IMG/VR virus record: IMGVR_UViG_3300031555_003626 | Span: 64,001 to 128,000 of that record | Length of the DNA stretch: 64,000 nucleotides | Source of the DNA: a virus | Lineage: Duplodnaviria; Caudoviricetes | Direction: 5' to 3' (one strand) | Part shown: piece after piece, positions 1 through 64,000 of the stretch | Layout of the letters: every line of letters begins with the position of its first letter | How positions within the stretch are numbered: position 1 is the stretch's first letter | Position numbers and translations under genes: made by a program | Notes under the pieces: generated by a model | Told to the model about the DNA's origin: nothing | What the model saw: only the letters and a program-made list of their open reading frames with translations | Database searches by the model: none

Positions 1-1
1 T

Positions 2-832
2 ACCGGTCGTGGCGACTGTGTAGCATTAGTAGAAATTAACGAGTCTAGCTATGTTAATGACGCAAAAGGCCGTCCTGAAGCTAAAATCTTAGCTGCTGCA
101 GAGAAGATGAGCTATATTACTGCAGACAATGGTCCTTACTGCACATGTACAGTTCCTAGCGTTGTTTACAAGATGACCCCCGACACAGACTTTGATAGCA
201 ACATGAAATTCCCTGGTGCGTTCCACTACCTTGCTTGCTATAAGAGAATGATTGATTCTAACTTTGCTGAGTGGTATGCTGCTGCTGGTTATACTCGTGG
301 CGTATCTAGCTACACTGTTGATCGTACTTCTGTTAAACTTGGTGAAGTTGCTATTCAGGCACTTGAGCCTAGATATAAGAGACCTGCTCCTTATGATTAC
401 AAAATGCCTTTTGCAGTTAACGTAATTGCTAACTTCCGTGGCAGCTACTACCTCTGGGGCAACAGAACTTGTAGTCTTCTTGGAGAATTTGGTACCTCTA
501 AGGGTGACCTTACTGCACAGCACTTCTTAAACATTAGACACCTCTGCACAACTATTAAGAAGCAGCTTTATGTATCTTGCCGCAGATTTACTTTTGATCC
601 TAATAGCGATGTACTTTGGATTAACTTCAAGAACTCTATCACTCCTACACTCGATAGAATGAAGGCTGACCAGGGCGTAAGAGACTATAAGATTGAAAAG
701 GTATATACTGATAAGAAAGCTACGCTTAGAGCTAAGGTAAGAATTGTTCCGATTGAAGCTGTTGAAGACTTCGTTCTTGAGATTTCTCTTGAAGACTCTC
801 TTGGCGATACCGCTGTAACAGTTACTGAGTAA
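2..832 (+). CDS. Tail sheath protein, C-terminal part (5'-truncated by window)
   Basis: Frame is open from base 2; sheath-like motifs RGDCVALVE, YLWGNRT, LNIRHL, FDPN and VRIVPIEAVE; lies directly before the tube gene. Confidence 0.85.
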   Translation, partial: TGRGDCVALVEINESSYVNDAKGRPEAKILAAAEKMSYITADNGPYCTCTVPSVVYKMTPDTDFDSNMKFPGAFHYLACYKRMIDSNFAEWYAAAGYTRGVSSYTVDRTSVKLGEVAIQALEPRYKRPAPYDYKMPFAVNVIANFRGSYYLWGNRTCSLLGEFGTSKGDLTAQHFLNIRHLCTTIKKQLYVSCRRFTFDPNSDVLWINFKNSITPTLDRMKADQGVRDYKIEKVYTDKKATLRAKVRIVPIEAVEDFVLEISLEDSLGDTAVTVTE

Positions 833-854
833 TTTGAAAGGAGATTAATATATT

Positions 855-1436
855 ATGGCAAACAGTTTAGATGCTCAACACATTAGTACAAATCTTGCGA
901 ATTACGAAGCTGCCAGAACTGGTTTCTTCTCGCTGATTGTTGATGACCTCGATAATATTATAAAGGCAACTTATACCGGAGACCACTCTGCTGCTCCTGC
1001 TTCGGATAAGATTGCAAAAGCTCAGGAAGCTCTTAAGCTTAATGTGCTTACTGCCGATGTTCCTCACTTCGAACTTGAAACACTTCAGTACAAGAGAGGT
1101 AATGAAGTAGTTAAGTTTGCAGGTGTTCCTACATTTAACTCTGGCTCTGTAAAAGTTGATGACGTTGTTGGTATTGACACTAAGGCAATTCTCATGGCTT
1201 GGCAGGGACTTGCTTACAACGTTCATACTCGTAAGGGTGGACGTATGGCTGATTATAAGCGCAACTGCACACTCGTCGAGTACACTCAGGATTATGAACA
1301 GGTTAGATCTTGGACACTTTACGGATGCTGGATTAAGGGCTTATCTGAAGATGCTTTTGATAAGGAAAATGATGGTAAGCGTGCAATTACTGCAACTATT
1401 GAGTACGACCGTGCTATTATGAATGAAGCAGAATAA
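855..1436 (+). CDS. Tail tube protein (T4 gp19-like)
   Basis: Follows sheath; motifs GNEVVKFAG, AWQ, YKRNCTL, WTLYGCWI, ATIEYD. Confidence 0.85.
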   Translation: MANSLDAQHISTNLANYEAARTGFFSLIVDDLDNIIKATYTGDHSAAPASDKIAKAQEALKLNVLTADVPHFELETLQYKRGNEVVKFAGVPTFNSGSVKVDDVVGIDTKAILMAWQGLAYNVHTRKGGRMADYKRNCTLVEYTQDYEQVRSWTLYGCWIKGLSEDAFDKENDGKRAITATIEYDRAIMNEAE

Positions 1437-1452
1437 GAATAATTAAAACTTT

Positions 1453-1493
1453 AAAAAGAAAGATGCTAAACTAAATTGGCATCTTTCTTTTTT
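1453..1493 (+). terminator. Rho-independent terminator
   Basis: AAAAAGAAAGATGCTAA/TTGGCATCTTTCTTTTTT stem with T-run. Confidence 0.8.
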
Positions 1494-1528
1494 CTCTAAA
1501 TAAATTTAATAAATCTATTTATACATTT

Positions 1529-1537
1529 GCTAAATTA
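1529..1537 (+). promoter_or_regulatory. Putative late promoter motif GCTAAATTA (also at 10856, 17346, 18307, 22822, 24220, 26649, 39702, 55328, 59634)
   Basis: Exact 9-mer recurs 10 times, intergenic, on the + strand, upstream of starts including tail genes; no conserved -35. Confidence 0.75.
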
Positions 1538-1582
1538 TATGATTGTTCCAGGACAAAATAATAACTGAAAGGACAACTGTTT

Positions 1583-1747
1583 ATGGGACGAAAAAAAGTA
1601 GATAGAAGCGATAAAGTAATACAAACTTTTGAATCTTCACGGCCGCTTATACTACGGCTAAAAGAAGTCGCGCAAAGGAAGAATATAACTACATCTGCGC
1701 TAATTCGTGAAATTCTTGAGAAGTATTTTGAAAATCGTGATATCTAA
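1583..1747 (+). CDS. Ribbon-helix-helix (CopG-like) DNA-binding protein, 54 aa (not in ORF track)
   Basis: MGRKKVDRSDKVIQTFESSRPLILRLKEVAQRKNITTSALIREILEKYF; GAAAGGA RBS. Confidence 0.75.
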   Translation: MGRKKVDRSDKVIQTFESSRPLILRLKEVAQRKNITTSALIREILEKYFENRDI

Positions 1748-1773
1748 AAAATAAAAGAAAGGTAAAATTTATC

Positions 1774-2541
1774 ATGGCAGAAAGAAACACTAACTACACT
1801 ATTATGGAGGGCTATGAGCTGCCCTCTGGTGGCAAAATTTACGAAACAAAAGTAGACCCGCACGTTGAACTCCGAAGCATGACGGCAAGAGATGAAATGA
1901 AAAGACTCTCTCCTTCTAGCACGCCCTTGAAGACACTCGCAGACATCATTGAGGATTGCTTTATTGAAAAGCCCGCTATTCATGTTTATGACATGTGCTT
2001 GGGTGATTATGAATTTTTACTTCATAAATTAAGAATTGTGACTTATGGTGAAGATTACAAGGTAACTCTTAAGTGCCCTGAGTGTGGTGAAATTGTAGAA
2101 ACAACTGCAAAGCTTGGCGATATTGAGCTCAAACCTTTTGATGAAGAAGAAATTAATAAATACAGAACTTTTGTACTTCCTAAAAGTAACCGAACTGTTA
2201 CTCTAAAGTTTAACACTCCTAGAATGACTGAAGAGATGGAAGTTAAAGTTAAGGAAATGAAGCGTAAGTACAAGATGGCCACAATTGACTTTGAGACTCT
2301 TGTAAAGCTTCTTTGCGCAATTGACTATGTGGACGGCGAAAAGAAGCCTGAGCATGAGCTTGAAAACTTTATTACTAATTTACCAGCCCTTGACTTACAA
2401 AAATTATTGAATAATATCGATAAGTTAAATACTCTCATCGGCTTAGAAAATATTCTTTATGTAACTTGCCCTAAGTGCGGTGAAGAGATAACGTCGTTCT
2501 TTCGCTTCGGGCCCGAGTTTTTTAGACCCACAAACATCTAA
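1774..2541 (+). CDS. Tail/baseplate hub assembly chaperone (T4 gp26-like, two CxxC motifs)
   Basis: ELPSGGK, LRSMTARDE, LRIVTYG, CPECG/CPKCG, ends EFFRP; lies between tube and tape measure. Confidence 0.75.
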   Translation: MAERNTNYTIMEGYELPSGGKIYETKVDPHVELRSMTARDEMKRLSPSSTPLKTLADIIEDCFIEKPAIHVYDMCLGDYEFLLHKLRIVTYGEDYKVTLKCPECGEIVETTAKLGDIELKPFDEEEINKYRTFVLPKSNRTVTLKFNTPRMTEEMEVKVKEMKRKYKMATIDFETLVKLLCAIDYVDGEKKPEHELENFITNLPALDLQKLLNNIDKLNTLIGLENILYVTCPKCGEEITSFFRFGPEFFRPTNI

Positions 2542-2746
2542 TGACGGCTCGCCTTATGGCCCGAAACACTTTAAAGAATTAGTTAAAGAATGCTGGTATA
2601 TAAGTGATAGCTTACATACCAGCTATACAGATATACTTGATCTATCTTATGCAGAAAGAATATATCTAATTGAATTTATTAACGCTAAAAACGATGCTAC
2701 CCGAAAAGCTTTTGAAGACGCTCGACAAGGTGCTCAATTTAGGTAG
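2519..2746 (+). CDS. Startless extension of the chaperone, likely reached by a programmed frameshift
   Basis: 75 open codons with no ATG/GTG/TTG; overlaps GAG-TTT-TTT-AGA; SYTDILDLSYAERIYLIEFI resembles tail chaperone second domains. Confidence 0.65.
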   Translation, partial: FLDPQTSNDGSPYGPKHFKELVKECWYISDSLHTSYTDILDLSYAERIYLIEFINAKNDATRKAFEDARQGAQFR

Positions 2747-2774
2747 GAAAAAAATTATCGGGAGGAAATCTTAA

Positions 2775-5700
2775 GTGGCTTTTGAAAACAATCAACAAGA
2801 TGCTTTTAATTTAAGAAATGATACTGAAAACTTAAAGCTATTTCAGTCAGAGCTAGATAAAGCTACTATGTCGATAGGAGCAGCAGAAATGGCTGCTGAG
2901 GAGGAACTAGCGAAGCGGAAGCTTAAAAACTTAAACGAGTTACAAAAGGCAAAAATACAGCAGTTAGATCGCTTAATTGCTCAGGAAGAAGCCGGAATAA
3001 GAGACCTTGCAAATGCAAGATTAACACTATCCGATAAGCAGTTCGAATTACGTAAAAAAGAAATTCAAAAAGAATTTCAACTAGCCAAAGATGCAGCGGA
3101 AGAGCTACTTAAGATAACCAATAAGAAAAACCAGGCGTCTGCAAAGCGACCGGCTTCTAGCGCCAAAGAAAACTCGCCTACTTCCAAAGCTAAACAAACG
3201 ACTGCAGACTCTGGAAAAACTAACAATCTTGAACTTATTAATCTAGTAAGTTCAATCGATCAAACGCTTGGCTCATTACACAGTACTGTAGCTGACCTTA
3301 GCAAAGCAAAAAATAAGGATAATAGAAAAGAGTCAAAAGCTCAAAATACTTCACCTTCAGCTGCAAAAGATCTTAAGACTAACATTTCCACAAATGTACC
3401 AACGAATGTCGCTAAGGTGCCTCCAGATGGTGATAAACCAATTGAGGTTAAGTCAGAAGAGCCCAAAGAACGGAATTTTACTGATAGCGCAAAAGGCTTA
3501 AAAGAGGTTGACTTAGGTAAACATTCTTTTGAGTCTGTTAGTAACGAATTCGATAACCTTAAAAAATCTTTAGCTGGAAAAGATAATGCACAAACACGTA
3601 AAGATTTAGACGCAATTGTCAAAAAGGGAGAAAAAGCTCCGCAAGCTTCAATAGACGCGGCGGGAGACCTATTAAAAAGTATTGAAGCGGCTAATGATGC
3701 TGAGCAAAAGCTCAAAGAATTTAATGAAGCTAGTGTGCTCACTAAGCGACTCCGTGCAGCTGACGCCGAGCACCAGTTAAGAAAAGCACATGCTGATGAA
3801 GCTCGAGGATCTGCTGAAAAAGCTGAAGCTATTAGTGCAAAAACTAGGGACCTTGAAATTAATAGGCAAAAGTATATCGACGAAGAAAAACAAGCTTTAG
3901 AAAACAGCTTCGCAGAAAAGCGAAATGCACTCACTACTGAGTATATAAAATCAGAAGAGGCCAGAGCATATGCACTTGCTCATAAAAAAGAGCTTTTAGA
4001 CCTAGAGGGACAAAAACTTAGGAATGAGCATTCTTTAGCTGCGTATAAAGCAGAGACAGCTAGGAACAGTGCAGCGGCCAAAGCGGAAGATCTTAAGAAT
4101 AATGACGCAAAGTATTTCCAAGAAGCATATTGGGCACAAGAACAGGCATATGCAGATAATCAAAACAAGCTAAATGAAGAGCGTATAAATACTGAAGCTG
4201 CTTTAACATTTGCATTAACTCATGAAAAAGAACTCTTAGAGCAAGAGGCCCAAAAACTTGAAAATGCGCATGCTAATGCAAACTTAAAAGCCATACTAGA
4301 TAATATTGCAGCTGAGGCTGAGGCAAAGGATCTTGAGCACAATCGTGCACTATATGCGCAAGAAGAAGATAGGGCGCTTAGAATTGCACAGCTTAAAGAG
4401 CAAAATAAACTTGCGAAAGAGCAAATAGCAGCTGAGGCTAAATTAAAAGCTATTGAAAACAACAATAGCACTGTTCTTAATCAAGAAGCTCATAAATTAC
4501 GCATTGGGCATATCGAAGCAGAGCATAAGGCAATGGAAGACCTTATTGCAGCTCAAGCAAAAAAAGATGACCTTGAGGCCAATAGAAAAAAATACTTAAC
4601 TGAAGCAGAACAAGCGCTTAAGGTCGGACATGAAAATAAACAAAATGATCTTACGCTGGCTGGTATTAATGCAGAGGCAAAAGCCAAAGACCTTGTAAAG
4701 AACAAAGAACAATATATACTTGAGGCTCGGCAGGCGCGTGAAAATGCTTTTTACGAAGAGCAAAATAAACTTGCTGAAGAGCGGTATACAACTGAAGCCG
4801 AAATAGCTTGGGAACGCACACATAGCGAAGAGCTTATGGCCCAAGAGCTTCAGCAAAAAAGACTCAGTGGCCTAAAAGAATACCAAGAATACCAGAAAAA
4901 AGCTGGTAAGTATTCCGTTAGCCAAGAAAAGTTTGAAAAAGATAAGGCACGAAAAGATAATAAAGCTGCTAGAAAAGAAGCTGTTGGCGGAATAACCGAC
5001 GGACTAAAGAAATTTGGTACCGGTGAGTTCTCAATGACCGATATCAAGAAGTCCTATGGCGAATATATGAATAAGCGTACTGCCGAATTAAAAGATTCTG
5101 GACTTAGTGATAGCTCTGCAAAACTAGCTGCACAATTCGAGTTACTTGCCGAGGCTGCTGGCGGTCTACAAGCAGTACTTGATGCTGACGTTAAAAAAAT
5201 ATCGTCTATGCAGGGTATCGTAGATACTCGACTACAGGGCTCACAAGTAAACGAGCTGAAGGGCAATTCTTATTGGAAGCAGCTTTTGAAGGATGCAAAA
5301 GGTATAGCTGGCGCATCACCTTTTATTAGACAAGAAACACTTGTTGATAATATAAAAACATTAGTTGAAAAAGGTATTTCTTTTGATGTTAAACAGCGAG
5401 CATTCTTAATGACTATTCAAGAAAAAATCGCTAATACATTTAATGTCGCTGATGGTACCTTATTGCGATTAATTCGCATTCAGCAACAAGACACCACTGC
5501 TGGGCGCCTTGGCATGGAGTCTGCTTTAAATAGCTTCTTAAACAGTATGTACGAAACTTCTGAGTACTTGGAAAATGTAGCAGCAAGCGTAAGAAGTAGC
5601 TTGGAAGAGATGCAAGCACTTATGGATGGTGCTGCTGCAACTGAAGTCGAATACCAAGTACAAAAATGGATGGGCTCGTTATATTCAGTTGGTATGTCTG

Positions 5701-6818
5701 ACAGTGCGGTACAAGGCATTGCACAAGCATTAGGCCAAATTGCAAGTGGCGACATTAGTGGAATTACTGGAAACGGTACTGGTAACCTGTTAATAATGGC
5801 TGCAAACGAAGCAGGCAAATCGATAGCTGATATTTTACAAACAGGATTAGACGCTACCGAAACTAATGAGCTCATGCAGGCAATGGTAAACTACTTAGCC
5901 GAGATTGCTGAAACATCAAATGACAGCAAAGTTGTTCAGCAGCAATTAGCTAACGTTTATGGTTTAAAGGCATCTGACTTAAAAGCAGCGACTAATCTCG
6001 CATCAAGTGTTAAAGATGTTTCTAAACAAAACTTAGCTTATAGCGGAATGCTTGGGCAGCTTCAGGCTATGATGAATACATTAAACCAAAGAACCAGTAT
6101 TAGTGAAGGTATGACTAATATGTGGGATAATGTAATGTATAGTATGGCTAGCACACAAGCAAGTAATCCTATACTTTATGCACTTCCTAAACTAGCTAAT
6201 CTGCTAAGAGATGTCACTGGTGGAAGTGGTATTGATCTACCATTCATAAACGTTTTCGGATTTGGTGTCGACTTAAATACATCTATTGCTGACCTTATGT
6301 CTATTGCTTCTATGGCCGGCACTGCTCTTGGCGCGCTTGGACCACTCTTTACAGGTTTAAGCGATCTAACGAACTCATCAGTCGGAGCCTCAATGTTGAA
6401 TCGTGCCGGAATTAAGACTTCAGGAAAAGCTCCTGTTATTGCGCGTGGCTCTGCACAACCTTTACAGAATCTTGGCGGTGCAAGTATTTCAGAGTCTGGT
6501 TATGTTGGAAATAGCTCTGGCGAAGATATTAAAAAAGCAACACTGCAAGATGCAGAGGATGATAAGAAGAAGCAGATGGTCAAAGCGAGAGAGGAAGAGG
6601 AAACCGATGAAGAGCTTAATACTAAGGCAGACATGGCAATGATCGGTATATATAATCTACTTGAAGAAGCCGTTCATGGTTCACAGACTATCCGAGTAAA
6701 GGTAGTTGGCGGCGGTTGTAATTGTAACTGTGGTAGTACCGGTGTAAAGTCTATCGAAAATGAAACACCTTCAACAAAGCCAAATGAAACTGATAATGGC
6801 AACTGGGTAATATTCTAA
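2775..6818 (+). CDS. Tail tape measure protein
   Basis: 1347 aa, long helical A/E/K/Q-rich repeats, canonical position, GGAGG RBS with GTG start. Confidence 0.75.
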   Translation: MAFENNQQDAFNLRNDTENLKLFQSELDKATMSIGAAEMAAEEELAKRKLKNLNELQKAKIQQLDRLIAQEEAGIRDLANARLTLSDKQFELRKKEIQKEFQLAKDAAEELLKITNKKNQASAKRPASSAKENSPTSKAKQTTADSGKTNNLELINLVSSIDQTLGSLHSTVADLSKAKNKDNRKESKAQNTSPSAAKDLKTNISTNVPTNVAKVPPDGDKPIEVKSEEPKERNFTDSAKGLKEVDLGKHSFESVSNEFDNLKKSLAGKDNAQTRKDLDAIVKKGEKAPQASIDAAGDLLKSIEAANDAEQKLKEFNEASVLTKRLRAADAEHQLRKAHADEARGSAEKAEAISAKTRDLEINRQKYIDEEKQALENSFAEKRNALTTEYIKSEEARAYALAHKKELLDLEGQKLRNEHSLAAYKAETARNSAAAKAEDLKNNDAKYFQEAYWAQEQAYADNQNKLNEERINTEAALTFALTHEKELLEQEAQKLENAHANANLKAILDNIAAEAEAKDLEHNRALYAQEEDRALRIAQLKEQNKLAKEQIAAEAKLKAIENNNSTVLNQEAHKLRIGHIEAEHKAMEDLIAAQAKKDDLEANRKKYLTEAEQALKVGHENKQNDLTLAGINAEAKAKDLVKNKEQYILEARQARENAFYEEQNKLAEERYTTEAEIAWERTHSEELMAQELQQKRLSGLKEYQEYQKKAGKYSVSQEKFEKDKARKDNKAARKEAVGGITDGLKKFGTGEFSMTDIKKSYGEYMNKRTAELKDSGLSDSSAKLAAQFELLAEAAGGLQAVLDADVKKISSMQGIVDTRLQGSQVNELKGNSYWKQLLKDAKGIAGASPFIRQETLVDNIKTLVEKGISFDVKQRAFLMTIQEKIANTFNVADGTLLRLIRIQQQDTTAGRLGMESALNSFLNSMYETSEYLENVAASVRSSLEEMQALMDGAAATEVEYQVQKWMGSLYSVGMSDSAVQGIAQALGQIASGDISGITGNGTGNLLIMAANEAGKSIADILQTGLDATETNELMQAMVNYLAEIAETSNDSKVVQQQLANVYGLKASDLKAATNLASSVKDVSKQNLAYSGMLGQLQAMMNTLNQRTSISEGMTNMWDNVMYSMASTQASNPILYALPKLANLLRDVTGGSGIDLPFINVFGFGVDLNTSIADLMSIASMAGTALGALGPLFTGLSDLTNSSVGASMLNRAGIKTSGKAPVIARGSAQPLQNLGGASISESGYVGNSSGEDIKKATLQDAEDDKKKQMVKAREEEETDEELNTKADMAMIGIYNLLEEAVHGSQTIRVKVVGGGCNCNCGSTGVKSIENETPSTKPNETDNGNWVIF

Positions 6819-6839
6819 AAAGAAGAGAGGAACTAAGAT

Positions 6840-8525
6840 ATGTTACAATTTAATAATAATCACATATTTACAGGTTATCTGAAGCAATTTCTCTCTTCTT
6901 TTAACCTGCCGACTTGCAAAATCTATACTGCAGAATTTGAAAAATTTTATGCTGAACATGGTTATGAAGATCCAAGAGTTATTGAATCTAATTTACCGAA
7001 AAAAATAGCGGATGCTAAAGTGCGCTCGGGTGTGGGAATTACTTATTTAAAAGATGGCTGTCCGCAACAGTATTTCTGGGACACAAGCTCTTGGGATACT
7101 AGCCTTAATTATAACAATGCAGACCAGGGTAAAATAAATAAATACTGGAAAAGCAATAAAATAGAACATTACAATGGTAATAAAATCTTAGGACTAACTA
7201 AAACATTAAAAAATCCTACAGCTTTGTATAACTATCAAACTCATGAATATTTAGGTGACTATCTCAGATTTTTAAGAGACTATGAAAATATAAACCTAAT
7301 GTCAATGTACAACTGCTTCAGCAACAGATTGTGCAATAACATAAAATTTACACTTGCGCTAAACGATACTCAAACACTTGCAGTAAATACCTATGAGACC
7401 GACTACAAAATCTATATGCTTCCAGTAAAACTTTTTGAAAAATATACTATAGCAATTGATTGCTACCAGGGCGCTGAACTCTTTTGTGGTTTTTATAACG
7501 AAAAGTTAGACTTATCTACAGAAGCAACAAAAGACCTTATTAGGCAAACATACGCAAAGATTCCGAAAGCGCTATTTAATCAACCATATGTTTATAACAA
7601 ACTCGATGTAACTTACTGGAATTGGCACGCCGAAAATACTCTACCAGAAGCACAACTATCCGAGTCTGTGCGTGAAACCTATACAAGATTCCATAATACT
7701 GATAAAATCTTAAGGTCCGAGGTAGCGGTGCGAGAAAGTGAACTTAAGCTATTTATAAAAATTCCCACAGCCAACACTTCGAGCATAGTGGTTTTAGAGG
7801 GTGACTACCGTAACTTTAATGACTCTCTTTATAGCATAAATAGCAAAGGCGGATGGCAGTATCTTGCCAACTCAACTATCATTAATTTCGAAACAAAGAA
7901 AACAGAGAAAGAGTCTAAGTTACCGGATATAAACTTACGAGAATTTAAGCCCATTAGCAAGTTACAGCTACTTGCAATAAACACGGGCATTTCATATCCA
8001 TTTGCTGATCGACTAATAGAATATTTAGTAGCAAATGTTATTGTCCCAAATGATGCTACACCTGATAACATTAAAAGGCTTCAAAAAGTAATGGAAGACT
8101 GCGGCTATAGTTTCCAAATAGACGGCATCTGGGAACCTAAAATGCAGATGATCTTATATGATTATTTAATGAATAGTGGAAAAATTGTTGTTGCTACTGA
8201 AAAAGATGAGTTCGGGAACACTCGATACGATAACAATGATAAACCAATTTATAAAACTAAAAAAGATATGATGGGCAAAACTGTTTACGATAAAGCTGGT
8301 AACCCCGTTTATTTAACAGAAGACCAGCGAACCGGAAATCTTCGACAAAAAGGTCAAAAAATGCGCTCAGACTGCTTTGACATTTTAGGTTACGTAGATA
8401 AAGACGCTGAGAAGCTTTATGCAAGCTGGAAAGTTGAGGTAAATGAAAAAACTAAAAAGCCACAGGTAACTGCAAAGACAACTTTAGAAAACGTAGATAT
8501 TTATTCAAATTTATATGACATTTAA
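6840..8525 (+). CDS. Putative virion/baseplate protein with possible peptidoglycan-binding segment
   Basis: Within tail operon; IKRLQKVMEDCGY..QIDGIW resembles PG_binding_1. Confidence 0.45.
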   Translation: MLQFNNNHIFTGYLKQFLSSFNLPTCKIYTAEFEKFYAEHGYEDPRVIESNLPKKIADAKVRSGVGITYLKDGCPQQYFWDTSSWDTSLNYNNADQGKINKYWKSNKIEHYNGNKILGLTKTLKNPTALYNYQTHEYLGDYLRFLRDYENINLMSMYNCFSNRLCNNIKFTLALNDTQTLAVNTYETDYKIYMLPVKLFEKYTIAIDCYQGAELFCGFYNEKLDLSTEATKDLIRQTYAKIPKALFNQPYVYNKLDVTYWNWHAENTLPEAQLSESVRETYTRFHNTDKILRSEVAVRESELKLFIKIPTANTSSIVVLEGDYRNFNDSLYSINSKGGWQYLANSTIINFETKKTEKESKLPDINLREFKPISKLQLLAINTGISYPFADRLIEYLVANVIVPNDATPDNIKRLQKVMEDCGYSFQIDGIWEPKMQMILYDYLMNSGKIVVATEKDEFGNTRYDNNDKPIYKTKKDMMGKTVYDKAGNPVYLTEDQRTGNLRQKGQKMRSDCFDILGYVDKDAEKLYASWKVEVNEKTKKPQVTAKTTLENVDIYSNLYDI

Positions 8526-8539
8526 GGGAGGGATAAGTT

Positions 8540-9160
8540 TTGGCAGTTGAAACAAGTTTTACTGAAAATGAAATTAAAAATCGAGCGCTTCCTGACTGTT
8601 ATATTTATATCTCGCACTTAGACGGCATTGCCCCGCAATATTGGCGTTTACCGCAATACCCCGATGAAGTTACTGATCAAATGCAGTCTGCTTTTGCTGA
8701 CCAAAATGCCTTAGGGCGTTCGGCACCTGTCTACACATTTAGTAACTCTGGTCCAAGAATAGTTCAGTTTAATCTAGAATTTCACAGAGATATGATCGAT
8801 GAGGCAAATACCGGCTATAGTAATGTAACATTAAATGATAGTGAGGACTACTCGGATAAATTAATATCGGCTCTTCAAGCAATTGCGCTACCTAAGTATA
8901 ATTTAACAAATAAAGCTATAGAACCCCCACTTGTTGCGATTAGACTAGGCAGACAAGTATTTATTAAGGGCGTGGTAACTAGTGGAATTGCAGTTACGTA
9001 CAAAAAACCAATTCTTTCTAATGAAAAATACGCTGTTGTCGGGCTTGGTTTCACAGTTGCAGAAGTTGACCCTTATGATGCTACAACAGTTTATTCAAAC
9101 GGCTCATTTAGAGGCTTAGTGTCATCTATGCGAAAAGGTATGGGAATGGAGGATAATTAA
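8540..9160 (+). CDS. Baseplate/tail tube initiator-like protein
   Basis: LGRSAPVYTFSNSGPRIVQFNLEF, ALPKY, EPPLV motifs typical of tube-initiator proteins. Confidence 0.6.
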   Translation: MAVETSFTENEIKNRALPDCYIYISHLDGIAPQYWRLPQYPDEVTDQMQSAFADQNALGRSAPVYTFSNSGPRIVQFNLEFHRDMIDEANTGYSNVTLNDSEDYSDKLISALQAIALPKYNLTNKAIEPPLVAIRLGRQVFIKGVVTSGIAVTYKKPILSNEKYAVVGLGFTVAEVDPYDATTVYSNGSFRGLVSSMRKGMGMEDN

Positions 9161-9163
9161 TAA

Positions 9164-9490
9164 ATGGATACTTTACGGAATAAAAGTTATGAAAGCTATG
9201 ATTATCTAAGCAGATACACTCAAGTACCCTACTATTTTGATGATATAAAACAGCGTGAGATTTACGGTATAGGAAATAATATGCTAAAAAATAGTCCGTA
9301 TGTATCTCATAAAGTAACTTCTGAAGATACTCTTCATAGTCTATCTTTGCAGTATTATAATAATCCTACGTACTGGTGGGTAATTGCTTATTTCAATGAT
9401 ATTCAAGATTCATTTATTTCATTAATAGACCACTACAGCATTCTTCGAATTCCTAATATTGCAGGCGTAACTTTCGGAAGGACTAACTAA
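9164..9490 (+). CDS. LysM-like baseplate wedge protein (gp53-like)
   Basis: HKVTSEDTLHSLSLQYYNNPTYWWVIAYFNDI..LRIP. Confidence 0.75.
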   Translation: MDTLRNKSYESYDYLSRYTQVPYYFDDIKQREIYGIGNNMLKNSPYVSHKVTSEDTLHSLSLQYYNNPTYWWVIAYFNDIQDSFISLIDHYSILRIPNIAGVTFGRTN

Positions 9491-10794
9491 TGGCAGGATT
9501 AAAATTTTCACAACAAAGAAAAAGCCTACTTTCTAGTCAGACTAGAATACAGGTGCCGTGGGTAAAAGTAACTCTGGGAACTTATACGTTTGGAATTTTT
9601 GATAGCAAAACTAAGTCACAGGCAGGTAAAGATAAAAATGGATTTTATACTACTTATAATATAAAATATCCTAACTATATTCAAGATCTTACCGTAACTA
9701 AAATTAATGGACAGGTAAACCAATACTCATTAAATATCATATATCCGATTACACAGTTTGATGATCCAAACTTTTTTGAAAAAGTTTTTTCAAGTATAAG
9801 CAGCACGCGTAAAATTATTTTTTCTTATGGTGATGCTTCAGTTCCATCGTATGTGTATAAAAATGAAGAAGCAATAATTACAAAGATTACTCAAGGTTTT
9901 AATTTAGAGCGCAGTTCAATTTCATACCAAATAGAAGCTGTTTCTGGTGCAGCCCTTACTGCCGATGGCACGATTACTGAACTTGCATCAGGTGCAGCCG
10001 TAAAACCGAGTGAAAAAATAAAAAGCCTATTTAGAAGTAATAAGAGCTTACAAGATACTTTTACCGGAATGAGAATTAGTGACTTAGATAAACTTATTGC
10101 GGGAGATGACCAACCCGTTGTGCTTGATTCTAAACGAAATGTTTCTGCTTTAGACTACATCGCATACCTCGCAAGCTGCATGGTTCCATCAGGAACAAAA
10201 CCAGGTCTATCTAAAGATATTTATATTTTAACAGTACATGATGATACTATCTTAGATACAACATATGACCCGAGTAGCTTTGGAGGAAAAGGTGGACCCT
10301 ACTTTAAAATTACAAAAACATCTTATGCGGCAGAACACAGTGACGCCTATGAAGTTGACATTGGTTATAATACTTCTACAATTGTTCGAAGCTTTAGTAT
10401 TGAGCAAAATGAAAACTTTTCCTTATACTATGACTACCAAGGAGAGATTCACTCTGAAGAATATGTTCGTAGATTAAATAAACAAGGTGAATGGGAAACA
10501 GTCTATTCACCCACTTATATGGTTAGAGCTAATGAGTTTAATGCTACAGCCAAAGACATGATTTGGTGGACTAAGGCTACAAAGTATCCTATTACCGCCA
10601 CCATAACAATTCAAGGGCTGCTACGTCCTGCGACTCTAATGCAATATCTACGTCTGAACATAATATTTCCTGGTGGGCACGAGCACTTGGCGAGCGGACT
10701 TTATATAGTTACTAGACAAGTAGACAGCATCAATAGTAGTGGTTATACTACACAACTAACCCTAACTAGAATTAGCGGAGACAACAAAAATTAG
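9490..10794 (+). CDS. Baseplate hub/tail protein
   Basis: Follows LysM gene; C-terminal ATITIQG..SGLYIVTRQVDSINSSGYTTQLTL is typical of hub proteins. Confidence 0.6.
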   Translation: MAGLKFSQQRKSLLSSQTRIQVPWVKVTLGTYTFGIFDSKTKSQAGKDKNGFYTTYNIKYPNYIQDLTVTKINGQVNQYSLNIIYPITQFDDPNFFEKVFSSISSTRKIIFSYGDASVPSYVYKNEEAIITKITQGFNLERSSISYQIEAVSGAALTADGTITELASGAAVKPSEKIKSLFRSNKSLQDTFTGMRISDLDKLIAGDDQPVVLDSKRNVSALDYIAYLASCMVPSGTKPGLSKDIYILTVHDDTILDTTYDPSSFGGKGGPYFKITKTSYAAEHSDAYEVDIGYNTSTIVRSFSIEQNENFSLYYDYQGEIHSEEYVRRLNKQGEWETVYSPTYMVRANEFNATAKDMIWWTKATKYPITATITIQGLLRPATLMQYLRLNIIFPGGHEHLASGLYIVTRQVDSINSSGYTTQLTLTRISGDNKN

Positions 10795-10811
10795 TATTAT
10801 TAATAGACCTA

Positions 10812-10855
10812 AATAAAAGCTTGAAGACTGTTATGTCTCTAAGCTTTTATTTTTT
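10812..10855 (+). terminator. Rho-independent terminator
   Basis: AATAAAAGCTT...AAGCTTTTATT plus T-run, immediately before GCTAAATTA. Confidence 0.7.
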
Positions 10856-10906
10856 GCTAAATTATATAGCATATGAAAGTTAATCCAAAAAAAAGGAGAA
10901 TATTTT

Positions 10907-13891
10907 ATGAGTGAATTTTATGATTTACCTTATACCGGTAAACAAATTGAAGATAAACTAGCTTTAGTCGATGAAATGTCGACAAAACTAGGTGTCAACT
11001 CGGTTAGTAAGGCATTTAAAGTTTATCCTCAAGGCGACCAAAAATTAGCAATCATTGACAATAAAATCAAAGTAGGAATTCGAAATGCTGAAATGGAGAT
11101 TGTTGATGGTGCAGGCGATGAAGAACTTAAAACTCAATTAACAAACTTAAAAGAGGCAGTAGATGCAAATCCAAATGAAATATATTATTCTTTAGTAGTG
11201 CGATCTGCTTCATATCATAAGGGAACTATTGCAAGCGTTGATGTAAATAACCGTGAAATTGTTGTTAATGATGGCCCTACTGAAGGTAATTTTATTCAAG
11301 TAAATCTTGAAAATAATAAAGATAGAACCTCTAATCCTAAAAAAGATGATCCTGCAAACTTTAATGTTTACAATAACTTTATAATTGAAGGTTATCCAGA
11401 ACTAGGAACTATTGATATTGGTTTTAATACTATTACTGCTGGAATAAACTCTTCTGCTGTTAATAATAGTTCAGTAGCTATGGGCAAAAACGCTAGAGCT
11501 TTAGGAAAATTCACAGTAGCTTTCGGAGAAGATACTATAGCAGGTCATAGAGCTTTAGTTGCTGGCGCCGCTTGTGAAGCATTAGGCCAAGAGAGCATTG
11601 CAGCAGGATTAACCAGTAAAGCTACTGGAACTCAGTCTACCGCTATGGGTAACAACGCTAAGGCACAAGGTCCTTCTAGTGTGGCGCTTGGTTATTACAC
11701 TACAGCTTCCGGTGATTACGGATTTGCGTTCAATGGTTATACTGAAGCCAGCGCTAAAAACGCTACTGCTGGTGGATGGCACTCTGAGGCAAAACACACT
11801 GGTGCGTTTACTATGGGTTGCTATACTAGAAGCTCAGCAGACTATCAGACGGTACTAGGTACATATAATAAAGGCCATGCAGAGGCTTTATTTATCATTG
11901 GCAATGGTACCTCATCTTCAAATACGAGTAATGCTTTAACCGTTACTAAAAAAGGTAATGTTAAAGTAAGTGGTAGCATTAGCTTTGAATCAGGTGGTAT
12001 TGGAGTAGGTAAGAAAAAATCTACTTCTGGCTACTTTATGGGAACTAACTGCTTAGCAAACACAGTAGTAAAGCTTCCTTTAGGCCAAACATATACAGAT
12101 TATTATAAAATTGAAAACGATGGCTCTTCTTACAAATACTCATGGAATATATCATGTGGTACAGTGAAACTTACTTTAACTCCTAGTGTGATTGTTCAAG
12201 AAGATTCTAAAGCACCTAAAACTTATACAGCCGCCTTGACGGGAGATGTTGGTAATTATGTCCTTACAGTAACTTTACCGTTTGATTATAATAATACGGA
12301 TAAAACGTATATTTTAGGAATGACTTATTTATCATTTGATATTTCATTACCTAGCGTATTAAAATTTAAATCATTTGCTAATGGATCAGATTTAAGAGCT
12401 GCCGAATATGCAAGTCTCACACAGCCTAGCCATGGCACAGCTATTGGTCATAGTGCGTCTGCACTTGGACATGTTTCTACAGCAATAGGATTTGGTGCTC
12501 TTAGCGCGGGTTCGTCTTCAATGGCAATAGGAAAAAATGTTGTAGCAAATGCTGCTAATGCCATTGTTATAGGCAACTCCAGTGTAGCTAACCATGATAA
12601 TGCAATTATTCTGGGTCGTAACTGTACCTCTACTGAATCAGATCAAGTTATATTAGGCTACCAAAATGCATTTACTGTAAATAAAGATGGTACTGCAACG
12701 GTTAAGACTGGTCCTAAAAAAGCTAAAGACGTTGCTACCATGGAGTATGTAGATACAGAAATAGGAAAGATTTCTGCTCCTGATCTTTCGGGTTATGCGC
12801 CAGTAAGCCATAATCATAATGAATATGCGCTAACAGATCATACTCATAACTATGCTGCATCTAGCCATCTTCACGATGATAAGTATGCTCTTAAGTCTCA
12901 TACTCATACTGAGTATGCTTCTAACATGCACCCATCCCAGATTGCTACCGACTTAAATCTTGGACATGTAAAAGGTCTTAATGCTACCTTACTGGTAAAT
13001 GGCATAAAAGGCGAAAGTGGCAGTACTACATATTTTGCTAACGCTTTTAGTCTTGAAAAAGATAAACAGTATAAGGTTATATTATTACCTCACACTTCAG
13101 GTTCTGACCCAGCAAATTTCTCAGCATCAGCAACGTTTGATATTGATGCAGGTGCTTCCTGGGATAATCCTCAGAAGTTTACTATCAGCAACGGCTCCGC
13201 AATATTCACTGCAGAGTACCCAGGAAAGATTAATGCTTTCATAATGAATGTTACTGCTGGTGGAGGCTCCAATCAATATTACAAGATATATATTTCAGAA
13301 ATTCCATTAGATTCAGTATCAATTAATTCAGATGGTACTATGCAGGTTCATACGGTATCCAAAGCTAAAATAGCAGCTTCAGCTACTAGAACTGATTTTG
13401 CTACGAGAGCTCTGCAGGATAATAGTGGAAACATCTTTAGTGAGACATATCTTAAAAAAGCTGACTTACCAAATGGTTTTCTTTCTGTAGTTCCTTGCAG
13501 CGATGAGTCTAAAAATGTTTATACTCAGAGTGAGGGTGGTAAAACGATTGATATATCTCAGTTTATAGGTGATGCAACGATTGATAGCTTAATAGGAGTG
13601 AGTCTACGGTTTATAACTTGGTTAAAAGATACTAATGGTAACTCGTATGCTTATAACGCCTTTGTTACTGACTTTTCACAAAGATATACGTTAGAGGGTA
13701 CTCGCTATTTTACGGTAAATGCGGGAATTGTTAATCAGATAGATGATGTATCTTGTGGCACCTGCTTTTATGCGTTTAACATTACAGAGGATAAGAAATT
13801 ACGATTTCTTAGATGTAAAGCTACGCTTTCAAATAACAATACTCTTGATAGTATATCAATAGATAATTTGGTGTTATTCTTTTTGAAGTAA
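10907..13891 (+). CDS. Tail fibre / receptor-binding protein with YadA-like head repeats
   Basis: Two blocks of S/TxAxG 14-aa repeats; HxH repeats (HNH, HTH, HLH, HTH); KDVATMEYVD. Confidence 0.75.
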   Translation: MSEFYDLPYTGKQIEDKLALVDEMSTKLGVNSVSKAFKVYPQGDQKLAIIDNKIKVGIRNAEMEIVDGAGDEELKTQLTNLKEAVDANPNEIYYSLVVRSASYHKGTIASVDVNNREIVVNDGPTEGNFIQVNLENNKDRTSNPKKDDPANFNVYNNFIIEGYPELGTIDIGFNTITAGINSSAVNNSSVAMGKNARALGKFTVAFGEDTIAGHRALVAGAACEALGQESIAAGLTSKATGTQSTAMGNNAKAQGPSSVALGYYTTASGDYGFAFNGYTEASAKNATAGGWHSEAKHTGAFTMGCYTRSSADYQTVLGTYNKGHAEALFIIGNGTSSSNTSNALTVTKKGNVKVSGSISFESGGIGVGKKKSTSGYFMGTNCLANTVVKLPLGQTYTDYYKIENDGSSYKYSWNISCGTVKLTLTPSVIVQEDSKAPKTYTAALTGDVGNYVLTVTLPFDYNNTDKTYILGMTYLSFDISLPSVLKFKSFANGSDLRAAEYASLTQPSHGTAIGHSASALGHVSTAIGFGALSAGSSSMAIGKNVVANAANAIVIGNSSVANHDNAIILGRNCTSTESDQVILGYQNAFTVNKDGTATVKTGPKKAKDVATMEYVDTEIGKISAPDLSGYAPVSHNHNEYALTDHTHNYAASSHLHDDKYALKSHTHTEYASNMHPSQIATDLNLGHVKGLNATLLVNGIKGESGSTTYFANAFSLEKDKQYKVILLPHTSGSDPANFSASATFDIDAGASWDNPQKFTISNGSAIFTAEYPGKINAFIMNVTAGGGSNQYYKIYISEIPLDSVSINSDGTMQVHTVSKAKIAASATRTDFATRALQDNSGNIFSETYLKKADLPNGFLSVVPCSDESKNVYTQSEGGKTIDISQFIGDATIDSLIGVSLRFITWLKDTNGNSYAYNAFVTDFSQRYTLEGTRYFTVNAGIVNQIDDVSCGTCFYAFNITEDKKLRFLRCKATLSNNNTLDSISIDNLVLFFLK

Positions 13892-13956
13892 GAGATAATT
13901 TATAAGTAGAAACAGAATACCAAGCAAAGCTTCTTAAGAAAATTATAATATACAAG

Positions 13957-13992
13957 AAAAAGAGCTTAAGATATTTTTCTTAAGCTCTTTTG
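13957..13992. terminator. Bidirectional terminator between convergent genes
   Basis: AAAAAGAGCTTAAGA...TCTTAAGCTCTTTT. Confidence 0.75.
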
Positions 13993-13997
13993 TTATT

Positions 13998-14552
13998 TTA
14001 GATTAATTCTTGAATCTTTTCAATAGCTATAGCAGTAAGCATTTCTTTGTCTGACTTTTGATTAGAATACTTAACAAAAGACCTTAGAACTAGATAGAGG
14101 TCTGTCATTGGGTTTATCTCAGCTGTAAATTTCTTTAAATTCTCACTAACTTCTTCTTGCCGTGCTAAATGCTCTGTTAGCTGACGTTGTGCAGCATCTT
14201 CCACATAAATTTCATAAGCGAGGCCGTCAGTTATTTTGTAGGCAGGAATCAAGGACTTTGCTTTGGTTGGAATAATAGAAAATTTAGTAGACTCACTTTC
14301 TACACCAATTCTATAATGGTTGCCGCTTCGATTACTTGTGATACCCGTCGGCTTAAGTATAATTTTGCCAGTTATTGTAGTATAATTACCTTCAGTTACA
14401 TAAGTACGGCCACCTGCTTCAATAGCTTGTTGAATTAGCTTTTGCTGATAGTTCTCTGCATCTGCTTTATCGAGGTAAGACAAACAGAGAAAAACCTCAC
14501 AGGTGTTTTTGTCGGACAGCTTTGCTTGCTTGTAAATGGTACAGTAAAACAT
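13998..14552 (-). CDS. Hypothetical protein, paralog of 17390..18007
   Basis: AGGAGG RBS and TTTACA-type promoter on the minus strand; MFYCTIYK start; shared IGVE and DL..L.S..KY..QK.DK. Confidence 0.8.
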   Translation of the reverse strand: MFYCTIYKQAKLSDKNTCEVFLCLSYLDKADAENYQQKLIQQAIEAGGRTYVTEGNYTTITGKIILKPTGITSNRSGNHYRIGVESESTKFSIIPTKAKSLIPAYKITDGLAYEIYVEDAAQRQLTEHLARQEEVSENLKKFTAEINPMTDLYLVLRSFVKYSNQKSDKEMLTAIAIEKIQELI

Positions 14553-14698
14553 ATTAAATTCCTCCTTTAAAATTTATTTAAGTTTATATTACCATAACTG
14601 GTGTAATTTGTAAATAGCTAAATTTTAATTTTTTATAATTCTTTCTCCACCAGTATTGTATTATAAAATATATAGAATTTATTTTGGAGGAAAGCTAT

Positions 14699-15151
14699 AT
14701 GAAAAAAGAATGGTTTGATAAGCTTAGTGAAATAGATAAAGCTAATGAAACTATTATTGGAATATCGGAGCTAAGGCCTTATTTGTATAATAGAACACTG
14801 CTGTATGGATATACTTGCGAAAGAGAAACTTTCCACGTCTATATAAAAGACCAGAAAATTTATACAGTAATCTATGACACAGATTATTCAATAAGCTACG
14901 AAAAAGAACTCTCAAGCTTTATGCGAGGTGATCCTAAGCCTAAGAATATGCGACAGATTGAAGTAAAATCTAACAGCGATTTTGTTCCTAATAAGAGACT
15001 TTATCCAGAAAGGTGTGATTATCACTTCTGCCGTGCGTTAAAAGAAAGAGGAATCGACCTTCCTTTTACGCACTGGAGTGAAGAAGTACAACCCAATGAA
15101 AAAGGCTACTACGGCTTTATCTTAGAGGACGCAAAAAATAAGGAGGACTAG
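14699..15151 (+). CDS. Hypothetical protein
   Basis: GGAGG RBS; upstream TATTGTATTAT. Confidence 0.7.
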   Translation: MKKEWFDKLSEIDKANETIIGISELRPYLYNRTLLYGYTCERETFHVYIKDQKIYTVIYDTDYSISYEKELSSFMRGDPKPKNMRQIEVKSNSDFVPNKRLYPERCDYHFCRALKERGIDLPFTHWSEEVQPNEKGYYGFILEDAKNKED

Positions 15152-15156
15152 GTAGT

Positions 15157-15312
15157 ATGGATAGATATGATTTTATGTCAATGGTTGATGATATGTTTAA
15201 AGAGTGTGACTCTGTTGAAGAAGTGGCAATCCGCTATGTACAAATGAAAAAAGATTTAGACAGTTTATATTTGCAAAATATAGCACTCAGACAGACAGAA
15301 ACAAATTCTTAA
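15157..15312 (+). CDS. Small hypothetical protein, 51 aa (not in track)
   Basis: AAGGAGG RBS; MDRYDFMSMVDDMF. Confidence 0.6.
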   Translation: MDRYDFMSMVDDMFKECDSVEEVAIRYVQMKKDLDSLYLQNIALRQTETNS

Positions 15313-15485
15313 AAGAACAAACGAACAATGCTGAGCTTATTATATCTGTTTATTAACGGCGAGCCTTCTGGAGAAGGTGTAGCAATTAATACTACTTCTG
15401 AAGTTTAATTAAAAATATTAAAAGAGTCATTTTGTATTAACAGATGACTCTTTTTTTTATTAATTTATTAAATTAATAATTTGTA

Positions 15486-15496
15486 TATCGTATTAT
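15486..15496 (+). promoter_or_regulatory. Putative middle-class promoter TA(T/C)(C/T)GTAT(A/T)AT (also 14654, 25169, 25822, 26533, 34101, 47861, 49151, 50223, 52663, 56434; GATCG variant at 61036)
   Basis: Recurring intergenic 11-mer, usually upstream of starts, without a conserved -35. Confidence 0.65.
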
Positions 15497-15525
15497 AAAA
15501 TACGAAACAATTAAGGAGGACACAA

Positions 15526-16638
15526 ATGATTTATACCTATCAGAAAAAACTTAAAGGCAAAAAGGTTGGTATTGTCTTTGGAACTTTTGCTCCTTTGCAT
15601 CAGGGACACCTTGATGTTATTATGAGAGCTAAGAAAGAATGTGACGGCGGTTGTATTGTAATTGTCGATGGTCGAGAGGGAGACCGTGGCGGTGAGAAGA
15701 TGCCTCTGAGACGTCGTTATCGTTATGTAAGAGAATTCTTCGCTGATGACGACCTTGTTGCTGTTTATCCCATAGACGAGACTGAAAAGAATATTCCTGC
15801 TTATCCTAATGGCTGGCTTCCGTTTCTTGAGGTTGTAAAAGACATCTTCAGAAATGGCACTGAGGAATATCCTGAACCGGTTTTCTATGTTAGTGAAGCC
15901 GCTTATCATGCTCGACTTACAGAAGAAGGTTTTGAAGTAGTCCTTCTTGACCGCACTGAAAATCCCATCTCAGCTACAATGATAAGAGAAAATCCTATTA
16001 AGTACTGGGACAAAATTACTTTTCCTTTTAGAAGAGTATTCAGTACTAATATTCTTATTTGCGGAACTGCGAGCGAAGGAAAGACTACTCTGGTAAAAGA
16101 CCTTGGTAAATATTTCAATGCGCCTTATTCTCATGAGTATGCCAGAGACTATATGGGAGAGAGTTATATTTCTGAATGGGAACTCGATGGTGCTGACTAT
16201 CTTGCTTTTCTCGACGGACAGTATCAGATGAATAAAAAGTTGATTAATTCACCGAGTAATCAGGGAATCTTCTTTGCTGACTCTGACAGTATGACTACCC
16301 GTATGTATGCTGAGTACTATCACAGAGACCCTGAGCTTGACCTTACTGAAGAAGAGTTCAAAGATATTGCTGTTGCTGCAGATGCTATTACTAAGAAATG
16401 CCGTTGGGATAAGATTTATCTTCTTTGTCCACACGGAACTTTTGTAGACGATCACACTCGTTATATGGAGTTCAGTGGTATGGACGAGAGAAGAGAACTC
16501 TTTGAAATTCTTTGTAATAACATAAAAGCTTCCGGAAACTGGGATAAAGTAGTTATTCTCGACGGCGGATATTATAATAACTTTAAGAAAATTGTTGATG
16601 ATGTAAAGGAGATTATTGAAAATGGTAAAATGGCTTAA
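15526..16638 (+). CDS. nadR: Bifunctional NMN adenylyltransferase / ribosylnicotinamide kinase (no HTH)
   Basis: FGTFAPLHQGH (HxGH), ISATMIR, P-loop GTASEGKTT, EYARDY; adjacent to pnuC. Confidence 0.92.
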   Translation: MIYTYQKKLKGKKVGIVFGTFAPLHQGHLDVIMRAKKECDGGCIVIVDGREGDRGGEKMPLRRRYRYVREFFADDDLVAVYPIDETEKNIPAYPNGWLPFLEVVKDIFRNGTEEYPEPVFYVSEAAYHARLTEEGFEVVLLDRTENPISATMIRENPIKYWDKITFPFRRVFSTNILICGTASEGKTTLVKDLGKYFNAPYSHEYARDYMGESYISEWELDGADYLAFLDGQYQMNKKLINSPSNQGIFFADSDSMTTRMYAEYYHRDPELDLTEEEFKDIAVAADAITKKCRWDKIYLLCPHGTFVDDHTRYMEFSGMDERRELFEILCNNIKASGNWDKVVILDGGYYNNFKKIVDDVKEIIENGKMA

Positions 16639-17299
16639 GAACGAATTTTGGAACGGTTATACTGCTTTTGAGAAGATCTTTTTCGCTTCTCTTATTCTGC
16701 TTCAGGTAATTATGTATTTCATTGTACCTGACTCTGCTATCGGAATTGTCTGTGGACTTGCTGGAGTTATCTGCGTTGCCCTGACAGCGAAAGGAAAGAT
16801 TTCCTCTTACTTCTTCAACTTCCTTCAGATGGTTACATATATGATTATCTGTTGGGACCTTGCACTCTATCTTGAGTTCGGTGAACAGGTGTTCTACTTC
16901 ATTGTTTGTATCTTCGGCGTCTTTATGTGGAAAAAGAATATGACTAAAAATGAAGACGGCTCTGAACAGGTTAAGGCGAAGAAGTTTAAGCTTTGGCAGT
17001 GGCTTGTGTCTGCTGGCGTAGTTGCAATTAGTACATTCCTTCTTGGTTTCTTCGGCGAAGCAGTTCTCGGAAGCACTCTTCCTTATCTTGACGCTATGAC
17101 TGTTGCTCTTGCTGTTATTGCTCAGCTTCTTATGGTTTGGAGATACAGAGAACAGTGGGCTTGCTGGATTCTTATCGATGTAGCAAGTTTGGTTATGTTT
17201 ATTATTCTCGGTCAGTGGTCTATGGTTGCTATGTATATCGCTTGGACTGCTAATGCTTTCTATGGTTGGTATAACTGGACTAAACTTCAGAGAGCTTAA
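16616..17299 (+). CDS. pnuC: Nicotinamide riboside transporter
   Basis: Multiple TM helices; PYLDA, AQLLMVWRYREQWACWILID, YGWYNW. Confidence 0.92.
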   Translation: MKMVKWLKNEFWNGYTAFEKIFFASLILLQVIMYFIVPDSAIGIVCGLAGVICVALTAKGKISSYFFNFLQMVTYMIICWDLALYLEFGEQVFYFIVCIFGVFMWKKNMTKNEDGSEQVKAKKFKLWQWLVSAGVVAISTFLLGFFGEAVLGSTLPYLDAMTVALAVIAQLLMVWRYREQWACWILIDVASLVMFIILGQWSMVAMYIAWTANAFYGWYNWTKLQRA

Positions 17300-17389
17300 T
17301 AAATTAGAAAGCTTGGAGGATTAATTGCTTCCAAGCTTCTTTTTTGCTAAATTATATAGTTAAAAAATTCTTAAGGAGATTTTTATATT

Positions 17390-18007
17390 ATGTTTTATTG
17401 CACTTTGTATAAATCATATAATAGAGTGAATACTAAGAATAAAACTTTTGAGCTTTCTACTTGTCTTGCTTATGCTTCTGAGATTGACGCGGAGGATATG
17501 AAGAATAGACTATTACAGCAAGCTTCTAAGGCTGGAGCTTCTATTATAGAAGACTCGGGTAATTATATCACCTTCTATGGTTCTATTTATTTTACTGGTT
17601 TTGGATTTGCAAGCGGTAAAAATTTTGGCTCTAATCTGTATTCTATTGGGGTAGAGAATACAGAAACACGATTCTCTAAGCTGATACCTGAAACAAGAAA
17701 TACTGTTGACCTTAGAAAAATACTTGATGGAGCAGACTTTGAGAGAAAAGCTCAGGGATACACACAGCATATAAAAGATCTTAAGAAAGCAGAACAAGAT
17801 AAAATTAATGATAATCTGTCTCGCTTTGAACAAGAAGTTGCTAATGAAACTGACCTTACAAAAATTCTCACTTCATTACTTAAATATGCCGGACAGAAAA
17901 CAGATAAGCAAAAACTTATTGCTTTAGCAGTTAAGAAGATTCAGAGTAAAACCGACCCAGCAGAAGAGACTGACTGGTATAATGAATTATCAGATATAAA
18001 TAATTAA
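17390..18007 (+). CDS. Hypothetical protein, paralog of 13998..14552
   Basis: AAGGAG RBS, GCTAAATTA upstream. Confidence 0.8.
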   Translation: MFYCTLYKSYNRVNTKNKTFELSTCLAYASEIDAEDMKNRLLQQASKAGASIIEDSGNYITFYGSIYFTGFGFASGKNFGSNLYSIGVENTETRFSKLIPETRNTVDLRKILDGADFERKAQGYTQHIKDLKKAEQDKINDNLSRFEQEVANETDLTKILTSLLKYAGQKTDKQKLIALAVKKIQSKTDPAEETDWYNELSDINN

Positions 18008-18413
18008 AATAATAAAAGCTTAGAGAATAAAATCTTTAAGCTTTTTCTTTTTCGCCAGCATGAAAAAATATATGAGTTAAAGTTCTACCTTAATCTCATA
18101 TATAAAACAATATAATAAATAGAGCATATAGAAAATGAGTTTAAGTTTTATATAGAGAAAAGCATAACTCATTTATATTTTCTTTATATTAAACTAACTA
18201 CTTCTAATTCTTCTAACTATATAGAATAGGCGAAACCTTTCTTTTTTCTTCCTAAAGCCTAATAACTTATCAGATTATTAAAATAATAATTAATTAAAAT
18301 AGTTATGCTAAATTAATTGAATGGGAAAAATAGAATGCGTGAAATAGACTCAAAAATAAAATACTTGCTTCTAAGCTCTTTCTTAGGAGCTTTTATTATA
18401 AGGAGATTAACCT

Positions 18414-19229
18414 ATGGAATTAAGAGAATGGCAGTATATGAGTAAGCCTGCTAGTAATTCAGGAAGCTATAAGAAAAGATTTGAAAAACTTATTAAATAT
18501 CATATAGACCATGCTTCTTCTGAACTTGAGAGTATTACGAGAAAAGATATTTCTGATAGGTACTTCCGCCTTAGCGAGCATTATAACGATGGCTCTAAAG
18601 AATTTGATAGGAGCATTATAGTAGCGGTCGATACGAGTACCGAAGAATTCGAAATACATATTTTTATAGACCATGAGGAAGTAGAGAGTATTCAACGTAA
18701 GGGCTATGAAAATTTCGTAGCCGCTATTGAGCCTTATATGTTTCTTCCTGACTCTGGGACTCAGGAGTATGATGACTTACTAGTAGAATGGATTGTCATG
18801 AATAATTCTACAACAAGTAGTTCTCAGCCGGCTTCAGTAGTTTCTTCTAAAACTAATAAAGAAAAATTTATAGAGCTTATTGCTTATATGGTTAATCATA
18901 AAGCTTCAGATGTTATTGCAACTGAAGAGTCTAGACTAGATAATACAGGTTTTCATTATAAGGAACATCATAAGCCGGCTAATGAAAAAGATCATGAAAT
19001 CGAAGTTAAGGTAGGCTGCAGTAGATTTAAAGATTTATTTTCTATTTATATTTTTAAAGACGGTAAACAGATAATGACTTATATGGCTAGCGGGTGGGAA
19101 GAACTGCTAAAGTACCTTAAAGGTTATTTTAGTGTTCCTAGCTATGGAAGTCCGGAACATAAGAGTTTATGTGAATCCGCTTCTTCTATAGCAGAAGACT
19201 TTAAGACTTACGAAAATCTTTGGGATTAA
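18414..19229 (+). CDS. Hypothetical protein with internal duplication; candidate internal head protein
   Basis: Two ~110-aa repeats, each preceded by LxEW; C-terminal EDFKTYENLWD. Confidence 0.7.
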   Translation: MELREWQYMSKPASNSGSYKKRFEKLIKYHIDHASSELESITRKDISDRYFRLSEHYNDGSKEFDRSIIVAVDTSTEEFEIHIFIDHEEVESIQRKGYENFVAAIEPYMFLPDSGTQEYDDLLVEWIVMNNSTTSSSQPASVVSSKTNKEKFIELIAYMVNHKASDVIATEESRLDNTGFHYKEHHKPANEKDHEIEVKVGCSRFKDLFSIYIFKDGKQIMTYMASGWEELLKYLKGYFSVPSYGSPEHKSLCESASSIAEDFKTYENLWD

Positions 19230-19259
19230 AAAATATTAGAAAGGCAGAAAAAATATTTT

Positions 19260-19796
19260 ATGAACTTACTAAATGCCTTCGGGCTACTGAATATGATTAA
19301 TGAAGGCGGAGCAGACTATCAGAAAGAATATAAAGAATATGTTATTGCTCATAAAGAAAGAGTTTCTCAATTTTCTTCTTGGCTTAAGGAGAATTGCCCG
19401 GACCTTTTTGAGAATATAGATATTGATGTATTTGATGATCTCATAGCCGAGCATGATGAGTCTAAGTTCTCAGAAGAAGAGTTCGAGCCTTATGCTCAGA
19501 GATGGCACGGAGATAAGAAGAAGACTCCTGAGTACGAGAGGGCCTGGGAACATCACTGGCAGAACAATGAGCATCACCCTGAGTACTGGCTCGGAGAGGA
19601 TATGCCTTATGTCTATATTCTTGAGATGATTTGCGACTGGGGAAGTTTTTCTATAGCTTCCGGAGATATGAAAGAACTTTCTGAGTTTTATTATAATAAG
19701 GCTAAAGAAGACCCCGAGAAAAATCTTTCTGATGCTACCCAGGAAATAATAGAAGACCTGCTTGTGAAAATAAATTCAGCAGCTGGAATTGAATAA
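19260..19796 (+). CDS. HD-like metal-binding protein (DUF5662-like)
   Basis: HK..V, HDESKFS, AWEHH..NEHHPEYW, EMICDW. Confidence 0.65.
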   Translation: MNLLNAFGLLNMINEGGADYQKEYKEYVIAHKERVSQFSSWLKENCPDLFENIDIDVFDDLIAEHDESKFSEEEFEPYAQRWHGDKKKTPEYERAWEHHWQNNEHHPEYWLGEDMPYVYILEMICDWGSFSIASGDMKELSEFYYNKAKEDPEKNLSDATQEIIEDLLVKINSAAGIE

Positions 19797-19799
19797 TTT

Positions 19800-20559
19800 T
19801 TATTGACCTCTTATTTTATTATAAGGGGTCTAATTATTTTTATGAGCTCATATTTTTATTCAGGTCGCACGAAAGGTAGTTGGTCTATAAACTTTATAAG
19901 GCCGAGAGGGAAAACGCGACAGGAAGAGAATTTGGGCTTCTGGTGAATGTTTTAAAAATATTATACTGCTCTGGAATTGTTTACGAAATGTTTACAATTT
20001 CGTGTGGCGCGTTTTAAGGTACCTCTGGCACGTTTAAATGCCTTGGGTATATAAACAGTAGGGTACTAGTATACAACTGCAATACAAAGAGAATTTGGTA
20101 TGCTAGAATGCGTTCTGGCGGTTCTCCCGCCACCTGTAAAATTAAAAGTTTACGAAATGTTCACAATTTCATTAATTTATTAATTTATTAAATTAATAGC
20201 CCGCCCATATAAATAATATAAAATTTTCTAAAAATTTTTTTAATAATTTATTAAATTACTATAATATATACTGTATATTATAATAGATAGATCTTTTAAA
20301 TATTTTATTTTAACTGTAGTTATAGACTGAGGCCTTTAGGCCGAAGGCTATGCGGCTTGCCGCAATACTAAAAAAATTCTCAAAAACCAAAAATAAAAAT
20401 ATAGAATATATAGAAATATAAATATATCTATTATAGATCTATAATATAGCCCTGGAGTATTATTATATATAGGACTAGAGCGTGCGTGCGCATGGTGCGC
20501 GCGTGCAAATAATTTTTTAGAAATTTTCAAAAAATCAGATTTTTCAGTTAGGAGCATAC
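19800..20559. other. Long non-coding region; candidate replication origin or terminal region
   Basis: Direct repeat GTTTACGAAATGTTYACAATTTC (19979, 20148), very AT-rich tract at 20166-20320, alternating purine/pyrimidine tract at 20480-20506. Confidence 0.45.
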
Positions 20560-20868
20560 ATGAAGACAGTAATTAACCATAAATCAGCAATTATTAGATG
20601 CCCACATTGTGGAGCAGAATATCTTCCTGGGGAGATTTATATGCCTGGTTCTCTTATAGGCCAACCAGATGAAGTAGTAAAAGATTCTTTAGGTAAGATC
20701 ATCTATGAAGATTATTATACTGAAACTAGAGAGCCAGACATGACAGAAAGCTTTATTTGTGACTACTGTGATAAGCCCTTTGTTGTTGAAGCTACAGTTA
20801 CATATAAAACTAGAGAAGAAGCCCCTGAAAAGGATTTTTCTACCCAGTATGTCTCACTTTTAGATTAA
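20560..20868 (+). CDS. Small Zn-binding protein
   Basis: CPHC and CDYC; AGGAG RBS. Confidence 0.65.
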   Translation: MKTVINHKSAIIRCPHCGAEYLPGEIYMPGSLIGQPDEVVKDSLGKIIYEDYYTETREPDMTESFICDYCDKPFVVEATVTYKTREEAPEKDFSTQYVSLLD

Positions 20869-21069
20869 TTACACCTTTTTCTAGCTAAAATTCGAGCTAA
20901 TTTGCACCTTTTTGCGCTTTTTAGTCGAATTTTGGCTATTTCCTTACGCGCATGCGTATATGCGCGCGAGACTTCCGAAATTTCGATAATCTCAAAAATC
21001 TCGTTTCTGTAACTTTCGAGATTTCGGTAATCTCGTTTATTTCATTCCGTAACTTAGGAGATTTCATTA

Positions 21070-22797
21070 ATGATTAGAATCTTTGAGATCTCGCCGCCAA
21101 AGAAAATATCAGGTCTATCTTCCTTGATAGTTGACTTCAACTTTAATCAATACATAGTAGACTCTATTAAGACTATACCTACAGCACACTATCATAAGAA
21201 AGAGAAATGCTGGGAACTTCCGATTTGTTATCTCGGCCGATTATTAGATAGTCTTACTTTCTTGGACGAGATACAACTTAAATTATTAGATACGCCGAAA
21301 TCTGGCGAATTTCATTTTAACAAACATTTTAACCTGGAGCCACTTTCTGAAATTGAGAAAGTTTCGTTCAAGATGAAACCTTTCGAACATCAGCTCGAGG
21401 CTATTAACTTTGGGTTAGACAAAGAGAAGTGGCTTCTTCTGGACTCTATGGGTCTAGGAAAGACGAACTCTATTATCTGGCTCGCTGAGACTCTTAAGAG
21501 GAGAGGGATAATTGATCACTGTTTCATTATCTGCGGAGTCAACTCTCTGAAACAGAACTGGAAGAAAGAGATTCAGAAGTTCTCGACCGAGTCAGCTGTT
21601 GTCTTAGGAGAGTACATAACCCGAAACGGAACTACTCGTTACAGGTCTATGGACAAGAGAGCACAGCAGCTCAAGGATCCAATAGAGGAATTCTTTGTTA
21701 TCACCAACTTAGAAAGTCTCAGAGACGACCGGATCATCGAAGCCTTCAATAAGTCGGCTAACAAGTTCGGCATGATCGCTTTCGACGAAGCCCATAAGGC
21801 AGCGACTAAGACTTCTCAGCAGGGAACTAACCTGCTAAAGCTAGAAGCTCCCTTTAAGATTGCAGCAACCGGAACTTTGATTACTAATAATCCCCTCTCC
21901 GCATATGTCCCTCTCTCGTGGACTGGTAATGATGAGTCGACTCTCACGAACTACAAATCTCAGTACTGTAATTTCGGAGGTTTCAAAAATAACCAAGTTA
22001 TTGGCTTCAAGAATCTAGATGTCCTCCAGGAAGTTATTAAGTCGTGTTCACTTAGAAGAACTCTGGATCAAGTAAGATCTGACATGCCACCGAAGACAGT
22101 AACCCTGGAACTTCTAGAGCCGGAAGACGATCAGCGTAAGTTCTATGAAGCAATCAAAGAAGGAGTCAAGGAAGAAGCCGACAAGATTGAACTTAAGACC
22201 TCGAGCCTCCTTGCTCTTACTACTAGACTTAGACAAGCATCCGCATGTCCGAGTATCCTGACTACTCAACCCGTAAGTTCATGCAAAGTAGATCGCTGTC
22301 TAGAGCTGATCCAAGAACTTACTTCTCAAGGAGAGAAGGTTGTGGTACTCTCAGTGTTTAAAGAAACTCTAAATGAGCTCGCAGCGAAACTCGACGAATT
22401 TCGTTTTAGTATAAATACCGGTGATGTCCCAGATCCGGTAGTTGCTAGTAACGTAGCTAGATTCCAAGATGATCCTAATGAACAAGTATTCATTGGTACT
22501 TGGGGAAAGGTCGGAACCGGCTGGACTCTTAACTCTGCTTCCTACCTTATCTGTCTAGATACACCTTACACTGCTGCGATGTTCGACCAAGGAGTAGACC
22601 GCATATATCGTGTAAATAATACTCGTCCAGCTTTTATCACTGTTTTAATTTGTCGAGATACTATTGATGAAAGAGTGCAACAAATTATCGAGTCAAAGAA
22701 GGAACTTGGTAATTACCTGATAGATGGTATTGAGTCTAGCAATATAACAAATAATTTACTCGATGATGAGCTAAGAGCAATTATCAGAGATTTGTGA
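21070..22797 (+). CDS. SNF2-family helicase/ATPase
   Basis: PFEHQ, DSMGLGKT, FDEAH, ATGT..N, LRQ, GTGWTLN, QGVDRIYR. Confidence 0.9.
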   Translation: MIRIFEISPPKKISGLSSLIVDFNFNQYIVDSIKTIPTAHYHKKEKCWELPICYLGRLLDSLTFLDEIQLKLLDTPKSGEFHFNKHFNLEPLSEIEKVSFKMKPFEHQLEAINFGLDKEKWLLLDSMGLGKTNSIIWLAETLKRRGIIDHCFIICGVNSLKQNWKKEIQKFSTESAVVLGEYITRNGTTRYRSMDKRAQQLKDPIEEFFVITNLESLRDDRIIEAFNKSANKFGMIAFDEAHKAATKTSQQGTNLLKLEAPFKIAATGTLITNNPLSAYVPLSWTGNDESTLTNYKSQYCNFGGFKNNQVIGFKNLDVLQEVIKSCSLRRTLDQVRSDMPPKTVTLELLEPEDDQRKFYEAIKEGVKEEADKIELKTSSLLALTTRLRQASACPSILTTQPVSSCKVDRCLELIQELTSQGEKVVVLSVFKETLNELAAKLDEFRFSINTGDVPDPVVASNVARFQDDPNEQVFIGTWGKVGTGWTLNSASYLICLDTPYTAAMFDQGVDRIYRVNNTRPAFITVLICRDTIDERVQQIIESKKELGNYLIDGIESSNITNNLLDDELRAIIRDL

Positions 22798-22858
22798 TAG
22801 AATTTCGCGAGTAAAAAATAAGCTAAATTAAATGAAGTATTTTAAGGAGCTTATTTAA

Positions 22859-23779
22859 ATGCTAGATTTTACAAATACAGATTATATAATTTTTATTGAG
22901 TCTATAATTAACAATAGAGGACAGTGGTCGGATGGTCTATCTCATTGGGAAGGTCATCACATTATTCCTACTAGCTACGGAGGAGAGGGTCGTACTAAAG
23001 ATAGACACCCTAATATCATTAGACTAACTCCGGGTGAACACTTTAAGGCACATAAGCTATTAGCTTTAGACTTTCCAGAAATTCCAGCTTTCGCCCAAGC
23101 ATTTTATATAATGGCTAATACATTTAAAGTTAATAGTTCTTGGAGTAATAAAAGGTCTTTTGATATTTCAGAAGAAGACTTTGAACTTGCTCGAACTCTG
23201 TACTTAGAAGCCGTACGAAAAGACCCAGCTATATCGGGTAATGGCATTAGAGGACGTAAAGCTGTTTATAATGAAAAATTAAATATTAAAAAATATATCT
23301 TTCCTGAAGAGCTAGAGACATTTTTATTAGAAAATACTGACTGGCGTCTCGGTGGACCAAGGCACACAGAAGAAGAGCTAGCTAAGATGAGCTTGAAACT
23401 ATCAGGAACTAATAATCCTAGGTCAGGCTGTAAGTTTACTGACGAAATGAAAGAGAAAGCACATAATACTAGAAATGGTAAGAAGTGGTTTACTAATGGG
23501 CTCACTGATGTATATTGTCTACCAGAAGAAGCCCCTGAAGGTTATCGCTTAGGTGCTACTCATCAAAGTCGAGCCGGAGCAGCTAATCCAATGTACGGAA
23601 AGACCTCAGCCACAGGTAGAAAAGTTAAGTGCTTAAATACTGGAGAGATATTTGAGTCTAAGCGTAAGGCTAGTTTTGCATTACCTATAAGTATCCCAAT
23701 GATCGATAGGTCTATTATTAGTAAGGGTCCTGTAAAGAATAGGGCAGGTGATCTTTATCAGTTTGAATATGTTGACTGA
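22859..23779 (+). CDS. Free-standing HNH homing endonuclease with NUMOD-like repeats
   Basis: EGHHIIP..GG, LTPGEHFKAHKLL, NNPRSG/NPMYGK, KWFTNG, VKCLNTGEIFES. Confidence 0.85.
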   Translation: MLDFTNTDYIIFIESIINNRGQWSDGLSHWEGHHIIPTSYGGEGRTKDRHPNIIRLTPGEHFKAHKLLALDFPEIPAFAQAFYIMANTFKVNSSWSNKRSFDISEEDFELARTLYLEAVRKDPAISGNGIRGRKAVYNEKLNIKKYIFPEELETFLLENTDWRLGGPRHTEEELAKMSLKLSGTNNPRSGCKFTDEMKEKAHNTRNGKKWFTNGLTDVYCLPEEAPEGYRLGATHQSRAGAANPMYGKTSATGRKVKCLNTGEIFESKRKASFALPISIPMIDRSIISKGPVKNRAGDLYQFEYVD

Positions 23780-24206
23780 AGCTAACTCCGAGCAATCCTT
23801 CGAGATCTCTAAGGAAGCCAGGGAACTCGGGTTAGTAATAAGATACGATACTATAGAGTACAGAGGGGAAACTCTAAACTTCCTCTCTGATCCATCGGGT
23901 CATCAATGCTTTGCTCAGTGGAGAGGGAAGCTGGTAGACCTAGGGCTTAACAACATCTACTACAAAGAAGACATATGTAAGTTCGTGGATCGTGAACTCG
24001 ACCTGATTACTGACTTCTGTAATTGCCCGGATTTCGCCGGTGCGAAATTAGAGTATTTTCATAATGGAGATTTCCGGGATATCAGACTCTGCTACAAAGG
24101 TAGGATACTTAAAATCTTCTTAGTTGCCGGCGAAGTAAACGAGATTGCGCTAATTTCAGAATCGGAGAAGTTGTTAAGAAAGTCTGGGTTACTTGACGAA
24201 ATTTAA
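23769..24206 (+). CDS. Hypothetical protein
   Basis: Open ORF overlapping the HNH stop; start uncertain. Confidence 0.6.
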   Translation: MLTEANSEQSFEISKEARELGLVIRYDTIEYRGETLNFLSDPSGHQCFAQWRGKLVDLGLNNIYYKEDICKFVDRELDLITDFCNCPDFAGAKLEYFHNGDFRDIRLCYKGRILKIFLVAGEVNEIALISESEKLLRKSGLLDEI

Positions 24207-24255
24207 GTAATTTCAATTTGCTAAATTATGTGATTAATCTTTAAGGAGAATATAA

Positions 24256-25164
24256 ATGGTAACATATATTTATTTTGTAAAGTGCCCTAACTGTGAGGAT
24301 GAGCCCTTCGACTTCTTTGACGAAGCTAAGGCATTTGCTATGGGCTGCATGAACCAGAAGCCTGTTATTAATCAAATTGAGGTTAATAGAAATGATTTTG
24401 GCGAGTGTACTGACTCTTGTGATCTTGGAACAGTTTGGTCTTGGGAAGATGCTGTAGGTAAGGAAACTGAAGCAGAACCCGCAGTATCTGTTTTTAATAA
24501 AGGTGACTTTGGGAAGTATACAGATGATTCTGAGTTCGATGATGATGAATTCTACTTTAGTAACGGACTTGTAGAAGAAGTTGCACCTACGAGATTTTCA
24601 TTTAAGAATAAAGCAGATCAAGAAGAGTTCTTTAAGCTCTGCCGCGAAATTGGTATAATTACAGGTGCAGACCTTCGTAAGTTTATAGACGAGAACGATG
24701 CTGACGACTCTAACCTTCTTGATAAGCTCAGAGAATATAGAGCTGAACTTGGTGATGACTTTAAGATTGCTGAGTGCGCTAAAAAGCCGATTCCAGAAGG
24801 AATGACTATCGAGCAGCTAGTAGAAGAGATGGAAGAGAATGAGGATACAGTTGAGTGTACCTGGTGTAATGACCTTTTTGATAAGAGTGAGTGTCGTAAG
24901 GAAGTAGATCTCGGTTGGCTTTGTAGTAGATGTGAGATGGCTATAAAGTCTAGAGGTGAGACTCTTACTTTCAGAGAAGGAAATTATTGGGATTTCCTTG
25001 ATGAAGAAGTAGAAGAGGTTCATGATCTCGGTAATGAGTATGATGGTGGTTATCCTGCCGAAACTCCAGAAGTTTCAGATTCTCACCTAAAGTTCTGTCC
25101 CGAGTGTGGAAAAGAAACCTTTGATATTGAAACCGGAATTTGCATAGAATGCGGATTTAATTAA
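24256..25164 (+). CDS. Acidic modular Zn-ribbon protein
   Basis: Several CxxC pairs; GCTAAATTA upstream; AAGGAG RBS. Confidence 0.7.
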   Translation: MVTYIYFVKCPNCEDEPFDFFDEAKAFAMGCMNQKPVINQIEVNRNDFGECTDSCDLGTVWSWEDAVGKETEAEPAVSVFNKGDFGKYTDDSEFDDDEFYFSNGLVEEVAPTRFSFKNKADQEEFFKLCREIGIITGADLRKFIDENDADDSNLLDKLREYRAELGDDFKIAECAKKPIPEGMTIEQLVEEMEENEDTVECTWCNDLFDKSECRKEVDLGWLCSRCEMAIKSRGETLTFREGNYWDFLDEEVEEVHDLGNEYDGGYPAETPEVSDSHLKFCPECGKETFDIETGICIECGFN

Positions 25165-25251
25165 TTTTTATCGTATAATATAAAGTCGGATAGTTGAGAG
25201 GACTGCTGTCCGGCTTAATATAAAAAATAACAAAAAGGATTGGTATTTAAA

Positions 25252-25776
25252 ATGAAAAAGAACAACGTAACTATTGAAAAAAGTGGCGAGCAGACCTATT
25301 CTTACTACTCGAGAGTACTTCAGAAACCTTTTGATTCTATTGAAGAGCTCACTGCTGCCGAAGCCGAGTACTGTGAAGCACGAAAGGCTAAGGAAGATGC
25401 AGCTGCTCAGAAGAAAGCTGATGCTAAGAAAGTAGAAGATGCTTTTAAGTCACTCAATGCTGCACGTAAGGTTTATAAGGAAGATCTTACTCAGCTTACT
25501 AAGGAATATGCTGAAGCTCTTGAGAATCTTAAGAAAGCTTATGAGCTTGGCAAGAAAGACATTGCTAACAAGCTCGCTGATGCAGAGGCTGCTTTCGATG
25601 AAGCTCTCAAGGCTTTTCAGGCAAAGTATGAGAATTATCACATGACTCTTAGGGATGGCGACTTTGAGACTACTATCAGCAGCCAGGTAAACTCTAATGC
25701 TAAGGCCCAGCCTGCAGCAGATGTTTCTAAGCTTGCTGACAGCATCTTTAACGTGCTGTTTGGTTGGTATAATTAA
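25252..25776 (+). CDS. Coiled-coil hypothetical protein
   Basis: A/K/E-rich heptads; TATCGTATAAT promoter and leader hairpin. Confidence 0.7.
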   Translation: MKKNNVTIEKSGEQTYSYYSRVLQKPFDSIEELTAAEAEYCEARKAKEDAAAQKKADAKKVEDAFKSLNAARKVYKEDLTQLTKEYAEALENLKKAYELGKKDIANKLADAEAAFDEALKAFQAKYENYHMTLRDGDFETTISSQVNSNAKAQPAADVSKLADSIFNVLFGWYN

Positions 25777-25836
25777 TTTGCATAAAAATTATTGAGACAA
25801 TTTGAGAAATTTCAAATTATTTATCGTATAATATAA

Positions 25837-25912
25837 TATAAGAGAAAACTCTTATACAAGTTTCCTCCTTTGTTCGTTGCGCTGGATGTTTCCTCCCGTC
25901 CAGCGCTTTTAT
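25837..25912 (+). ncRNA. Candidate small RNA with two anti-Shine-Dalgarno motifs
   Basis: Promoter 25822-25832, 5' hairpin 25837-25856, GTTTCCTCC twice, terminator 25879-25910. Confidence 0.65.
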
Positions 25913-25939
25913 TTTAATTATTATAAGGAATAGCTAAAA

Positions 25940-26323
25940 ATGCAAGATAAAGAAGCACAAGAACTTTTATTAAAAATATTAGAGTATGCAGAAGAAGGGA
26001 AATTGATCCAATTTCAGTTAATCACTACCTGGCATGATTTTATAAGTTATTGGAAGGATTATAGATCCACTAAGTTAGTTATTAAGATGTTAACGAAAGC
26101 AGCAGCTAATCTTTTTAAAACTTACTGTAAAGAAGTGTCGACCGGGTCGACGGACTTTACTAAACTCCTTGCTTACTCCCAACTCCAAGATGTTATAGCT
26201 TTCTACGAGAGGGACTTGGATACTCTAAAGCGAATGTTAGATGAATACGATGAGTATCTTGGTCACGGACATTTTTGGTTTTCTTTTTTAGGAGGTACAC
26301 GAGATATATGGAACACCCACTAA
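25940..26323 (+). CDS. Hypothetical protein
   Basis: AAGGA RBS, 127 aa. Confidence 0.65.
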   Translation: MQDKEAQELLLKILEYAEEGKLIQFQLITTWHDFISYWKDYRSTKLVIKMLTKAAANLFKTYCKEVSTGSTDFTKLLAYSQLQDVIAFYERDLDTLKRMLDEYDEYLGHGHFWFSFLGGTRDIWNTH

Positions 26324-26532
26324 CCAGTTTATTTCATGCTTTGGCTGAATCTGATAATCCACCGATAATCGAACTGCTTGATATAAACAAAAAACCCGTT
26401 GGAGCCATTTATTTTAAGGATTTTAAATATAAAAACTTTATAGTGACAGAAACGAATAGTTCAGAAAAGTATTATTTGTATGCTGACGGCTTGGGAATTT
26501 ATTTTTCATATCATCAAAAAATACACGCTTAA
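26308..26532 (+). CDS. Hypothetical protein
   Basis: AGGAGGT RBS before ATG 26308. Confidence 0.55.
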   Translation: MEHPLTSLFHALAESDNPPIIELLDINKKPVGAIYFKDFKYKNFIVTETNSSEKYYLYADGLGIYFSYHQKIHA

Positions 26533-26546
26533 TATCGTATAATATA

Positions 26547-26624
26547 GTAGGGTGAGTGCGAGTAGATGATGTGTCATTGGCATCGGGGGCGATGAGGTAA
26601 AACTCGTCGTCCCACTCCTTTTAT
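26547..26624 (+). ncRNA. Candidate structured RNA or leader upstream of nrdD
   Basis: GC-rich island after TATCGTATAAT; nested stems; ends in a T-run. Confidence 0.5.
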
Positions 26625-26708
26625 AGGCAGAAATTAGCCTTAGAATCAGCTAAATTAATTACAGAGCAGAAGGCTCTTAGACATAAAAATTGAGGAAAGG
26701 TATTAGTT

Positions 26709-28913
26709 ATGCAAAGAGTTATTAAGCGTGATGGCAGAGAAGTTGAGTTCGATAAGATGAAGATTATCGAAGCAATTTCACATGCTAATCAGGAAGTCAT
26801 TAAATCAAAGCAGATCAGCAGAAGAAAGATTGATCAGCTTGCAGATATCGTAGAAGAGAAGTGTAGTGTATATAAGCGCGCAATAAAGGTCGAAGATATT
26901 AACGACCTAATTGAAGACGAACTTATCTTCCGAAATTATAACAATCTCGTTCGCGCATTTATTAAATACAGACATAATAAAGAGTTAGTAAGAAAATCTA
27001 ATACTACCGATGATTCGATTCTCAGCTTAATTAATCTTAGCAATGAGGAACTTAAGCAGGAGAATGCAAATAAGAATCCGGTAATTAACTCTACACAGAG
27101 AGACTACATGGCAGGAGAAGTATCTAAGGACCTTACACGCAGACTTCTTCTACCTAAAGATGTAGTGAAGGCACATGACGAAGGTACAATTCATTTCCAT
27201 GACATGGACTACTTCGCGCAGAGACTACATAACTGCGATCTAGTTGCCCTAGATGACATGCTTCAGAACGGTACTGTAATCAGCGGTACTCTTATTGAGA
27301 AGCCACATAGTTTTTCTACTGCGTGTAATGTAGCTACACAGATAGTTGCGCAGGTAAGTAGTAATCAGTATGGTGGTCAGTCAATCACCCTCTCCCACCT
27401 GGCACCTTTTGTAGACATTAGCCGTAAGAAGATCAGAGCTGAGGTTGAAGAAGAGCTTAAATCTTTGGATCAGTATAGCCGAACTCTGTTGGCAGCTGAC
27501 ATTACAGAAAAGCGAGTTCGCGCAGAAGTAAAGCGTGGAGTACAGACGATCCAGTATCAGGTCAATACCCTACTCACTACTAATGGCCAGGCACCTTTCA
27601 TTACCGTGTTTATGTACCTCAACGAAGTAGAAGACGAGCAGACTAAAAAAGACCTGGCGATGATCATCGAGGAAGTTCTTCTTCAGAGATATGAGGGAGT
27701 TAAGAATGAGAAAGGTGTTTGGATCACACCGGCTTTCCCGAAACTCATCTATGTTCTAGAAGAAGATAACATACGAGAGGGAACTGACTACTGGTATCTT
27801 ACGAAGCTTGCTGCTAAATGCTCAGCTAAGCGACTTGTTCCTGACTATATTAGTGAGAAGATCATGAAGGAACTTAAGGAAGGTTCCTGCTTCGCACCTA
27901 TGGGTTGTAGAAGCTGCCTGTCTCCTTGGTATGACGAGAATGGAAAAGCAAAGTATTGGGGTAGATTTAATAAGGGAGTAGTTACTGTTAACTTAGTAGA
28001 TGTAGCTTGCTCGGCAACCGGCGAAAACTATTCTAAAGACATGGATAGCTTCTGGAAGACATTTGATGAAGTACTTGAACTCTGTCATAAAGCCTTGCTT
28101 TGCCGCTATGAAAGACTCAAAGGTACTATCAGTGATGTTGCTCCAGTACTCTGGCAGCATGGTGCTATCGCTCGACTTAAGAAAGGTGAGACAATTGATA
28201 AGCTTCTTACTGGTGGATACTCTACTATCTCACTCGGATATGCCGGACTTTGGGAATGCGTTAAAGAACTGACCGGTAAGGACCTGCTTTCTGAGGAAGG
28301 TCAGGAACTCGGACTAGAGATCCTCAGACATATGAATGAGAAGTGTGATGAGTGGAATGAAGAACTTAATCTTGGATTCGGAATCTACGGTACCCCTCTC
28401 GAGAGTACTACTTATAAGTTCGCTAGATGCTTGCAGAAGCGCTGGGGCGAAATCCCCGGAGTTTCGGATCGCAACTATGTCACCAACAGTTATCATGTTC
28501 ATGTAGAAACTCCTATTGATCCGTTTAAGAAGCTTGAGGTAGAAGCTAAGTTCCAGAGACTTTCTAAAGGCGGTGCAATCAGCTACATCGAAAGTGCTAA
28601 TCTTGAGAATAATCTCGAAGCGGCTCTGACTATTATCCAGTATATCTACGATCATATCATGTACGCTGAGATTAATACTAAGTCAGATTACTGTCATGAG
28701 TGCGGCTGGGATCGAGAAATTCTTATCGAAGAAGATGAATCTGGTAAGCTTATCTGGAAGTGCCCTAACTGTGGAAATACAGATAGAGACCGTATGAATA
28801 TTGCGCGTAGAGTCTGTGGCTATATTTCTGCACAAAACTTTAATCAAGGAAGAACCGCAGAGATTAGAGACCGCTATGTTCACCTAGATTGTCATGAGTG
28901 TGGTTGCGAATGA
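26709..28913 (+). CDS. nrdD: Anaerobic (class III) ribonucleoside-triphosphate reductase
   Basis: ATP cone VIKRDG, IHFHDMD, QYGGQS, PMGCRS, YVTNSYH, CxxC pairs, glycyl-radical motif RRVCGY. Confidence 0.97.
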   Translation: MQRVIKRDGREVEFDKMKIIEAISHANQEVIKSKQISRRKIDQLADIVEEKCSVYKRAIKVEDINDLIEDELIFRNYNNLVRAFIKYRHNKELVRKSNTTDDSILSLINLSNEELKQENANKNPVINSTQRDYMAGEVSKDLTRRLLLPKDVVKAHDEGTIHFHDMDYFAQRLHNCDLVALDDMLQNGTVISGTLIEKPHSFSTACNVATQIVAQVSSNQYGGQSITLSHLAPFVDISRKKIRAEVEEELKSLDQYSRTLLAADITEKRVRAEVKRGVQTIQYQVNTLLTTNGQAPFITVFMYLNEVEDEQTKKDLAMIIEEVLLQRYEGVKNEKGVWITPAFPKLIYVLEEDNIREGTDYWYLTKLAAKCSAKRLVPDYISEKIMKELKEGSCFAPMGCRSCLSPWYDENGKAKYWGRFNKGVVTVNLVDVACSATGENYSKDMDSFWKTFDEVLELCHKALLCRYERLKGTISDVAPVLWQHGAIARLKKGETIDKLLTGGYSTISLGYAGLWECVKELTGKDLLSEEGQELGLEILRHMNEKCDEWNEELNLGFGIYGTPLESTTYKFARCLQKRWGEIPGVSDRNYVTNSYHVHVETPIDPFKKLEVEAKFQRLSKGGAISYIESANLENNLEAALTIIQYIYDHIMYAEINTKSDYCHECGWDREILIEEDESGKLIWKCPNCGNTDRDRMNIARRVCGYISAQNFNQGRTAEIRDRYVHLDCHECGCE

Positions 28914-29398
28914 ACTACAATGTAATTAGACAATTGGACATTGCTAACGGACCTGGCTGTAGGGTATCCCTGTTTGTTCAGGGATGCACCTTCAACTGCC
29001 CGGGCTGCTTTAACACAGTCGCTAGAGACTTTGAAGGTGGTAAGGAGTTCACGGATCAAACCATGGACCTTCTTCTAGAACTCGCTAAGCCAGATCACAT
29101 TAGCGGACTGAGTATCCTAGGTGGTGAACCACTACATCCTAGAAACAGAACAGACGTTCTAGACCTAGTAAAGAAGTTTAAGGAAGTGTATCCCAATAAA
29201 ACTGTCTGGATCTGGACCGGCTATCTTTGGGAAGAAGTAGCTGATGACATTATTGGATCCGGGGTTGATGTAGTCGTAGATGGTAAGTTTGTAGAAGAGC
29301 TTAAGGACCTCAGGCTAAAGTATCGCGGCTCTTCGAACCAAAGAGTTATAGATGTTCAGACTTCCCTTAAAAATGATAATATAACATTATATGAATAA
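28910..29398 (+). CDS. nrdG: Anaerobic RNR activase (radical SAM)
   Basis: NGPGCRVSLFVQGCTFNCPGCFN, LGGEP, RGSSNQR. Confidence 0.96.
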   Translation: MNYNVIRQLDIANGPGCRVSLFVQGCTFNCPGCFNTVARDFEGGKEFTDQTMDLLLELAKPDHISGLSILGGEPLHPRNRTDVLDLVKKFKEVYPNKTVWIWTGYLWEEVADDIIGSGVDVVVDGKFVEELKDLRLKYRGSSNQRVIDVQTSLKNDNITLYE

Positions 29399-29545
29399 AA
29401 AGACATAACGTTTGCTACAATTGACAAAATCCGACATTTTGTTTAATTTAACAAACGTTATTTTTTATTATTAGGCTATTTACAAATATTACCAACTATG
29501 TTATTATTAACTTATCAACTTAATAATTCATTAGGAGGCAGCATT

Positions 29546-29896
29546 ATGAGTATAGTAAAGGACTTATTAACTAAGGAAGAACAAAGGTCAGTACATAGAA
29601 TGTTAGAGATTCTACCGGAGGATGCTCCATTGTGTTATGAAGTGTGGGCTATTGGATACTATAATAGAAGAGTAACTGATAATACTTTCTTACTTAGAGT
29701 TTTTACAGACCCTGAAGATGCTATAGAGTATGCGAAGACTGAAGCACCACAGGAACTCAGGCGGATTCTACTTGAAGCTGACCTTACTGAGTTTAATGCT
29801 GTCGCCCTTGAGGTTGAGACAGTTATTGATGATAATGAAGAAGGCACCATAAATATATGTACTTTATATAAAAAGATGTTTATTATTAAATCCTAA
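29546..29896 (+). CDS. Hypothetical protein, paralog of 31256..31849
   Basis: YEVWAIGY...EVETV...EGTIN; AGGAGG RBS. Confidence 0.7.
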   Translation: MSIVKDLLTKEEQRSVHRMLEILPEDAPLCYEVWAIGYYNRRVTDNTFLLRVFTDPEDAIEYAKTEAPQELRRILLEADLTEFNAVALEVETVIDDNEEGTINICTLYKKMFIIKS

Positions 29897-29924
29897 CAGA
29901 AAATGTTAGGATTTTTTCTTTATC

Positions 29925-29981
29925 TTTGGTAGTTTTGTCAGTTTACAAATTTAATAAAATATGTTATAATATAAATGTAAG
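29925..29981 (+). promoter_or_regulatory. Sigma-A-type early promoter with upstream TTYGNNN-NN-TTYGTCR element (also 32017, 36910, 40422, 41090, 46911)
   Basis: TTTAC(A/T)-N17-TATAAT with TG extension and a shared downstream TGTAAG. Confidence 0.8.
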
Positions 29982-30002
29982 AAACCTAAGGAGAAATTTA
30001 AA

Positions 30003-30320
30003 ATGAAAACTTGTTTTATTATCTATGAGGATTACGACAGCGGTGAAAACTTTCTTATTCACTGGGTGGGTCAGCATTCGTCTGTGGCTCAGATAACTTT
30101 TCACAACAAAGTTCAGGAGTTCTTTGACCGTGAGCCTGATGATGTATCTAATATTTATTTGGCCAGCCTGATGAATATCTCAGATGCAGATTACAGTCTA
30201 ATCTGTAGACTTGTTGAAGCTGAGCTCTCTGATGATGGAATCGAGTGGCTTAATGAGCTTCTGACCAGTGAATCGCCTAACTATATTTGTTTAGATGTAC
30301 GTAATGGCTTGGATAGCTGA
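30003..30320 (+). CDS. Hypothetical protein
   Basis: AAGGAG RBS after promoter. Confidence 0.7.
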   Translation: MKTCFIIYEDYDSGENFLIHWVGQHSSVAQITFHNKVQEFFDREPDDVSNIYLASLMNISDADYSLICRLVEAELSDDGIEWLNELLTSESPNYICLDVRNGLDS

Positions 30321-30334
30321 GGAGGATAAGGCCA

Positions 30335-30517
30335 ATGAAACAGAAGACACATATAATTAAAATGAAGAAACCTGATAATATCATTACTGTTAATGTTGAT
30401 ATTATGTCTGTTCCTAACCCGGACAGAAAATATTCGAGACTTAGAAATAAGGCTCAGGTCTTTGATGACCGCAGATACCGCAAACCCAAATATAAGAAAA
30501 ACTACTTGGAGGATTAA
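30335..30517 (+). CDS. Small basic hypothetical protein
   Basis: GGAGG RBS. Confidence 0.55.
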   Translation: MKQKTHIIKMKKPDNIITVNVDIMSVPNPDRKYSRLRNKAQVFDDRRYRKPKYKKNYLED

Positions 30518-30519
30518 CT

Positions 30520-30819
30520 GTGATTACATATAAGATTCATCAGATTAAGGACATAGCAAATACAGACTACGCTTTCCGTGGCTGGGATCCTAAGAAGTTT
30601 AACTTCTCAGATTATGAGTGCCGCTACGAAGGCGAGTTCACCGATGACACGAAGACAGCTACCGAAATTTGCGAGGTTATCTTCTATCTATTTAATATGT
30701 GTCGCCCGAAAGACTTTAACGGACATTCCCTCTCGATGAGTGATATTATCGAGATTGATACTGGCGTAAGTCAGAGACTCTATTATTGTGATATGTGCGG
30801 CTGGCAACGAATTAAATAA
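30520..30819 (+). CDS. YodL-like domain protein
   Basis: Y.IHQ..DYAFRG..Y...YEG..FN..RPKDFNGHSLSMSDII..YYCD..GW. Confidence 0.8.
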   Translation: MITYKIHQIKDIANTDYAFRGWDPKKFNFSDYECRYEGEFTDDTKTATEICEVIFYLFNMCRPKDFNGHSLSMSDIIEIDTGVSQRLYYCDMCGWQRIK

Positions 30820-30935
30820 ATATCAATAATTTGTTTACAATTTGTTAGCACATTATATAATAAAACATGTTATAATAAATATAGTAAGTTCAATGAACAA
30901 ACTAATTACTTAAATTAAATTTTGGAGGAACTAAC

Positions 30936-31229
30936 ATGTACACACCTGAAACCCAGAAGAAAGTAGAAGACCACCTTCTCGCAACCCACGTTTCTAACAA
31001 CCCTGACTTTGAGTCTGCTTGTATGTCTGGCGACGGACTTCAGATAATGTCTATCGTCGAAGCTGAGATGGAAAAGAATAATATGTTTACTAAAGGCTCT
31101 AAGAAACTTCAGGCCGACATTATCAAAATGCTTCAGGGTCGGTCGAGAGTATCATCTTCAGTCGGACAGCGAGTTCTGATGTTTGTTTGGAACTCGAGAG
31201 CATCGGGTATTGGACTTGCAGTTAACTAA
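30936..31229 (+). CDS. Hypothetical protein
   Basis: GGAGG RBS, own promoter. Confidence 0.7.
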   Translation: MYTPETQKKVEDHLLATHVSNNPDFESACMSGDGLQIMSIVEAEMEKNNMFTKGSKKLQADIIKMLQGRSRVSSSVGQRVLMFVWNSRASGIGLAVN

Positions 31230-31255
31230 TTTAAATACTTTTGGAGGATAATAAA

Positions 31256-31849
31256 ATGAACATTAAGGAACTTTTTGAGAACGAAGAACTTATGGAGAAC
31301 ATCGTAGAGGACATTGAGGATATTCCTGAAGACACTAAGGTAACTTACGAAGTCTGGGCTCTCGGCTATACCTGTGCTGAAGAGATGACCGACGCTGAGA
31401 TTCTTGTAGGTGAGTTCGATGATCCGGATGCAGCAATCGCTTGTGCTGAGAAAGTTTCTTTCAAATCTCTGCGCGAAGCCGGTTATGAGGAGCCTGATGA
31501 AGAGACTGTCTATTTCTCTATAGAAGTAGAAACTGTAGTAGAAGACCCTGAAGATGAGGGTACTATAAATCTCGGTTCTGTTTATCAGAGAGAACTCTGG
31601 ATCGATAGAGAGTACGGTTCCGAAGAAGACGCCAATCCAGTAGTTGAGCTGACCAACTCTGACTACGTAGTTCTTGAAGATGACAACACACTTAAAGTAA
31701 GTTGTAAGCTTCTTAAGGATTTCAATAAGAACGATTACGTAAAGATTAAGTTCATTGATGAACCAGAGTCTTTTGTACTTACCTACAAAATATTCTCTAA
31801 GGTAGAATACAAAGATGGTGATTATTACCATCTCGAATTCATAGGTTAA
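31256..31849 (+). CDS. Acidic hypothetical protein, paralog of 29546..29896
   Basis: YEVWALGY...IEVETV...EGTIN. Confidence 0.75.
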   Translation: MNIKELFENEELMENIVEDIEDIPEDTKVTYEVWALGYTCAEEMTDAEILVGEFDDPDAAIACAEKVSFKSLREAGYEEPDEETVYFSIEVETVVEDPEDEGTINLGSVYQRELWIDREYGSEEDANPVVELTNSDYVVLEDDNTLKVSCKLLKDFNKNDYVKIKFIDEPESFVLTYKIFSKVEYKDGDYYHLEFIG

Positions 31850-31885
31850 GCATTTACAAAACTCTTCATTTAATATATAATAAGA

Positions 31886-31990
31886 GAGTGTTCCAAATAC
31901 ACAGCCCAACAGTGCACGGGAGAAGACACTAGCAAATCCTTATGTAACTTGTCCCCTGAATACGCAGCTTTCTCCTGTGCACACTACATA
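31886..31990 (+). ncRNA. Candidate small non-coding RNA
   Basis: TTTACA(31853)-N17-TATAAT(31876); no RBS or ORF; long closing stem GTGCACGGGAGAA/TTCTCCTGTGCAC. Confidence 0.55.
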
Positions 31991-32107
31991 AAAATAATTA
32001 AAATAATTTCGAAAACTTCGGTTGTTTTGTCAGTTTACAAATCGGCCTTTTTGTGATATAATAATATATGTAAGAAAAACACAATACATATTTCGGAGGA
32101 AAAGAAT

Positions 32108-32404
32108 ATGGAAAAACTTTATATTGTTTGTTGGGGCTCTGCTGGACAGGACGATGATGGAAACTCTAAGGCTTTTTGCGGAGTTCATGGAGTTTATACT
32201 TCTAAGTCTGACGCTCTCAAAGGTCTTGTAGAGTGTAAGGATGTTTGCTATGACGAGGTTGTTCAGTCTGACGACCCTGAAGAGCTTGAGTACAACAAGT
32301 CTCGTACCCGAGTATATGGCTCTGAAGCTGAAGAGTACTTCGAGATTGATTACGACTTCGCGGACATAACTAACGAACTTTATATCACTATTTCTGAACA
32401 GTAA
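32108..32404 (+). CDS. Hypothetical protein
   Basis: GGAGG RBS after early promoter. Confidence 0.7.
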   Translation: MEKLYIVCWGSAGQDDDGNSKAFCGVHGVYTSKSDALKGLVECKDVCYDEVVQSDDPEELEYNKSRTRVYGSEAEEYFEIDYDFADITNELYITISEQ

Positions 32405-32421
32405 TTTAGGAGGAATACATA

Positions 32422-33150
32422 ATGTTTTACCAGACCGGCATTGATATTACAAACGATAAGCAGATGTTCAATTTTCTTAAGGACCACTTCCGTTATGCAA
32501 CTATGAACTCTTGGAACGGAGTTTATTCTATTGCAAACAACGTAAAGGTACATAGACTCAACCTCAGCGGAGACTGCTGGACTGCTCTTAGTCTTCTTGA
32601 CAACGGAGAGTATGATACCCTTAACTGGATGATCAAAGATTGGGAGAGGGAGCATCCCGGTTATGTCGTCGGCTTCAACGGAAGAAGCGGCGGTTATCTT
32701 GTTCTTTATAATGCAGATAACCGTGGTGATGTTCTTCCTTGCTCTATAACTGATAATGATGATTATTCTCAATATAAAGAATGGTGTCGTTATTACGGAT
32801 ATACAGTAAAAGAAAATCGTTTTGAGCTTCAGATGTTCACTAAGCTTGTAAGAGACTTCGATAGACTCTGTGATGACCTTAGAGCTTATGTAGATGAGCT
32901 TTCTCAACTTAAGTTCGAAGTTGTTGAGATGGAAAAGTCGGTAGAAGATTTCAATGATACTTATGCTGAGGACCTTGTATACCTCGGCTTCAGCGAACTT
33001 GAAATGACTGACGCAGGCGAAGTAGACGTTTCTGAAATTTACCAACTGCAAAGCCTTGCTGAAGCTTTTCAGAGACTTGCTGACAGAACAGATACAGGTT
33101 ATCGACTTGCCTGCGATGATGAAATGAAAGTAAAGCTTGAACGGATTTAA
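32422..33150 (+). CDS. Phage hypothetical protein
   Basis: AGGAGG RBS; VGFNGRSGGYLVL motif. Confidence 0.7.
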   Translation: MFYQTGIDITNDKQMFNFLKDHFRYATMNSWNGVYSIANNVKVHRLNLSGDCWTALSLLDNGEYDTLNWMIKDWEREHPGYVVGFNGRSGGYLVLYNADNRGDVLPCSITDNDDYSQYKEWCRYYGYTVKENRFELQMFTKLVRDFDRLCDDLRAYVDELSQLKFEVVEMEKSVEDFNDTYAEDLVYLGFSELEMTDAGEVDVSEIYQLQSLAEAFQRLADRTDTGYRLACDDEMKVKLERI

Positions 33151-33207
33151 TTTACATATTAACTTAAACTACGACTAGATAAAAATTTGACAGGAGATAT
33201 ACTTGCT

Positions 33208-34065
33208 ATGCTACAAGAAACAAAAAGAGACCTGATAGATTATGCAAGAAAACTTAGCCAACCTTACGAGACTTATACTATCGACGAACTTGCCGACGCT
33301 TACTGCGATGCCTGTGATACTAACAATGAAACGCTTAAAGATATTTATATCTCGGCACTTATACTTCGTTTCTGGTACACTATTGATAAGATGTATAGAG
33401 CGAATACTGTAGCACCCTGCCTTGAGTACGAAGATTTCTTCTGGTGGCTCTACGAGGCAATCGAGTACGCTTGTAAGTACCGAGGCTGGAGAGATACAAC
33501 TAAGAAGCTTAATGCTCAACAGTGCATAAATAAGTGCATCGAGACCATAAAGCTTCAGAAGTATTATGACCTCAGACTTGATAAGAAGAAGGCAGTAAAC
33601 TTTTGTACGAGTTTGGATACGCCTATCTGCGGTGATTCTGATGATGAGGCAAAGACTCTCGGTGATATGCTTGAGGATGAAGATAGCTGCTATGATTCTA
33701 GCACTGACGATGCTATTACGCTCGTGCAGAGCTACATAAACCGTAATAAGATCATCGAAGCAATCCTGATTGACAACATAGCTTTTAATGATGTGCAAAA
33801 GCATTTTAAGAAAACTATAAAGACTACAAACGCTGACGGCGAGACTTACAGATATACCGAACACAGTTCTGAGTTCTGGCCCTATAAGCTGGTTCAGATA
33901 GTAAGTAAGCTTCCTGCTTCTTATAAGAAGTCTTTTAAGTCGCGTTACACTATCTCTGATGAAAAGCTTAATGCCGTTTTTGATGTAATAGATAAAGCTA
34001 ATAATCAGAAGCTTTATAAGTACCTGAAAAATTGTATTGCCGAGCTTAAGGTATCTTATGTATAA
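33208..34065 (+). CDS. Divergent sigma-70-family RNA polymerase sigma factor
   Basis: Region-2-like EYEDFFWWLYEAIEYACKY and region-3.2-like SLDTPICGDSDDEAKTLGDML. Confidence 0.55.
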   Translation: MLQETKRDLIDYARKLSQPYETYTIDELADAYCDACDTNNETLKDIYISALILRFWYTIDKMYRANTVAPCLEYEDFFWWLYEAIEYACKYRGWRDTTKKLNAQQCINKCIETIKLQKYYDLRLDKKKAVNFCTSLDTPICGDSDDEAKTLGDMLEDEDSCYDSSTDDAITLVQSYINRNKIIEAILIDNIAFNDVQKHFKKTIKTTNADGETYRYTEHSSEFWPYKLVQIVSKLPASYKKSFKSRYTISDEKLNAVFDVIDKANNQKLYKYLKNCIAELKVSYV

Positions 34066-34145
34066 AATTTTTAGGGGCTGGCCCATAACCGGTCCCTTCT
34101 TATTGTATAATATATTTAGAAAATGAAATTCGGAGGATTTCAAAA

Positions 34146-34847
34146 TTGTATCTTGATCTATTTGACGAACTAAGATTAAATAAAAGACTTGTAAGACTTG
34201 CCGGCTTTGAGGTCGCAGCTTACTGGGCAGAACTTCAGAGTATTCTTAAACAGGTAGTAAAGAAGCAGACCATGGATGAGAAAGGCTTCTTCCCGCTCGA
34301 TAGAGACTATGTGGAGAGGGAGACCACTCTCTCGGTTGCTAAGCAGCTTAAGTGTGATGAAAAGCTTCTGAGTCTCGGAGTGCTTCTTAAGGAACCGGAA
34401 GACCCTAATAAGATTGCTATCGCAGTAAACGGAATGGTTGCGGTAATCACAGATGAGGATACTACGAAGCTTAAGAAGTCTGGTAGAAAGACAGCAGATG
34501 ATAGAGCTGCAAAGGTCGCCGGGATCAAAGCGACTATGAAGAAAGCTATCTTAGAAGATGACCTCGAACTTCGAGCAGCTTATGAACGCTGGATCGATGG
34601 AATGATCGACGCACAGAACTGTAAGTTTACTAAAGCGGTAGTGCAGGTATTCGAGAAGACTATTACCGGATATACTACAGATAAAGCTCTGCGACTTAAG
34701 ATTATCGAGATTGCTACTACTAACAGCTATAAGGATGCTACTTGGGCAATCAATAGAATCTACAACCCCGGAAAGTTTACTCAGACAGCTGCGACTAAAC
34801 TTCCTGAGCAAAAGATTTGCACCGGTGTTTCTAATGACGTATTTTAA
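34146..34847 (+). CDS. Replication initiator / replisome organiser-like winged-helix protein
   Basis: GFFPLDRDYVERETTLSVAKQLKCDEKLLSLGVL resembles the N-terminal wHTH of phage Rep proteins; TTG start with GGAGG. Confidence 0.55.
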   Translation: MYLDLFDELRLNKRLVRLAGFEVAAYWAELQSILKQVVKKQTMDEKGFFPLDRDYVERETTLSVAKQLKCDEKLLSLGVLLKEPEDPNKIAIAVNGMVAVITDEDTTKLKKSGRKTADDRAAKVAGIKATMKKAILEDDLELRAAYERWIDGMIDAQNCKFTKAVVQVFEKTITGYTTDKALRLKIIEIATTNSYKDATWAINRIYNPGKFTQTAATKLPEQKICTGVSNDVF

Positions 34848-34860
34848 GGAGGACCTACTT

Positions 34861-35151
34861 ATGCCACCCAGAAAAAGAGAAGAATATATTTCGATAAAGC
34901 CTTGCCCTATTTGCGGAGAAGCACCTGAAAGAATTACCACAGACCTTAGACGACCTAATGGAGGTGGTTACCCCGGGCACTACCTTTATCGCTATGAGTG
35001 CCAGTGCTGTAAGCTACTTAAAGCAGAGGATACTGATGACATCTATCGCTCTAAAGAAGAAGCAATCAATAGAGCGAAGACCGACTGGAATACTAAGGTA
35101 GCTGAGGTTCAGGAGTACCTTTCTCGTCTTTACGTTCTGAAAACAATGTAA
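34861..35151 (+). CDS. Lar-like (restriction alleviation) Zn-ribbon protein
   Basis: IKPCPICG...CQCC...SKEEAI...WN. Confidence 0.55.
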   Translation: MPPRKREEYISIKPCPICGEAPERITTDLRRPNGGGYPGHYLYRYECQCCKLLKAEDTDDIYRSKEEAINRAKTDWNTKVAEVQEYLSRLYVLKTM

Positions 35152-35159
35152 TTTAATTA

Positions 35160-35213
35160 TTTACAATTTCGTAATAATTTCGTAACATCCTGTTAGTATT
35201 TATACGTTATAAT
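35160..35213 (+). promoter_or_regulatory. Promoter with four 11-bp-periodic TTTACA-like hexamers in place of a -35 (also 30823, 38069, 42242, 45559, 50110)
   Basis: First hexamer starts exactly 48 bp before TATAAT in all six copies. Confidence 0.7.
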
Positions 35214-35245
35214 ATATACGTAAGAAACAAACGGAGGATTTAAAA

Positions 35246-36167
35246 ATGGATAACGAACTTACTAAAATTCAGATCGTGCAGGACTTTGAAGAACTTGCTG
35301 AGCAGTATGACGGTGCAGCGAGTAACGAAAGACTTTGGGCGAAGGGTTCGCCCGATGCTGAGACTGCTCAAATGCATGAAGAAAATGCGGAGCATGCGGC
35401 TAAGATGGCAGAGATGTATCGCAGGATGGCAAAGTATCCTGAAGCTATTCTTAAACTGTTTGAGGAGGACTAATTATGCCGACTATTACCGGAATTACTT
35501 CTCGTGATCTGCACCGCGAGCTTCTCTACGAAGGTTATACTTCGAAAGTAGAGTGCACGAACTTCTGGGACTCTCACGGTAAGAGAATAGAGTACGAACC
35601 TACTCAGCATAAGTTCGACTCTCTGAAGAAGTTCGAAATTTGGAAAGTTGTCGGCGAGACTCATTATTCCACTCTTGACTACGTACATCAGTGGGAATAC
35701 TGGAAACTCTACATCGACGGCGAGCAACTTGACGTTGGTGAGATTATGAGCTATAAGGTGCTCAAAACAAAAATTAAACTTGATGTCTGTGTTGGTGCAG
35801 GCTAATTAACAATTAACAAATAGTACGGAGGACACATTTACAAATGATAAGATCAGAATTTTACGGACTTACTTCTGGAGACTGGAAGTGCACACACGTT
35901 GGCGTAGCGTCTATTACCGGCGCGTATAAGAAAAAGAAAGTGAACGGAAGAAGGGTAAGAAACCTTACCCCCGGACACCGGAATTACTACTACATATTCG
36001 AAAGACTCACTTCTGACGCGAAGGCAATGAAGATGATCCGACTCAATGCCCAGCAGGTCAGAAGAGTACGCGACGGTTGGTTTACCGTAGAAGAACTTGC
36101 TGATAAGAAGGCAGCGAAGCGTTCTCAGATCTTTAAGGAGAAAGTAAGCTACTGCTTCTGCGACTAA
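35246..36167 (+). CDS. Three small hypothetical proteins (35246-35473, 35476-35805, 35844-36167)
   Basis: Each has a GGAGG RBS; tightly packed. Confidence 0.65.
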
Positions 36168-36168
36168 T

Positions 36169-36867
36169 ATGAAAAAAGAAGAATTTCAGAAAATCATGGA
36201 TGCGCTCGCGGATCGCATAAGACTCTGCGAGCTTCATCTCGGTGATATACACACCACAGATGATCTCAGCCAACTTTCTTTGGTGAGAGCTGCTGACCTT
36301 AAAAGCTTTTGTGCAGCAGAAGAAGAGATTATGACTAAGATAGTCATGGTTGATCTCTATCACATTATCGGCATGGGACATCTTCTTCCCCCACAGATGA
36401 TGCAGTTTACTTATGCTATTCAAGAGTACCAGCAGTATCGCCCAACTATCAAAGCGATTAACAAAGGACTTGATAGTATTTTCAATCTTCCTAAGATTCC
36501 GGTAGAAACTCAGTTTAAGCTGCTCGGTCTCGGGGACCTTATCCTGACTTCTGGGGTTGGCGATCCTGTAGTAGACGACGCTTCAGTCGCGGATTACGAT
36601 CAGACAAAGCGAAATGCTCTTCTTCCTTTCGATCTTATGGGTAGACATATTATCGTAGACCTGAAGCAGTTCGATTACTTCCTTTCTCTGATGACTACTC
36701 TCTTTAAGTCTAACCTTTCTGCTGATAATCTTAGGAATAAGATGATCACCGGTAAGGAGTACCTTGGCATTGAGTGGACTTCTTATACCGGCGAGCAGGC
36801 TCACGGACTGATTAAGTCAGCAGAGTCTTTCGCAAAAATTTCTTCCTATTATAATAAAAGAGGTTAA
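36169..36867 (+). CDS. Hypothetical protein
   Basis: 232 aa, abuts the upstream ORF. Confidence 0.65.
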   Translation: MKKEEFQKIMDALADRIRLCELHLGDIHTTDDLSQLSLVRAADLKSFCAAEEEIMTKIVMVDLYHIIGMGHLLPPQMMQFTYAIQEYQQYRPTIKAINKGLDSIFNLPKIPVETQFKLLGLGDLILTSGVGDPVVDDASVADYDQTKRNALLPFDLMGRHIIVDLKQFDYFLSLMTTLFKSNLSADNLRNKMITGKEYLGIEWTSYTGEQAHGLIKSAESFAKISSYYNKRG

Positions 36868-36997
36868 CTGTGCAAAACCGACAGAATAATACGAAAAAAT
36901 TTTTTAAATTTCGTTTGTTTTGTCGGTTTACTTTTTGCCTAAAATATGTTATAATATATATGTAAGTAAATCAAACATACTTTGGAGGAAATTAAAA

Positions 36998-37379
36998 ATG
37001 AAAAACACTGTACACGTCGTTCTTAAGAATGGAGTTATCTGGGAAGCTTATGGAGATGGCGACGTAGACCTTGTAGTCTATGACCTCGATACTGATGATC
37101 CTGATATGAAGGCTGAGGTTGAGAGGGAGCTCTCGGTAGTAAGAGCAAAAGCAGATAATCACGAAATTGAAATATTCTAAGGAGGAAGTTATTATGATTA
37201 AGGTTGAAGGTTATAAAGCATTTCACGGCACTATGAAAATCGAACCTAAGAACGGACTCTCTGCTTTCTATGTCTGTGATGTGGACTGGCTCTACAAGCC
37301 TGACACTGATTGCTTGTACGGCAACGGACAGTCTTTCCCTGCTGAAATTTGTAAAGTAGAAGCTGAGTCTGTATATTAA
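36998..37379 (+). CDS. Two small hypothetical proteins (36998-37180, 37194-37379)
   Basis: GGAGG RBSs after early promoter. Confidence 0.65.
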
Positions 37380-37415
37380 GAAATATCAAATTATTTAAGT
37401 TGGAGGAAAAACAAA

Positions 37416-38066
37416 ATGACTAGAATTAATCTTGTAAAGTACGGTTTCATCAGATTCCCTGAGGAGGATTTCTCCGACGACGGCAACAGATTTACTTGCT
37501 ATCGTTTCTCTGATACTAATAGCCACATCTCGAAGCTCGTCGCAGACGGTCAGGCTTATCTTTCCGCTCATGTCTCTGGTCAGCTTCCTTATGAAGTTTA
37601 TTCTAAGCTTCCTAATTATCAGGCAGCTACTTGGAGCTATAACGGAATCTCTGTTGCCAGTCTGACTGATGAGATGCTTCAGGATTTCTTCCGAGCTTGT
37701 GTTCAGTACGAGAAAGAATATCAGGCAGCAGAAGCTTCTATCGAGTATCCTTCTGAGTGTGAGCTTCTTGCTAAGTGCATTAGAATTCAGAATAAGCTTA
37801 TTCTGGAAATGAGCGAGCTTGAAACCTTGATGGGTGATCATGCAGTTGAAGCAGCTACTAAGTTCTCTAAGTGGGAGTGGGAGCAACTTCAGAAGTATCT
37901 TACTTATATGCTTCAGGAGCTGAGCAAGTACAAGCCTGATGCCTTTATTCCCGATGTTCTCAGAACTGCCAGAAGTATTACTTTCCTCCAGAATAAAGAA
38001 GACACTGAGCCGACTTACTGGTATAAGTCTATTAAAGAAATGTTCCAGAAGTATTCGATTATTTAA
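37416..38066 (+). CDS. Hypothetical protein
   Basis: GGAGG RBS; DFSDDGNRFTCY. Confidence 0.7.
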   Translation: MTRINLVKYGFIRFPEEDFSDDGNRFTCYRFSDTNSHISKLVADGQAYLSAHVSGQLPYEVYSKLPNYQAATWSYNGISVASLTDEMLQDFFRACVQYEKEYQAAEASIEYPSECELLAKCIRIQNKLILEMSELETLMGDHAVEAATKFSKWEWEQLQKYLTYMLQELSKYKPDAFIPDVLRTARSITFLQNKEDTEPTYWYKSIKEMFQKYSII

Positions 38067-38153
38067 CGTTTACAATCTGTTCATAATTTAATAATATCTG
38101 GTTCATATTTATGTGTTATAATATATGTGTAAGAAACACTGGAGGTTATTACT

Positions 38154-38366
38154 ATGAAAATTACAAAAGCTGACATCACTAATGCAATCGCTCTGACGCC
38201 TGCTTCTCTTGACAAAGCAAACATCAGAGCGATGAGAAGTGCTTTCCTTGGGTTCTATACGCCTAAGGATGCTAACTGGTCTTGGGAACTTCATGCTATC
38301 TCAGTTGATGGTGTTCCTATGGTAGTTGCTTCTCGTTTCGGTTATATCGTCGCAGAAGGTAAGTAA
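38154..38366 (+). CDS. Small hypothetical protein
   Basis: GGAGGT RBS, upstream promoter. Confidence 0.6.
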   Translation: MKITKADITNAIALTPASLDKANIRAMRSAFLGFYTPKDANWSWELHAISVDGVPMVVASRFGYIVAEGK

Positions 38367-38381
38367 GGAGGAATACCTAAG

Positions 38382-39677
38382 ATGAAAACACTTTTTCACT
38401 TCAAAGATTTTGTTAAGGAGATCAGCGCAAATAATTCAAGAAAGTTTAAGCAGGGAGTGCTTGAGAAGTATAAGGACGACTCTGTAGTACATAGATACCT
38501 TAAGATTGCCTTTGATCCTTATGCAGTCTACGGTATTTCGACTAAGAAACTTCATAAGTCGGTTCCGGCAACTTCCATTATAGGCATCCACTCCATCTTT
38601 GAGCTTTTCACCTACCTTACGCAGTACAATACCGGCACTGATCAGATAGTAGGTCTGTGTCAGGACTTCCTTGACGGCGTAGCGGCTTGCGACAGAGAGT
38701 CTGCAGACCTTCTTGAGAAGCTTATCTGCAAGGATCTCAGTATCGGGTGCGATGCTAAGTCAATTAACTCTGTAATTCCAGGACTTATTCCTACTTTCGA
38801 CGTACAGCTCGCTCAGAAGTACTTCGATAAGCCTGAGAAGCTTGAGGGTAAGTATTTTGCTCTCACTACGAAGATCGACGGCGGTCGTATTATCGCCATA
38901 AAGGAAAATGGTCAAGTTTCGTTTTTCACTCGAGCAGGTCAGTTGTATGAGGGCCTCGTAGATCTCGAGAGGGAAATGCAGGAGAACATGCCGGACGGAA
39001 CTGTCCTTGACGGAGAGATCACTATCTTCGAGGATCGTGGTATCCCTTCTAAGGAAGCTTACAAGAGAGCGATGAAGATCACGCGTTCTGATGGAGAGAA
39101 GCATGGACTCAAGATGAAGTGCTTCGATGCGATGTATATCGATGAGTGGAAGGCTCAAAAGTCTACTCACGACTACATCGAGAGAAGAGCTTTGCTTAAT
39201 ACACTTGTTGCTCGAAAAGCTTTGATTTACTTCGAAGTTCTTCCGGAGCTTTACAGAGGAACGGATACTACTAAGGTACTTGAATTCCTCGATGAAGCAA
39301 TCGCTAATCAGGAAGAGGGAGTCATGATCAACATCTGCGATGCTCCTTATGAGTTCGGCAGAACCTGGTCGCTTATGAAGGTAAAGAAGATGAATACTCT
39401 CGACCTCGAGATAGTCGGATACGAAGAGGGATCAGGAAGACTTGCCGGTACTCTCGGAGCTATTCACGTAAGATATAAGAACGGTAATATCGTTAAAGTC
39501 GGTTCCGGTTTCTCTGATGAACTTCGTGCACTCATCTGGCTTGAGCCTTCTGACTTCATTGGTAAGATAGTTGAGATTCAGTACTTTGAGGAAACTACTA
39601 ACGCAGATGGCGGCAAGAGTCTTCGCTTCCCGGTATTCAAAGACTTCAGAACTGATAAGCTTACCCCCGACTTCTAA
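38382..39677 (+). CDS. lig: ATP-dependent DNA ligase
   Basis: Motif I KIDGGR, LDGEI, FDAM, EGVMI, MKVK, VGSGFSD, SLRFPVF. Confidence 0.95.
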   Translation: MKTLFHFKDFVKEISANNSRKFKQGVLEKYKDDSVVHRYLKIAFDPYAVYGISTKKLHKSVPATSIIGIHSIFELFTYLTQYNTGTDQIVGLCQDFLDGVAACDRESADLLEKLICKDLSIGCDAKSINSVIPGLIPTFDVQLAQKYFDKPEKLEGKYFALTTKIDGGRIIAIKENGQVSFFTRAGQLYEGLVDLEREMQENMPDGTVLDGEITIFEDRGIPSKEAYKRAMKITRSDGEKHGLKMKCFDAMYIDEWKAQKSTHDYIERRALLNTLVARKALIYFEVLPELYRGTDTTKVLEFLDEAIANQEEGVMINICDAPYEFGRTWSLMKVKKMNTLDLEIVGYEEGSGRLAGTLGAIHVRYKNGNIVKVGSGFSDELRALIWLEPSDFIGKIVEIQYFEETTNADGGKSLRFPVFKDFRTDKLTPDF

Positions 39678-39758
39678 TAAAAATTAACGGGTAAATTTAA
39701 TGCTAAATTATTTAGGTATTAAGTTTACCCATTTTATAAAATTAAGGAGAACATACTT

Positions 39759-40331
39759 ATGTCAACTATAGAAAATTTTGCTGAGGTTTCTGTACAAGAG
39801 CAAAGAGCTTTTGCCGATGCGCTAATAAAAACAATTAACTCGGAACATATCTTTACTGATGAAGTAGACTTCGAGATTACTAAGGTAGAAGCAGATGAAA
39901 TGTCTGGCGACCTTGCTATCGAAGTTACTCACGCAGGTGATATTGAGGTTACGCGTGCAGCGTCTTGGACAGCTGCTGATGAGGACGATGCTTATTCGGC
40001 AGATGGCGATATAGAATACGCCAACAGCCTCACGACTGACGTTGAAGATGCTTTTAAAACTAAAGAAGCCACAATTGAGGGTTACACTGTTCAGCTTGAG
40101 CTTGATGATGCTGATGAAAATGATACTATTGATACTGAGATAGATGATATTAGCTATGAAGATAGCGGTATCGGAGATTACGAATATTTCGGTTATTATG
40201 GACACGACTCTCATCCTTATGTAGAAGTTGATGGTACTCTTACTGTTGCTTGTACTTGTTATATTACTTTCTATGTAACACCCAATAGTGAAGTATCTGA
40301 GAAACCTGCTGCTGAGTCTGATGAAATTTAA
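39759..40331 (+). CDS. Highly acidic hypothetical protein
   Basis: GCTAAATTA upstream, AAGGAG RBS, own terminator at 40350-40380. Confidence 0.7.
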   Translation: MSTIENFAEVSVQEQRAFADALIKTINSEHIFTDEVDFEITKVEADEMSGDLAIEVTHAGDIEVTRAASWTAADEDDAYSADGDIEYANSLTTDVEDAFKTKEATIEGYTVQLELDDADENDTIDTEIDDISYEDSGIGDYEYFGYYGHDSHPYVEVDGTLTVACTCYITFYVTPNSEVSEKPAAESDEI

Positions 40332-40513
40332 ATAAAATACAGTAATTTAAAGAGCCTTAATTTCAGGGCTCTTTTTATTTTATACGGATTGCATAGGAAA
40401 ACTTATAAAAATTTTTTAAATTTCGTTGGTTTTGTCAGTTTACTTTTGGACAATTTCATGTTATAATATATATGTAAGTTGATTGAACAAACTAATTTTT
40501 GGAGGAACTACAA

Positions 40514-41035
40514 ATGAGAATTACAACTACTATCCCTGCAACCGACAAGAGACTTAACATCCTTAGCTCTGTCATCGGACAGATGAGCGACGGCATCTGG
40601 GAAAACACCCGCTCTATGGAAAAGTACTGGAAGAGTCTGGACTACGGCACTGACGCGAACGGCTATATTTATCTTGAGGACACCCACTACGTATGTCCGG
40701 ACGTCGTTAGCTTCTTCGCTAATAAGATTAAGCAGATCATCAAGATCGAGATTGACGACGGCGGAAACAACGGACTGATATGGGACCGCAGTTGTAGTGT
40801 ATCTCCTTATTATATGCACGGCAATGTGACTGTCGGTGATTGCTATGAGCTTTATGAGCTTCTTAAGGGCAGAAACACCGGTAAATATCACTATGCTTCT
40901 TATAGACCTTACACTGTAACCCTTTCCTACGCCGGTGTTGACTTTGATTTCGCAGTGGAAGCCCTCAATGAGTACGGTGCAAAGGAAAAAGCAAAGCAGG
41001 AGCTTTTGAAGAAGCTCACTGCTTCCGTTCGTTAA
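40514..41035 (+). CDS. Hypothetical protein
   Basis: GGAGG RBS; GQMSDGIWEN. Confidence 0.7.
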   Translation: MRITTTIPATDKRLNILSSVIGQMSDGIWENTRSMEKYWKSLDYGTDANGYIYLEDTHYVCPDVVSFFANKIKQIIKIEIDDGGNNGLIWDRSCSVSPYYMHGNVTVGDCYELYELLKGRNTGKYHYASYRPYTVTLSYAGVDFDFAVEALNEYGAKEKAKQELLKKLTASVR

Positions 41036-41200
41036 TAATTTTAGCCTGCTGGCGAAATAGACAGGATTTCGTTTATAAATTTCCGAAACTTTGTCTATTT
41101 CGTCAGTTTACAAATGGGCGAAAACATGTTATAATATAAATGTAAGTCGGAGGAAACAGACTTACAAAAAAATACATATTATACGAAAGAGGAAATTGTT

Positions 41201-42232
41201 ATGAACCTTACTAAAGTTAAAGGTTGCTATTCGAAAGAGCTCAGAGAGAACTGCAATAATATTAAGCTTATGCTTAATGAGCCGAGCGTGTCTACTGAAG
41301 AAATGATCCGTATGGTCAAAGTAATGATTATGCCTGCTTTTATTGAGGCAGACGCAAAGAGACGTTTTACAGAAAACCTTGAAGCCTGCGAAACTAAAGA
41401 AGCAGTTGATAAGCTTTGCCACGACGCTGTTATCAATGGTATGTGGTATAGACCTAAGAGAAGAGTAGTGGCCTAAGGGCTACTACTCAATATTAAGGAG
41501 GAACTTAGTTATGATGCCGACAATGACGAGAGAAGAGTTTGAAGCTATGACACTTGATGAGCTTCTCGAGTGGGCTTATGAGAACGTAGACGACCTTACT
41601 ACAGAAGATGTGCTCATTGATTTTGCAAAGAGTAAGATCGATGACAGTAGCTTTAATGTTGCTATGCACATACTCGCGGCAATCTGGGAAAGTGAAGAAG
41701 CTTACAACGATTACTATCTCTATGATTATAGTGCAGGAACGACTGCGACACCACGGCCAGTAACCTGTAAAGAAGACCTTGAAGACTATATCGATTTTGA
41801 TGAGGAGGAAGAATAATATGACAGATAGTTCTTTTGGCTGGAACATAATTAAAAGACCCGAGTTCGCAGAAGTTCGTAAAACAACTTGCAGAGCTCTTGA
41901 GCTCGCAGACGAAGGTCTTATTGACTATAAGACTCTTGCAGAGTGCGCGCTCAAATGGATGAGCGAAGACGACGTAGCAGAAATGCTTAAAGCAAATGAG
42001 ATTTATGTGGAGGACACAGAAGATGAAGAAGACTGAAAGCTTTCCTTATATTCTTAACGCAGGTAAGAAGAAAGATGACCTGTATCCTATCTGTGCCTAT
42101 AAGACTAAAGAAGACGCTATGGTAGGCGCTGTGGCGCTTAAGTCTGAAAATGTCTATAAGTACTTTGAGGTAGTTTATATGCCGGAAGATAACGACGACA
42201 TCAATGATGTTGTGTGGAAGAATTTTAAATAA
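41201..42232 (+). CDS. Four small hypothetical proteins (41201-41476, 41511-41816, 41818-42036, 42023-42232)
   Basis: RBSs and tight packing after early promoter. Confidence 0.65.
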
Positions 42233-42329
42233 TTTTACATATTCACAATTCGTTTACAAATATATAATATCTACGTAGTAATTATGGGGTATAATATATT
42301 TGTAAACGAAACTTGGAGGATTACGAAAG

Positions 42330-45300
42330 ATGAAAGTATTTAATCATATCAATGACTGCTGGGCAGCAATTTCTGAGTGTAAGACTATCGACGAAGTCAA
42401 TGATCTTATTCAGACTTTTCCTAGATGTATGGGAGAGTGGTGGATTGACACAGAAGATAGCTCTTATGTAGTTACCAATCGCTACTATGACAGTCAGCTC
42501 GAAGATTGGTTTGAAGACTCTGAAGACCTTGAAATTGAAGTTGAGGAGGACGATGAGATATGACTAAACGTTTCTTTAAGATGGTTGCTAGAAACGGATA
42601 CTGCAGCTATTTTGAGTATGTTCCTGAAAAAGGTTGTGAGTTTCCTGTACTCTCAGTATTTAATCCCGCAGATTATGAAATTTATGAAGTTACGGAGGAA
42701 GAATATAATGAGCATCATTCAGTATAAGTACAACGTAGGAGACTACATAAGATTCAAAAGTAAGTTCACTAATCCTACTTGCGGACTTGCGTGGAGAGCA
42801 GGGACTGTTGCAAAGATTACAGGTATTGCTAAAGCTTATAACAACAAACCGCATTATTATGTAAATGATATGGAGGACGAAGTATTTCCTGAGTCTGTTT
42901 TTGCAGGACTCGCCACGGAGTCAGAATTTCGCGCACAGCTTGCTTTGGATACTGAGGCGGATACTTTACAGGGCCCCGAGACAAAATGCGATACAGAGAG
43001 TTCTGGAGAGTCTGAGTTTGAGGTTCTTCCTCTTGAGGAAGCAAAGTGGTACAGAATTTCTTTCTCTGCTAAGCTTACCCCTGATGACCTGAGAGCAATG
43101 AAGAAATGTTTCTTCGATGCTATGAACGAAAGTATGGAAATCTACGATCTCGCAAATCTTGAAATCGAGGAGGCTTAAGATGATAGTACATAACGAATAC
43201 CTTGGATGGCAGATTGAGTGGGCTCAGAATATGCAGGACACTCTTTACGGACTTTCTCAGGACGAAGATCTTTGGGATAAGTTCAGAGAGTTTATTCAGG
43301 AGATGTATCCGAATGTAGACACTTTTCACACTGACTGCGTAACGTTTCAGTATGGTTTCTCTTCTCTTGAGGAAGCTCGTATCTTTGAGAAAGAGATGAA
43401 AAAGCGCATTACCCACTGGATTAACGCTTATACCTAAGGAGATCTGAGATGAGCTTTAAGTTTAAGAAAGGTACTCAGGTGCAGATTAAGTTCACCGATA
43501 TGTTCTCTTCTTTCTTCGGAGGCGGAGGTTTTGGTAACACTTCTTCTGCTATCGGCGGAAAGATTACAGACTTAAGAGAGCACAACGGAGTTGCTCAATA
43601 CAAAGTTTCCGGCTTCACTGGCTGGTGGAACGAAGAATGTCTTCAGGAGGCAAAAGCGTGAAAACTAAAGGAAATTGGGTAATTAAAACTTCTGCCGGCG
43701 GATACTGGTGTGGTAATTCCTACTTTGACCCGCAACTCAGAAAAGCTCAGGTCTATCACTGGAAAGAAAAAGCAGAAGAGCAGATCGAAGTAATCAAGAA
43801 GAAAAAGTACTTCGCCCCTGATATGGAATACGAGATTGTAGCAATTTCAGAACCTAAGGAATTTAAGGATACTGAAGCTGAGTGGCTTGTGGATTTTCCA
43901 GAGGACCTTGAAGCACATCCCTACTGTTCTAACTGTAAATATTCTGCTCTCAATAACTACCGCAGACTTCCTGTCAAATCTAAGTTCTGCCCACACTGTG
44001 GAAAGTATATGACTAATCATAATCAACCGGAGGATTAAAGAAATGATGACTGCAAAAGAAGCGAGAGCCGCAACTAACGACAGACTTGTTGTTATGGCTA
44101 AAGAATTTATTATTAACAATACAGGAATCCCAATTCAGGACGCGATCAATAACGGACATTTCCATACTACAGTAAGTTTCGAGGGAGTTCCCAGCCCGGA
44201 AAAGACTGGGGCTGAAGTAGTAAGACAGCTTAAGGAGCAGGGCTTCGAAGCAGAGCATGTCTACTACGACGGACCTAACGGTTACGATAACTACATTCTT
44301 ATTAAATGGGGAGATGACTAATGAAGAAGAAAGTAACGATGACCTGTATCCTGAAATCAGGAGTAAAGGTAGAAGATTCTATCAAGTTCAATAGCAAGGA
44401 TACTAGAGTATTCAAAGCTATCGAGTCGATGCGAAAGGACGTTGAGAACTATATGTCCAGTCATACTGCTGACAAAGGCCAACTTACTTTCGGCACAACT
44501 ACTATCTCAGTCTCTGAGATTGCGGCAATTACATTTAAGTGAGGTAAAAGTTATGGTAAGTTATTGGAAAACTCAGTGGTTCAGAGTAATCTTTGGTACG
44601 GTAAGTATTGTACTTTTTATCATCTTTCTTTTTCAGCCGGGAGCAGATGAAAGCACTCTTGAAGGGCTGAGAGAAAATCTTAATAACTGCTTTGCTGCTC
44701 TCTGTTGGTTTATTAACTCAATGATCTGGTTTGTTGCTTCTATCATTGAATATAACTGCGACAGGATTGAGCTGCTCGAGAAGAAGCAGGAGAGGGATGA
44801 CACAATGTACGAACTCGTGCAGGAACTTGTAGCCGCAAATAAGATCGACCGCGAGGTCATGAAGAAGTATGAAGAAAGACTTAAGAAGCTGGAGGACAGA
44901 TTAAGATGAATAGATACGTAGTTTTCGCAGGTGAAGTAAAAGGACAACTGAAACTTAAAATGCTTCTGCCGAAAGAAGAAGCTCTCGCTTATGCTAAGGA
45001 GCTTGAGTCAGTACATACCTACGTTGCTGTCTGCCACTTGGGTAATCAGGATATGGCGGATACTATCTATGCTAACTTCGAACTGGAGGGTTAAGATGGA
45101 ATATATCGGAACAGCTAGAAATGTAAGAGAACTACAGGAGCTTCTGAATAAGACCGATCCTTCTGCTACTATCACTATGGCAGCTGTACCGGAACCTTGG
45201 TGCTATATTGAAGTTTACTACGATAGAGAAATTAACGATGTAATAATTAAATAAGAGAGGTAAAACAAAAATGACAGATTTCGAAAAGCGTATTCCTGAA

Positions 45301-45519
45301 GATGAGACTATGATTGAGGAGTGGCCAGAACCCGATTACGAAGAAGACGATTATGAAGAAGAGGAAGAAGAACTTCTGGATTATGAAATAAGATTCAAAG
45401 CAAAAGGTCTTACCGCAGAAGAAGCTCGCACTCTGAGTCGTTATCTCTTTGATGCTATTGAGAAAGAACTTGAGATTCCATATTCTAAGCTTGAAGATTT
45501 CGAGATTGAAGAAGATTAA
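42330..45519 (+). CDS. Operon of small hypothetical proteins (42330-42563, 42560-42727, 42708-43178, 43180-43437, 43449-43661, 43658-44038, 44043-44321, 44321-44542, 44553-44909 with two TM helices, 44906-45094, 45096-45254, 45271-45519)
   Basis: Overlapping stop/start junctions with RBSs; terminator at 45527-45557. Confidence 0.65.
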
Positions 45520-45648
45520 AAACAAATGCCGACCATTCTTTTTAATGGTCGGTTTTTATTTACAATTTGTTCACAAAAATAACTAATTTTAGAAATATTT
45601 GTATGATATAATATAAATATAAATAAAGTTAAGGAGATTAAATAAAAG

Positions 45649-46288
45649 ATGCCAGACCTTAAAGACTTTAAAGAATGCCCGATAGGTGAATACGTAAGAA
45701 TAATAACATTAAAAGATAAACCCTTGGAAGCTCTTACTGACCAGGAACTTTGGGTACTCTATACTAAAGCTCTTGATGATTCTACTTCTGACGTTGCTAA
45801 AAAGCTTGGGCTTCAGAGTAGAGCTGCTGAGAGAGCTACCGAGTATGAGGGTGAGCTTGTTAATAGAGGGATTTTTAAAACATCTCAGGTATCTATTTTT
45901 GAAGGAGACAACTAATATGATTATCTTTTCGGACATTACTTGTAGAGCAAACACCACTACATTCGTTTCGAGAGGTCTCGTGAGCGGATCACCTGTCTGC
46001 TACGCTGACCTTATCGACTGGACTATCTTTCAGGACTTTCTTAAGGAATGCAAACCTGAGTCTAAGCTTACTATAGAAGTAAAGACCTACGGCTATGGAG
46101 AAGACGACGGATACGGTAAGTTCGATACAACCCCGGAAGAAGTCGCTTACATGCTTATGAGAGTACAGAGAAACGAGAGGTTCTGCGAAACCCGCTGTGA
46201 GAAACTCAGGCAGCATAAGATAGACATTGACCTGAGCGCATTTAGAAAAGCAGACCGCGTTCTTTCTCACATTGTATATAACGACTAA
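45649..46288 (+). CDS. Two hypothetical proteins (45649-45915, 45917-46288)
   Basis: AAGGAG RBSs. Confidence 0.6.
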
Positions 46289-46384
46289 GTAATTAAATAA
46301 ATCTCGTGTGCTTTTCCTGTATCTATTCGTGGTGAAATATGTTATAATATAGTTATAAAAGTAAAACTAAGGAGGATACAGAAA

Positions 46385-47855
46385 ATGACATTTGAAGAAA
46401 AAGTTGCTATGTGGTCTGAGAAGAAGAGATTTATTGAAGCCCTTGACCAGGTATTCCAGATGAAGCCTGCCGGCTCTTTGATTGAGAAGATAGAGTATGA
46501 AGTCTATCAGAAAGAAATCGGCGATACAATGAGATTCAAGGAGTGGTTAATCCTTCACTTCGAGGGTGGAGCAATGCTGGCTACTCAGTCAACAGGGTGC
46601 AGTAATATAGCTAACCTTAGAACTATCGCTTCTTATCTTGATGGTGGATACTACGAGGAAGTGAGAATTTATAGAGCACAGGTAGAACTCGGTTGGGAAC
46701 CTGTGGAGCTAGAGAGCTGATGAACGGCGAAGTGAGATTTCATACTCTGCGGTGGATCCGGGTTAATTCCGGGTCTATCTCAGGGTGTGAAGTAGAAGAG
46801 TTTATTGATACCACCAGAAACTATTTTAAAACTGTTTGGGCTGATGGTTATACCGAAATCACGAAGCTTCATACAATATGCACAGGACAGGCAATAAAAG
46901 AACCGAAAACTTCGTCTAATTTGTCAGTTTACAAATCACCGAAAATATGTTATAATATAAGTGTAAGAAAAACAAAGGAGACCGCCCTATGAACAATACT
47001 GAAAAGTATCCTATTAAAGAAGAGTGGGAAGCTTACTATAATGTATTAGAAGCAATCCGCAAAAGCGGTATTACTAATATGTTCGGTGCTTCACCTTATC
47101 TGAAAGAGTTCTGCCCTGAGCTTTCCAGAAAAGAAGCAGATGAAATACTCTGCAACTGGATTCATAATTACAAAGCTTTAAACGAAAAGTATCACTGGCA
47201 ATAAATTTACAAAAGTTAAAAAGGAGTTACATAATACAAATGACTAACAAGACTACTATTAAAAATCTCGCTGAATGGATCGAGCAGCTTAAGGAACTCG
47301 CTAAAGGAGATAGCGACATTCTCATCTCATGGTTTAAGGGAACAAAGGATTCACCTTTCTCTATTATCGGCGGCTGGATGGAAGGCTTCTCAGAAAGCTG
47401 GGATGATCTTCTTTGTGTAAGTAAGACTAATCCAAAGTATGCGATGTGTGTTAAGATCGCCATGAACGAAGGACCTTACGCTTACACCGACTTTGAGATG
47501 ATGAACATGCCCTTCGACGAGGAAGGAAACGTAGATGATACCTGTGTCGCTCTCGAGTGGGAAGACGATGCGGAAGAGCTTGCTACTTGGCTTCTCGGCG
47601 AATGGGAAAGAATTACTAAAGAACATTCGGAGGATTAACATGAACTACTACGTACTTAAGAACCCGGATACAGGACTCTACTTCAGAGGTAAAGGAGTTA
47701 ATCGCTGGGGACCTTACTTTAATCAGGCTTCTATTTACAGAGTCAAAGGAACTGCAGAAAGTTCTTGTCGAGAGATTAATGAGCGTAAGAGACCCGGAGA
47801 AAGAGCAGTAGTTGTTCCGATCCAAATAATCGAGCTCGACGGTGAAACTAATTAA
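46385..47855 (+). CDS. Small hypothetical proteins (46385-46720, 46720-46992 weak, 46989-47204, 47240-47638, 47640-47855)
   Basis: RBSs; 46989 carries LEAIRKSGITNMFGA. Confidence 0.6.
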
Positions 47856-47901
47856 TACAGTATCGTATAATAAAATAGAAAATACAAAAGGAGAATAACT
47901 T

Positions 47902-48072
47902 ATGGGAGCAACTAAAACTTTTAAGGTAGTCTATTATGATAATAATGTAAAGTCCGGTGATAAGCGTAGATCGATGATTGTAGAAGCCTACGATAGAAAT
48001 GACGCTATCTACCGATTTCAGCAAGACTTTGGCAACAGTGTAGTTGTAAGAGATTGTACAGAGCTGCGCTAA
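47902..48072 (+). CDS. Small hypothetical protein, 56 aa (not in track)
   Basis: Own TATCGTATAAT promoter, AAGGAG RBS, terminator at 48088-48118. Confidence 0.65.
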   Translation: MGATKTFKVVYYDNNVKSGDKRRSMIVEAYDRNDAIYRFQQDFGNSVVVRDCTELR

Positions 48073-48200
48073 GCTACTCGTTAATAATAAGGGAGCTTCG
48101 GTTCCCTTATTTTTTTTTATATTTTTTTAAAAGTTCGTAATTTTGTAGCACATTTTGTTTTATTATATGGTATAATGTGGTAAAGAAGGAGGTGCTTTAA

Positions 48201-50065
48201 ATGTTACTTATTAAATTTAAGTACAGAGACCAGTATTCAAAAGACGGTAAGTGGTCTGAGCAACAGTGTATCTGTAGCTCGCTAGAAGAGTGTAAGAAGT
48301 TCTACGGTCTCGACATTGATCCAGACTGCGAGTACGAAATCATTTCTATTGAAGAAATCGAGTAGCTCATTAAAGAGGAGGAAGCACCTATGAAGAAGCT
48401 TAGCGAAACTAATTTTATTTCATGTAATAACAACTGCACTCTTTACCAGACACCACTCACGAGTGTTAGCTCAGATAAGATGATCCTGCAGTATGTATGC
48501 TCGGAGCAGGCGGGAAGAATAGTGTTTCATCGAAAGTTAAGATTGTATCGTAATGAAAGTGGCGGCTTCTATGTCATCGCACGTAATAATAGATGCTACG
48601 TGACTGACTTGATGCATAAATGGTTTTACAAATAATTCCAAGGAGGAAAATTAACATGAGCCAGAAAGAAATTGCAATTCAATGTTTAAAGAAGCTAGAC
48701 ATCTACAGACCGTACATAAAGAAATTCGAGAGGGAAGATATACCGATGTTCTTCGAAAGATTCGCGGGGTATTATCTGTTTAATGACCTGGTACTACAGG
48801 ATAAGGTAAAGAAAGTGCAGGAAGCTAATGATGTCTTAGTCTATGCTATTACTCATGAGTGGTTAGAGTTCGGGGAGTGCTGGTCCATGTTATGCGTAAC
48901 TAAGAATACTCAGAGTGTTGATGAGTGTATCATGGATACCTTGCACCCGGATACTTTCTACGTTAACTCTTACGTTTGGAACTTAGACAATGAGCACTTC
49001 TCAGAGTTCGGCGACGTAGTGATAAATACTTCCGGCGGACGTATCAGACGATTGGGTTAATAATTTAAAAGAGCACCTGTGGTTATCTCATGGGTGCTTT
49101 TTCTTTACCTATAAAAATATTTATTTAGCCGGCTACATTTATTTGGTTAATACTGTATAATATAATGGTAGAAAAAGACATCCTCGAGAGGGAGCTATAT
49201 AAAATATAAAAGGAAGGAAGAATGATTATGGAAAAGAAAATGTATACTTATAAGGTACGAGTAAATGGCTCTGAGCCCTTGCATAAGACTATTGTAGTGC
49301 ATGCAGATTCCGATAAGGTAGCTGAAGGTCTGGCACTTGCAAAGATTACTAGAGAGTGGTCTTCTATGTATTCTCCCGGTAAGGATACTATTCAGCTTGA
49401 GCTGGTAAGTATGGTTTAAACATAATTGTGAACAAATTGTAAACAATCACCAAAAGGGGTTTACAAATGAATCAAAACATGTTATAATATAATTATAAAA
49501 CAAATACATAATTAATAAGGAGATATTAAAATGGCAATTAAAAAGGTTAGAAAGTATGTTGTGGTTACAGACGATGGTCCTGGTTATGAAAATGAGTTCT
49601 TGACTTACTCCTCCCGCCACAGCTATTATACCACTACCCCGAACTTCGAAAGTCTGACTAGGTTTGATACTTATGATACAGTTGAGGAAGCAGAGGATAG
49701 ATGTAATGATGCTGACTCTGGTACCTTAGGCGGTTGGCCTTATCCTTTTAGGATTATGGAAATCACAGGTGTCTATACAGGTGAGGGTGCTCCTGAAATG
49801 AAACTTGTTAAGACCATTAACGAATAAGTGAAAGGAGAAACCTAATATGTTTTATTACACAGTAGAATCCAGCCACTGGCCGATGAACCTTGAGTTCAAA
49901 TCTAAGATAGAGATGAAGGAAGGACAGTGCTTCAGAATCCTTTCTCACGACGGCTTCCGTCAGTATCCTACTAGATTCAAGGTACTCACTGTATCCGAGA
50001 ATCCTAGCTACTCTGGAAATATTGTTGAGATTCTGGATGCTGACCTCAATGTCGAAAGCTTCTAA
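48201..50065 (+). CDS. Small hypothetical proteins (48201-48365, 48390-48635, 48656-49060, 49222-49419, 49531-49827, 49847-50065)
   Basis: RBSs, promoters and terminators delimit the units. Confidence 0.6.
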
Positions 50066-50261
50066 TGAATAAAAAGAACTGTATCGATAGACGGTATGGT
50101 TCTTTTTTATTTACAATTTATTAACGGTTTATTAGCACATTTTGTCGGATTTTGTGATATAATATATAATGTAAGGAGCACTGGTAAAAACTGATAACAA
50201 AAAGTAAAAATTATAAATTACATATTGTATAATATAATGTAAGATAATTTGGAGGTTACAC

Positions 50262-52652
50262 ATGATAAAGTCTGTATTTGAGATTAATGACTATAGAGAG
50301 GCAAGTAAGTTTCTGCAGGAAAAATATGATGCTCTCGGATACACAAGAGAAGACTATTTTAGAATCACTGAAGACGGCGAGCTTCGTATTTCTGATAAGA
50401 CTGGAAAGCCTACGAAGAATAACAAGGTTGGTCATGGAGCTGACGGTCTTCAGTATCATCACATCTGTGAAGATATAGTTCCTTCTCTTTCTAATCCTGA
50501 TATTGCAGTCACTGCTTCTGCAGAGTATCAGAAAGCAGAGAACATGTGCTATGGTAATCTTCTCGAGCATGCTTGGGAACATCTTCTGATTGCAGAGCAG
50601 AATGTTGATGTAGCAGACAATGATCAAGAAGACCTTACTGGTCCTGGTGGAGTACAGTGGATGCTTCTTGCTATTAACTCTATCATGTGTAATGCTGATA
50701 CTTCTTGGTACAGCAGCAAGAACGAAGATGGTAAGGGTTGTAACTACAACTATAATAATGTAATCACTGATAACCGAGATGCTTGGTTGAAGGTAGTAAA
50801 TCGTTTCTGCACTTCTGCATTTATCAGACAGCGACTCGACAAGACACCTGAAGAACTTCTTGAGATGATTTGTATTCTTCCTAAGAAAGACGGTGCTGAA
50901 GGCGGTCGTCTTGCAGTATACGAAGAGCTTAAGTCCGCAGCTTTGAATACAAAGCTCTTCGATTATAATGTCGGTGCTTTCGCAGATCTCATTACTTACT
51001 TCAGAACTAATCAGTCTGCTTTGGTTTATATCTGTACAGGCGGAGGAAAGACTACTACAGCTCTTGAGTATCTTAGACTCGTGGGTGGTAAAGCTCTGGT
51101 TCTCGGTCCTGGCGATACTATCAAAACGGGTTGGGAAGATGCTCGTAACTGGACAGACCTTGGAGCAAATGCAGATATTCTTAATTACCAGACTTTTATG
51201 AATGACTACAGACTCAGAGACCTTTCGCAGTACAGTGTAATCATCTGTGACGAAGCTCATCATCTTGATGCAGAGAGATGGGGAGAGGGAGTTGTTCATG
51301 CTCTGAAAGAAACTAATATTAAGATCATCGGTCTTACTGCTACTCCTACTTCAAAACAGTTTGACGGAACCGACTCTATCTTCGGCGGTCGAATTTGCTA
51401 CGGTTTGAATCTGGCAGATGGAATTCAGAATGGAAATATTCACCCCTTCGGTTACATCCAGTCTATCTACAGAATGGAAGATGTTAAAGATGACTTTGCT
51501 AAACACGGTGCGGCAGGAATGCTTCTGTGGGAGAGACTTAATCTTCAGGCAAACGAGAATCCGATCGAGAACATTCTTAGAAAGCATATGCCGAATAACC
51601 GTCGTAAGATTATTGTCTTTGTAAGTAACAAAGACGAGATACCTTTTGCTGAAGCTATCATGAAGAAGTATGATCCGAAGTTTGCTTCTTCTGACTACAT
51701 GCGAACCCTGACCTGCAAACTTGCAGACGATGTAAAGGCAGATACTAAAAGATGGTTCGATGATAAAGCCCCTAACGAGAATAGTGACGAGAGGGATTAC
51801 AGTAAAGATACTCATAGTAAGTGTTTGATTACTGTAGCTATGGTAAATGAGGGTGCTCACTACAATGGAATCAATACTCTCATCATGTTCCGTAAAACAA
51901 ATTCTACTCGTCTGTATCTTCAGCAGCTCGGCAGAATAGTTGTTAAGTCTGATAGACCTAATCCCGAAGGTATTGTTTTCGACTTTACCAACAATGCAGA
52001 GAACCTTATCTATAACAGTGACTACAGTACTTACGAAGGTGCAAAGCCTTCGAAGGAACACAGCGAGACCATCAAGAGAATTAAGAAGGCACTTTCTGGT
52101 AAGGAAGTAATCTATCAGGATTATACTGAAGACTGTGTTGCTACTCTTCATGCTCTGAACGAAGCTCGTGACAAAGACAGACAGGCACAGAGAATCTATC
52201 AGATCTTTGAGGATACTGCTACTGAGCTTACTGCTGATGTTCCTAATCTCGAAGACTGGTTCAGTGTCGATCTCTGGGCAGACCTTAAGACTTCCAAGAA
52301 AGCTAACAAGAGTGAAAGACCTACTAAAGCAGGAAGAGCTATGAGTGCTGCAGCGAAGAAGACTATTGATGACATTACTTCCGCGATCGGTACTGAGAAG
52401 TCTACAAAGAAAACTGCCGAGGCAACTATGGTAGAAAGACTTGCCCATGCTTTCCGACTCGGTCTGAGAAGAGCTTTCCAGTGTGAGAGCATTTCATTTG
52501 CAGACGATACTGCTTGTACTTTTAGTATTACAGATAGAGTCTGCTTCGATACGATTTGGGCAGAACTCGGATTTAAGGATATAGTCCTGGTTGAGACTAT
52601 GATTAATAAGTTTGGAAACACTCAGACTTTTCTTCTTGCGACCAGCCTTTAA
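50262..52652 (+). CDS. HNH-like nuclease fused to a DEAH SF2 (restriction-type) helicase
   Basis: YHHICED...NMCYGNLLEHAWEHLL; CTGGGKT, DEAHH, GLTATP, VNEG, YLQQLGR. Confidence 0.8.
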   Translation: MIKSVFEINDYREASKFLQEKYDALGYTREDYFRITEDGELRISDKTGKPTKNNKVGHGADGLQYHHICEDIVPSLSNPDIAVTASAEYQKAENMCYGNLLEHAWEHLLIAEQNVDVADNDQEDLTGPGGVQWMLLAINSIMCNADTSWYSSKNEDGKGCNYNYNNVITDNRDAWLKVVNRFCTSAFIRQRLDKTPEELLEMICILPKKDGAEGGRLAVYEELKSAALNTKLFDYNVGAFADLITYFRTNQSALVYICTGGGKTTTALEYLRLVGGKALVLGPGDTIKTGWEDARNWTDLGANADILNYQTFMNDYRLRDLSQYSVIICDEAHHLDAERWGEGVVHALKETNIKIIGLTATPTSKQFDGTDSIFGGRICYGLNLADGIQNGNIHPFGYIQSIYRMEDVKDDFAKHGAAGMLLWERLNLQANENPIENILRKHMPNNRRKIIVFVSNKDEIPFAEAIMKKYDPKFASSDYMRTLTCKLADDVKADTKRWFDDKAPNENSDERDYSKDTHSKCLITVAMVNEGAHYNGINTLIMFRKTNSTRLYLQQLGRIVVKSDRPNPEGIVFDFTNNAENLIYNSDYSTYEGAKPSKEHSETIKRIKKALSGKEVIYQDYTEDCVATLHALNEARDKDRQAQRIYQIFEDTATELTADVPNLEDWFSVDLWADLKTSKKANKSERPTKAGRAMSAAAKKTIDDITSAIGTEKSTKKTAEATMVERLAHAFRLGLRRAFQCESISFADDTACTFSITDRVCFDTIWAELGFKDIVLVETMINKFGNTQTFLLATSL

Positions 52653-52693
52653 CAACTGTTCATATCGTATTATATATTAAGGAGGATGAAAAG

Positions 52694-53911
52694 ATGTTGA
52701 CTATTAAGAGCAGATTTACTAATTTCTATAACAGACAGGGTTCCGAGGTAAGTGCTGCAGATCTCGATATTCTTAAGCAGCTCATCAGCCCTGACCTGAT
52801 TAACTTCAGAGGTAACATTTCTTACGGCTTTTCTGAAAGTATTGCTAAAGCAATCGTAGCCAGGATTGCTGTACCTAAGACCGCGAAGATTTGTCTGCAG
52901 AATGATACTTCTTTTCATCTTTACCTTGAGCTTCTTAAAGCCGATTTCGATCCTGCGAACATCTATATCGCCGTGGGTAAGTGGCATGTATCCGGAAAGA
53001 CGGTAGTTCCTAGTAAGACTGATTCTACTTATGCTATTCTCAAAAGACATGCTGCCGCAAGCTTTAACGAAGAAATTAATATCATTGAACTAAAGGAAAT
53101 ATTTAATATGAAGTTTGACCTTATTATTGCCAATCCGCCTTATGGAAAGATTGGTGCTATGATTACAGATAAGATTCGTTCTGATGTTTCTTATGCTCAG
53201 TACATTAACCTGCTTCCTGCAAATGATTACAAGAGAGTAAGTAACCTTCATCAGTATGTAAGAAATATGGAGCCCATCCAGAATGGATTTGCAGATGCTG
53301 CAGTTACCACTCACCTTTGTGAAGTTGTTAAAGATGCTAATGAGATGACTGTGGAAGAATTTGAGATCTCCCAGTATATTGACCAGCAGCTTGACCGGTA
53401 TTTTAAAACTTTGCTGGCTAAACGACACTACGCGATTGATAGCGCTTTGTACAAACCGTCTTTCAAAGCTTTTGAAGATGTCGGTGTTTGTAAGTCTATA
53501 TATATCGGTAAACGTGATGCAGCTCATGGACACTTACCTTATGACAAAAATAGTCTTATTACAAGATATAATACTAATAGTATTACAGGCGAAGATGTAA
53601 TCGAGCAGTCTGCAAAGAGCGAGCAGCAGTTTGGTAGAGTTGGTGACTTTTATCTAGTATGCTTTGCTTCTGAAATCGAAAAAACTAATTGTGCAAACTT
53701 CTTATACTCTGCAAATGGTTTTAGATTTATTTCTAAGGTCTTTGTAGCGCTCAATATTGACAGTAGCATCCCAGTTAACAAGTGGTTCCCGAAAGTAGAC
53801 TGGACTCGCGCTTGGACCGTAGAAGAAATCCTTGCTGACTATGGTTACACTGAAACTGAGATAGCTGACGTTATGGCTGATCTTGAAAACTTTAAGGATA
53901 TGGAGAGATAA
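52694..53911 (+). CDS. N6-adenine methyltransferase catalytic/target-recognition half (Eco57I-like)
   Basis: FDLIIANPPY; C-terminal FPKVDWTRAWTVEEIL..YG.TETEI; no DPxxGxG motif I. Confidence 0.75.
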   Translation: MLTIKSRFTNFYNRQGSEVSAADLDILKQLISPDLINFRGNISYGFSESIAKAIVARIAVPKTAKICLQNDTSFHLYLELLKADFDPANIYIAVGKWHVSGKTVVPSKTDSTYAILKRHAAASFNEEINIIELKEIFNMKFDLIIANPPYGKIGAMITDKIRSDVSYAQYINLLPANDYKRVSNLHQYVRNMEPIQNGFADAAVTTHLCEVVKDANEMTVEEFEISQYIDQQLDRYFKTLLAKRHYAIDSALYKPSFKAFEDVGVCKSIYIGKRDAAHGHLPYDKNSLITRYNTNSITGEDVIEQSAKSEQQFGRVGDFYLVCFASEIEKTNCANFLYSANGFRFISKVFVALNIDSSIPVNKWFPKVDWTRAWTVEEILADYGYTETEIADVMADLENFKDMER

Positions 53912-53912
53912 T

Positions 53913-54251
53913 ATGAAAGTAAAGTTTAATACAGAAGTAGTTTGTTTAAATGTAAATTTAGCTATTGCTATTGGTACAAACAGTCGTCCAACCCCACCGA
54001 TAAAAGATGGAGAGCTTACATATTTTGAAGGAGCAGATCCATATGTGTTGTCGAAAGAACTATTTGTAAAAGGTTTAAAAAATCAAGTATTGGAAATTTC
54101 TTCCTATACCTACAATCCTATAGAGCATAATCTAAAGTTTACTTTACACCATAAATTTATACAGAATCAAATTTGTACAGATGAAATCGATATAACTACT
54201 TATGAAGTAGAAAATATATTTGAGCATGATTTTGAAATTATTGAGGTTTAA
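53913..54251 (+). CDS. Hypothetical protein
   Basis: GGAG RBS; more AT-rich than its neighbours. Confidence 0.55.
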   Translation: MKVKFNTEVVCLNVNLAIAIGTNSRPTPPIKDGELTYFEGADPYVLSKELFVKGLKNQVLEISSYTYNPIEHNLKFTLHHKFIQNQICTDEIDITTYEVENIFEHDFEIIEV

Positions 54252-54253
54252 GA

Positions 54254-54712
54254 ATGATTCTATCAAAAGAAGTAAGGCAGAAGATAACTGCAGAGTTTGA
54301 AAGCTTTAAAAAAGAAATGTATGCAGGAAGAACTCAGGAAGAAAGAGATAAGCTTGGACAGTTCTTTACCCCAGCAGCCCTGAGTATCCAGATGATAGAA
54401 AGATTCGAAGTCGATTCTTTAGCAGGTCAGAAGATACTTGATCCTACTGCGGGTTCAGGAAACTTGCTGGCAGCATGTTTAATTGCTGGGGCAGACTCTA
54501 ATAAAGTATTCGGTAATGAGCTAGACAAAACTATGCTGAATGCTTGCCGAAGAAGATTAAACAAGATCTGTAGAGAACTTGGGAAACCTGAGATTCCTTA
54601 TCATCACTTGCATCAAGGAGATGCTACCGATCCAAGATGTCTTACTGTATTTAGTTCGGCTTATGATTGGAAGAAGCCTGAGCCCGGTGATTTATTTAGT
54701 TCATTTTTCTAA
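54254..54712 (+). CDS. N6-adenine methyltransferase SAM-binding half
   Basis: LGQFFTP, ILDPTAGSGNLL, FGNELD, QGDA; ends before any NPPY. Confidence 0.8.
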   Translation: MILSKEVRQKITAEFESFKKEMYAGRTQEERDKLGQFFTPAALSIQMIERFEVDSLAGQKILDPTAGSGNLLAACLIAGADSNKVFGNELDKTMLNACRRRLNKICRELGKPEIPYHHLHQGDATDPRCLTVFSSAYDWKKPEPGDLFSSFF

Positions 54713-54725
54713 GGAGATAAAGTAG

Positions 54726-55283
54726 ATGCTTAAACTTATATATGATCTTAAAGTAGGATACAGAGAGTGTTATCTTACTGTACTTAATGAAGAGTTCGAT
54801 GTGTCCGCGGTATTCCAGCAGGAGCGTGACTCCCTAGTAGAAGAAGGTTTTCTTGTCGATGAACCTGATGAAGTAGAACTCTACACTCAGTATAAAGATA
54901 GTATCCCGGAGCTTCTTGAATTCTTAGAAGATAGTGGTGATCTTGACGGAGAACGTGAAGCAAGTATTCTACACTACACTAAGACTTTCTTTAGTTCAGT
55001 AGCAGAGCCCGGAACATGCTGCGGTATCTGGGAACCTAGTAACTGGAGACTGGTATATGACCCAGATACAAGGTCTTCTATCCGGTATCTTAATGCCCTG
55101 TCTGCGAAAGAAGTATGTGATCTTCTTAAGCTTACTAAGCAGCAGCTTCACTACTACGTAAAGACAGGACAGATTAAGAAGGAGTTTAATCCTGAGAAAT
55201 CAAAGCAGTTTAAATATAATAGAACAGATGTCTATGTTCTTCAGAAGAAGCTTGAGAAGAAATACGACAGATACAATAGGTAA
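54726..55283 (+). CDS. Protein with C-terminal MerR/excisionase-like HTH
   Basis: LSAKEVCDLLKLTKQQLHYYVKTGQI...YNRTDV. Confidence 0.7.
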   Translation: MLKLIYDLKVGYRECYLTVLNEEFDVSAVFQQERDSLVEEGFLVDEPDEVELYTQYKDSIPELLEFLEDSGDLDGEREASILHYTKTFFSSVAEPGTCCGIWEPSNWRLVYDPDTRSSIRYLNALSAKEVCDLLKLTKQQLHYYVKTGQIKKEFNPEKSKQFKYNRTDVYVLQKKLEKKYDRYNR

Positions 55284-55370
55284 CACTTGCAAACCCGGTC
55301 GATTAACGTTGGCCGGGTTTTTAATTTGCTAAATTATGTAGTTAAATAAATTATTCGAGAGGTTTATAAC

Positions 55371-56432
55371 ATGAATGAATTTACTAGATCTAGACTCGTA
55401 GATCTTTTCTGGGAGGGTCTTACGAACTGGGATTGGGAATCTTGGCAGTCAGCTGGAGCAGAAGACAAAGAGACTATAGTAACTGATGCTATAATAGAAC
55501 TTGGAATCGATATAGACATTAATGATGCTTATGATCTTTTCTGGGAATGGGCAGATGGACTTGATGAGAACGCTTTCGGATCTGAGTACTCGGAAAGTCT
55601 ACAGGAAGAAACAATACTAGAAAGCTCCTTAACTGCAGAAGAAAAGGTTGATGCTTGGCATAATGGTACTAGAAGAGAAAACTATAAAGCAGCAGGTGAA
55701 GCTAAGCTAAATACTTACTTAGAGATCGCGAAGAGTAAGGGTTATGATGAGATAGTTGAGATCATAGAGGGAGAACTTAGTAGGCGAGGGATCACAGCGA
55801 CAGCTTCAGCGCCAGTAAGTTCTACTACTTCTACAACTCCAGTAGCAGACACTGCACCTGATCTAACTACCTCTGTTTCTGATACTACAGAAGAACCGGT
55901 ATCATCAGAGGCTCCGGTAGAAGACACGACACCGGCGGTTACTTTAAGTGATAAAGATTTAGATGCTCTCTTAGGTATGGCAATACAGAGGTTTGGTACT
56001 GGTGTACTTTCTGCTTATTCTGTATGGAAGAGTGCTGGCGGTTTTATTGGAAGCTATTCTCTAACTTGGAGAAACAATAATGGTAATCCTATTAAGTCGG
56101 ATAGAGCAATAGATAAAGTAATGGATCTAGCGTATGATCATAATAAGCTTATTGTATTAGTAGATTACTTCCGCGGTGGCTCACATAACATAGATAGATA
56201 CTACTCTATAGATGTACCTTCTTCTACTACTTACATAGTTGACCGCGGTACGATTTATAAGCAAGCCCGCGAAGCTTATTCTTACTATGACTCTGAGCTT
56301 AACTGGAACTTCTACACACTAATAAAGAACAAAGTTAATCAGAAGAAAGTAAAGATATTCCTTTTAGAGAAGGTTCCGGCGCTTACTCCTGAACAAGCTG
56401 AAGAAATTACGACTAAGTTTTTTGAAAGATAA
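55371..56432 (+). CDS. Modular hypothetical protein; candidate internal head protein
   Basis: GCTAAATTA upstream; LQEETILES junction; T/S/P linker. Confidence 0.65.
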   Translation: MNEFTRSRLVDLFWEGLTNWDWESWQSAGAEDKETIVTDAIIELGIDIDINDAYDLFWEWADGLDENAFGSEYSESLQEETILESSLTAEEKVDAWHNGTRRENYKAAGEAKLNTYLEIAKSKGYDEIVEIIEGELSRRGITATASAPVSSTTSTTPVADTAPDLTTSVSDTTEEPVSSEAPVEDTTPAVTLSDKDLDALLGMAIQRFGTGVLSAYSVWKSAGGFIGSYSLTWRNNNGNPIKSDRAIDKVMDLAYDHNKLIVLVDYFRGGSHNIDRYYSIDVPSSTTYIVDRGTIYKQAREAYSYYDSELNWNFYTLIKNKVNQKKVKIFLLEKVPALTPEQAEEITTKFFER

Positions 56433-56578
56433 ATACTGTATTATAAGGTAATCTATTAACGTAGGTTACCTTTTCTATTTGTGAATAAATTGTTAACAAT
56501 TAAGAAAAAGGGTTTACAAAATAAACTTTTTGTGGTATAATATAAATGTAAAAAGAAATACATAAGGAGTACCTTCAG

Positions 56579-59312
56579 ATGGAAAATTTTAATGGTATCG
56601 CTCGAACAGTAGGGGAGCTTAAGGAAATGCTTAGCCAACTTCCTGATGATGCCTCGCTTGAGTTAAAGCATATCTTCGTAGATACTTATGTGGAAGTAAG
56701 TTATGCTCACGAAACCAATACAGTAACCCTGAGATAAGGAGAGAGAGAGCTATGATTAAGATTATTAAAGAAAGAACATTGGAAACTATTCCTGAATATC
56801 ATATCGAGTATACTTATAAGGATGACCCCGAAGCCGGCTTCTGGTTTCCTGCTACTCCTTCTGGAGAACCTGACTTCGAGAACATGGGACCTGAGATGAG
56901 AGCTAACTACGATCGTTGTCAGTCAGATGATAGACTCAATGAACCGGAGTTTAAGGTCTATAAGCATACTTACTCGAACCCTGCAGTAGGAAAGTGTATC
57001 TGTGGTAGAGAGGTTGTTCTTGATACTGGATACGAAGGTGCAGTAAGCTGTGAGTGTGGAAAGTGGTATAACCTCTTCGGTCAGGAACTTAGAGACCCTA
57101 AGTATTGGGAGGAAGATGATGAATAATGATTGGGTATACGAAGCTATCGCTCGTCAGAAGAAATATAATGCTGGTTACGAAGACGGCTATAGAGCAGGTA
57201 AGTGGGTAGCTGCTGCGCTAATCTTTGAAGATATAGATAAGCTACATCTTCATGTATCTAACGAGTATGAAGCGAGAGCTTATGAAGAACTTAAAAAGAA
57301 ATACGGAGTAGAGTAATTATGGATAAAACTCTTAATCAGAGAATATATGAAACCCCTGCAGATGTTAAGAAAGCTATTCATGACTTTGGATATGAAGAAG
57401 GAAAGAAGGCTGCAGCAGAACAAATATTAGCAGACATCTGCAGAATAGGTGGATGTTCCAGAGGAGTGATCTTAAACCCCTGGGACATTACAGAACTTAA
57501 AGAGAAGTATGGAGTAAAGTAATGAAGATTAAATTTAAGACTTTCGAGTCATATGAAAATACAATCGAACGATCCAAGAGTTGTTCTGCCACAGAGTATC
57601 TTAATGAGTGGCTAGAAGAAAACCCTAACGTAGAAATCATTAACTGGGATACCTGTGCTACTAACTCAGACGGAGTTTATATTACTATTCAGTACTATGA
57701 AAGCTGAGGTTTGTTATGGATACTAAGCAGATGTTAAAAGACGGCTTTGTAAAGAAGCAAGTAGTTATCTTAATAGATAAAGATACATACTCTGGTAAGG
57801 AACACTTCGTAGTAGTTGATACCCCAGAGCATGCGAAAGAATATAAGACTTGGGAAACTATGCGACTTGCTACTATGTATGTAAAGGAGAACTAAAGATG
57901 AAACCTTTTGAATTTATGTACGGAGATACTTGGTACAAGTATGAGGACGGATACATCTACAGACAGAACATCTATGGAAACTACGAACAGATGATTCCAG
58001 TAGTAAGGGAACTTAATCAGACTCTAGATAACTTCTCGCTGCCGGATAAGCAGAATATCATGTGTGCTATAGTTCATGGTCATACCTATGGTAAACTCGC
58101 TGGGGCTGCTAATAAAATAAAAGAAATCAAGAGAGTACTTGATATAGATTAAGGAGGAAGATATGTTTGATAGAAACGTAACTATGTCTTTCGAGATCGA
58201 TAAAAGAACTCTGACTCATATCAAAGATATATCTCACTATAATCATAACTATTATCACATTGAGCTCAGCAGCTATGGAGATTATATTCTGTCTGAGAAG
58301 TGTGATATCATCTATGAGGAATGTACTGATGATGATTCCGGTGCTTACTATTCTCTCGGCTGGTTTGAGGGCTCTAAGTTCATAGCAGCTTGGACTTGGT
58401 ATGAGAACGAATGTCTGGATCTGGATATTGAAATTGAGAACTTTAGAAAGGTAGATTAAATATGATCTATAATGAAGAATATATAACAACAGCCTGTAGA
58501 GTAGAGGAGCTTATTGCTGTATTGACTTCTAAGGTGCCGCCACTTGCTACAGTAGATGTTGCGGCCTATGAACATAAGGCAGATGTAGAAGTCTGGTACG
58601 ATAAGGATACTAATACGGTTATATTAAAGTAAGAGGAGTATACCTGATGAAGAACTGCGTAATCATACACGTAATAGAAACTGACTTCCAAGGTCGTAGA
58701 GTCCAGCTTGGAGCTTCACTCAGTAAGGAAGCTGCAGAAAGAAAGTGTGAAGAGCTTAAGGCTAGTAATAGATATCAGCACTTTGAAGTTAGTGAGTATG
58801 CTATTACCGAGGAGTATGAATACTTCGATTGGATTTAAGGAGATCTATCATGAGCTACTGGACTAATAAACTTACAGAGCAAGACTCCCTGATCGGCCGA
58901 CCCTGTTGGTATCAAAAGCCTTACAACACGGATATAGTATTCGGACTCATTAAGGAAGTACAGGTTAGACAGAACTCTAAGGGTAAAGAAGCTATAGCTA
59001 CTCTTGACAATGGTACTACAGCAGTACTACATACCTATGGTTGCCCGGACTTTATCGGTAGAGCAGTATGGGGTTTCTTAACCAGAACAGAGTGTGAAGA
59101 ATACTGGGATATGTAAAAGGAGAATATATATGATTACACCTACTACTGAACTTCTTAAGGAAGCTATCGAAGATGCTGATGAACTAATAGAGTATGTACT
59201 ATCTTCTTCCGGGGATCCTAATCTACCTATGTGGTTAGAGGATCTAAAGCGAAAGATTCATACTGCTTACCGTAGACTTACCAGTCCTGTAAAGCAACAG
59301 GAGGAACGATGA
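56579..59312 (+). CDS. Operon of small hypothetical proteins (56579-56737, 56752-57126, 57116-57316, 57319-57522, 57522-57707, 57716-57895, 57898-58152, 58163-58459, 58462-58632, 58647-58838, 58850-59116, 59130-59312)
   Basis: Sigma-A promoter at 56513-56541, RBSs, tight packing. Confidence 0.65.
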
Positions 59313-59587
59313 ACTACTATCATGGAACATCTATACCTGGGTTGAAAGTAATTCTGCCGCCTATTGAAACCAGAGTACTTAGAGAAGACTTTAGAAAGAA
59401 GTTCATGGACTGCGTATTCGTTACTCCCTCTCGACTGTCGGCTGCTAATTATGCCAAGAAGTGTGCTGACAAGTTTGGTGGTCAACCTATAGTATATGAA
59501 GTCAGACCAGTTAATCCTACAGAAATAAATAGATCCCAGTATGTCTGTGACAGGGCCTTTGTACTAGACAGCCATGAATTAAAATAA
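59309..59587 (+). CDS. Arr-like ADP-ribosyltransferase
   Basis: YYHGT, VFVT, A..YA, G.P.VYEVRP. Confidence 0.65.
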   Translation: MNYYHGTSIPGLKVILPPIETRVLREDFRKKFMDCVFVTPSRLSAANYAKKCADKFGGQPIVYEVRPVNPTEINRSQYVCDRAFVLDSHELK

Positions 59588-59673
59588 AGTTTAAAGAGCT
59601 AACTCTTATTTCCAGGGTTGGCTATTTTTTATTGCTAAATTATCTAGACACAAAACTATGAGAGGTATTACAT

Positions 59674-60414
59674 ATGAACGATATTTTTGAACAATGCGCA
59701 ATAGATGGAGAGCTTACTCCAGAATTGATTAAGTGTAAGCAAGAGCTTGATCAGAGTATGGAAGCAGAGCTTAGCAAGATAGAAGCAGATAAAGGCAATA
59801 AGTGGTTGCCCAAAGAAAAGCATTATGCAGAAATAAGACAGAAGTATGAGGATGCTTGGGAGCAGACACTTACTGATGCTGGTTATGTAGTAAGACCTGT
59901 CTTTGAGTCTATTGAGAAGCCTACCTTCGAGGACTGGTATGAAGAACTTAATAGAATAAATGAATGGGTAGCTGTAAAAGGAAATAAAGTAAGTGCTGGC
60001 TATAGTACTTCGACTGCATCTACTACATCCTCCGCCACTACTAAGAGCAGTACAAAGAAAAGACCCAAAGTAAAAACAATGTTTGGTGTTGTAGAAAGCT
60101 GGGAAGATGAATTTGTTAAGTTAGATAGTCATTTAAGAACAGTGAATCCTTTGCCTGCTCAGGACCATGATAGAAAAATTACTCCTACTTTGCTAAGGAC
60201 TTATTGGGTCGATAAGCAGGGCCTGGAGCGTAGACTGGAAGTAACTACAACAGAAATGAGAAACTTTAAATCCTATGAAAAATGGGATTATGTTCTTTCT
60301 GTAGAGGATAATGGCGAGAAGATTATTTCAAGGGGTTACATAAAAGATTATGAAGCACTACTTGATATTCTTCTTAAGACCGGCGATATTACAGATAAAT
60401 CAAAGTGTATATAA
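59674..60414 (+). CDS. Modular hypothetical protein sharing a domain with 18414..19229
   Basis: INEW plus S/T linker, then DEFVKL...DYEALLDIL; GCTAAATTA upstream. Confidence 0.65.
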   Translation: MNDIFEQCAIDGELTPELIKCKQELDQSMEAELSKIEADKGNKWLPKEKHYAEIRQKYEDAWEQTLTDAGYVVRPVFESIEKPTFEDWYEELNRINEWVAVKGNKVSAGYSTSTASTTSSATTKSSTKKRPKVKTMFGVVESWEDEFVKLDSHLRTVNPLPAQDHDRKITPTLLRTYWVDKQGLERRLEVTTTEMRNFKSYEKWDYVLSVEDNGEKIISRGYIKDYEALLDILLKTGDITDKSKCI

Positions 60415-60437
60415 TTTTTAATAAGGAGTATATAAAT

Positions 60438-60962
60438 ATGAAGTTACATGAAGAGTTTAAACTATACGAAGACATGTGGGAAGACGAAGTTCCTGCTACT
60501 GAAGATTCTGTAGCTGAGGTAGCTGCTGAGGAAGCTTCAGAACCTGTCACAAGAACCTTCGGTAGAAAGGCTTATGACCTTACTAACAGGGATGAGCTAT
60601 ATGCTTGGGTCAAAGCTAATACCGACTTCCAGGCAAATAGGCGTCCAGTTAGGTATAGAAATGCAGATGGTACTATTACTTCAGATTGGATTAGACTTCG
60701 TTCTCGTATAGCAAAAAATTTACTTGCGTCGCTTGAAGCTGAGGGTATAACTAATCCCACAGTTCTAGATAACCTACAAAGAATCGCTACTGGTAATTTT
60801 AGTAAGTTTACAAAAGTATTTGCTAAAGACGAGTTAAATACGCTCTTCTCAGAATTTACGAGTAAGTTGTCTGCGCGTTTTGATGCTAAAGAAATGCGAA
60901 TAGTTAATAGAGACCTAGATGCTCTTAAACAGAAGCTGCTTGATATGAAGACCACAATCTAA
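60438..60962 (+). CDS. Hypothetical protein with capsid-targeting-like N-terminus
   Basis: AAGGAG RBS; starts MKLHEEFKLYEDMWE. Confidence 0.65.
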   Translation: MKLHEEFKLYEDMWEDEVPATEDSVAEVAAEEASEPVTRTFGRKAYDLTNRDELYAWVKANTDFQANRRPVRYRNADGTITSDWIRLRSRIAKNLLASLEAEGITNPTVLDNLQRIATGNFSKFTKVFAKDELNTLFSEFTSKLSARFDAKEMRIVNRDLDALKQKLLDMKTTI

Positions 60963-61075
60963 TAAAGACTATAAGATTCTTAGTTTAACTACTGGGAATC
61001 TTTTTCTTTTTATTTGATTAAATTTCCTTAGAAAAGATCGTATTATATATTATAGAAATTTACGGAGGATATATT

Positions 61076-62342
61076 ATGAAGTATACTTTTCTTGCTGTAT
61101 ATACTGAGTTGACTAATAGTGATGATACCTTGCGACTTGCTCAGGACCTTGTACTCGAAGAGTGGAGAGCACACCTTGAACATAAGAAAGTTCCCTTTAT
61201 TCCTGAGGCGAAAGTAAGTTTTAAGACTTATAACTTCCTGAAGTACCCTTATCAGGAGCTTCTGAGGAACTGGGTATGGAAGCATTTTACTAATAGCTTC
61301 GGAGACCTTTGTTTCTTCGGTAATGTCTATAGTGATGTAGATGAACTTATTGCAGACCTCGATGTAGAGAAGAAGCTTATAGAACTTACTGTGGAAGTAG
61401 AAGAATGACAAGAAAGAAAGCAGTAGAGATTTCTCTATTATTAAATAGAATAGAATGTTATGAAGCTCTTATAGATGAACTTAAGAGTTTACGTACAACA
61501 GAAGAAATAGTACAGACTTCTGGAATTAATATAGAAGATGAATTGGTTGCTGTCGTGCAGCCTAAGATTGATGCACTACTTAAAGAACTGGAGGAGATGT
61601 AATGAAGAAAGAAATTTTAGAGAGAGCAAAAGAACTTGAAGATCAGATAGGCGACTACCAGTTAATCTCTTATATAATGTCTTATCCTTATCAGCGATAT
61701 AAGCTCTTTAAAAAGAAACCCTGTATCCAGCATGAAGGTAGTACTTCTACCGGTATTGTTATAACTGACCGGGAGCTTGCAAAGCTTATTGAGACCTACT
61801 GTAGAGAAAAGGTTAAGACCTTAAAGCAAGAGCTGGAGGAGCTTTGATATGACGCTAGAGCAGAAGATACAGAGAGCTGATAAGGTACTTGCTTACTATC
61901 CTGGCCCCTATGAAACTAAGTGGGCTATCATGGAATACTGGGGCCAGAAAGGAAAGCCTCTTAAGGTAGCGAGTTATTATATATACGGAGAAGAGCTTAA
62001 GACTGGAGATCCCTTGTATTGCTGGCACTGGCAACCTTCCTTTAATTCTACTATTATAGAAGATGGTTTTAATACAGAGGAAGAAGCTAAAACAAGAATG
62101 AAAGAATTGAGAGCAGAAAGGAAGCAGAAATGTTAGTTACTGTAATAATACTTACTTGGCTTCTGATTAATACCTTAGCCACCTTGATTATCATTTGTAT
62201 CGATGAAGGCACTCCAGTAAGAGCAAGTGACTGGGTTGGTGTTGGCCTAAGCTGTGTTCTTAGTCCTCTGACTATACTATTTATTATCCAGCCTATTACT
62301 ACTTGGATTACTAGACTTAAAAGAAAGAGGAGAAAGAAATAA
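61076..62342 (+). CDS. Small hypothetical proteins (61076-61408, 61405-61602, 61602-61847, 61849-62136, 62130-62342 with two TM helices)
   Basis: Coupled stop/starts, RBSs. Confidence 0.65.
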
Positions 62343-63157
62343 TGAAACCAATAATTAAATGGACGGGAGGCAAAACCCAGCTACTTCAAAAGATTAAAGA
62401 ACTTATGCCTTCTTCATATAATAAATACTTTGAGCCTTTCTTAGGAGGCGGAGCAGTACTACTTGATCTATGTCCAGAAGAAGCAGTAGTTAATGATATT
62501 AATCCTGAGCTTATTAATATGTATCTTCAGGTTAGAGATAATGTAGAAGAAGTTATTGAAGATTTGTCTATACTGGATTCTTGGTACGAAAACAGTGATG
62601 ACCCAAAAGGCTATTATTACCGTGTCAGAGATAATTATAATTCAAATCTAGGTAATGATATTCCTATACAGGCAGCGAGATTTATCTACTTGAATAAGCA
62701 CTGTTTCAACGGTCTTTATAGAGTTAATAGTAAGGGAGAGTTTAACGTTCCTTTTAATGGCAAACTTACTGGACAATCGTTTCACGCGGAACACCTTAGA
62801 GAGGTATCGAAGCAGATTCAGAATGTAAGGTTTCTTTGCGGTGACTTTGAACAATCTGATAAAAGTATAGCCCCGAAAGATTTTATTTTTATTGACAGCC
62901 CTTACGCTCCCTTAACCCCTACTTCTTTTGTCGATTATACTAAAGAAGGTTTTGCCTACGAGGATCATGTAAGGCTTTCTGACTTCTACAAGGAGCTTTC
63001 TGACTACGGAGTTTACTGTATGCTCACTAACCATGATACTGAGCTCATCAGAGATCTATATAGAGGCTTTAACTTTACTGAAGTAGACGTTCGCCGGAGT
63101 ATTAATAGAAATGGTGATAATAGAAAAGGCAAAGAAGTTATTATAACTAACTTTTAA
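62342..63157 (+). CDS. dam: Dam-family (D12 class) DNA adenine methyltransferase
   Basis: KWTGGK, YFEPFLGGGAV, NDIN, FNGLYRVN, FNVPF, IDSPY, RRSIN. Confidence 0.93.
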   Translation: MKPIIKWTGGKTQLLQKIKELMPSSYNKYFEPFLGGGAVLLDLCPEEAVVNDINPELINMYLQVRDNVEEVIEDLSILDSWYENSDDPKGYYYRVRDNYNSNLGNDIPIQAARFIYLNKHCFNGLYRVNSKGEFNVPFNGKLTGQSFHAEHLREVSKQIQNVRFLCGDFEQSDKSIAPKDFIFIDSPYAPLTPTSFVDYTKEGFAYEDHVRLSDFYKELSDYGVYCMLTNHDTELIRDLYRGFNFTEVDVRRSINRNGDNRKGKEVIITNF

Positions 63158-63167
63158 GGAGTAGTAT

Positions 63168-63569
63168 ATGAGAGTTACTATAAAATATGCGTATCCGGAA
63201 AAAGGTACTCGGAATGGCAGAATCTACTCTCAAGAGGTTCTTGAGAAAGCTTTTAATGAGCCTGCTTTTAAAGAGCTTTGCTTAGCTAAAACCTTGCCTA
63301 TAAAGGATGAGGCTGACGAACTTATCGGGGTGGGAACTGCCCGCCTTGAAGATGGTAGAGTAGTTACTATAGATGCTGAAGTATTTTCGCCAGCACACAT
63401 TAAAGCAATAAAAGTCGCAGAACGTAATTTTGGATTTACTTTAGCTGGGTATGGAAATGTAGTTCATAATAATGGAGTTAATGTTGTTACTGACTTTACT
63501 ATTGAATCCGCCCTGCTTTGTGAACATTCAGCTGTAGACTGTTCTATGGAACTATATCAGGAAGATTAA
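63168..63569 (+). CDS. Degenerate prohead-protease-like protein
   Basis: TRNGRIYSQEVLEKA resembles the T4 gp21-family N-terminal motif; catalytic motifs not seen. Confidence 0.5.
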   Translation: MRVTIKYAYPEKGTRNGRIYSQEVLEKAFNEPAFKELCLAKTLPIKDEADELIGVGTARLEDGRVVTIDAEVFSPAHIKAIKVAERNFGFTLAGYGNVVHNNGVNVVTDFTIESALLCEHSAVDCSMELYQED

Positions 63570-63600
63570 ATTAATAATATTACTAAGGAGATAGTTAAAT

Positions 63601-63954
63601 ATGGGTTGGTTTGATGCATCAGCTACTTATAGAAGTGGCAAGACACCAAAGTATAAGGTAGGAGATAAGGTATATAAACTACTTGTTATTCTGCCAGAGT
63701 TTAATAAAAGAAAGCTACAGAAGTTTTGTGTTCCTTGTGAGGTTACAGGAGTATCCACAAAGAAGAGCGGATTTATCTTTAAGGAATTTACTTATATTGT
63801 TAAGATGGCAAAGACAGGTGAAGTAGTAGAAAACGTTTATGAGTCAGAGCTTTATACTGAATATCAGAATGTGCCGGAAACTAAGAATCCGGATATTACT
63901 TTTAAAGAAGCAGTAGAAGAAGCACTAGAACAAATGACAGAGGATTCATTATAA
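63601..63954 (+). CDS. Hypothetical protein (SH3-like KYKVGDKV)
   Basis: AAGGAG RBS. Confidence 0.6.
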   Translation: MGWFDASATYRSGKTPKYKVGDKVYKLLVILPEFNKRKLQKFCVPCEVTGVSTKKSGFIFKEFTYIVKMAKTGEVVENVYESELYTEYQNVPETKNPDITFKEAVEEALEQMTEDSL

Positions 63955-64000
63955 GGAGGTATAGTATGACCAGAGGCGAAGAAGCTATTATTAAAGGATT

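Follow-up and report, generated by a model that had tools for sequence, protein, structure and literature searches.

The 64,000-nt stretch analysed here (the window) spans positions 64,001 to 128,000 of the IMG/VR record IMGVR_UViG_3300031555_003626, from a 233-kb genome of a virus assigned to Duplodnaviria; Caudoviricetes. Genes are named by their first position in the window, coordinates are those of the window unless stated otherwise, and a slash in a motif follows the Glu of an [LI]xE sequence. The genes and features considered are listed below.

18014-18045, terminator-like hairpin upstream of the 18414 unit
18307..18315, + strand, promoter-like motif GCTAAATTA of the 18414 + 19260 unit
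18414..19229, + strand, X-family protein with two alpha/beta modules (residues 17-123 and 144-255)
18420, LREW of 18414
18780..18791, + strand, LVE/W joint of 18414, where module 1 meets the S/T-rich linker; E125 is invariant in 69 homologues
19167..19178, + strand, LCE/S site, 6 residues before the C-terminal tag of 18414
19194..19226, + strand, C-terminal tag copy of 18414 (EDFKTYENLWD)
19260..19796, + strand, DUF5662 protein (PF18907 at 1e-26 from residue 22)
19260-19304, + strand, 15-residue N-terminal extension of 19260, ending I-N-E (INE/GG)
19805..19830, + strand, terminator-like hairpin closing the 18414 + 19260 unit
24256..25164, + strand, Zn-ribbon-rich acidic protein, behind GCTAAATTA at 24220
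55291-55320 and 56445-56472, terminator-like hairpins bounding the 55371 cassette
55328..55336, + strand, GCTAAATTA motif of the 55371 cassette
55371..56432, + strand, cargo protein whose N-terminal leader is exchangeable
55614-55625, + strand, ILE/S of 55371, after which the conserved core begins
59597-59623 and 60973-61002, hairpins bounding the 59674 + 60438 cassette
59634..59642, + strand, GCTAAATTA motif of this two-gene cassette
59674..60414, + strand, protein with an N-terminal carrier domain of about 95 residues, an INE/W joint, an S/T linker and an X-like module
59956-59967, + strand, INE/W joint of 59674
60438..60962, + strand, tagged cargo protein: tag helix, acidic flexible linker of about 20 residues, folded domain
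60438-60482, + strand, N-terminal tag of 60438

The initial annotation had noticed a short tag common to the N-terminus of 60438 and the C-terminus of 18414, and both strings are indeed present. A six-frame scan of the whole 233-kb genome with the consensus of this acidic-aromatic peptide, MKLHEEFKLYENMWD, returned exactly four matches, all at protein ends: the tag is N-terminal on three unrelated proteins and C-terminal on one (18414), and two of the copies lie beyond the window, at genome positions 21524 and 23806. In the proteome, a tag HMM scored the four copies at 38, 36, 32 and 14 bits, with the next match at 6.8 bits. The tag is therefore real and far above chance. The same search of the whole proteome revealed no degenerate copies beyond the four, which leaves looser F..EL...YE-like leaders, considered as further copies, unsupported, and it found no tagged replication or transcription protein in the genome. 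Between copies, synonymous sites vary and the flanks are unrelated; what is conserved is the peptide, not the DNA.

Among 1.84 billion proteins, the tag profile matched 153 protein clusters at E≤1e-3, and in 132 of the best 150 clusters the tag begins at residues 1-8. It comprises 15 residues, with L9 kept in 120/128 and E11 in 128/128 sequences and a conserved W14 after L-x-E. Behind it, the best 150 proteins show a mean column identity of 4% and fall into 49 BLAST families, with matches to only 8 Pfam families. As judged by these comparisons, this phage and its relatives put one tag on small, mutually unrelated proteins, well over a hundred in all, and in natural fusion proteins it sits between modules. 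The tagged cargo is acidic (median pI 4.6 versus 5.4 for the proteome, 87% below pI 6) and is nearly devoid of known domains, so that calling it a set of effectors, as the initial annotation did, is a guess. Among the tagged proteins is a GIY-YIG endonuclease; we know of no precedent for the natural packaging of an endonuclease of this type. The phage collection that we searched contained neither a cultured phage with the tag nor DNA near-identical to this genome.

The C-terminal placement of the tag is a family trait. We found 164 homologues of 18414 (the X family), and in every one of the 120 listed the tag lies at or close to the C-terminus; in 110 of these no more than 3 residues separate it from the end. 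This fits the earlier suggestion of a tag usable at either terminus. N-terminal tags prefer EE..NM and C-terminal tags DD..NL, around an identical core. An [LIVM]xE precedes the tag by 4-7 residues in 116/120 of the listed homologues. AF2 modelling of 18414 gave a pLDDT of about 90 in both modules and predicted the N-terminus, the linker and the C-terminal tag to be disordered (pLDDT<50 at residues 1-16, 126-143 and 256-271); in this model the E125 joint is a domain end adjoining disorder, and the tag is helical and undocked from the X modules. Compared with known folds, the X modules matched none better than moderately or specifically (frataxin-like alpha/beta sandwich at best, Z 6-7.5), and no function could be derived.

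The tagged genes lie in what look like late, insulated transcription units. The window contains 11 copies of GCTAAATTA versus 1.6 expected, and in the head-tail block at 44-78 kb of the genome this motif is the only one of the two, TGTATAAT being absent. The association of the tag with GCTAAATTA held up: in the 233-kb genome the motif heads 3/4 tagged genes, the remaining one being second in a GCTAAATTA unit (hypergeometric p=0.004), and on independent metagenome contigs it lies 39-139 nt upstream of 24/28 tagged genes. Since nrdD and an HNH homing-endonuclease gene are likewise preceded by GCTAAATTA, it is not a virion-only signal. At the locus following dnaX, the promoter, leader and 3' flank are conserved and the cargo is swapped, and the cassettes on either side of dnaX close with hairpins that are nearly identical. 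Such joint movement of promoter, leader and terminator around exchanged cargo would also be expected if the start of these genes were kept for nucleic-acid reasons, as a mobile promoter-leader recombination cassette or a translation-initiation element, and the peptide itself had no role. We regard this as very improbable, as the peptide is kept despite synonymous-site differences, the tag is also conserved at the listed X-family C-termini and inside fusions, with no promoter or start codon nearby, and the N- and C-terminal copies have preferences of their own around one core.

The genome encodes the head machinery that a packaging role for the tag would call for. A Peptidase_S77 prohead protease is fused to a scaffold-like region (PF03420, 41.5 bits against a cut-off of 27), and the capsid protein is of the T4 (Gp23-family) type (PF07068, 108.6 bits). 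The nearest cultured capsid proteins, those of Bacillus phages HSE3 and SP-15 and Listeria phage LIS04, are about 29% identical, and by this measure the phage is only distantly T4-like. An invariant L-x-E-S lies immediately behind the protease domain, and the capsid protein has a conserved W[LIM]TE[SA] around residue 50; in both proteins, [LI]xE with A or S behind it is conserved at these likely maturation sites. The C-terminus of the scaffold was considered as a tag look-alike and dropped, because it is conserved in all relatives whether tagged or not.

The same rule recurs behind the tag. An [LI]xE occurs within 12 residues behind it in 54/137 proteins, compared to 20.5±4.0 in shuffles and 21% of untagged proteins, and the residue that follows is A or S in 42/77 cases (55% versus a background of 14.5%, p~3e-16). 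The initial annotation had listed nine [LI]xE junctions at module boundaries. Six of them (LREW, LVEW and LCES of 18414, INEG of 19260, ILES of 55371 and INEW of 59674) are conserved, either as swap points or as ends of domains; LVEE and IAEC of 24256 are not conserved among five sequences and were rejected as joints, and LQEE of 55371 is kept in only one subgroup. In 4/5 named families, 24256 being the exception, [LI]xE is the exact point of exchange between leader and cargo. A degron or timing signal, by which a host or phage protease would limit the lifetime of late accessory proteins, could also be terminal at either end with a flexible linker behind a helix. This reading would leave the conserved [LI]xE/A or S joints and the swap points unexplained, and we consider it the least probable of all. 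We know of no degron resembling the tag.

Module exchange is best seen in the cassettes themselves. Homologues of 59674 share the N-terminal domain up to [IL][NH]E and diverge completely directly after it, and its X-like module recurs behind the short tag in another protein (P0147). The cargo domain of 60438, for which a fold search returned no match, recurs after the 59674-type carrier as well as after X-family tags; the AF2 model of 60438 shows a helix at residues 3-16, a low-confidence linker at 17-37 and a domain with pLDDT>90. In homologues of 55371, an [LIVM]xE lies two residues ahead of the conserved core in 53/54 sequences, behind at least three unrelated leaders. The N-terminal extension of 19260 is clade-specific, being present in the tag-bearing subclade and absent from G002, G003 and small unrelated phages, and leaders of the same type head different proteins in G001 and L078.

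Two complete relatives, G002 and G003, lack both the tag and the X family and have the same head genes, with a capsid protein 71-72% identical to that of this phage. Comparison of G000/G001 with G002/G003 yielded 133 genes that this phage shares with G001 alone and placed the head module in the core, and no gene of the head module tracked the presence of the tag between the tag-bearing (G000, G001) and tag-less (G002, G003) genomes. As the tag-less relatives keep the same head genes and none of these tracks the tag, no receptor is singled out. When G002 was screened for peptides that recur at either protein end and might act as a substitute leader, only paralogues emerged.

These genomes also bear on whether a modifying or maturing enzyme could recognise the tag, much as RiPP leaders are recognised, since a single maturase acting on many substrates would likewise show up as one N-terminal leader common to many small proteins that are otherwise unrelated. 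The sole radical-SAM gene of this phage, however, is of activase size (166 residues), adjoins nrdD and is also present in G001; each tag-less relative yields two radical-SAM matches, the SPASM domain is absent from all four genomes compared, and the tagged genes are scattered over separate cassettes rather than placed beside one enzyme. We therefore think a maturase leader improbable.

A further alternative is that the tag is a short linear motif docking late proteins to a non-capsid partner (a host or phage hub, each other or the X family), with [LI]xE being a common helix end at domain borders. Hub-binding motifs likewise occur at both ends and in the middle of proteins, the tag and the X family co-occur and are jointly missing from G002 and G003, the cargo is acidic and the joints fall at predicted helix ends. 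L-x-E-W is moreover kept at the extreme N-terminus of X-family proteins (residues 3-6), for which a pure cutting role gives no explanation. On the other hand, P2 varies freely at the joints while P3 and P1 are fixed, and the A/S preference after [LI]xE, together with the same tetrapeptides at the conserved capsid and protease sites, points to a protease rule. The lack of any tagged replication or transcription protein in the genome argues against a hub of the clamp or polymerase type, and the undocked tag in the 18414 model against docking to the X family. On balance we find docking to a non-capsid partner unlikely.

We favour the reading that the tag is a portable capsid-addressing leader resembling the T4 capsid-targeting sequence (CTS) and that [LI]xE is the cutting rule of a gp21-type prohead protease, to which we assign a probability of roughly 55%. 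Counting against it are the acidic cargo, the tag-less relatives with the same head genes, the GCTAAATTA motifs ahead of nrdD and the HNH gene, the tagged GIY-YIG endonuclease and the L-x-E-W kept at the very start of X-family proteins. In T4, the internal proteins are diverse and only the CTS, MKTYQEFIAE, is conserved; residues 4 and 7 serve targeting and residues 8 and 10 processing, gp21 cleaves after L/I-X-E, and Alt has a C-terminal propeptide too (PMC8442874, PMC9026906). From IPI, IPII, IPIII and Alt, the gp21 prohead protease removes the CTS (Mullaney & Black 1996, cited in PMC8442874; PMC9026906; PMC3012670). The likeness comprises a short conserved leader on unrelated, fast-evolving proteins, cargo replaced at a fixed locus, gp21-family protease and gp23-family capsid genes, and the L/I-x-E rule. 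M1, K2, E6 and F7 are identical between CTS and tag, and position 4 is mostly aromatic or His (H/F/Y) versus Y; aligning L-Y-E with I-A-E needs a one-residue gap, and the likeness, over about 10 residues, is too short for statistics. Alt shows that a propeptide can also be C-terminal. In contrast to the CTS, the tag is longer, with its W14 behind L-x-E, is routinely found C-terminally, as throughout the X family, and also between modules, and is interchangeable with a 95-residue carrier domain and with other leaders, of which there are at least two types. Tagged cargo is acidic whereas T4 internal proteins are highly basic; basic cargo is a property of these proteins rather than of the targeting mechanism. 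The T4-like cargo model of the initial annotation is partly supported: it agrees with the portable leader, the protease and capsid genes, the enrichment of [LI]xE with A/S behind the leader and its presence at conserved sites of the head proteins, the late-type insulated cassettes and the hypervariable cargo, and fails for the 24256 junctions and for basic cargo.

Other systems resemble this one in part. Inner-body or ejection proteins of phiKZ, 201phi2-1 and SPN3US have long propeptides cut by a gp175-type protease at S/A-x-E (PMC9026906). Cleavage of many head proteins after Glu at a minimal three-residue motif is shared with the present case, where it is predicted, as are long propeptides with several cut sites each (compare the carrier of 59674). 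Unlike in that group, P3 is L/I here, as in T4, and the genes lie in scattered cassettes instead of beside the head genes; PMC9026906 describes no short common leader for these phages. The AF2 models, with their terminal helix, linker and folded cargo, also recall encapsulin cargo-loading peptides and microcompartment encapsulation peptides. These are short amphipathic helices found at either terminus with a flexible, poorly conserved linker; the likeness is in layout only, since they serve non-viral shells rather than a tailed-phage head and are not cut off by a maturation protease.

Under the favoured capsid-addressing reading, insulated cassettes (terminator, GCTAAATTA, one or more genes, terminator) would express small, fast-evolving proteins late in infection. 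The address, an amphipathic acidic-aromatic helix placed N-terminally, C-terminally in the X family or between modules in fusions, would dock the cargo onto the assembling scaffold or capsid core. The protease would then cleave after [LI]xE: one candidate cut lies inside the tag (L9-Y10-E11, with E11 invariant), a second a few residues past it, commonly at LTE/A or LTE/S, and further candidates at the joints between modules. Freed cargo would be retained in the head and delivered to the next host with the DNA. Prohead binding, cleavage, head retention, injection and any anti-host role of the tagged proteins are what we infer from these patterns.

A broader proposal, which we hold at a little short of even odds, is that this distant branch of uncultured T4-superfamily jumbo phages has evolved a plug-in head-loading system. 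Interchangeable address modules, namely the 15-residue tag, a second short leader of the MNF..AF..L..[IL]xE type and the 95-residue carrier, would be joined to cargo at prohead-protease sites. The capsid would thereby take up a very large and rapidly changing set of acidic proteins, most of them unknown and homing-type nucleases among them, to be delivered along with the DNA. The 15-residue tag would here be usable N-terminally, C-terminally or internally.

If correct, capsid targeting of the T4 kind would be a general, re-invented protein-shipping route of large phages rather than a T-even curiosity, and the presence, within early gene clusters, of small accessory genes that bring along a late promoter and terminators would be explained. 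A short tag that works at either end might serve to load foreign proteins into phage heads. Sequence alone would then flag well over 100 unknown protein families as probable host-takeover or anti-defence factors of the first minute of infection.

We scanned the whole phage genome in six frames with the tag pattern of the initial annotation; the tag is a 15-residue acidic-aromatic peptide at protein ends. The scan returned four matches and no others, all terminal, confirming that unrelated proteins share the tag at either their N- or C-terminus:

Genome 21524, N-terminal copy, GIY-YIG endonuclease
Genome 23806, N-terminal copy, protein unrelated to the other tagged ones
Genome 124438 (window 60438), N-terminal copy, protein unrelated to the other tagged ones
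Window 18414, C-terminal copy, X-family protein (two alpha/beta modules, disordered linker, C-terminal tag)

In a search of the whole proteome with a tag HMM, these copies scored 38, 36, 32 and 14 bits and the next match 6.8 bits. Leaving aside the duplicated genome end, the tag is the sole recurrent terminal peptide of the genome. Synonymous positions vary among the four copies and the flanking sequences are unrelated, indicating that the peptide is what is kept. Such synonymous variation, together with the presence of the tag at C-termini and inside proteins, contradicts the alternative that the leader is conserved for nucleic-acid reasons. The AF2 model of 60438 comprises a helix (residues 3-16), a low-confidence acidic linker (17-37) and a confident folded domain. 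For 18414, the model shows the C-terminal tag as a low-confidence helix undocked from the modules.

A tag profile built from seven copies and run against 1.84 billion representative proteins matched 153 clusters at E<=1e-3. In 132 of the 150 best matches the tag begins no later than residue 8, and the sequence behind it is unrelated among these 150 proteins (mean column identity 4%, 49 BLAST families), which matched only 8 Pfam families. The consensus reads M1 K2 L3 [H/F/Y]4 E5 E6 F7 K8 L9 [Y/F]10 E11 [N/T]12 [M/L]13 W14 [D/E]15, in which E5 and E11 never vary. The tag core ([DE][DE]FK.YENLW) is present in each of the 120 listed homologues of 18414, lying 0-3 residues from the C-terminus in 110 and followed by a further domain of 49-94 residues in 10. 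Some database proteins carry the tag twice or have it between two segments that are unrelated.

The proteins behind the tag turn over rapidly between relatives. At the locus following dnaX (genome 23749-24291), promoter, leader and 3′ flank are kept and the cargo is different in each relative. Three relatives lack the tagged GIY-YIG cassette, which is an insertion; at its site a fourth has an endonuclease-VII-like gene with a different leader behind GCTAAATTA, a promoter-like motif heading cassettes. In a comparison with two complete relatives at greater distance, the window's tagged and cassette genes find no counterpart or match by the tag alone, and the head genes are core. These two relatives (capsid proteins 71-72% identical) have neither the tag nor the X family. 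Around dnaX, both tagged cassettes close with hairpins that are nearly identical and show compensatory changes (genome 22604-22660 and 24292-24345, beyond the window). TTGTATAAT follows each hairpin, as though the interrupted early operon were being restarted.

The whole genome contains 39 GCTAAATTA sites on the + strand, 35 of them intergenic and mostly 26-122 nt before a start codon, and 3 on the - strand; 11 lie within the window, where 1.6 are expected. The head-tail block (44-78 kb) is headed by GCTAAATTA alone and lacks the TGTATAAT-type extended -10 box that is common elsewhere in the genome, which makes it reasonable to read GCTAAATTA as a putative late promoter, as initially proposed. 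Three of the four tagged genes in this genome lie 46-107 nt behind GCTAAATTA, and the remaining one comes second in such a unit (hypergeometric p = 0.004). The proposed association also held on 27 independent metagenome contigs, where 24 of 28 tags have GCTAAATTA 39-139 nt upstream, and GCTAAATTA likewise precedes the tags at the variable post-dnaX locus of IMG/VR relatives. Three units of the window have terminator-like hairpins around them:

Window 18307-19830, hairpin after the unit and another ~260 nt upstream of its GCTAAATTA
Window 55328-56472, hairpins on both sides
Window 59634-61002, hairpins on both sides

A further terminator-like hairpin (window 18367-18392) separates GCTAAATTA (18307) from the 18414 start codon and might serve in attenuation or RNA stability. 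The loop of a strong terminator-like hairpin at window 25879-25906, TTTCCTCC, is anti-Shine-Dalgarno-like. GCTAAATTA also heads nrdD (anaerobic ribonucleotide reductase, window 26649-28913) and is thus not confined to virion genes. An HNH gene (window 22859-23779) and the tagged GIY-YIG gene (genome 21524-22603), which is absent from close relatives, each occupy their own GCTAAATTA cassette; both encode homing-type endonucleases.

The phage record (233,329 bp, 37.4% G+C, bases 64001-128000 forming the window) holds nearly all of its genes on the + strand. About a dozen genes, mostly identical copies, are duplicated near its ends (3.5-14.6 kb and 216-233 kb of the genome, both beyond the window), suggesting that the assembly wraps around or has a long terminal repeat, and hence a unique genome closer to 218 kb. 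Besides a T4-type baseplate protein, a YadA-like fibre, NrdD, a DNA ligase and two SNF2-type helicases, it encodes a head module:

Genome 51215-53173, portal gene, assigned by its place within the module
Genome 54262-56160, directly upstream of the capsid gene, 632-residue protease-scaffold protein with a Peptidase_S77 (T4 gp21-type) prohead protease at its N-terminus
Genome 56222-57547, Gp23-family major capsid protein

Past its Peptidase_S77 domain, the protease-scaffold protein continues with an acidic segment and a scaffold-like coiled-coil region. Capsid proteins of ~45 related IMG/VR contigs are 63-91% identical, and the closest cultured ones, from Bacillus phages vB_BceM-HSE3 and SP-15 and Listeria phage LIS04, ~29%.

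In T4, gp21 cleaves after L/I-X-E, the diverse internal proteins conserve only the CTS (MKTYQEFIAE), in which targeting needs residues 4 and 7 and processing residues 8 and 10, and a C-terminal propeptide is also removed from Alt (PMC8442874, PMC9026906, PMC3012670). The prohead protease of this phage has an invariant L-x-E-S immediately behind its protease domain, and its capsid protein a conserved W[LIM]TE[SA] near residue 50. An [LI]xE occurs at most 12 residues behind the tag in 54 of 137 proteins, compared to 20.5 +/- 4.0 in shuffles (maximum 32 in 500) and to 21% of untagged proteins at the same positions. The Glu is followed by A or S in 42 of 77 such sites versus 14.5% for all [LI]xE of the proteome (p ~3e-16), LTEA and LTES, the commonest forms, being the same as the conserved capsid-protein site.

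The initial annotation also placed module boundaries at [LI]xE, which fits conserved sites in the 18414, 59674, 55371 and 19260 families but not 24256, whose claimed joints are not conserved. E125 of the 18414 joint LVE/W is among just four columns invariant across 69 homologues and, in the AF2 model, closes module 1 at the border of an 18-residue disordered linker; 116 of 120 homologues also have [LIVM]xE 4-7 residues ahead of the C-terminal tag. Members of the 59674 family share a conserved N-terminal domain of ~95 residues with [IL][NH]E at its end, and beyond this point their sequences are entirely divergent. The X-like module that lies behind INE/W in 59674 also lies, in another protein, behind the short tag via LTE/W. 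In 53 of 54 homologues of 55371, [LIVM]xE is found two residues ahead of the conserved core, with P2 free to vary and at least three unrelated leaders ahead of the site. The commonest N-terminus among these homologues (P0295-P0340), a third short leader MTKSEL..[ML]IRE.L.EEL, ends in [LI]xE/S right ahead of the core. In DUF5662 (19260), an extra 15-17 N-terminal residues that finish with [IV]xE are confined to the tag-bearing subclade.

A second portable N-terminal leader, MN[FL][LI].A[FY]..L..[LI].E (window 19260-19304; 0.02 matches per genome in shuffled sequence), is found in the tag-bearing subclade only. Besides DUF5662, it precedes at least three unrelated proteins, among them the endonuclease-VII-like gene found at the GIY-YIG cassette site and two proteins in one relative. 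Outside this genome it was located in:

Tag-bearing relative G001, minus-strand ORFs 38182-39160, 148688-149792 and 205657-206203 (reverse-complement coordinates)
Relative sequence L078, ~395-445 (reverse complement)

The X-family N-terminus, M-[EK]-L-[RN]-E-W (window 18414-18431), copies the inter-module joint, which consists of L-x-E-W, then ..MN or.D..G.K[IV], then an S/T-rich linker. This N-terminal L-x-E-W is nearly invariant though only five residues ahead of W, for which a plain cutting site does not account.

Its retention at the extreme N-terminus is one reservation about a capsid role of the tag; others are that the tagged cargo is acidic, that one tagged protein is a homing-type nuclease and that no receptor for the tag was identified. 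The tag may instead be a docking motif for a non-capsid partner. We also checked whether it serves as a leader for a maturase, which was unsupported. Judging from sequence comparisons, we favor T4 CTS-like capsid targeting as the best explanation, at somewhat better than even odds (roughly 0.55). As in the T4 system, leader and exchangeable cargo are joined through a flexible spacer and a protease motif in this phage, which also encodes a gp21-type protease; the tagged proteins would be expressed from late-type insulated cassettes and targeted to the capsid.

Follow-up and report, generated by a model that had tools for sequence, protein, structure and literature searches.

A conserved structured RNA element with two anti-Shine-Dalgarno motifs in an uncultured gut phage and its relatives

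The small RNA LhrC of Listeria monocytogenes binds Shine-Dalgarno (SD) sequences without Hfq through CU-rich sites in its linker and terminator loop (PMC4132741). Among Firmicutes, RsaE/RoxS and RNAIII use C-rich unpaired motifs that pair with the SD and repress translation (PMC4132741), and in the cuckoo, or CcsR1-4, RNAs of Alphaproteobacteria the anti-SD sequence CCUCCUCCC is found twice, in loops (PMC8034643). Phage T4 acts on the same region of the mRNA with a protein, the endoribonuclease RegB, which targets the GGAG of early-gene SDs and shuts off early mRNAs (PMC1702504). Here we describe an intergenic element from an uncultured gut phage in which an anti-SD word is again found twice, once between two hairpins and once in the loop of a terminator.

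The phage record is 233,329 bp long (~233 kb; G000 below), and the window, the whole stretch of 64,000 nucleotides that was analysed, corresponds to bases 64001-128000 of it; coordinates without a prefix are those of the window. The genome has a G+C content of ~38%, many tRNA genes and strong SD usage, and its + strand carries nearly all of the genes. Sequence contexts in G000:1-14800 and 218500-233329 repeat ~218.5 kb apart (for example 5429 with 223923 and 14104 with 232597), pointing either to ~14.8 kb of terminal redundancy or to a wrap-around in the assembly. The element lies between an ORF of 174-178 aa (25240 or 25252 to 25776, + strand) and one of 127 aa (25940-26323, + strand), with a SNF2 helicase and a homing endonuclease upstream and nrdD/nrdG ~0.8 kb downstream. 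The phage collection yielded nothing that matched the 2-kb region at the nucleotide level or the upstream ORF at the protein level, and since the matches to NrdD and the helicase were all distant or from uncultured sources, neither a cultured relative nor the host was found. A Firmicute living in animal guts is the probable host. The window is present in DNA runs labelled as feces metagenomes, with only small shares of it in runs labelled as bovine gut, and some of the relatives' contigs have been binned into Lachnospiraceae and Bacteroidales MAGs. Contigs L246-L249 of the phage family, for instance, are binned in a Lachnospiraceae MAG from water deer cecum and in a Bacteroidales MAG; in the lineage binned with the Lachnospiraceae, the gene corresponding to the upstream ORF is followed by nothing more than a plain terminator that lacks CCUCC.

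All of the elements described in an earlier, sequence-only reading of the locus, which had proposed an anti-SD small RNA, are present. The promoter motif TATCGTATAAT is at 25822-25832 (+ strand), with its -10 hexamer TATAAT at 25827-25832. There are 13 copies of TATCGTATAAT in the genome, all on the + strand, where they precede protein genes and three tRNA clusters, and the promoter part of the unit was matched at four other places in the genome. A conserved box, (T/C)TGAGACAA, is found at 25792-25800 (+ strand) and in the intergenic regions of most relatives; as it lies ~30 nt before the -10, too far upstream for a standard -35, it may be a regulator site. The phage-wide promoter class to which TATCGTATAAT belongs would produce an RNA of ~75 nt, starting at ~25839 and ending in the U-tract at ~25912, the end being set by a strong intrinsic terminator. 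Near its 5' end is the inverted repeat that had been described as a hairpin (25837-25856, + strand; TATAAGAG and CTCTTATA around AAAA, UAAGAG/CUCUUA in the RNA). The repeat is there, but with a start ~7 nt after the -10 only ~5-6 bp of it would be within the RNA.

The first anti-SD word, motif 1 (GTTTCCTCCTT at 25860-25870, or UUUCCUCCUUU at 25861-25871, + strand), is either unpaired or can occupy the loop of a weak 5-bp A-U stem, ACAAG/TTTGT, formed by 25856-25860 with 25869-25873. It is followed by the terminator hairpin (25879-25906, + strand), in which a GC-rich stem of 10 bp, including one G-U pair, is made by the 5' arm GCGCTGGATG (25879-25888) and the 3' arm CGTCCAGCGC (25897-25906). 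The 8-nt loop between them, TTTCCTCC at 25889-25896 (UUUCCUCC in the RNA), is the second anti-SD word, and the stem runs into the U-rich tail TTTTATTTT at 25907-25915, all on the + strand. The terminator was also recovered by a consensus scan, with 10 pairs, 7 of them G-C, a loop of 8 and the tail TTTTATTTTA. The predicted fold of the 76-nt RNA has an energy of -23.7 kcal/mol, with a z-score of -5.6 relative to shuffled sequences. The unit had been described as self-contained, and in so far as it has its promoter motif and terminator and no ORF of 30 aa or more within it this holds; however, the 127-aa ORF, with a weak AAGGA ribosome-binding site (RBS), starts only 33 nt after the stem. On the minus strand of the unit two GGAGG words occur, but neither has a suitably spaced start codon, and no reading frame there is conserved. 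An L31 leader on that strand, suggested by a sub-threshold match, was rejected, as the match consists only of the hairpin plus AAGGAG.

To see how far the unit is conserved, regions flanking the upstream ORF were drawn from viral contigs, exact-protein look-ups and a metagenome scan. Two CCTCC words, 19-33 nt apart (median 28), were present in 72 of the 81 downstream regions fetched, ~60-120 nt after the stop codon of the upstream ORF, and the unit is conserved after the same gene in about 70 distinct metagenomic relatives. The second CCTCC is within a hairpin loop in ~74 variants. Among 67 distinct terminator hairpins the stem is 7-16 bp long (median 12) with a median energy of -18.5 kcal/mol, and a T-rich tail follows, with 5-7 T among its first 8 nt in 64 of the 67. 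As had been predicted for a functional loop, the CCUCC stays fixed while the stem around it changes: the 5' arm occurs in 59 different versions, and in an alignment of 70 distinct units (A3), which formed the basis of the covariation test, 94% of the cells of the terminator helix are paired and compensatory changes on both sides are seen at 11 of 11 pairs. The covariation score for the whole structure is 0.43, compared with 0.19 in shuffles, and controls in which the partner was slid pair in at most 47%. RNAalifold independently recovers the terminator helix and leaves motif 1 unpaired; the weak A-U stem around motif 1 is paired in 65% of cells, with two of its five pairs covarying. In the sequence logo the core of motif 1, UUCCUCCUUU, is kept in 66-70 of 71 variants and the UUCCUCC of the terminator loop in 59-63 of 71, with variable flanks in both cases. 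Nearly all relatives have a TAT(C/T)GTAT..TATAAT promoter ahead of the unit, and a 5' hairpin of the UAAGAnnnnUCUUA type (UAAGA...UCUUA) recurs in most. One or both motifs have been lost in L135, L147, L169, L209 and L213, and one more distant lineage has a plain terminator only.

A covariance model, R1, built from this alignment finds a single true copy in G000 (70.8 bits) and the expected copies in the relatives. A second match in G000 (180487-180536, 24 bits) was discarded, being a plain terminator without CCUCC. Viral contigs were also scanned for the exact 14-mer TTTCCTCCTTTGTT, giving matches that are mostly reverse-strand RBSs, and R1 gave nothing above 24 bits and nothing convincing on 100 of the unrelated viral loci with this 14-mer. 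In the distant relative G003, whose copy of the unit is L008, R1 finds a second unit with 28 bits (L230:1467-1565, equivalent to G003:144733-144831), 9 kb from the first and within the cluster of early promoters. This second unit has a TTGTATAAT promoter of its own, exposes CACCUCCUUUCU and carries no CCUCC in its terminator.

The simplest account of the locus would be ordinary punctuation, that is the terminator of the upstream gene followed by the promoter of the next, with CCUCC words that have no function. The terminator would indeed also end transcripts of the upstream ORF, whose own promoter is at 25169, and the few relatives without one or both motifs retain the hairpin. Punctuation alone does not, however, account for a loop CCUCC that is fixed over 59 different stems, or for a UUCCUCCUUU that is fixed in nearly every variant. 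The + strand of the whole genome has just four occurrences of TTTCCTCC, two of them being the ones here, 28 nt apart, and the probability of such a pair arising by chance in G000, estimated from base composition and counts, is ~2e-4. Among the non-coding sequences of G000 and G003 we saw no further CCTCC within the loop of a hairpin resembling a terminator. The scarcity of CCUCC on the coding strand (26 against 179 GGAGG) largely reflects base composition and SD sites and was therefore not used as evidence. We consider this account very improbable, and it is strongly disfavoured. The conserved architecture, the covarying stem and the fixed words instead point to a structured RNA element with two selected anti-SD words rather than a chance arrangement, and we have little doubt that the unit is real and under selection.

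The neighbouring genes bear on whether such an element would act in cis or in trans. The upstream ORF, predicted to be a coiled-coil protein, is the constant left-hand neighbour of the unit and has >1600 metagenomic homologues. Its AlphaFold model consists of a long single helix (30-125) and a small beta domain, and it had no match in Pfam, PHROG or the PDB. The downstream 127-aa ORF is modelled as a three-helix bundle (predicted structure, pLDDT 90). Foldseek gave only generic helical matches and no informative fold for either protein. Homologues of the 127-aa ORF have their start 11-54 nt past the stem in 70 of 74 relatives, which leaves no room for a promoter, so that the unit is also the leader of that ORF, which would be expressed through read-through of the terminator. 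This role as a leader in most relatives was missed by the sequence-only reading, whose interpretation is partly supported, by a discrete, conserved and structured unit with two invariant anti-SD words.

With such an arrangement a purely cis role is possible. The unit would then be chiefly the 5' UTR of the 127-aa ORF, the terminator gating transcription, for example through phage antitermination, while the anti-SD motifs either mask the weak RBS of the ORF or bind a factor that chooses between termination and read-through. The RBS is weak throughout the relatives (AAGGA, CAGGA or TAGGA), motif 1 pairs with the AAGGA in a longer fold, and in some relatives (L127 and L133) the U-tail is interrupted, all of which would suit a leader. 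However, the pairing with the RBS amounts to only ~5 bp, and the RBS varies while the motifs are invariant over 10 nt, which argues that the partner is itself invariant, either SD sites as a population or a factor that recognises the 16S tail. An attenuator would also be expected to stand before a gene without its own promoter, as is the case in those 70 relatives but not in the distant group. In L008/G003 and L137 what comes after the unit is a separate TTTACA-17-TATAAT promoter with an unrelated gene, and in G003 the homologue of the 127-aa ORF, 30 kb distant, lies behind another promoter of that type and lacks an anti-SD leader. The RNA and the ORF are therefore separable, and the constant partner of the unit is the upstream coiled-coil ORF. 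The consensus fold contains the terminator helix but no alternative antiterminator helix, neither the fold nor the Rfam matches show a conserved antiterminator or an aptamer for a ligand or protein, and no riboswitch or leader family in Rfam matched the unit. On balance, a role confined to the leader appears rather unlikely. In one run guessed to be of RNA, and represented by contigs only, a contig spans 25710-25920 and coverage resumes at 26099-26184, though contigs of this kind are blind to the transcript, its ends and its strand.

A second TATCGTATAAT promoter is found nearby, in the region 26533-26710, where it is followed by a ~90-nt structured leader and a terminator-like hairpin of 11 pairs (26586-26613). 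On the 3' side of that hairpin are a GCTAAATTA promoter motif (26649) and then nrdD (26709). The arrangement could represent a further short RNA, or else an attenuator ahead of the ribonucleotide reductase genes.

If the unit pairs with SD sequences, the distribution of RBS types along the genome should be of interest, and this was tabulated with a simple gene caller. RBSs with a GGAGG core are concentrated at 90-113 kb of G000 (~26-49 kb of the window), directly after the RNA, with an odds ratio of 6 (p = 1e-8), in agreement with the claim that early-region genes have GGAGGA-type sites. The same pattern is seen in G003, where GGAGG cores are present in 42 of 74 genes at 130-160 kb, beside its two anti-SD RNAs and TGTTATAAT promoters. 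The 90-113 kb region of G000 carries a series of canonical host-type promoters, TTTACA-17-TGTTATAAT. Between 29400 and 49500 of the window (93-113 kb of G000) we observed at least 11 near-identical promoters of this type, TTTTGTCAGTTTACA and TGTTATAAT separated by 17 nt, with transcripts that would begin GTAAGAAAC and carry small ORFs whose RBSs read (T/C)GGAGGA(A/T); the stretch probably represents the early region. To the GGAGGAAA sites that had been listed, two inside genes can be added, at 10282 and 51042, and the one at 41149 is the loop of a 5' hairpin and not an RBS.

Genes with the other common promoter motif, GCTAAATTA, had been said to use mostly other RBS types, and tabulation by promoter class agrees: their sites are mostly of the AAGGAG type, with GGAGG in only 4 of 29. 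GCTAAATTA has 39 copies on the + strand and 3 on the - strand of G000, usually as tttGCTAAATTAtttag and 30-80 nt before a start codon, those in the window being at 1529, 4437, 10856, 17346, 18307, 22822, 24220, 26649, 39702, 55328 and 59634. It is also found in G003, with 23 copies on the + strand, and looks like a phage-specific (middle or late) promoter class. The further claim that late mRNAs would be spared by the RNA fared less well. Motif 1, through CUCCUUU, still pairs over 7 bp with AAAGGAG. The predicted duplex energies with motif 1 have a mean of -13.3 kcal/mol for genes of the early cluster and -11.3 for other genes; in a separate comparison of predicted duplexes the means are -10.2 for genes with the GCTAAATTA motif and -11.7 kcal/mol for all others. 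The contrast between gene classes is thus about 1.5 (1-2) kcal/mol, with p = 0.04-0.06.

The account that we favour is that the unit is a phage-borne small RNA which acts in trans through its anti-SD words, in the manner of LhrC, RsaE/RoxS, RNAIII and the cuckoo RNAs, a proposal that we see as evenly balanced between being right and being wrong. A promoter and an intrinsic terminator bound a non-coding unit at the sequence level, and the unit has a conserved, accessible C/U-rich motif complementary to the SD, as in the general class of such RNAs. The RNA would display the anti-SD core twice, as UUCCUCCUUU in the open linker or weak loop and as UUUCCUCC in the loop of the terminator, and would pair in trans with RBSs of the GGAGG(AAA) type, blocking the binding of 30S subunits. 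Since the flanks of the motifs are variable or structural, the recognition element appears to be a generic anti-SD and not a gene-specific seed. The candidate targets would be mRNAs with strong SDs, that is host messages and the phage early genes just downstream, which have the strongest GGAGGA sites. Read-through of the terminator would in most relatives give the same sequence a second role as the 5' leader of the next ORF.

There are several points against masking in trans. A generic anti-SD would not spare the mRNAs of the phage itself, the predicted discrimination between gene classes is small, some relatives have lost motifs and one lineage has a plain terminator. Nor did a conserved specific target of the RNA emerge from the target search. 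The best predicted site, at G000:142372, is the RBS of an RlaP-like nucleotidyltransferase (-24 kcal/mol), but the gene has no homologue in the five relatives searched and was rejected as a conserved target. At the 5' end of an early transcript (41141-41166) a perfect 8-bp hairpin, TGTAAGTC/GACTTACA, has a 10-nt loop, GGAGGAAACA. This loop does not form part of an RBS, and its complementarity to UGUUUCCUCC in the terminator loop of the RNA is complete. It too was rejected as a conserved partner, as the homologous leaders in two other relatives (G001 and G002) keep the hairpin with other loop sequences.

The invariance of the motifs would also be consistent with a partner that recognises a universally conserved sequence, and it could be that the RNA imitates the 3' tail of 16S rRNA as a decoy, titrating a protein that recognises the anti-SD tail and leaving mRNAs alone. 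Such a protein might be a defence or toxin nuclease that cuts CCUCC, a 16S-maturation RNase or a ribosome-associated factor. Motif 1 has CCUCCUUU in common with what we take to be the usual Firmicute 16S tail, and the 12-nt CACCUCCUUUCU exposed in the second RNA of G003 is presumably identical to that tail; both of the proteins flanking the unit are without known function. On the other hand, no candidate binding protein or nuclease was identified, the phage genome has no homologue of bS21, and pairing with a population of SD sites explains the invariance equally well, so we regard a decoy of this kind as quite improbable. In a broader proposal, which we hold to be unlikely, this widespread family of gut jumbo phages would make an abundant mimic of the 16S tail that reprogrammes translation globally, masking strong GGAGG(AAA) RBSs on host messages and on the early mRNAs of the phage and switching early to later expression, or that serves as a decoy guarding anti-SD tails from a host nuclease.

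Regulatory RNAs encoded by phages are, to our knowledge, sparsely mapped, particularly for the uncultured phages of gut Firmicutes, and the examples of phage control of translation of this sort that we know of have until now been proteins, such as RegA and RegB of T4. About 70 covarying sequences define the unit described here; its motif is clear, and R1 allows further copies to be sought. If it masks RBSs in trans it would represent RNA-based control by a phage of host translation or of its own early translation, and would offer a small, naturally occurring device for SD-selective repression. Should it act in cis as a leader, it would be a new class of attenuator built around a 16S mimic, and if it reprogrammes translation globally it would be an RNA counterpart of T4 RegB, switching early to later expression.

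Of the systems described above, LhrC is similar in layout. The predicted phage RNA is short, as LhrC is, and probably likewise comes from a low-GC Gram-positive setting. Each has a promoter of its own, then a hairpin at the 5' end, a single-stranded linker and the hairpin of the terminator, and in both CU-rich sites followed by U's are found in the linker and in the terminator loop, the two sites being conserved in the phage unit. Unlike LhrC, the phage unit does not have a third CU-rich site in the loop of its 5' hairpin, and where LhrC has UCCC it has the complete anti-SD core CCUCC; it is also encoded by a phage and serves at the same time as an ORF's leader. The cuckoo/CcsR RNAs share with it the double display of the anti-SD and a link to a small upstream protein gene. 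They differ in host phylum and in genetic context, and in place of two stable hairpins with CCUCCUCCC loops the phage unit has a shorter motif, CCUCC(UUU), with its first copy in an open or weak-stem context and only the terminator hairpin well supported. RsaE/RoxS and RNAIII have defined regulons and extended seeds, while only a generic anti-SD is conserved here, and the Rfam search showed no likeness to them in sequence or covariance model. The Rfam consensus of the atoC motif (RF01733) has a -10-like start and a terminator loop CCCUCCU, and both the window unit and L008 align with it end to end; unlike the phage unit, atoC is classed as cis-regulatory, its function is unknown and it comes from unrelated bacteria. 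With RegB, a protein nuclease, the parallel is one of strategy and not of homology, GGAGG sites being clustered in early genes here.

At gathering thresholds Rfam gave no match in the 64-kb window. The unit scores 16.9 bits (E = 2.3) with LhrC (RF00616), against a threshold of 110, and is thus not a member; the distant L008 variant scores 17.5 bits with CcsR1/cuckoo (RF02791), against 65.3, this family giving no match to the window unit in E-value mode; and the scores with atoC RNA are 18.1 bits for the window unit and 21.3 bits for L008, against 50. As all of these scores fall short of membership, we treat the unit as a new family, carried by phages and proposed to be of the same kind in function.
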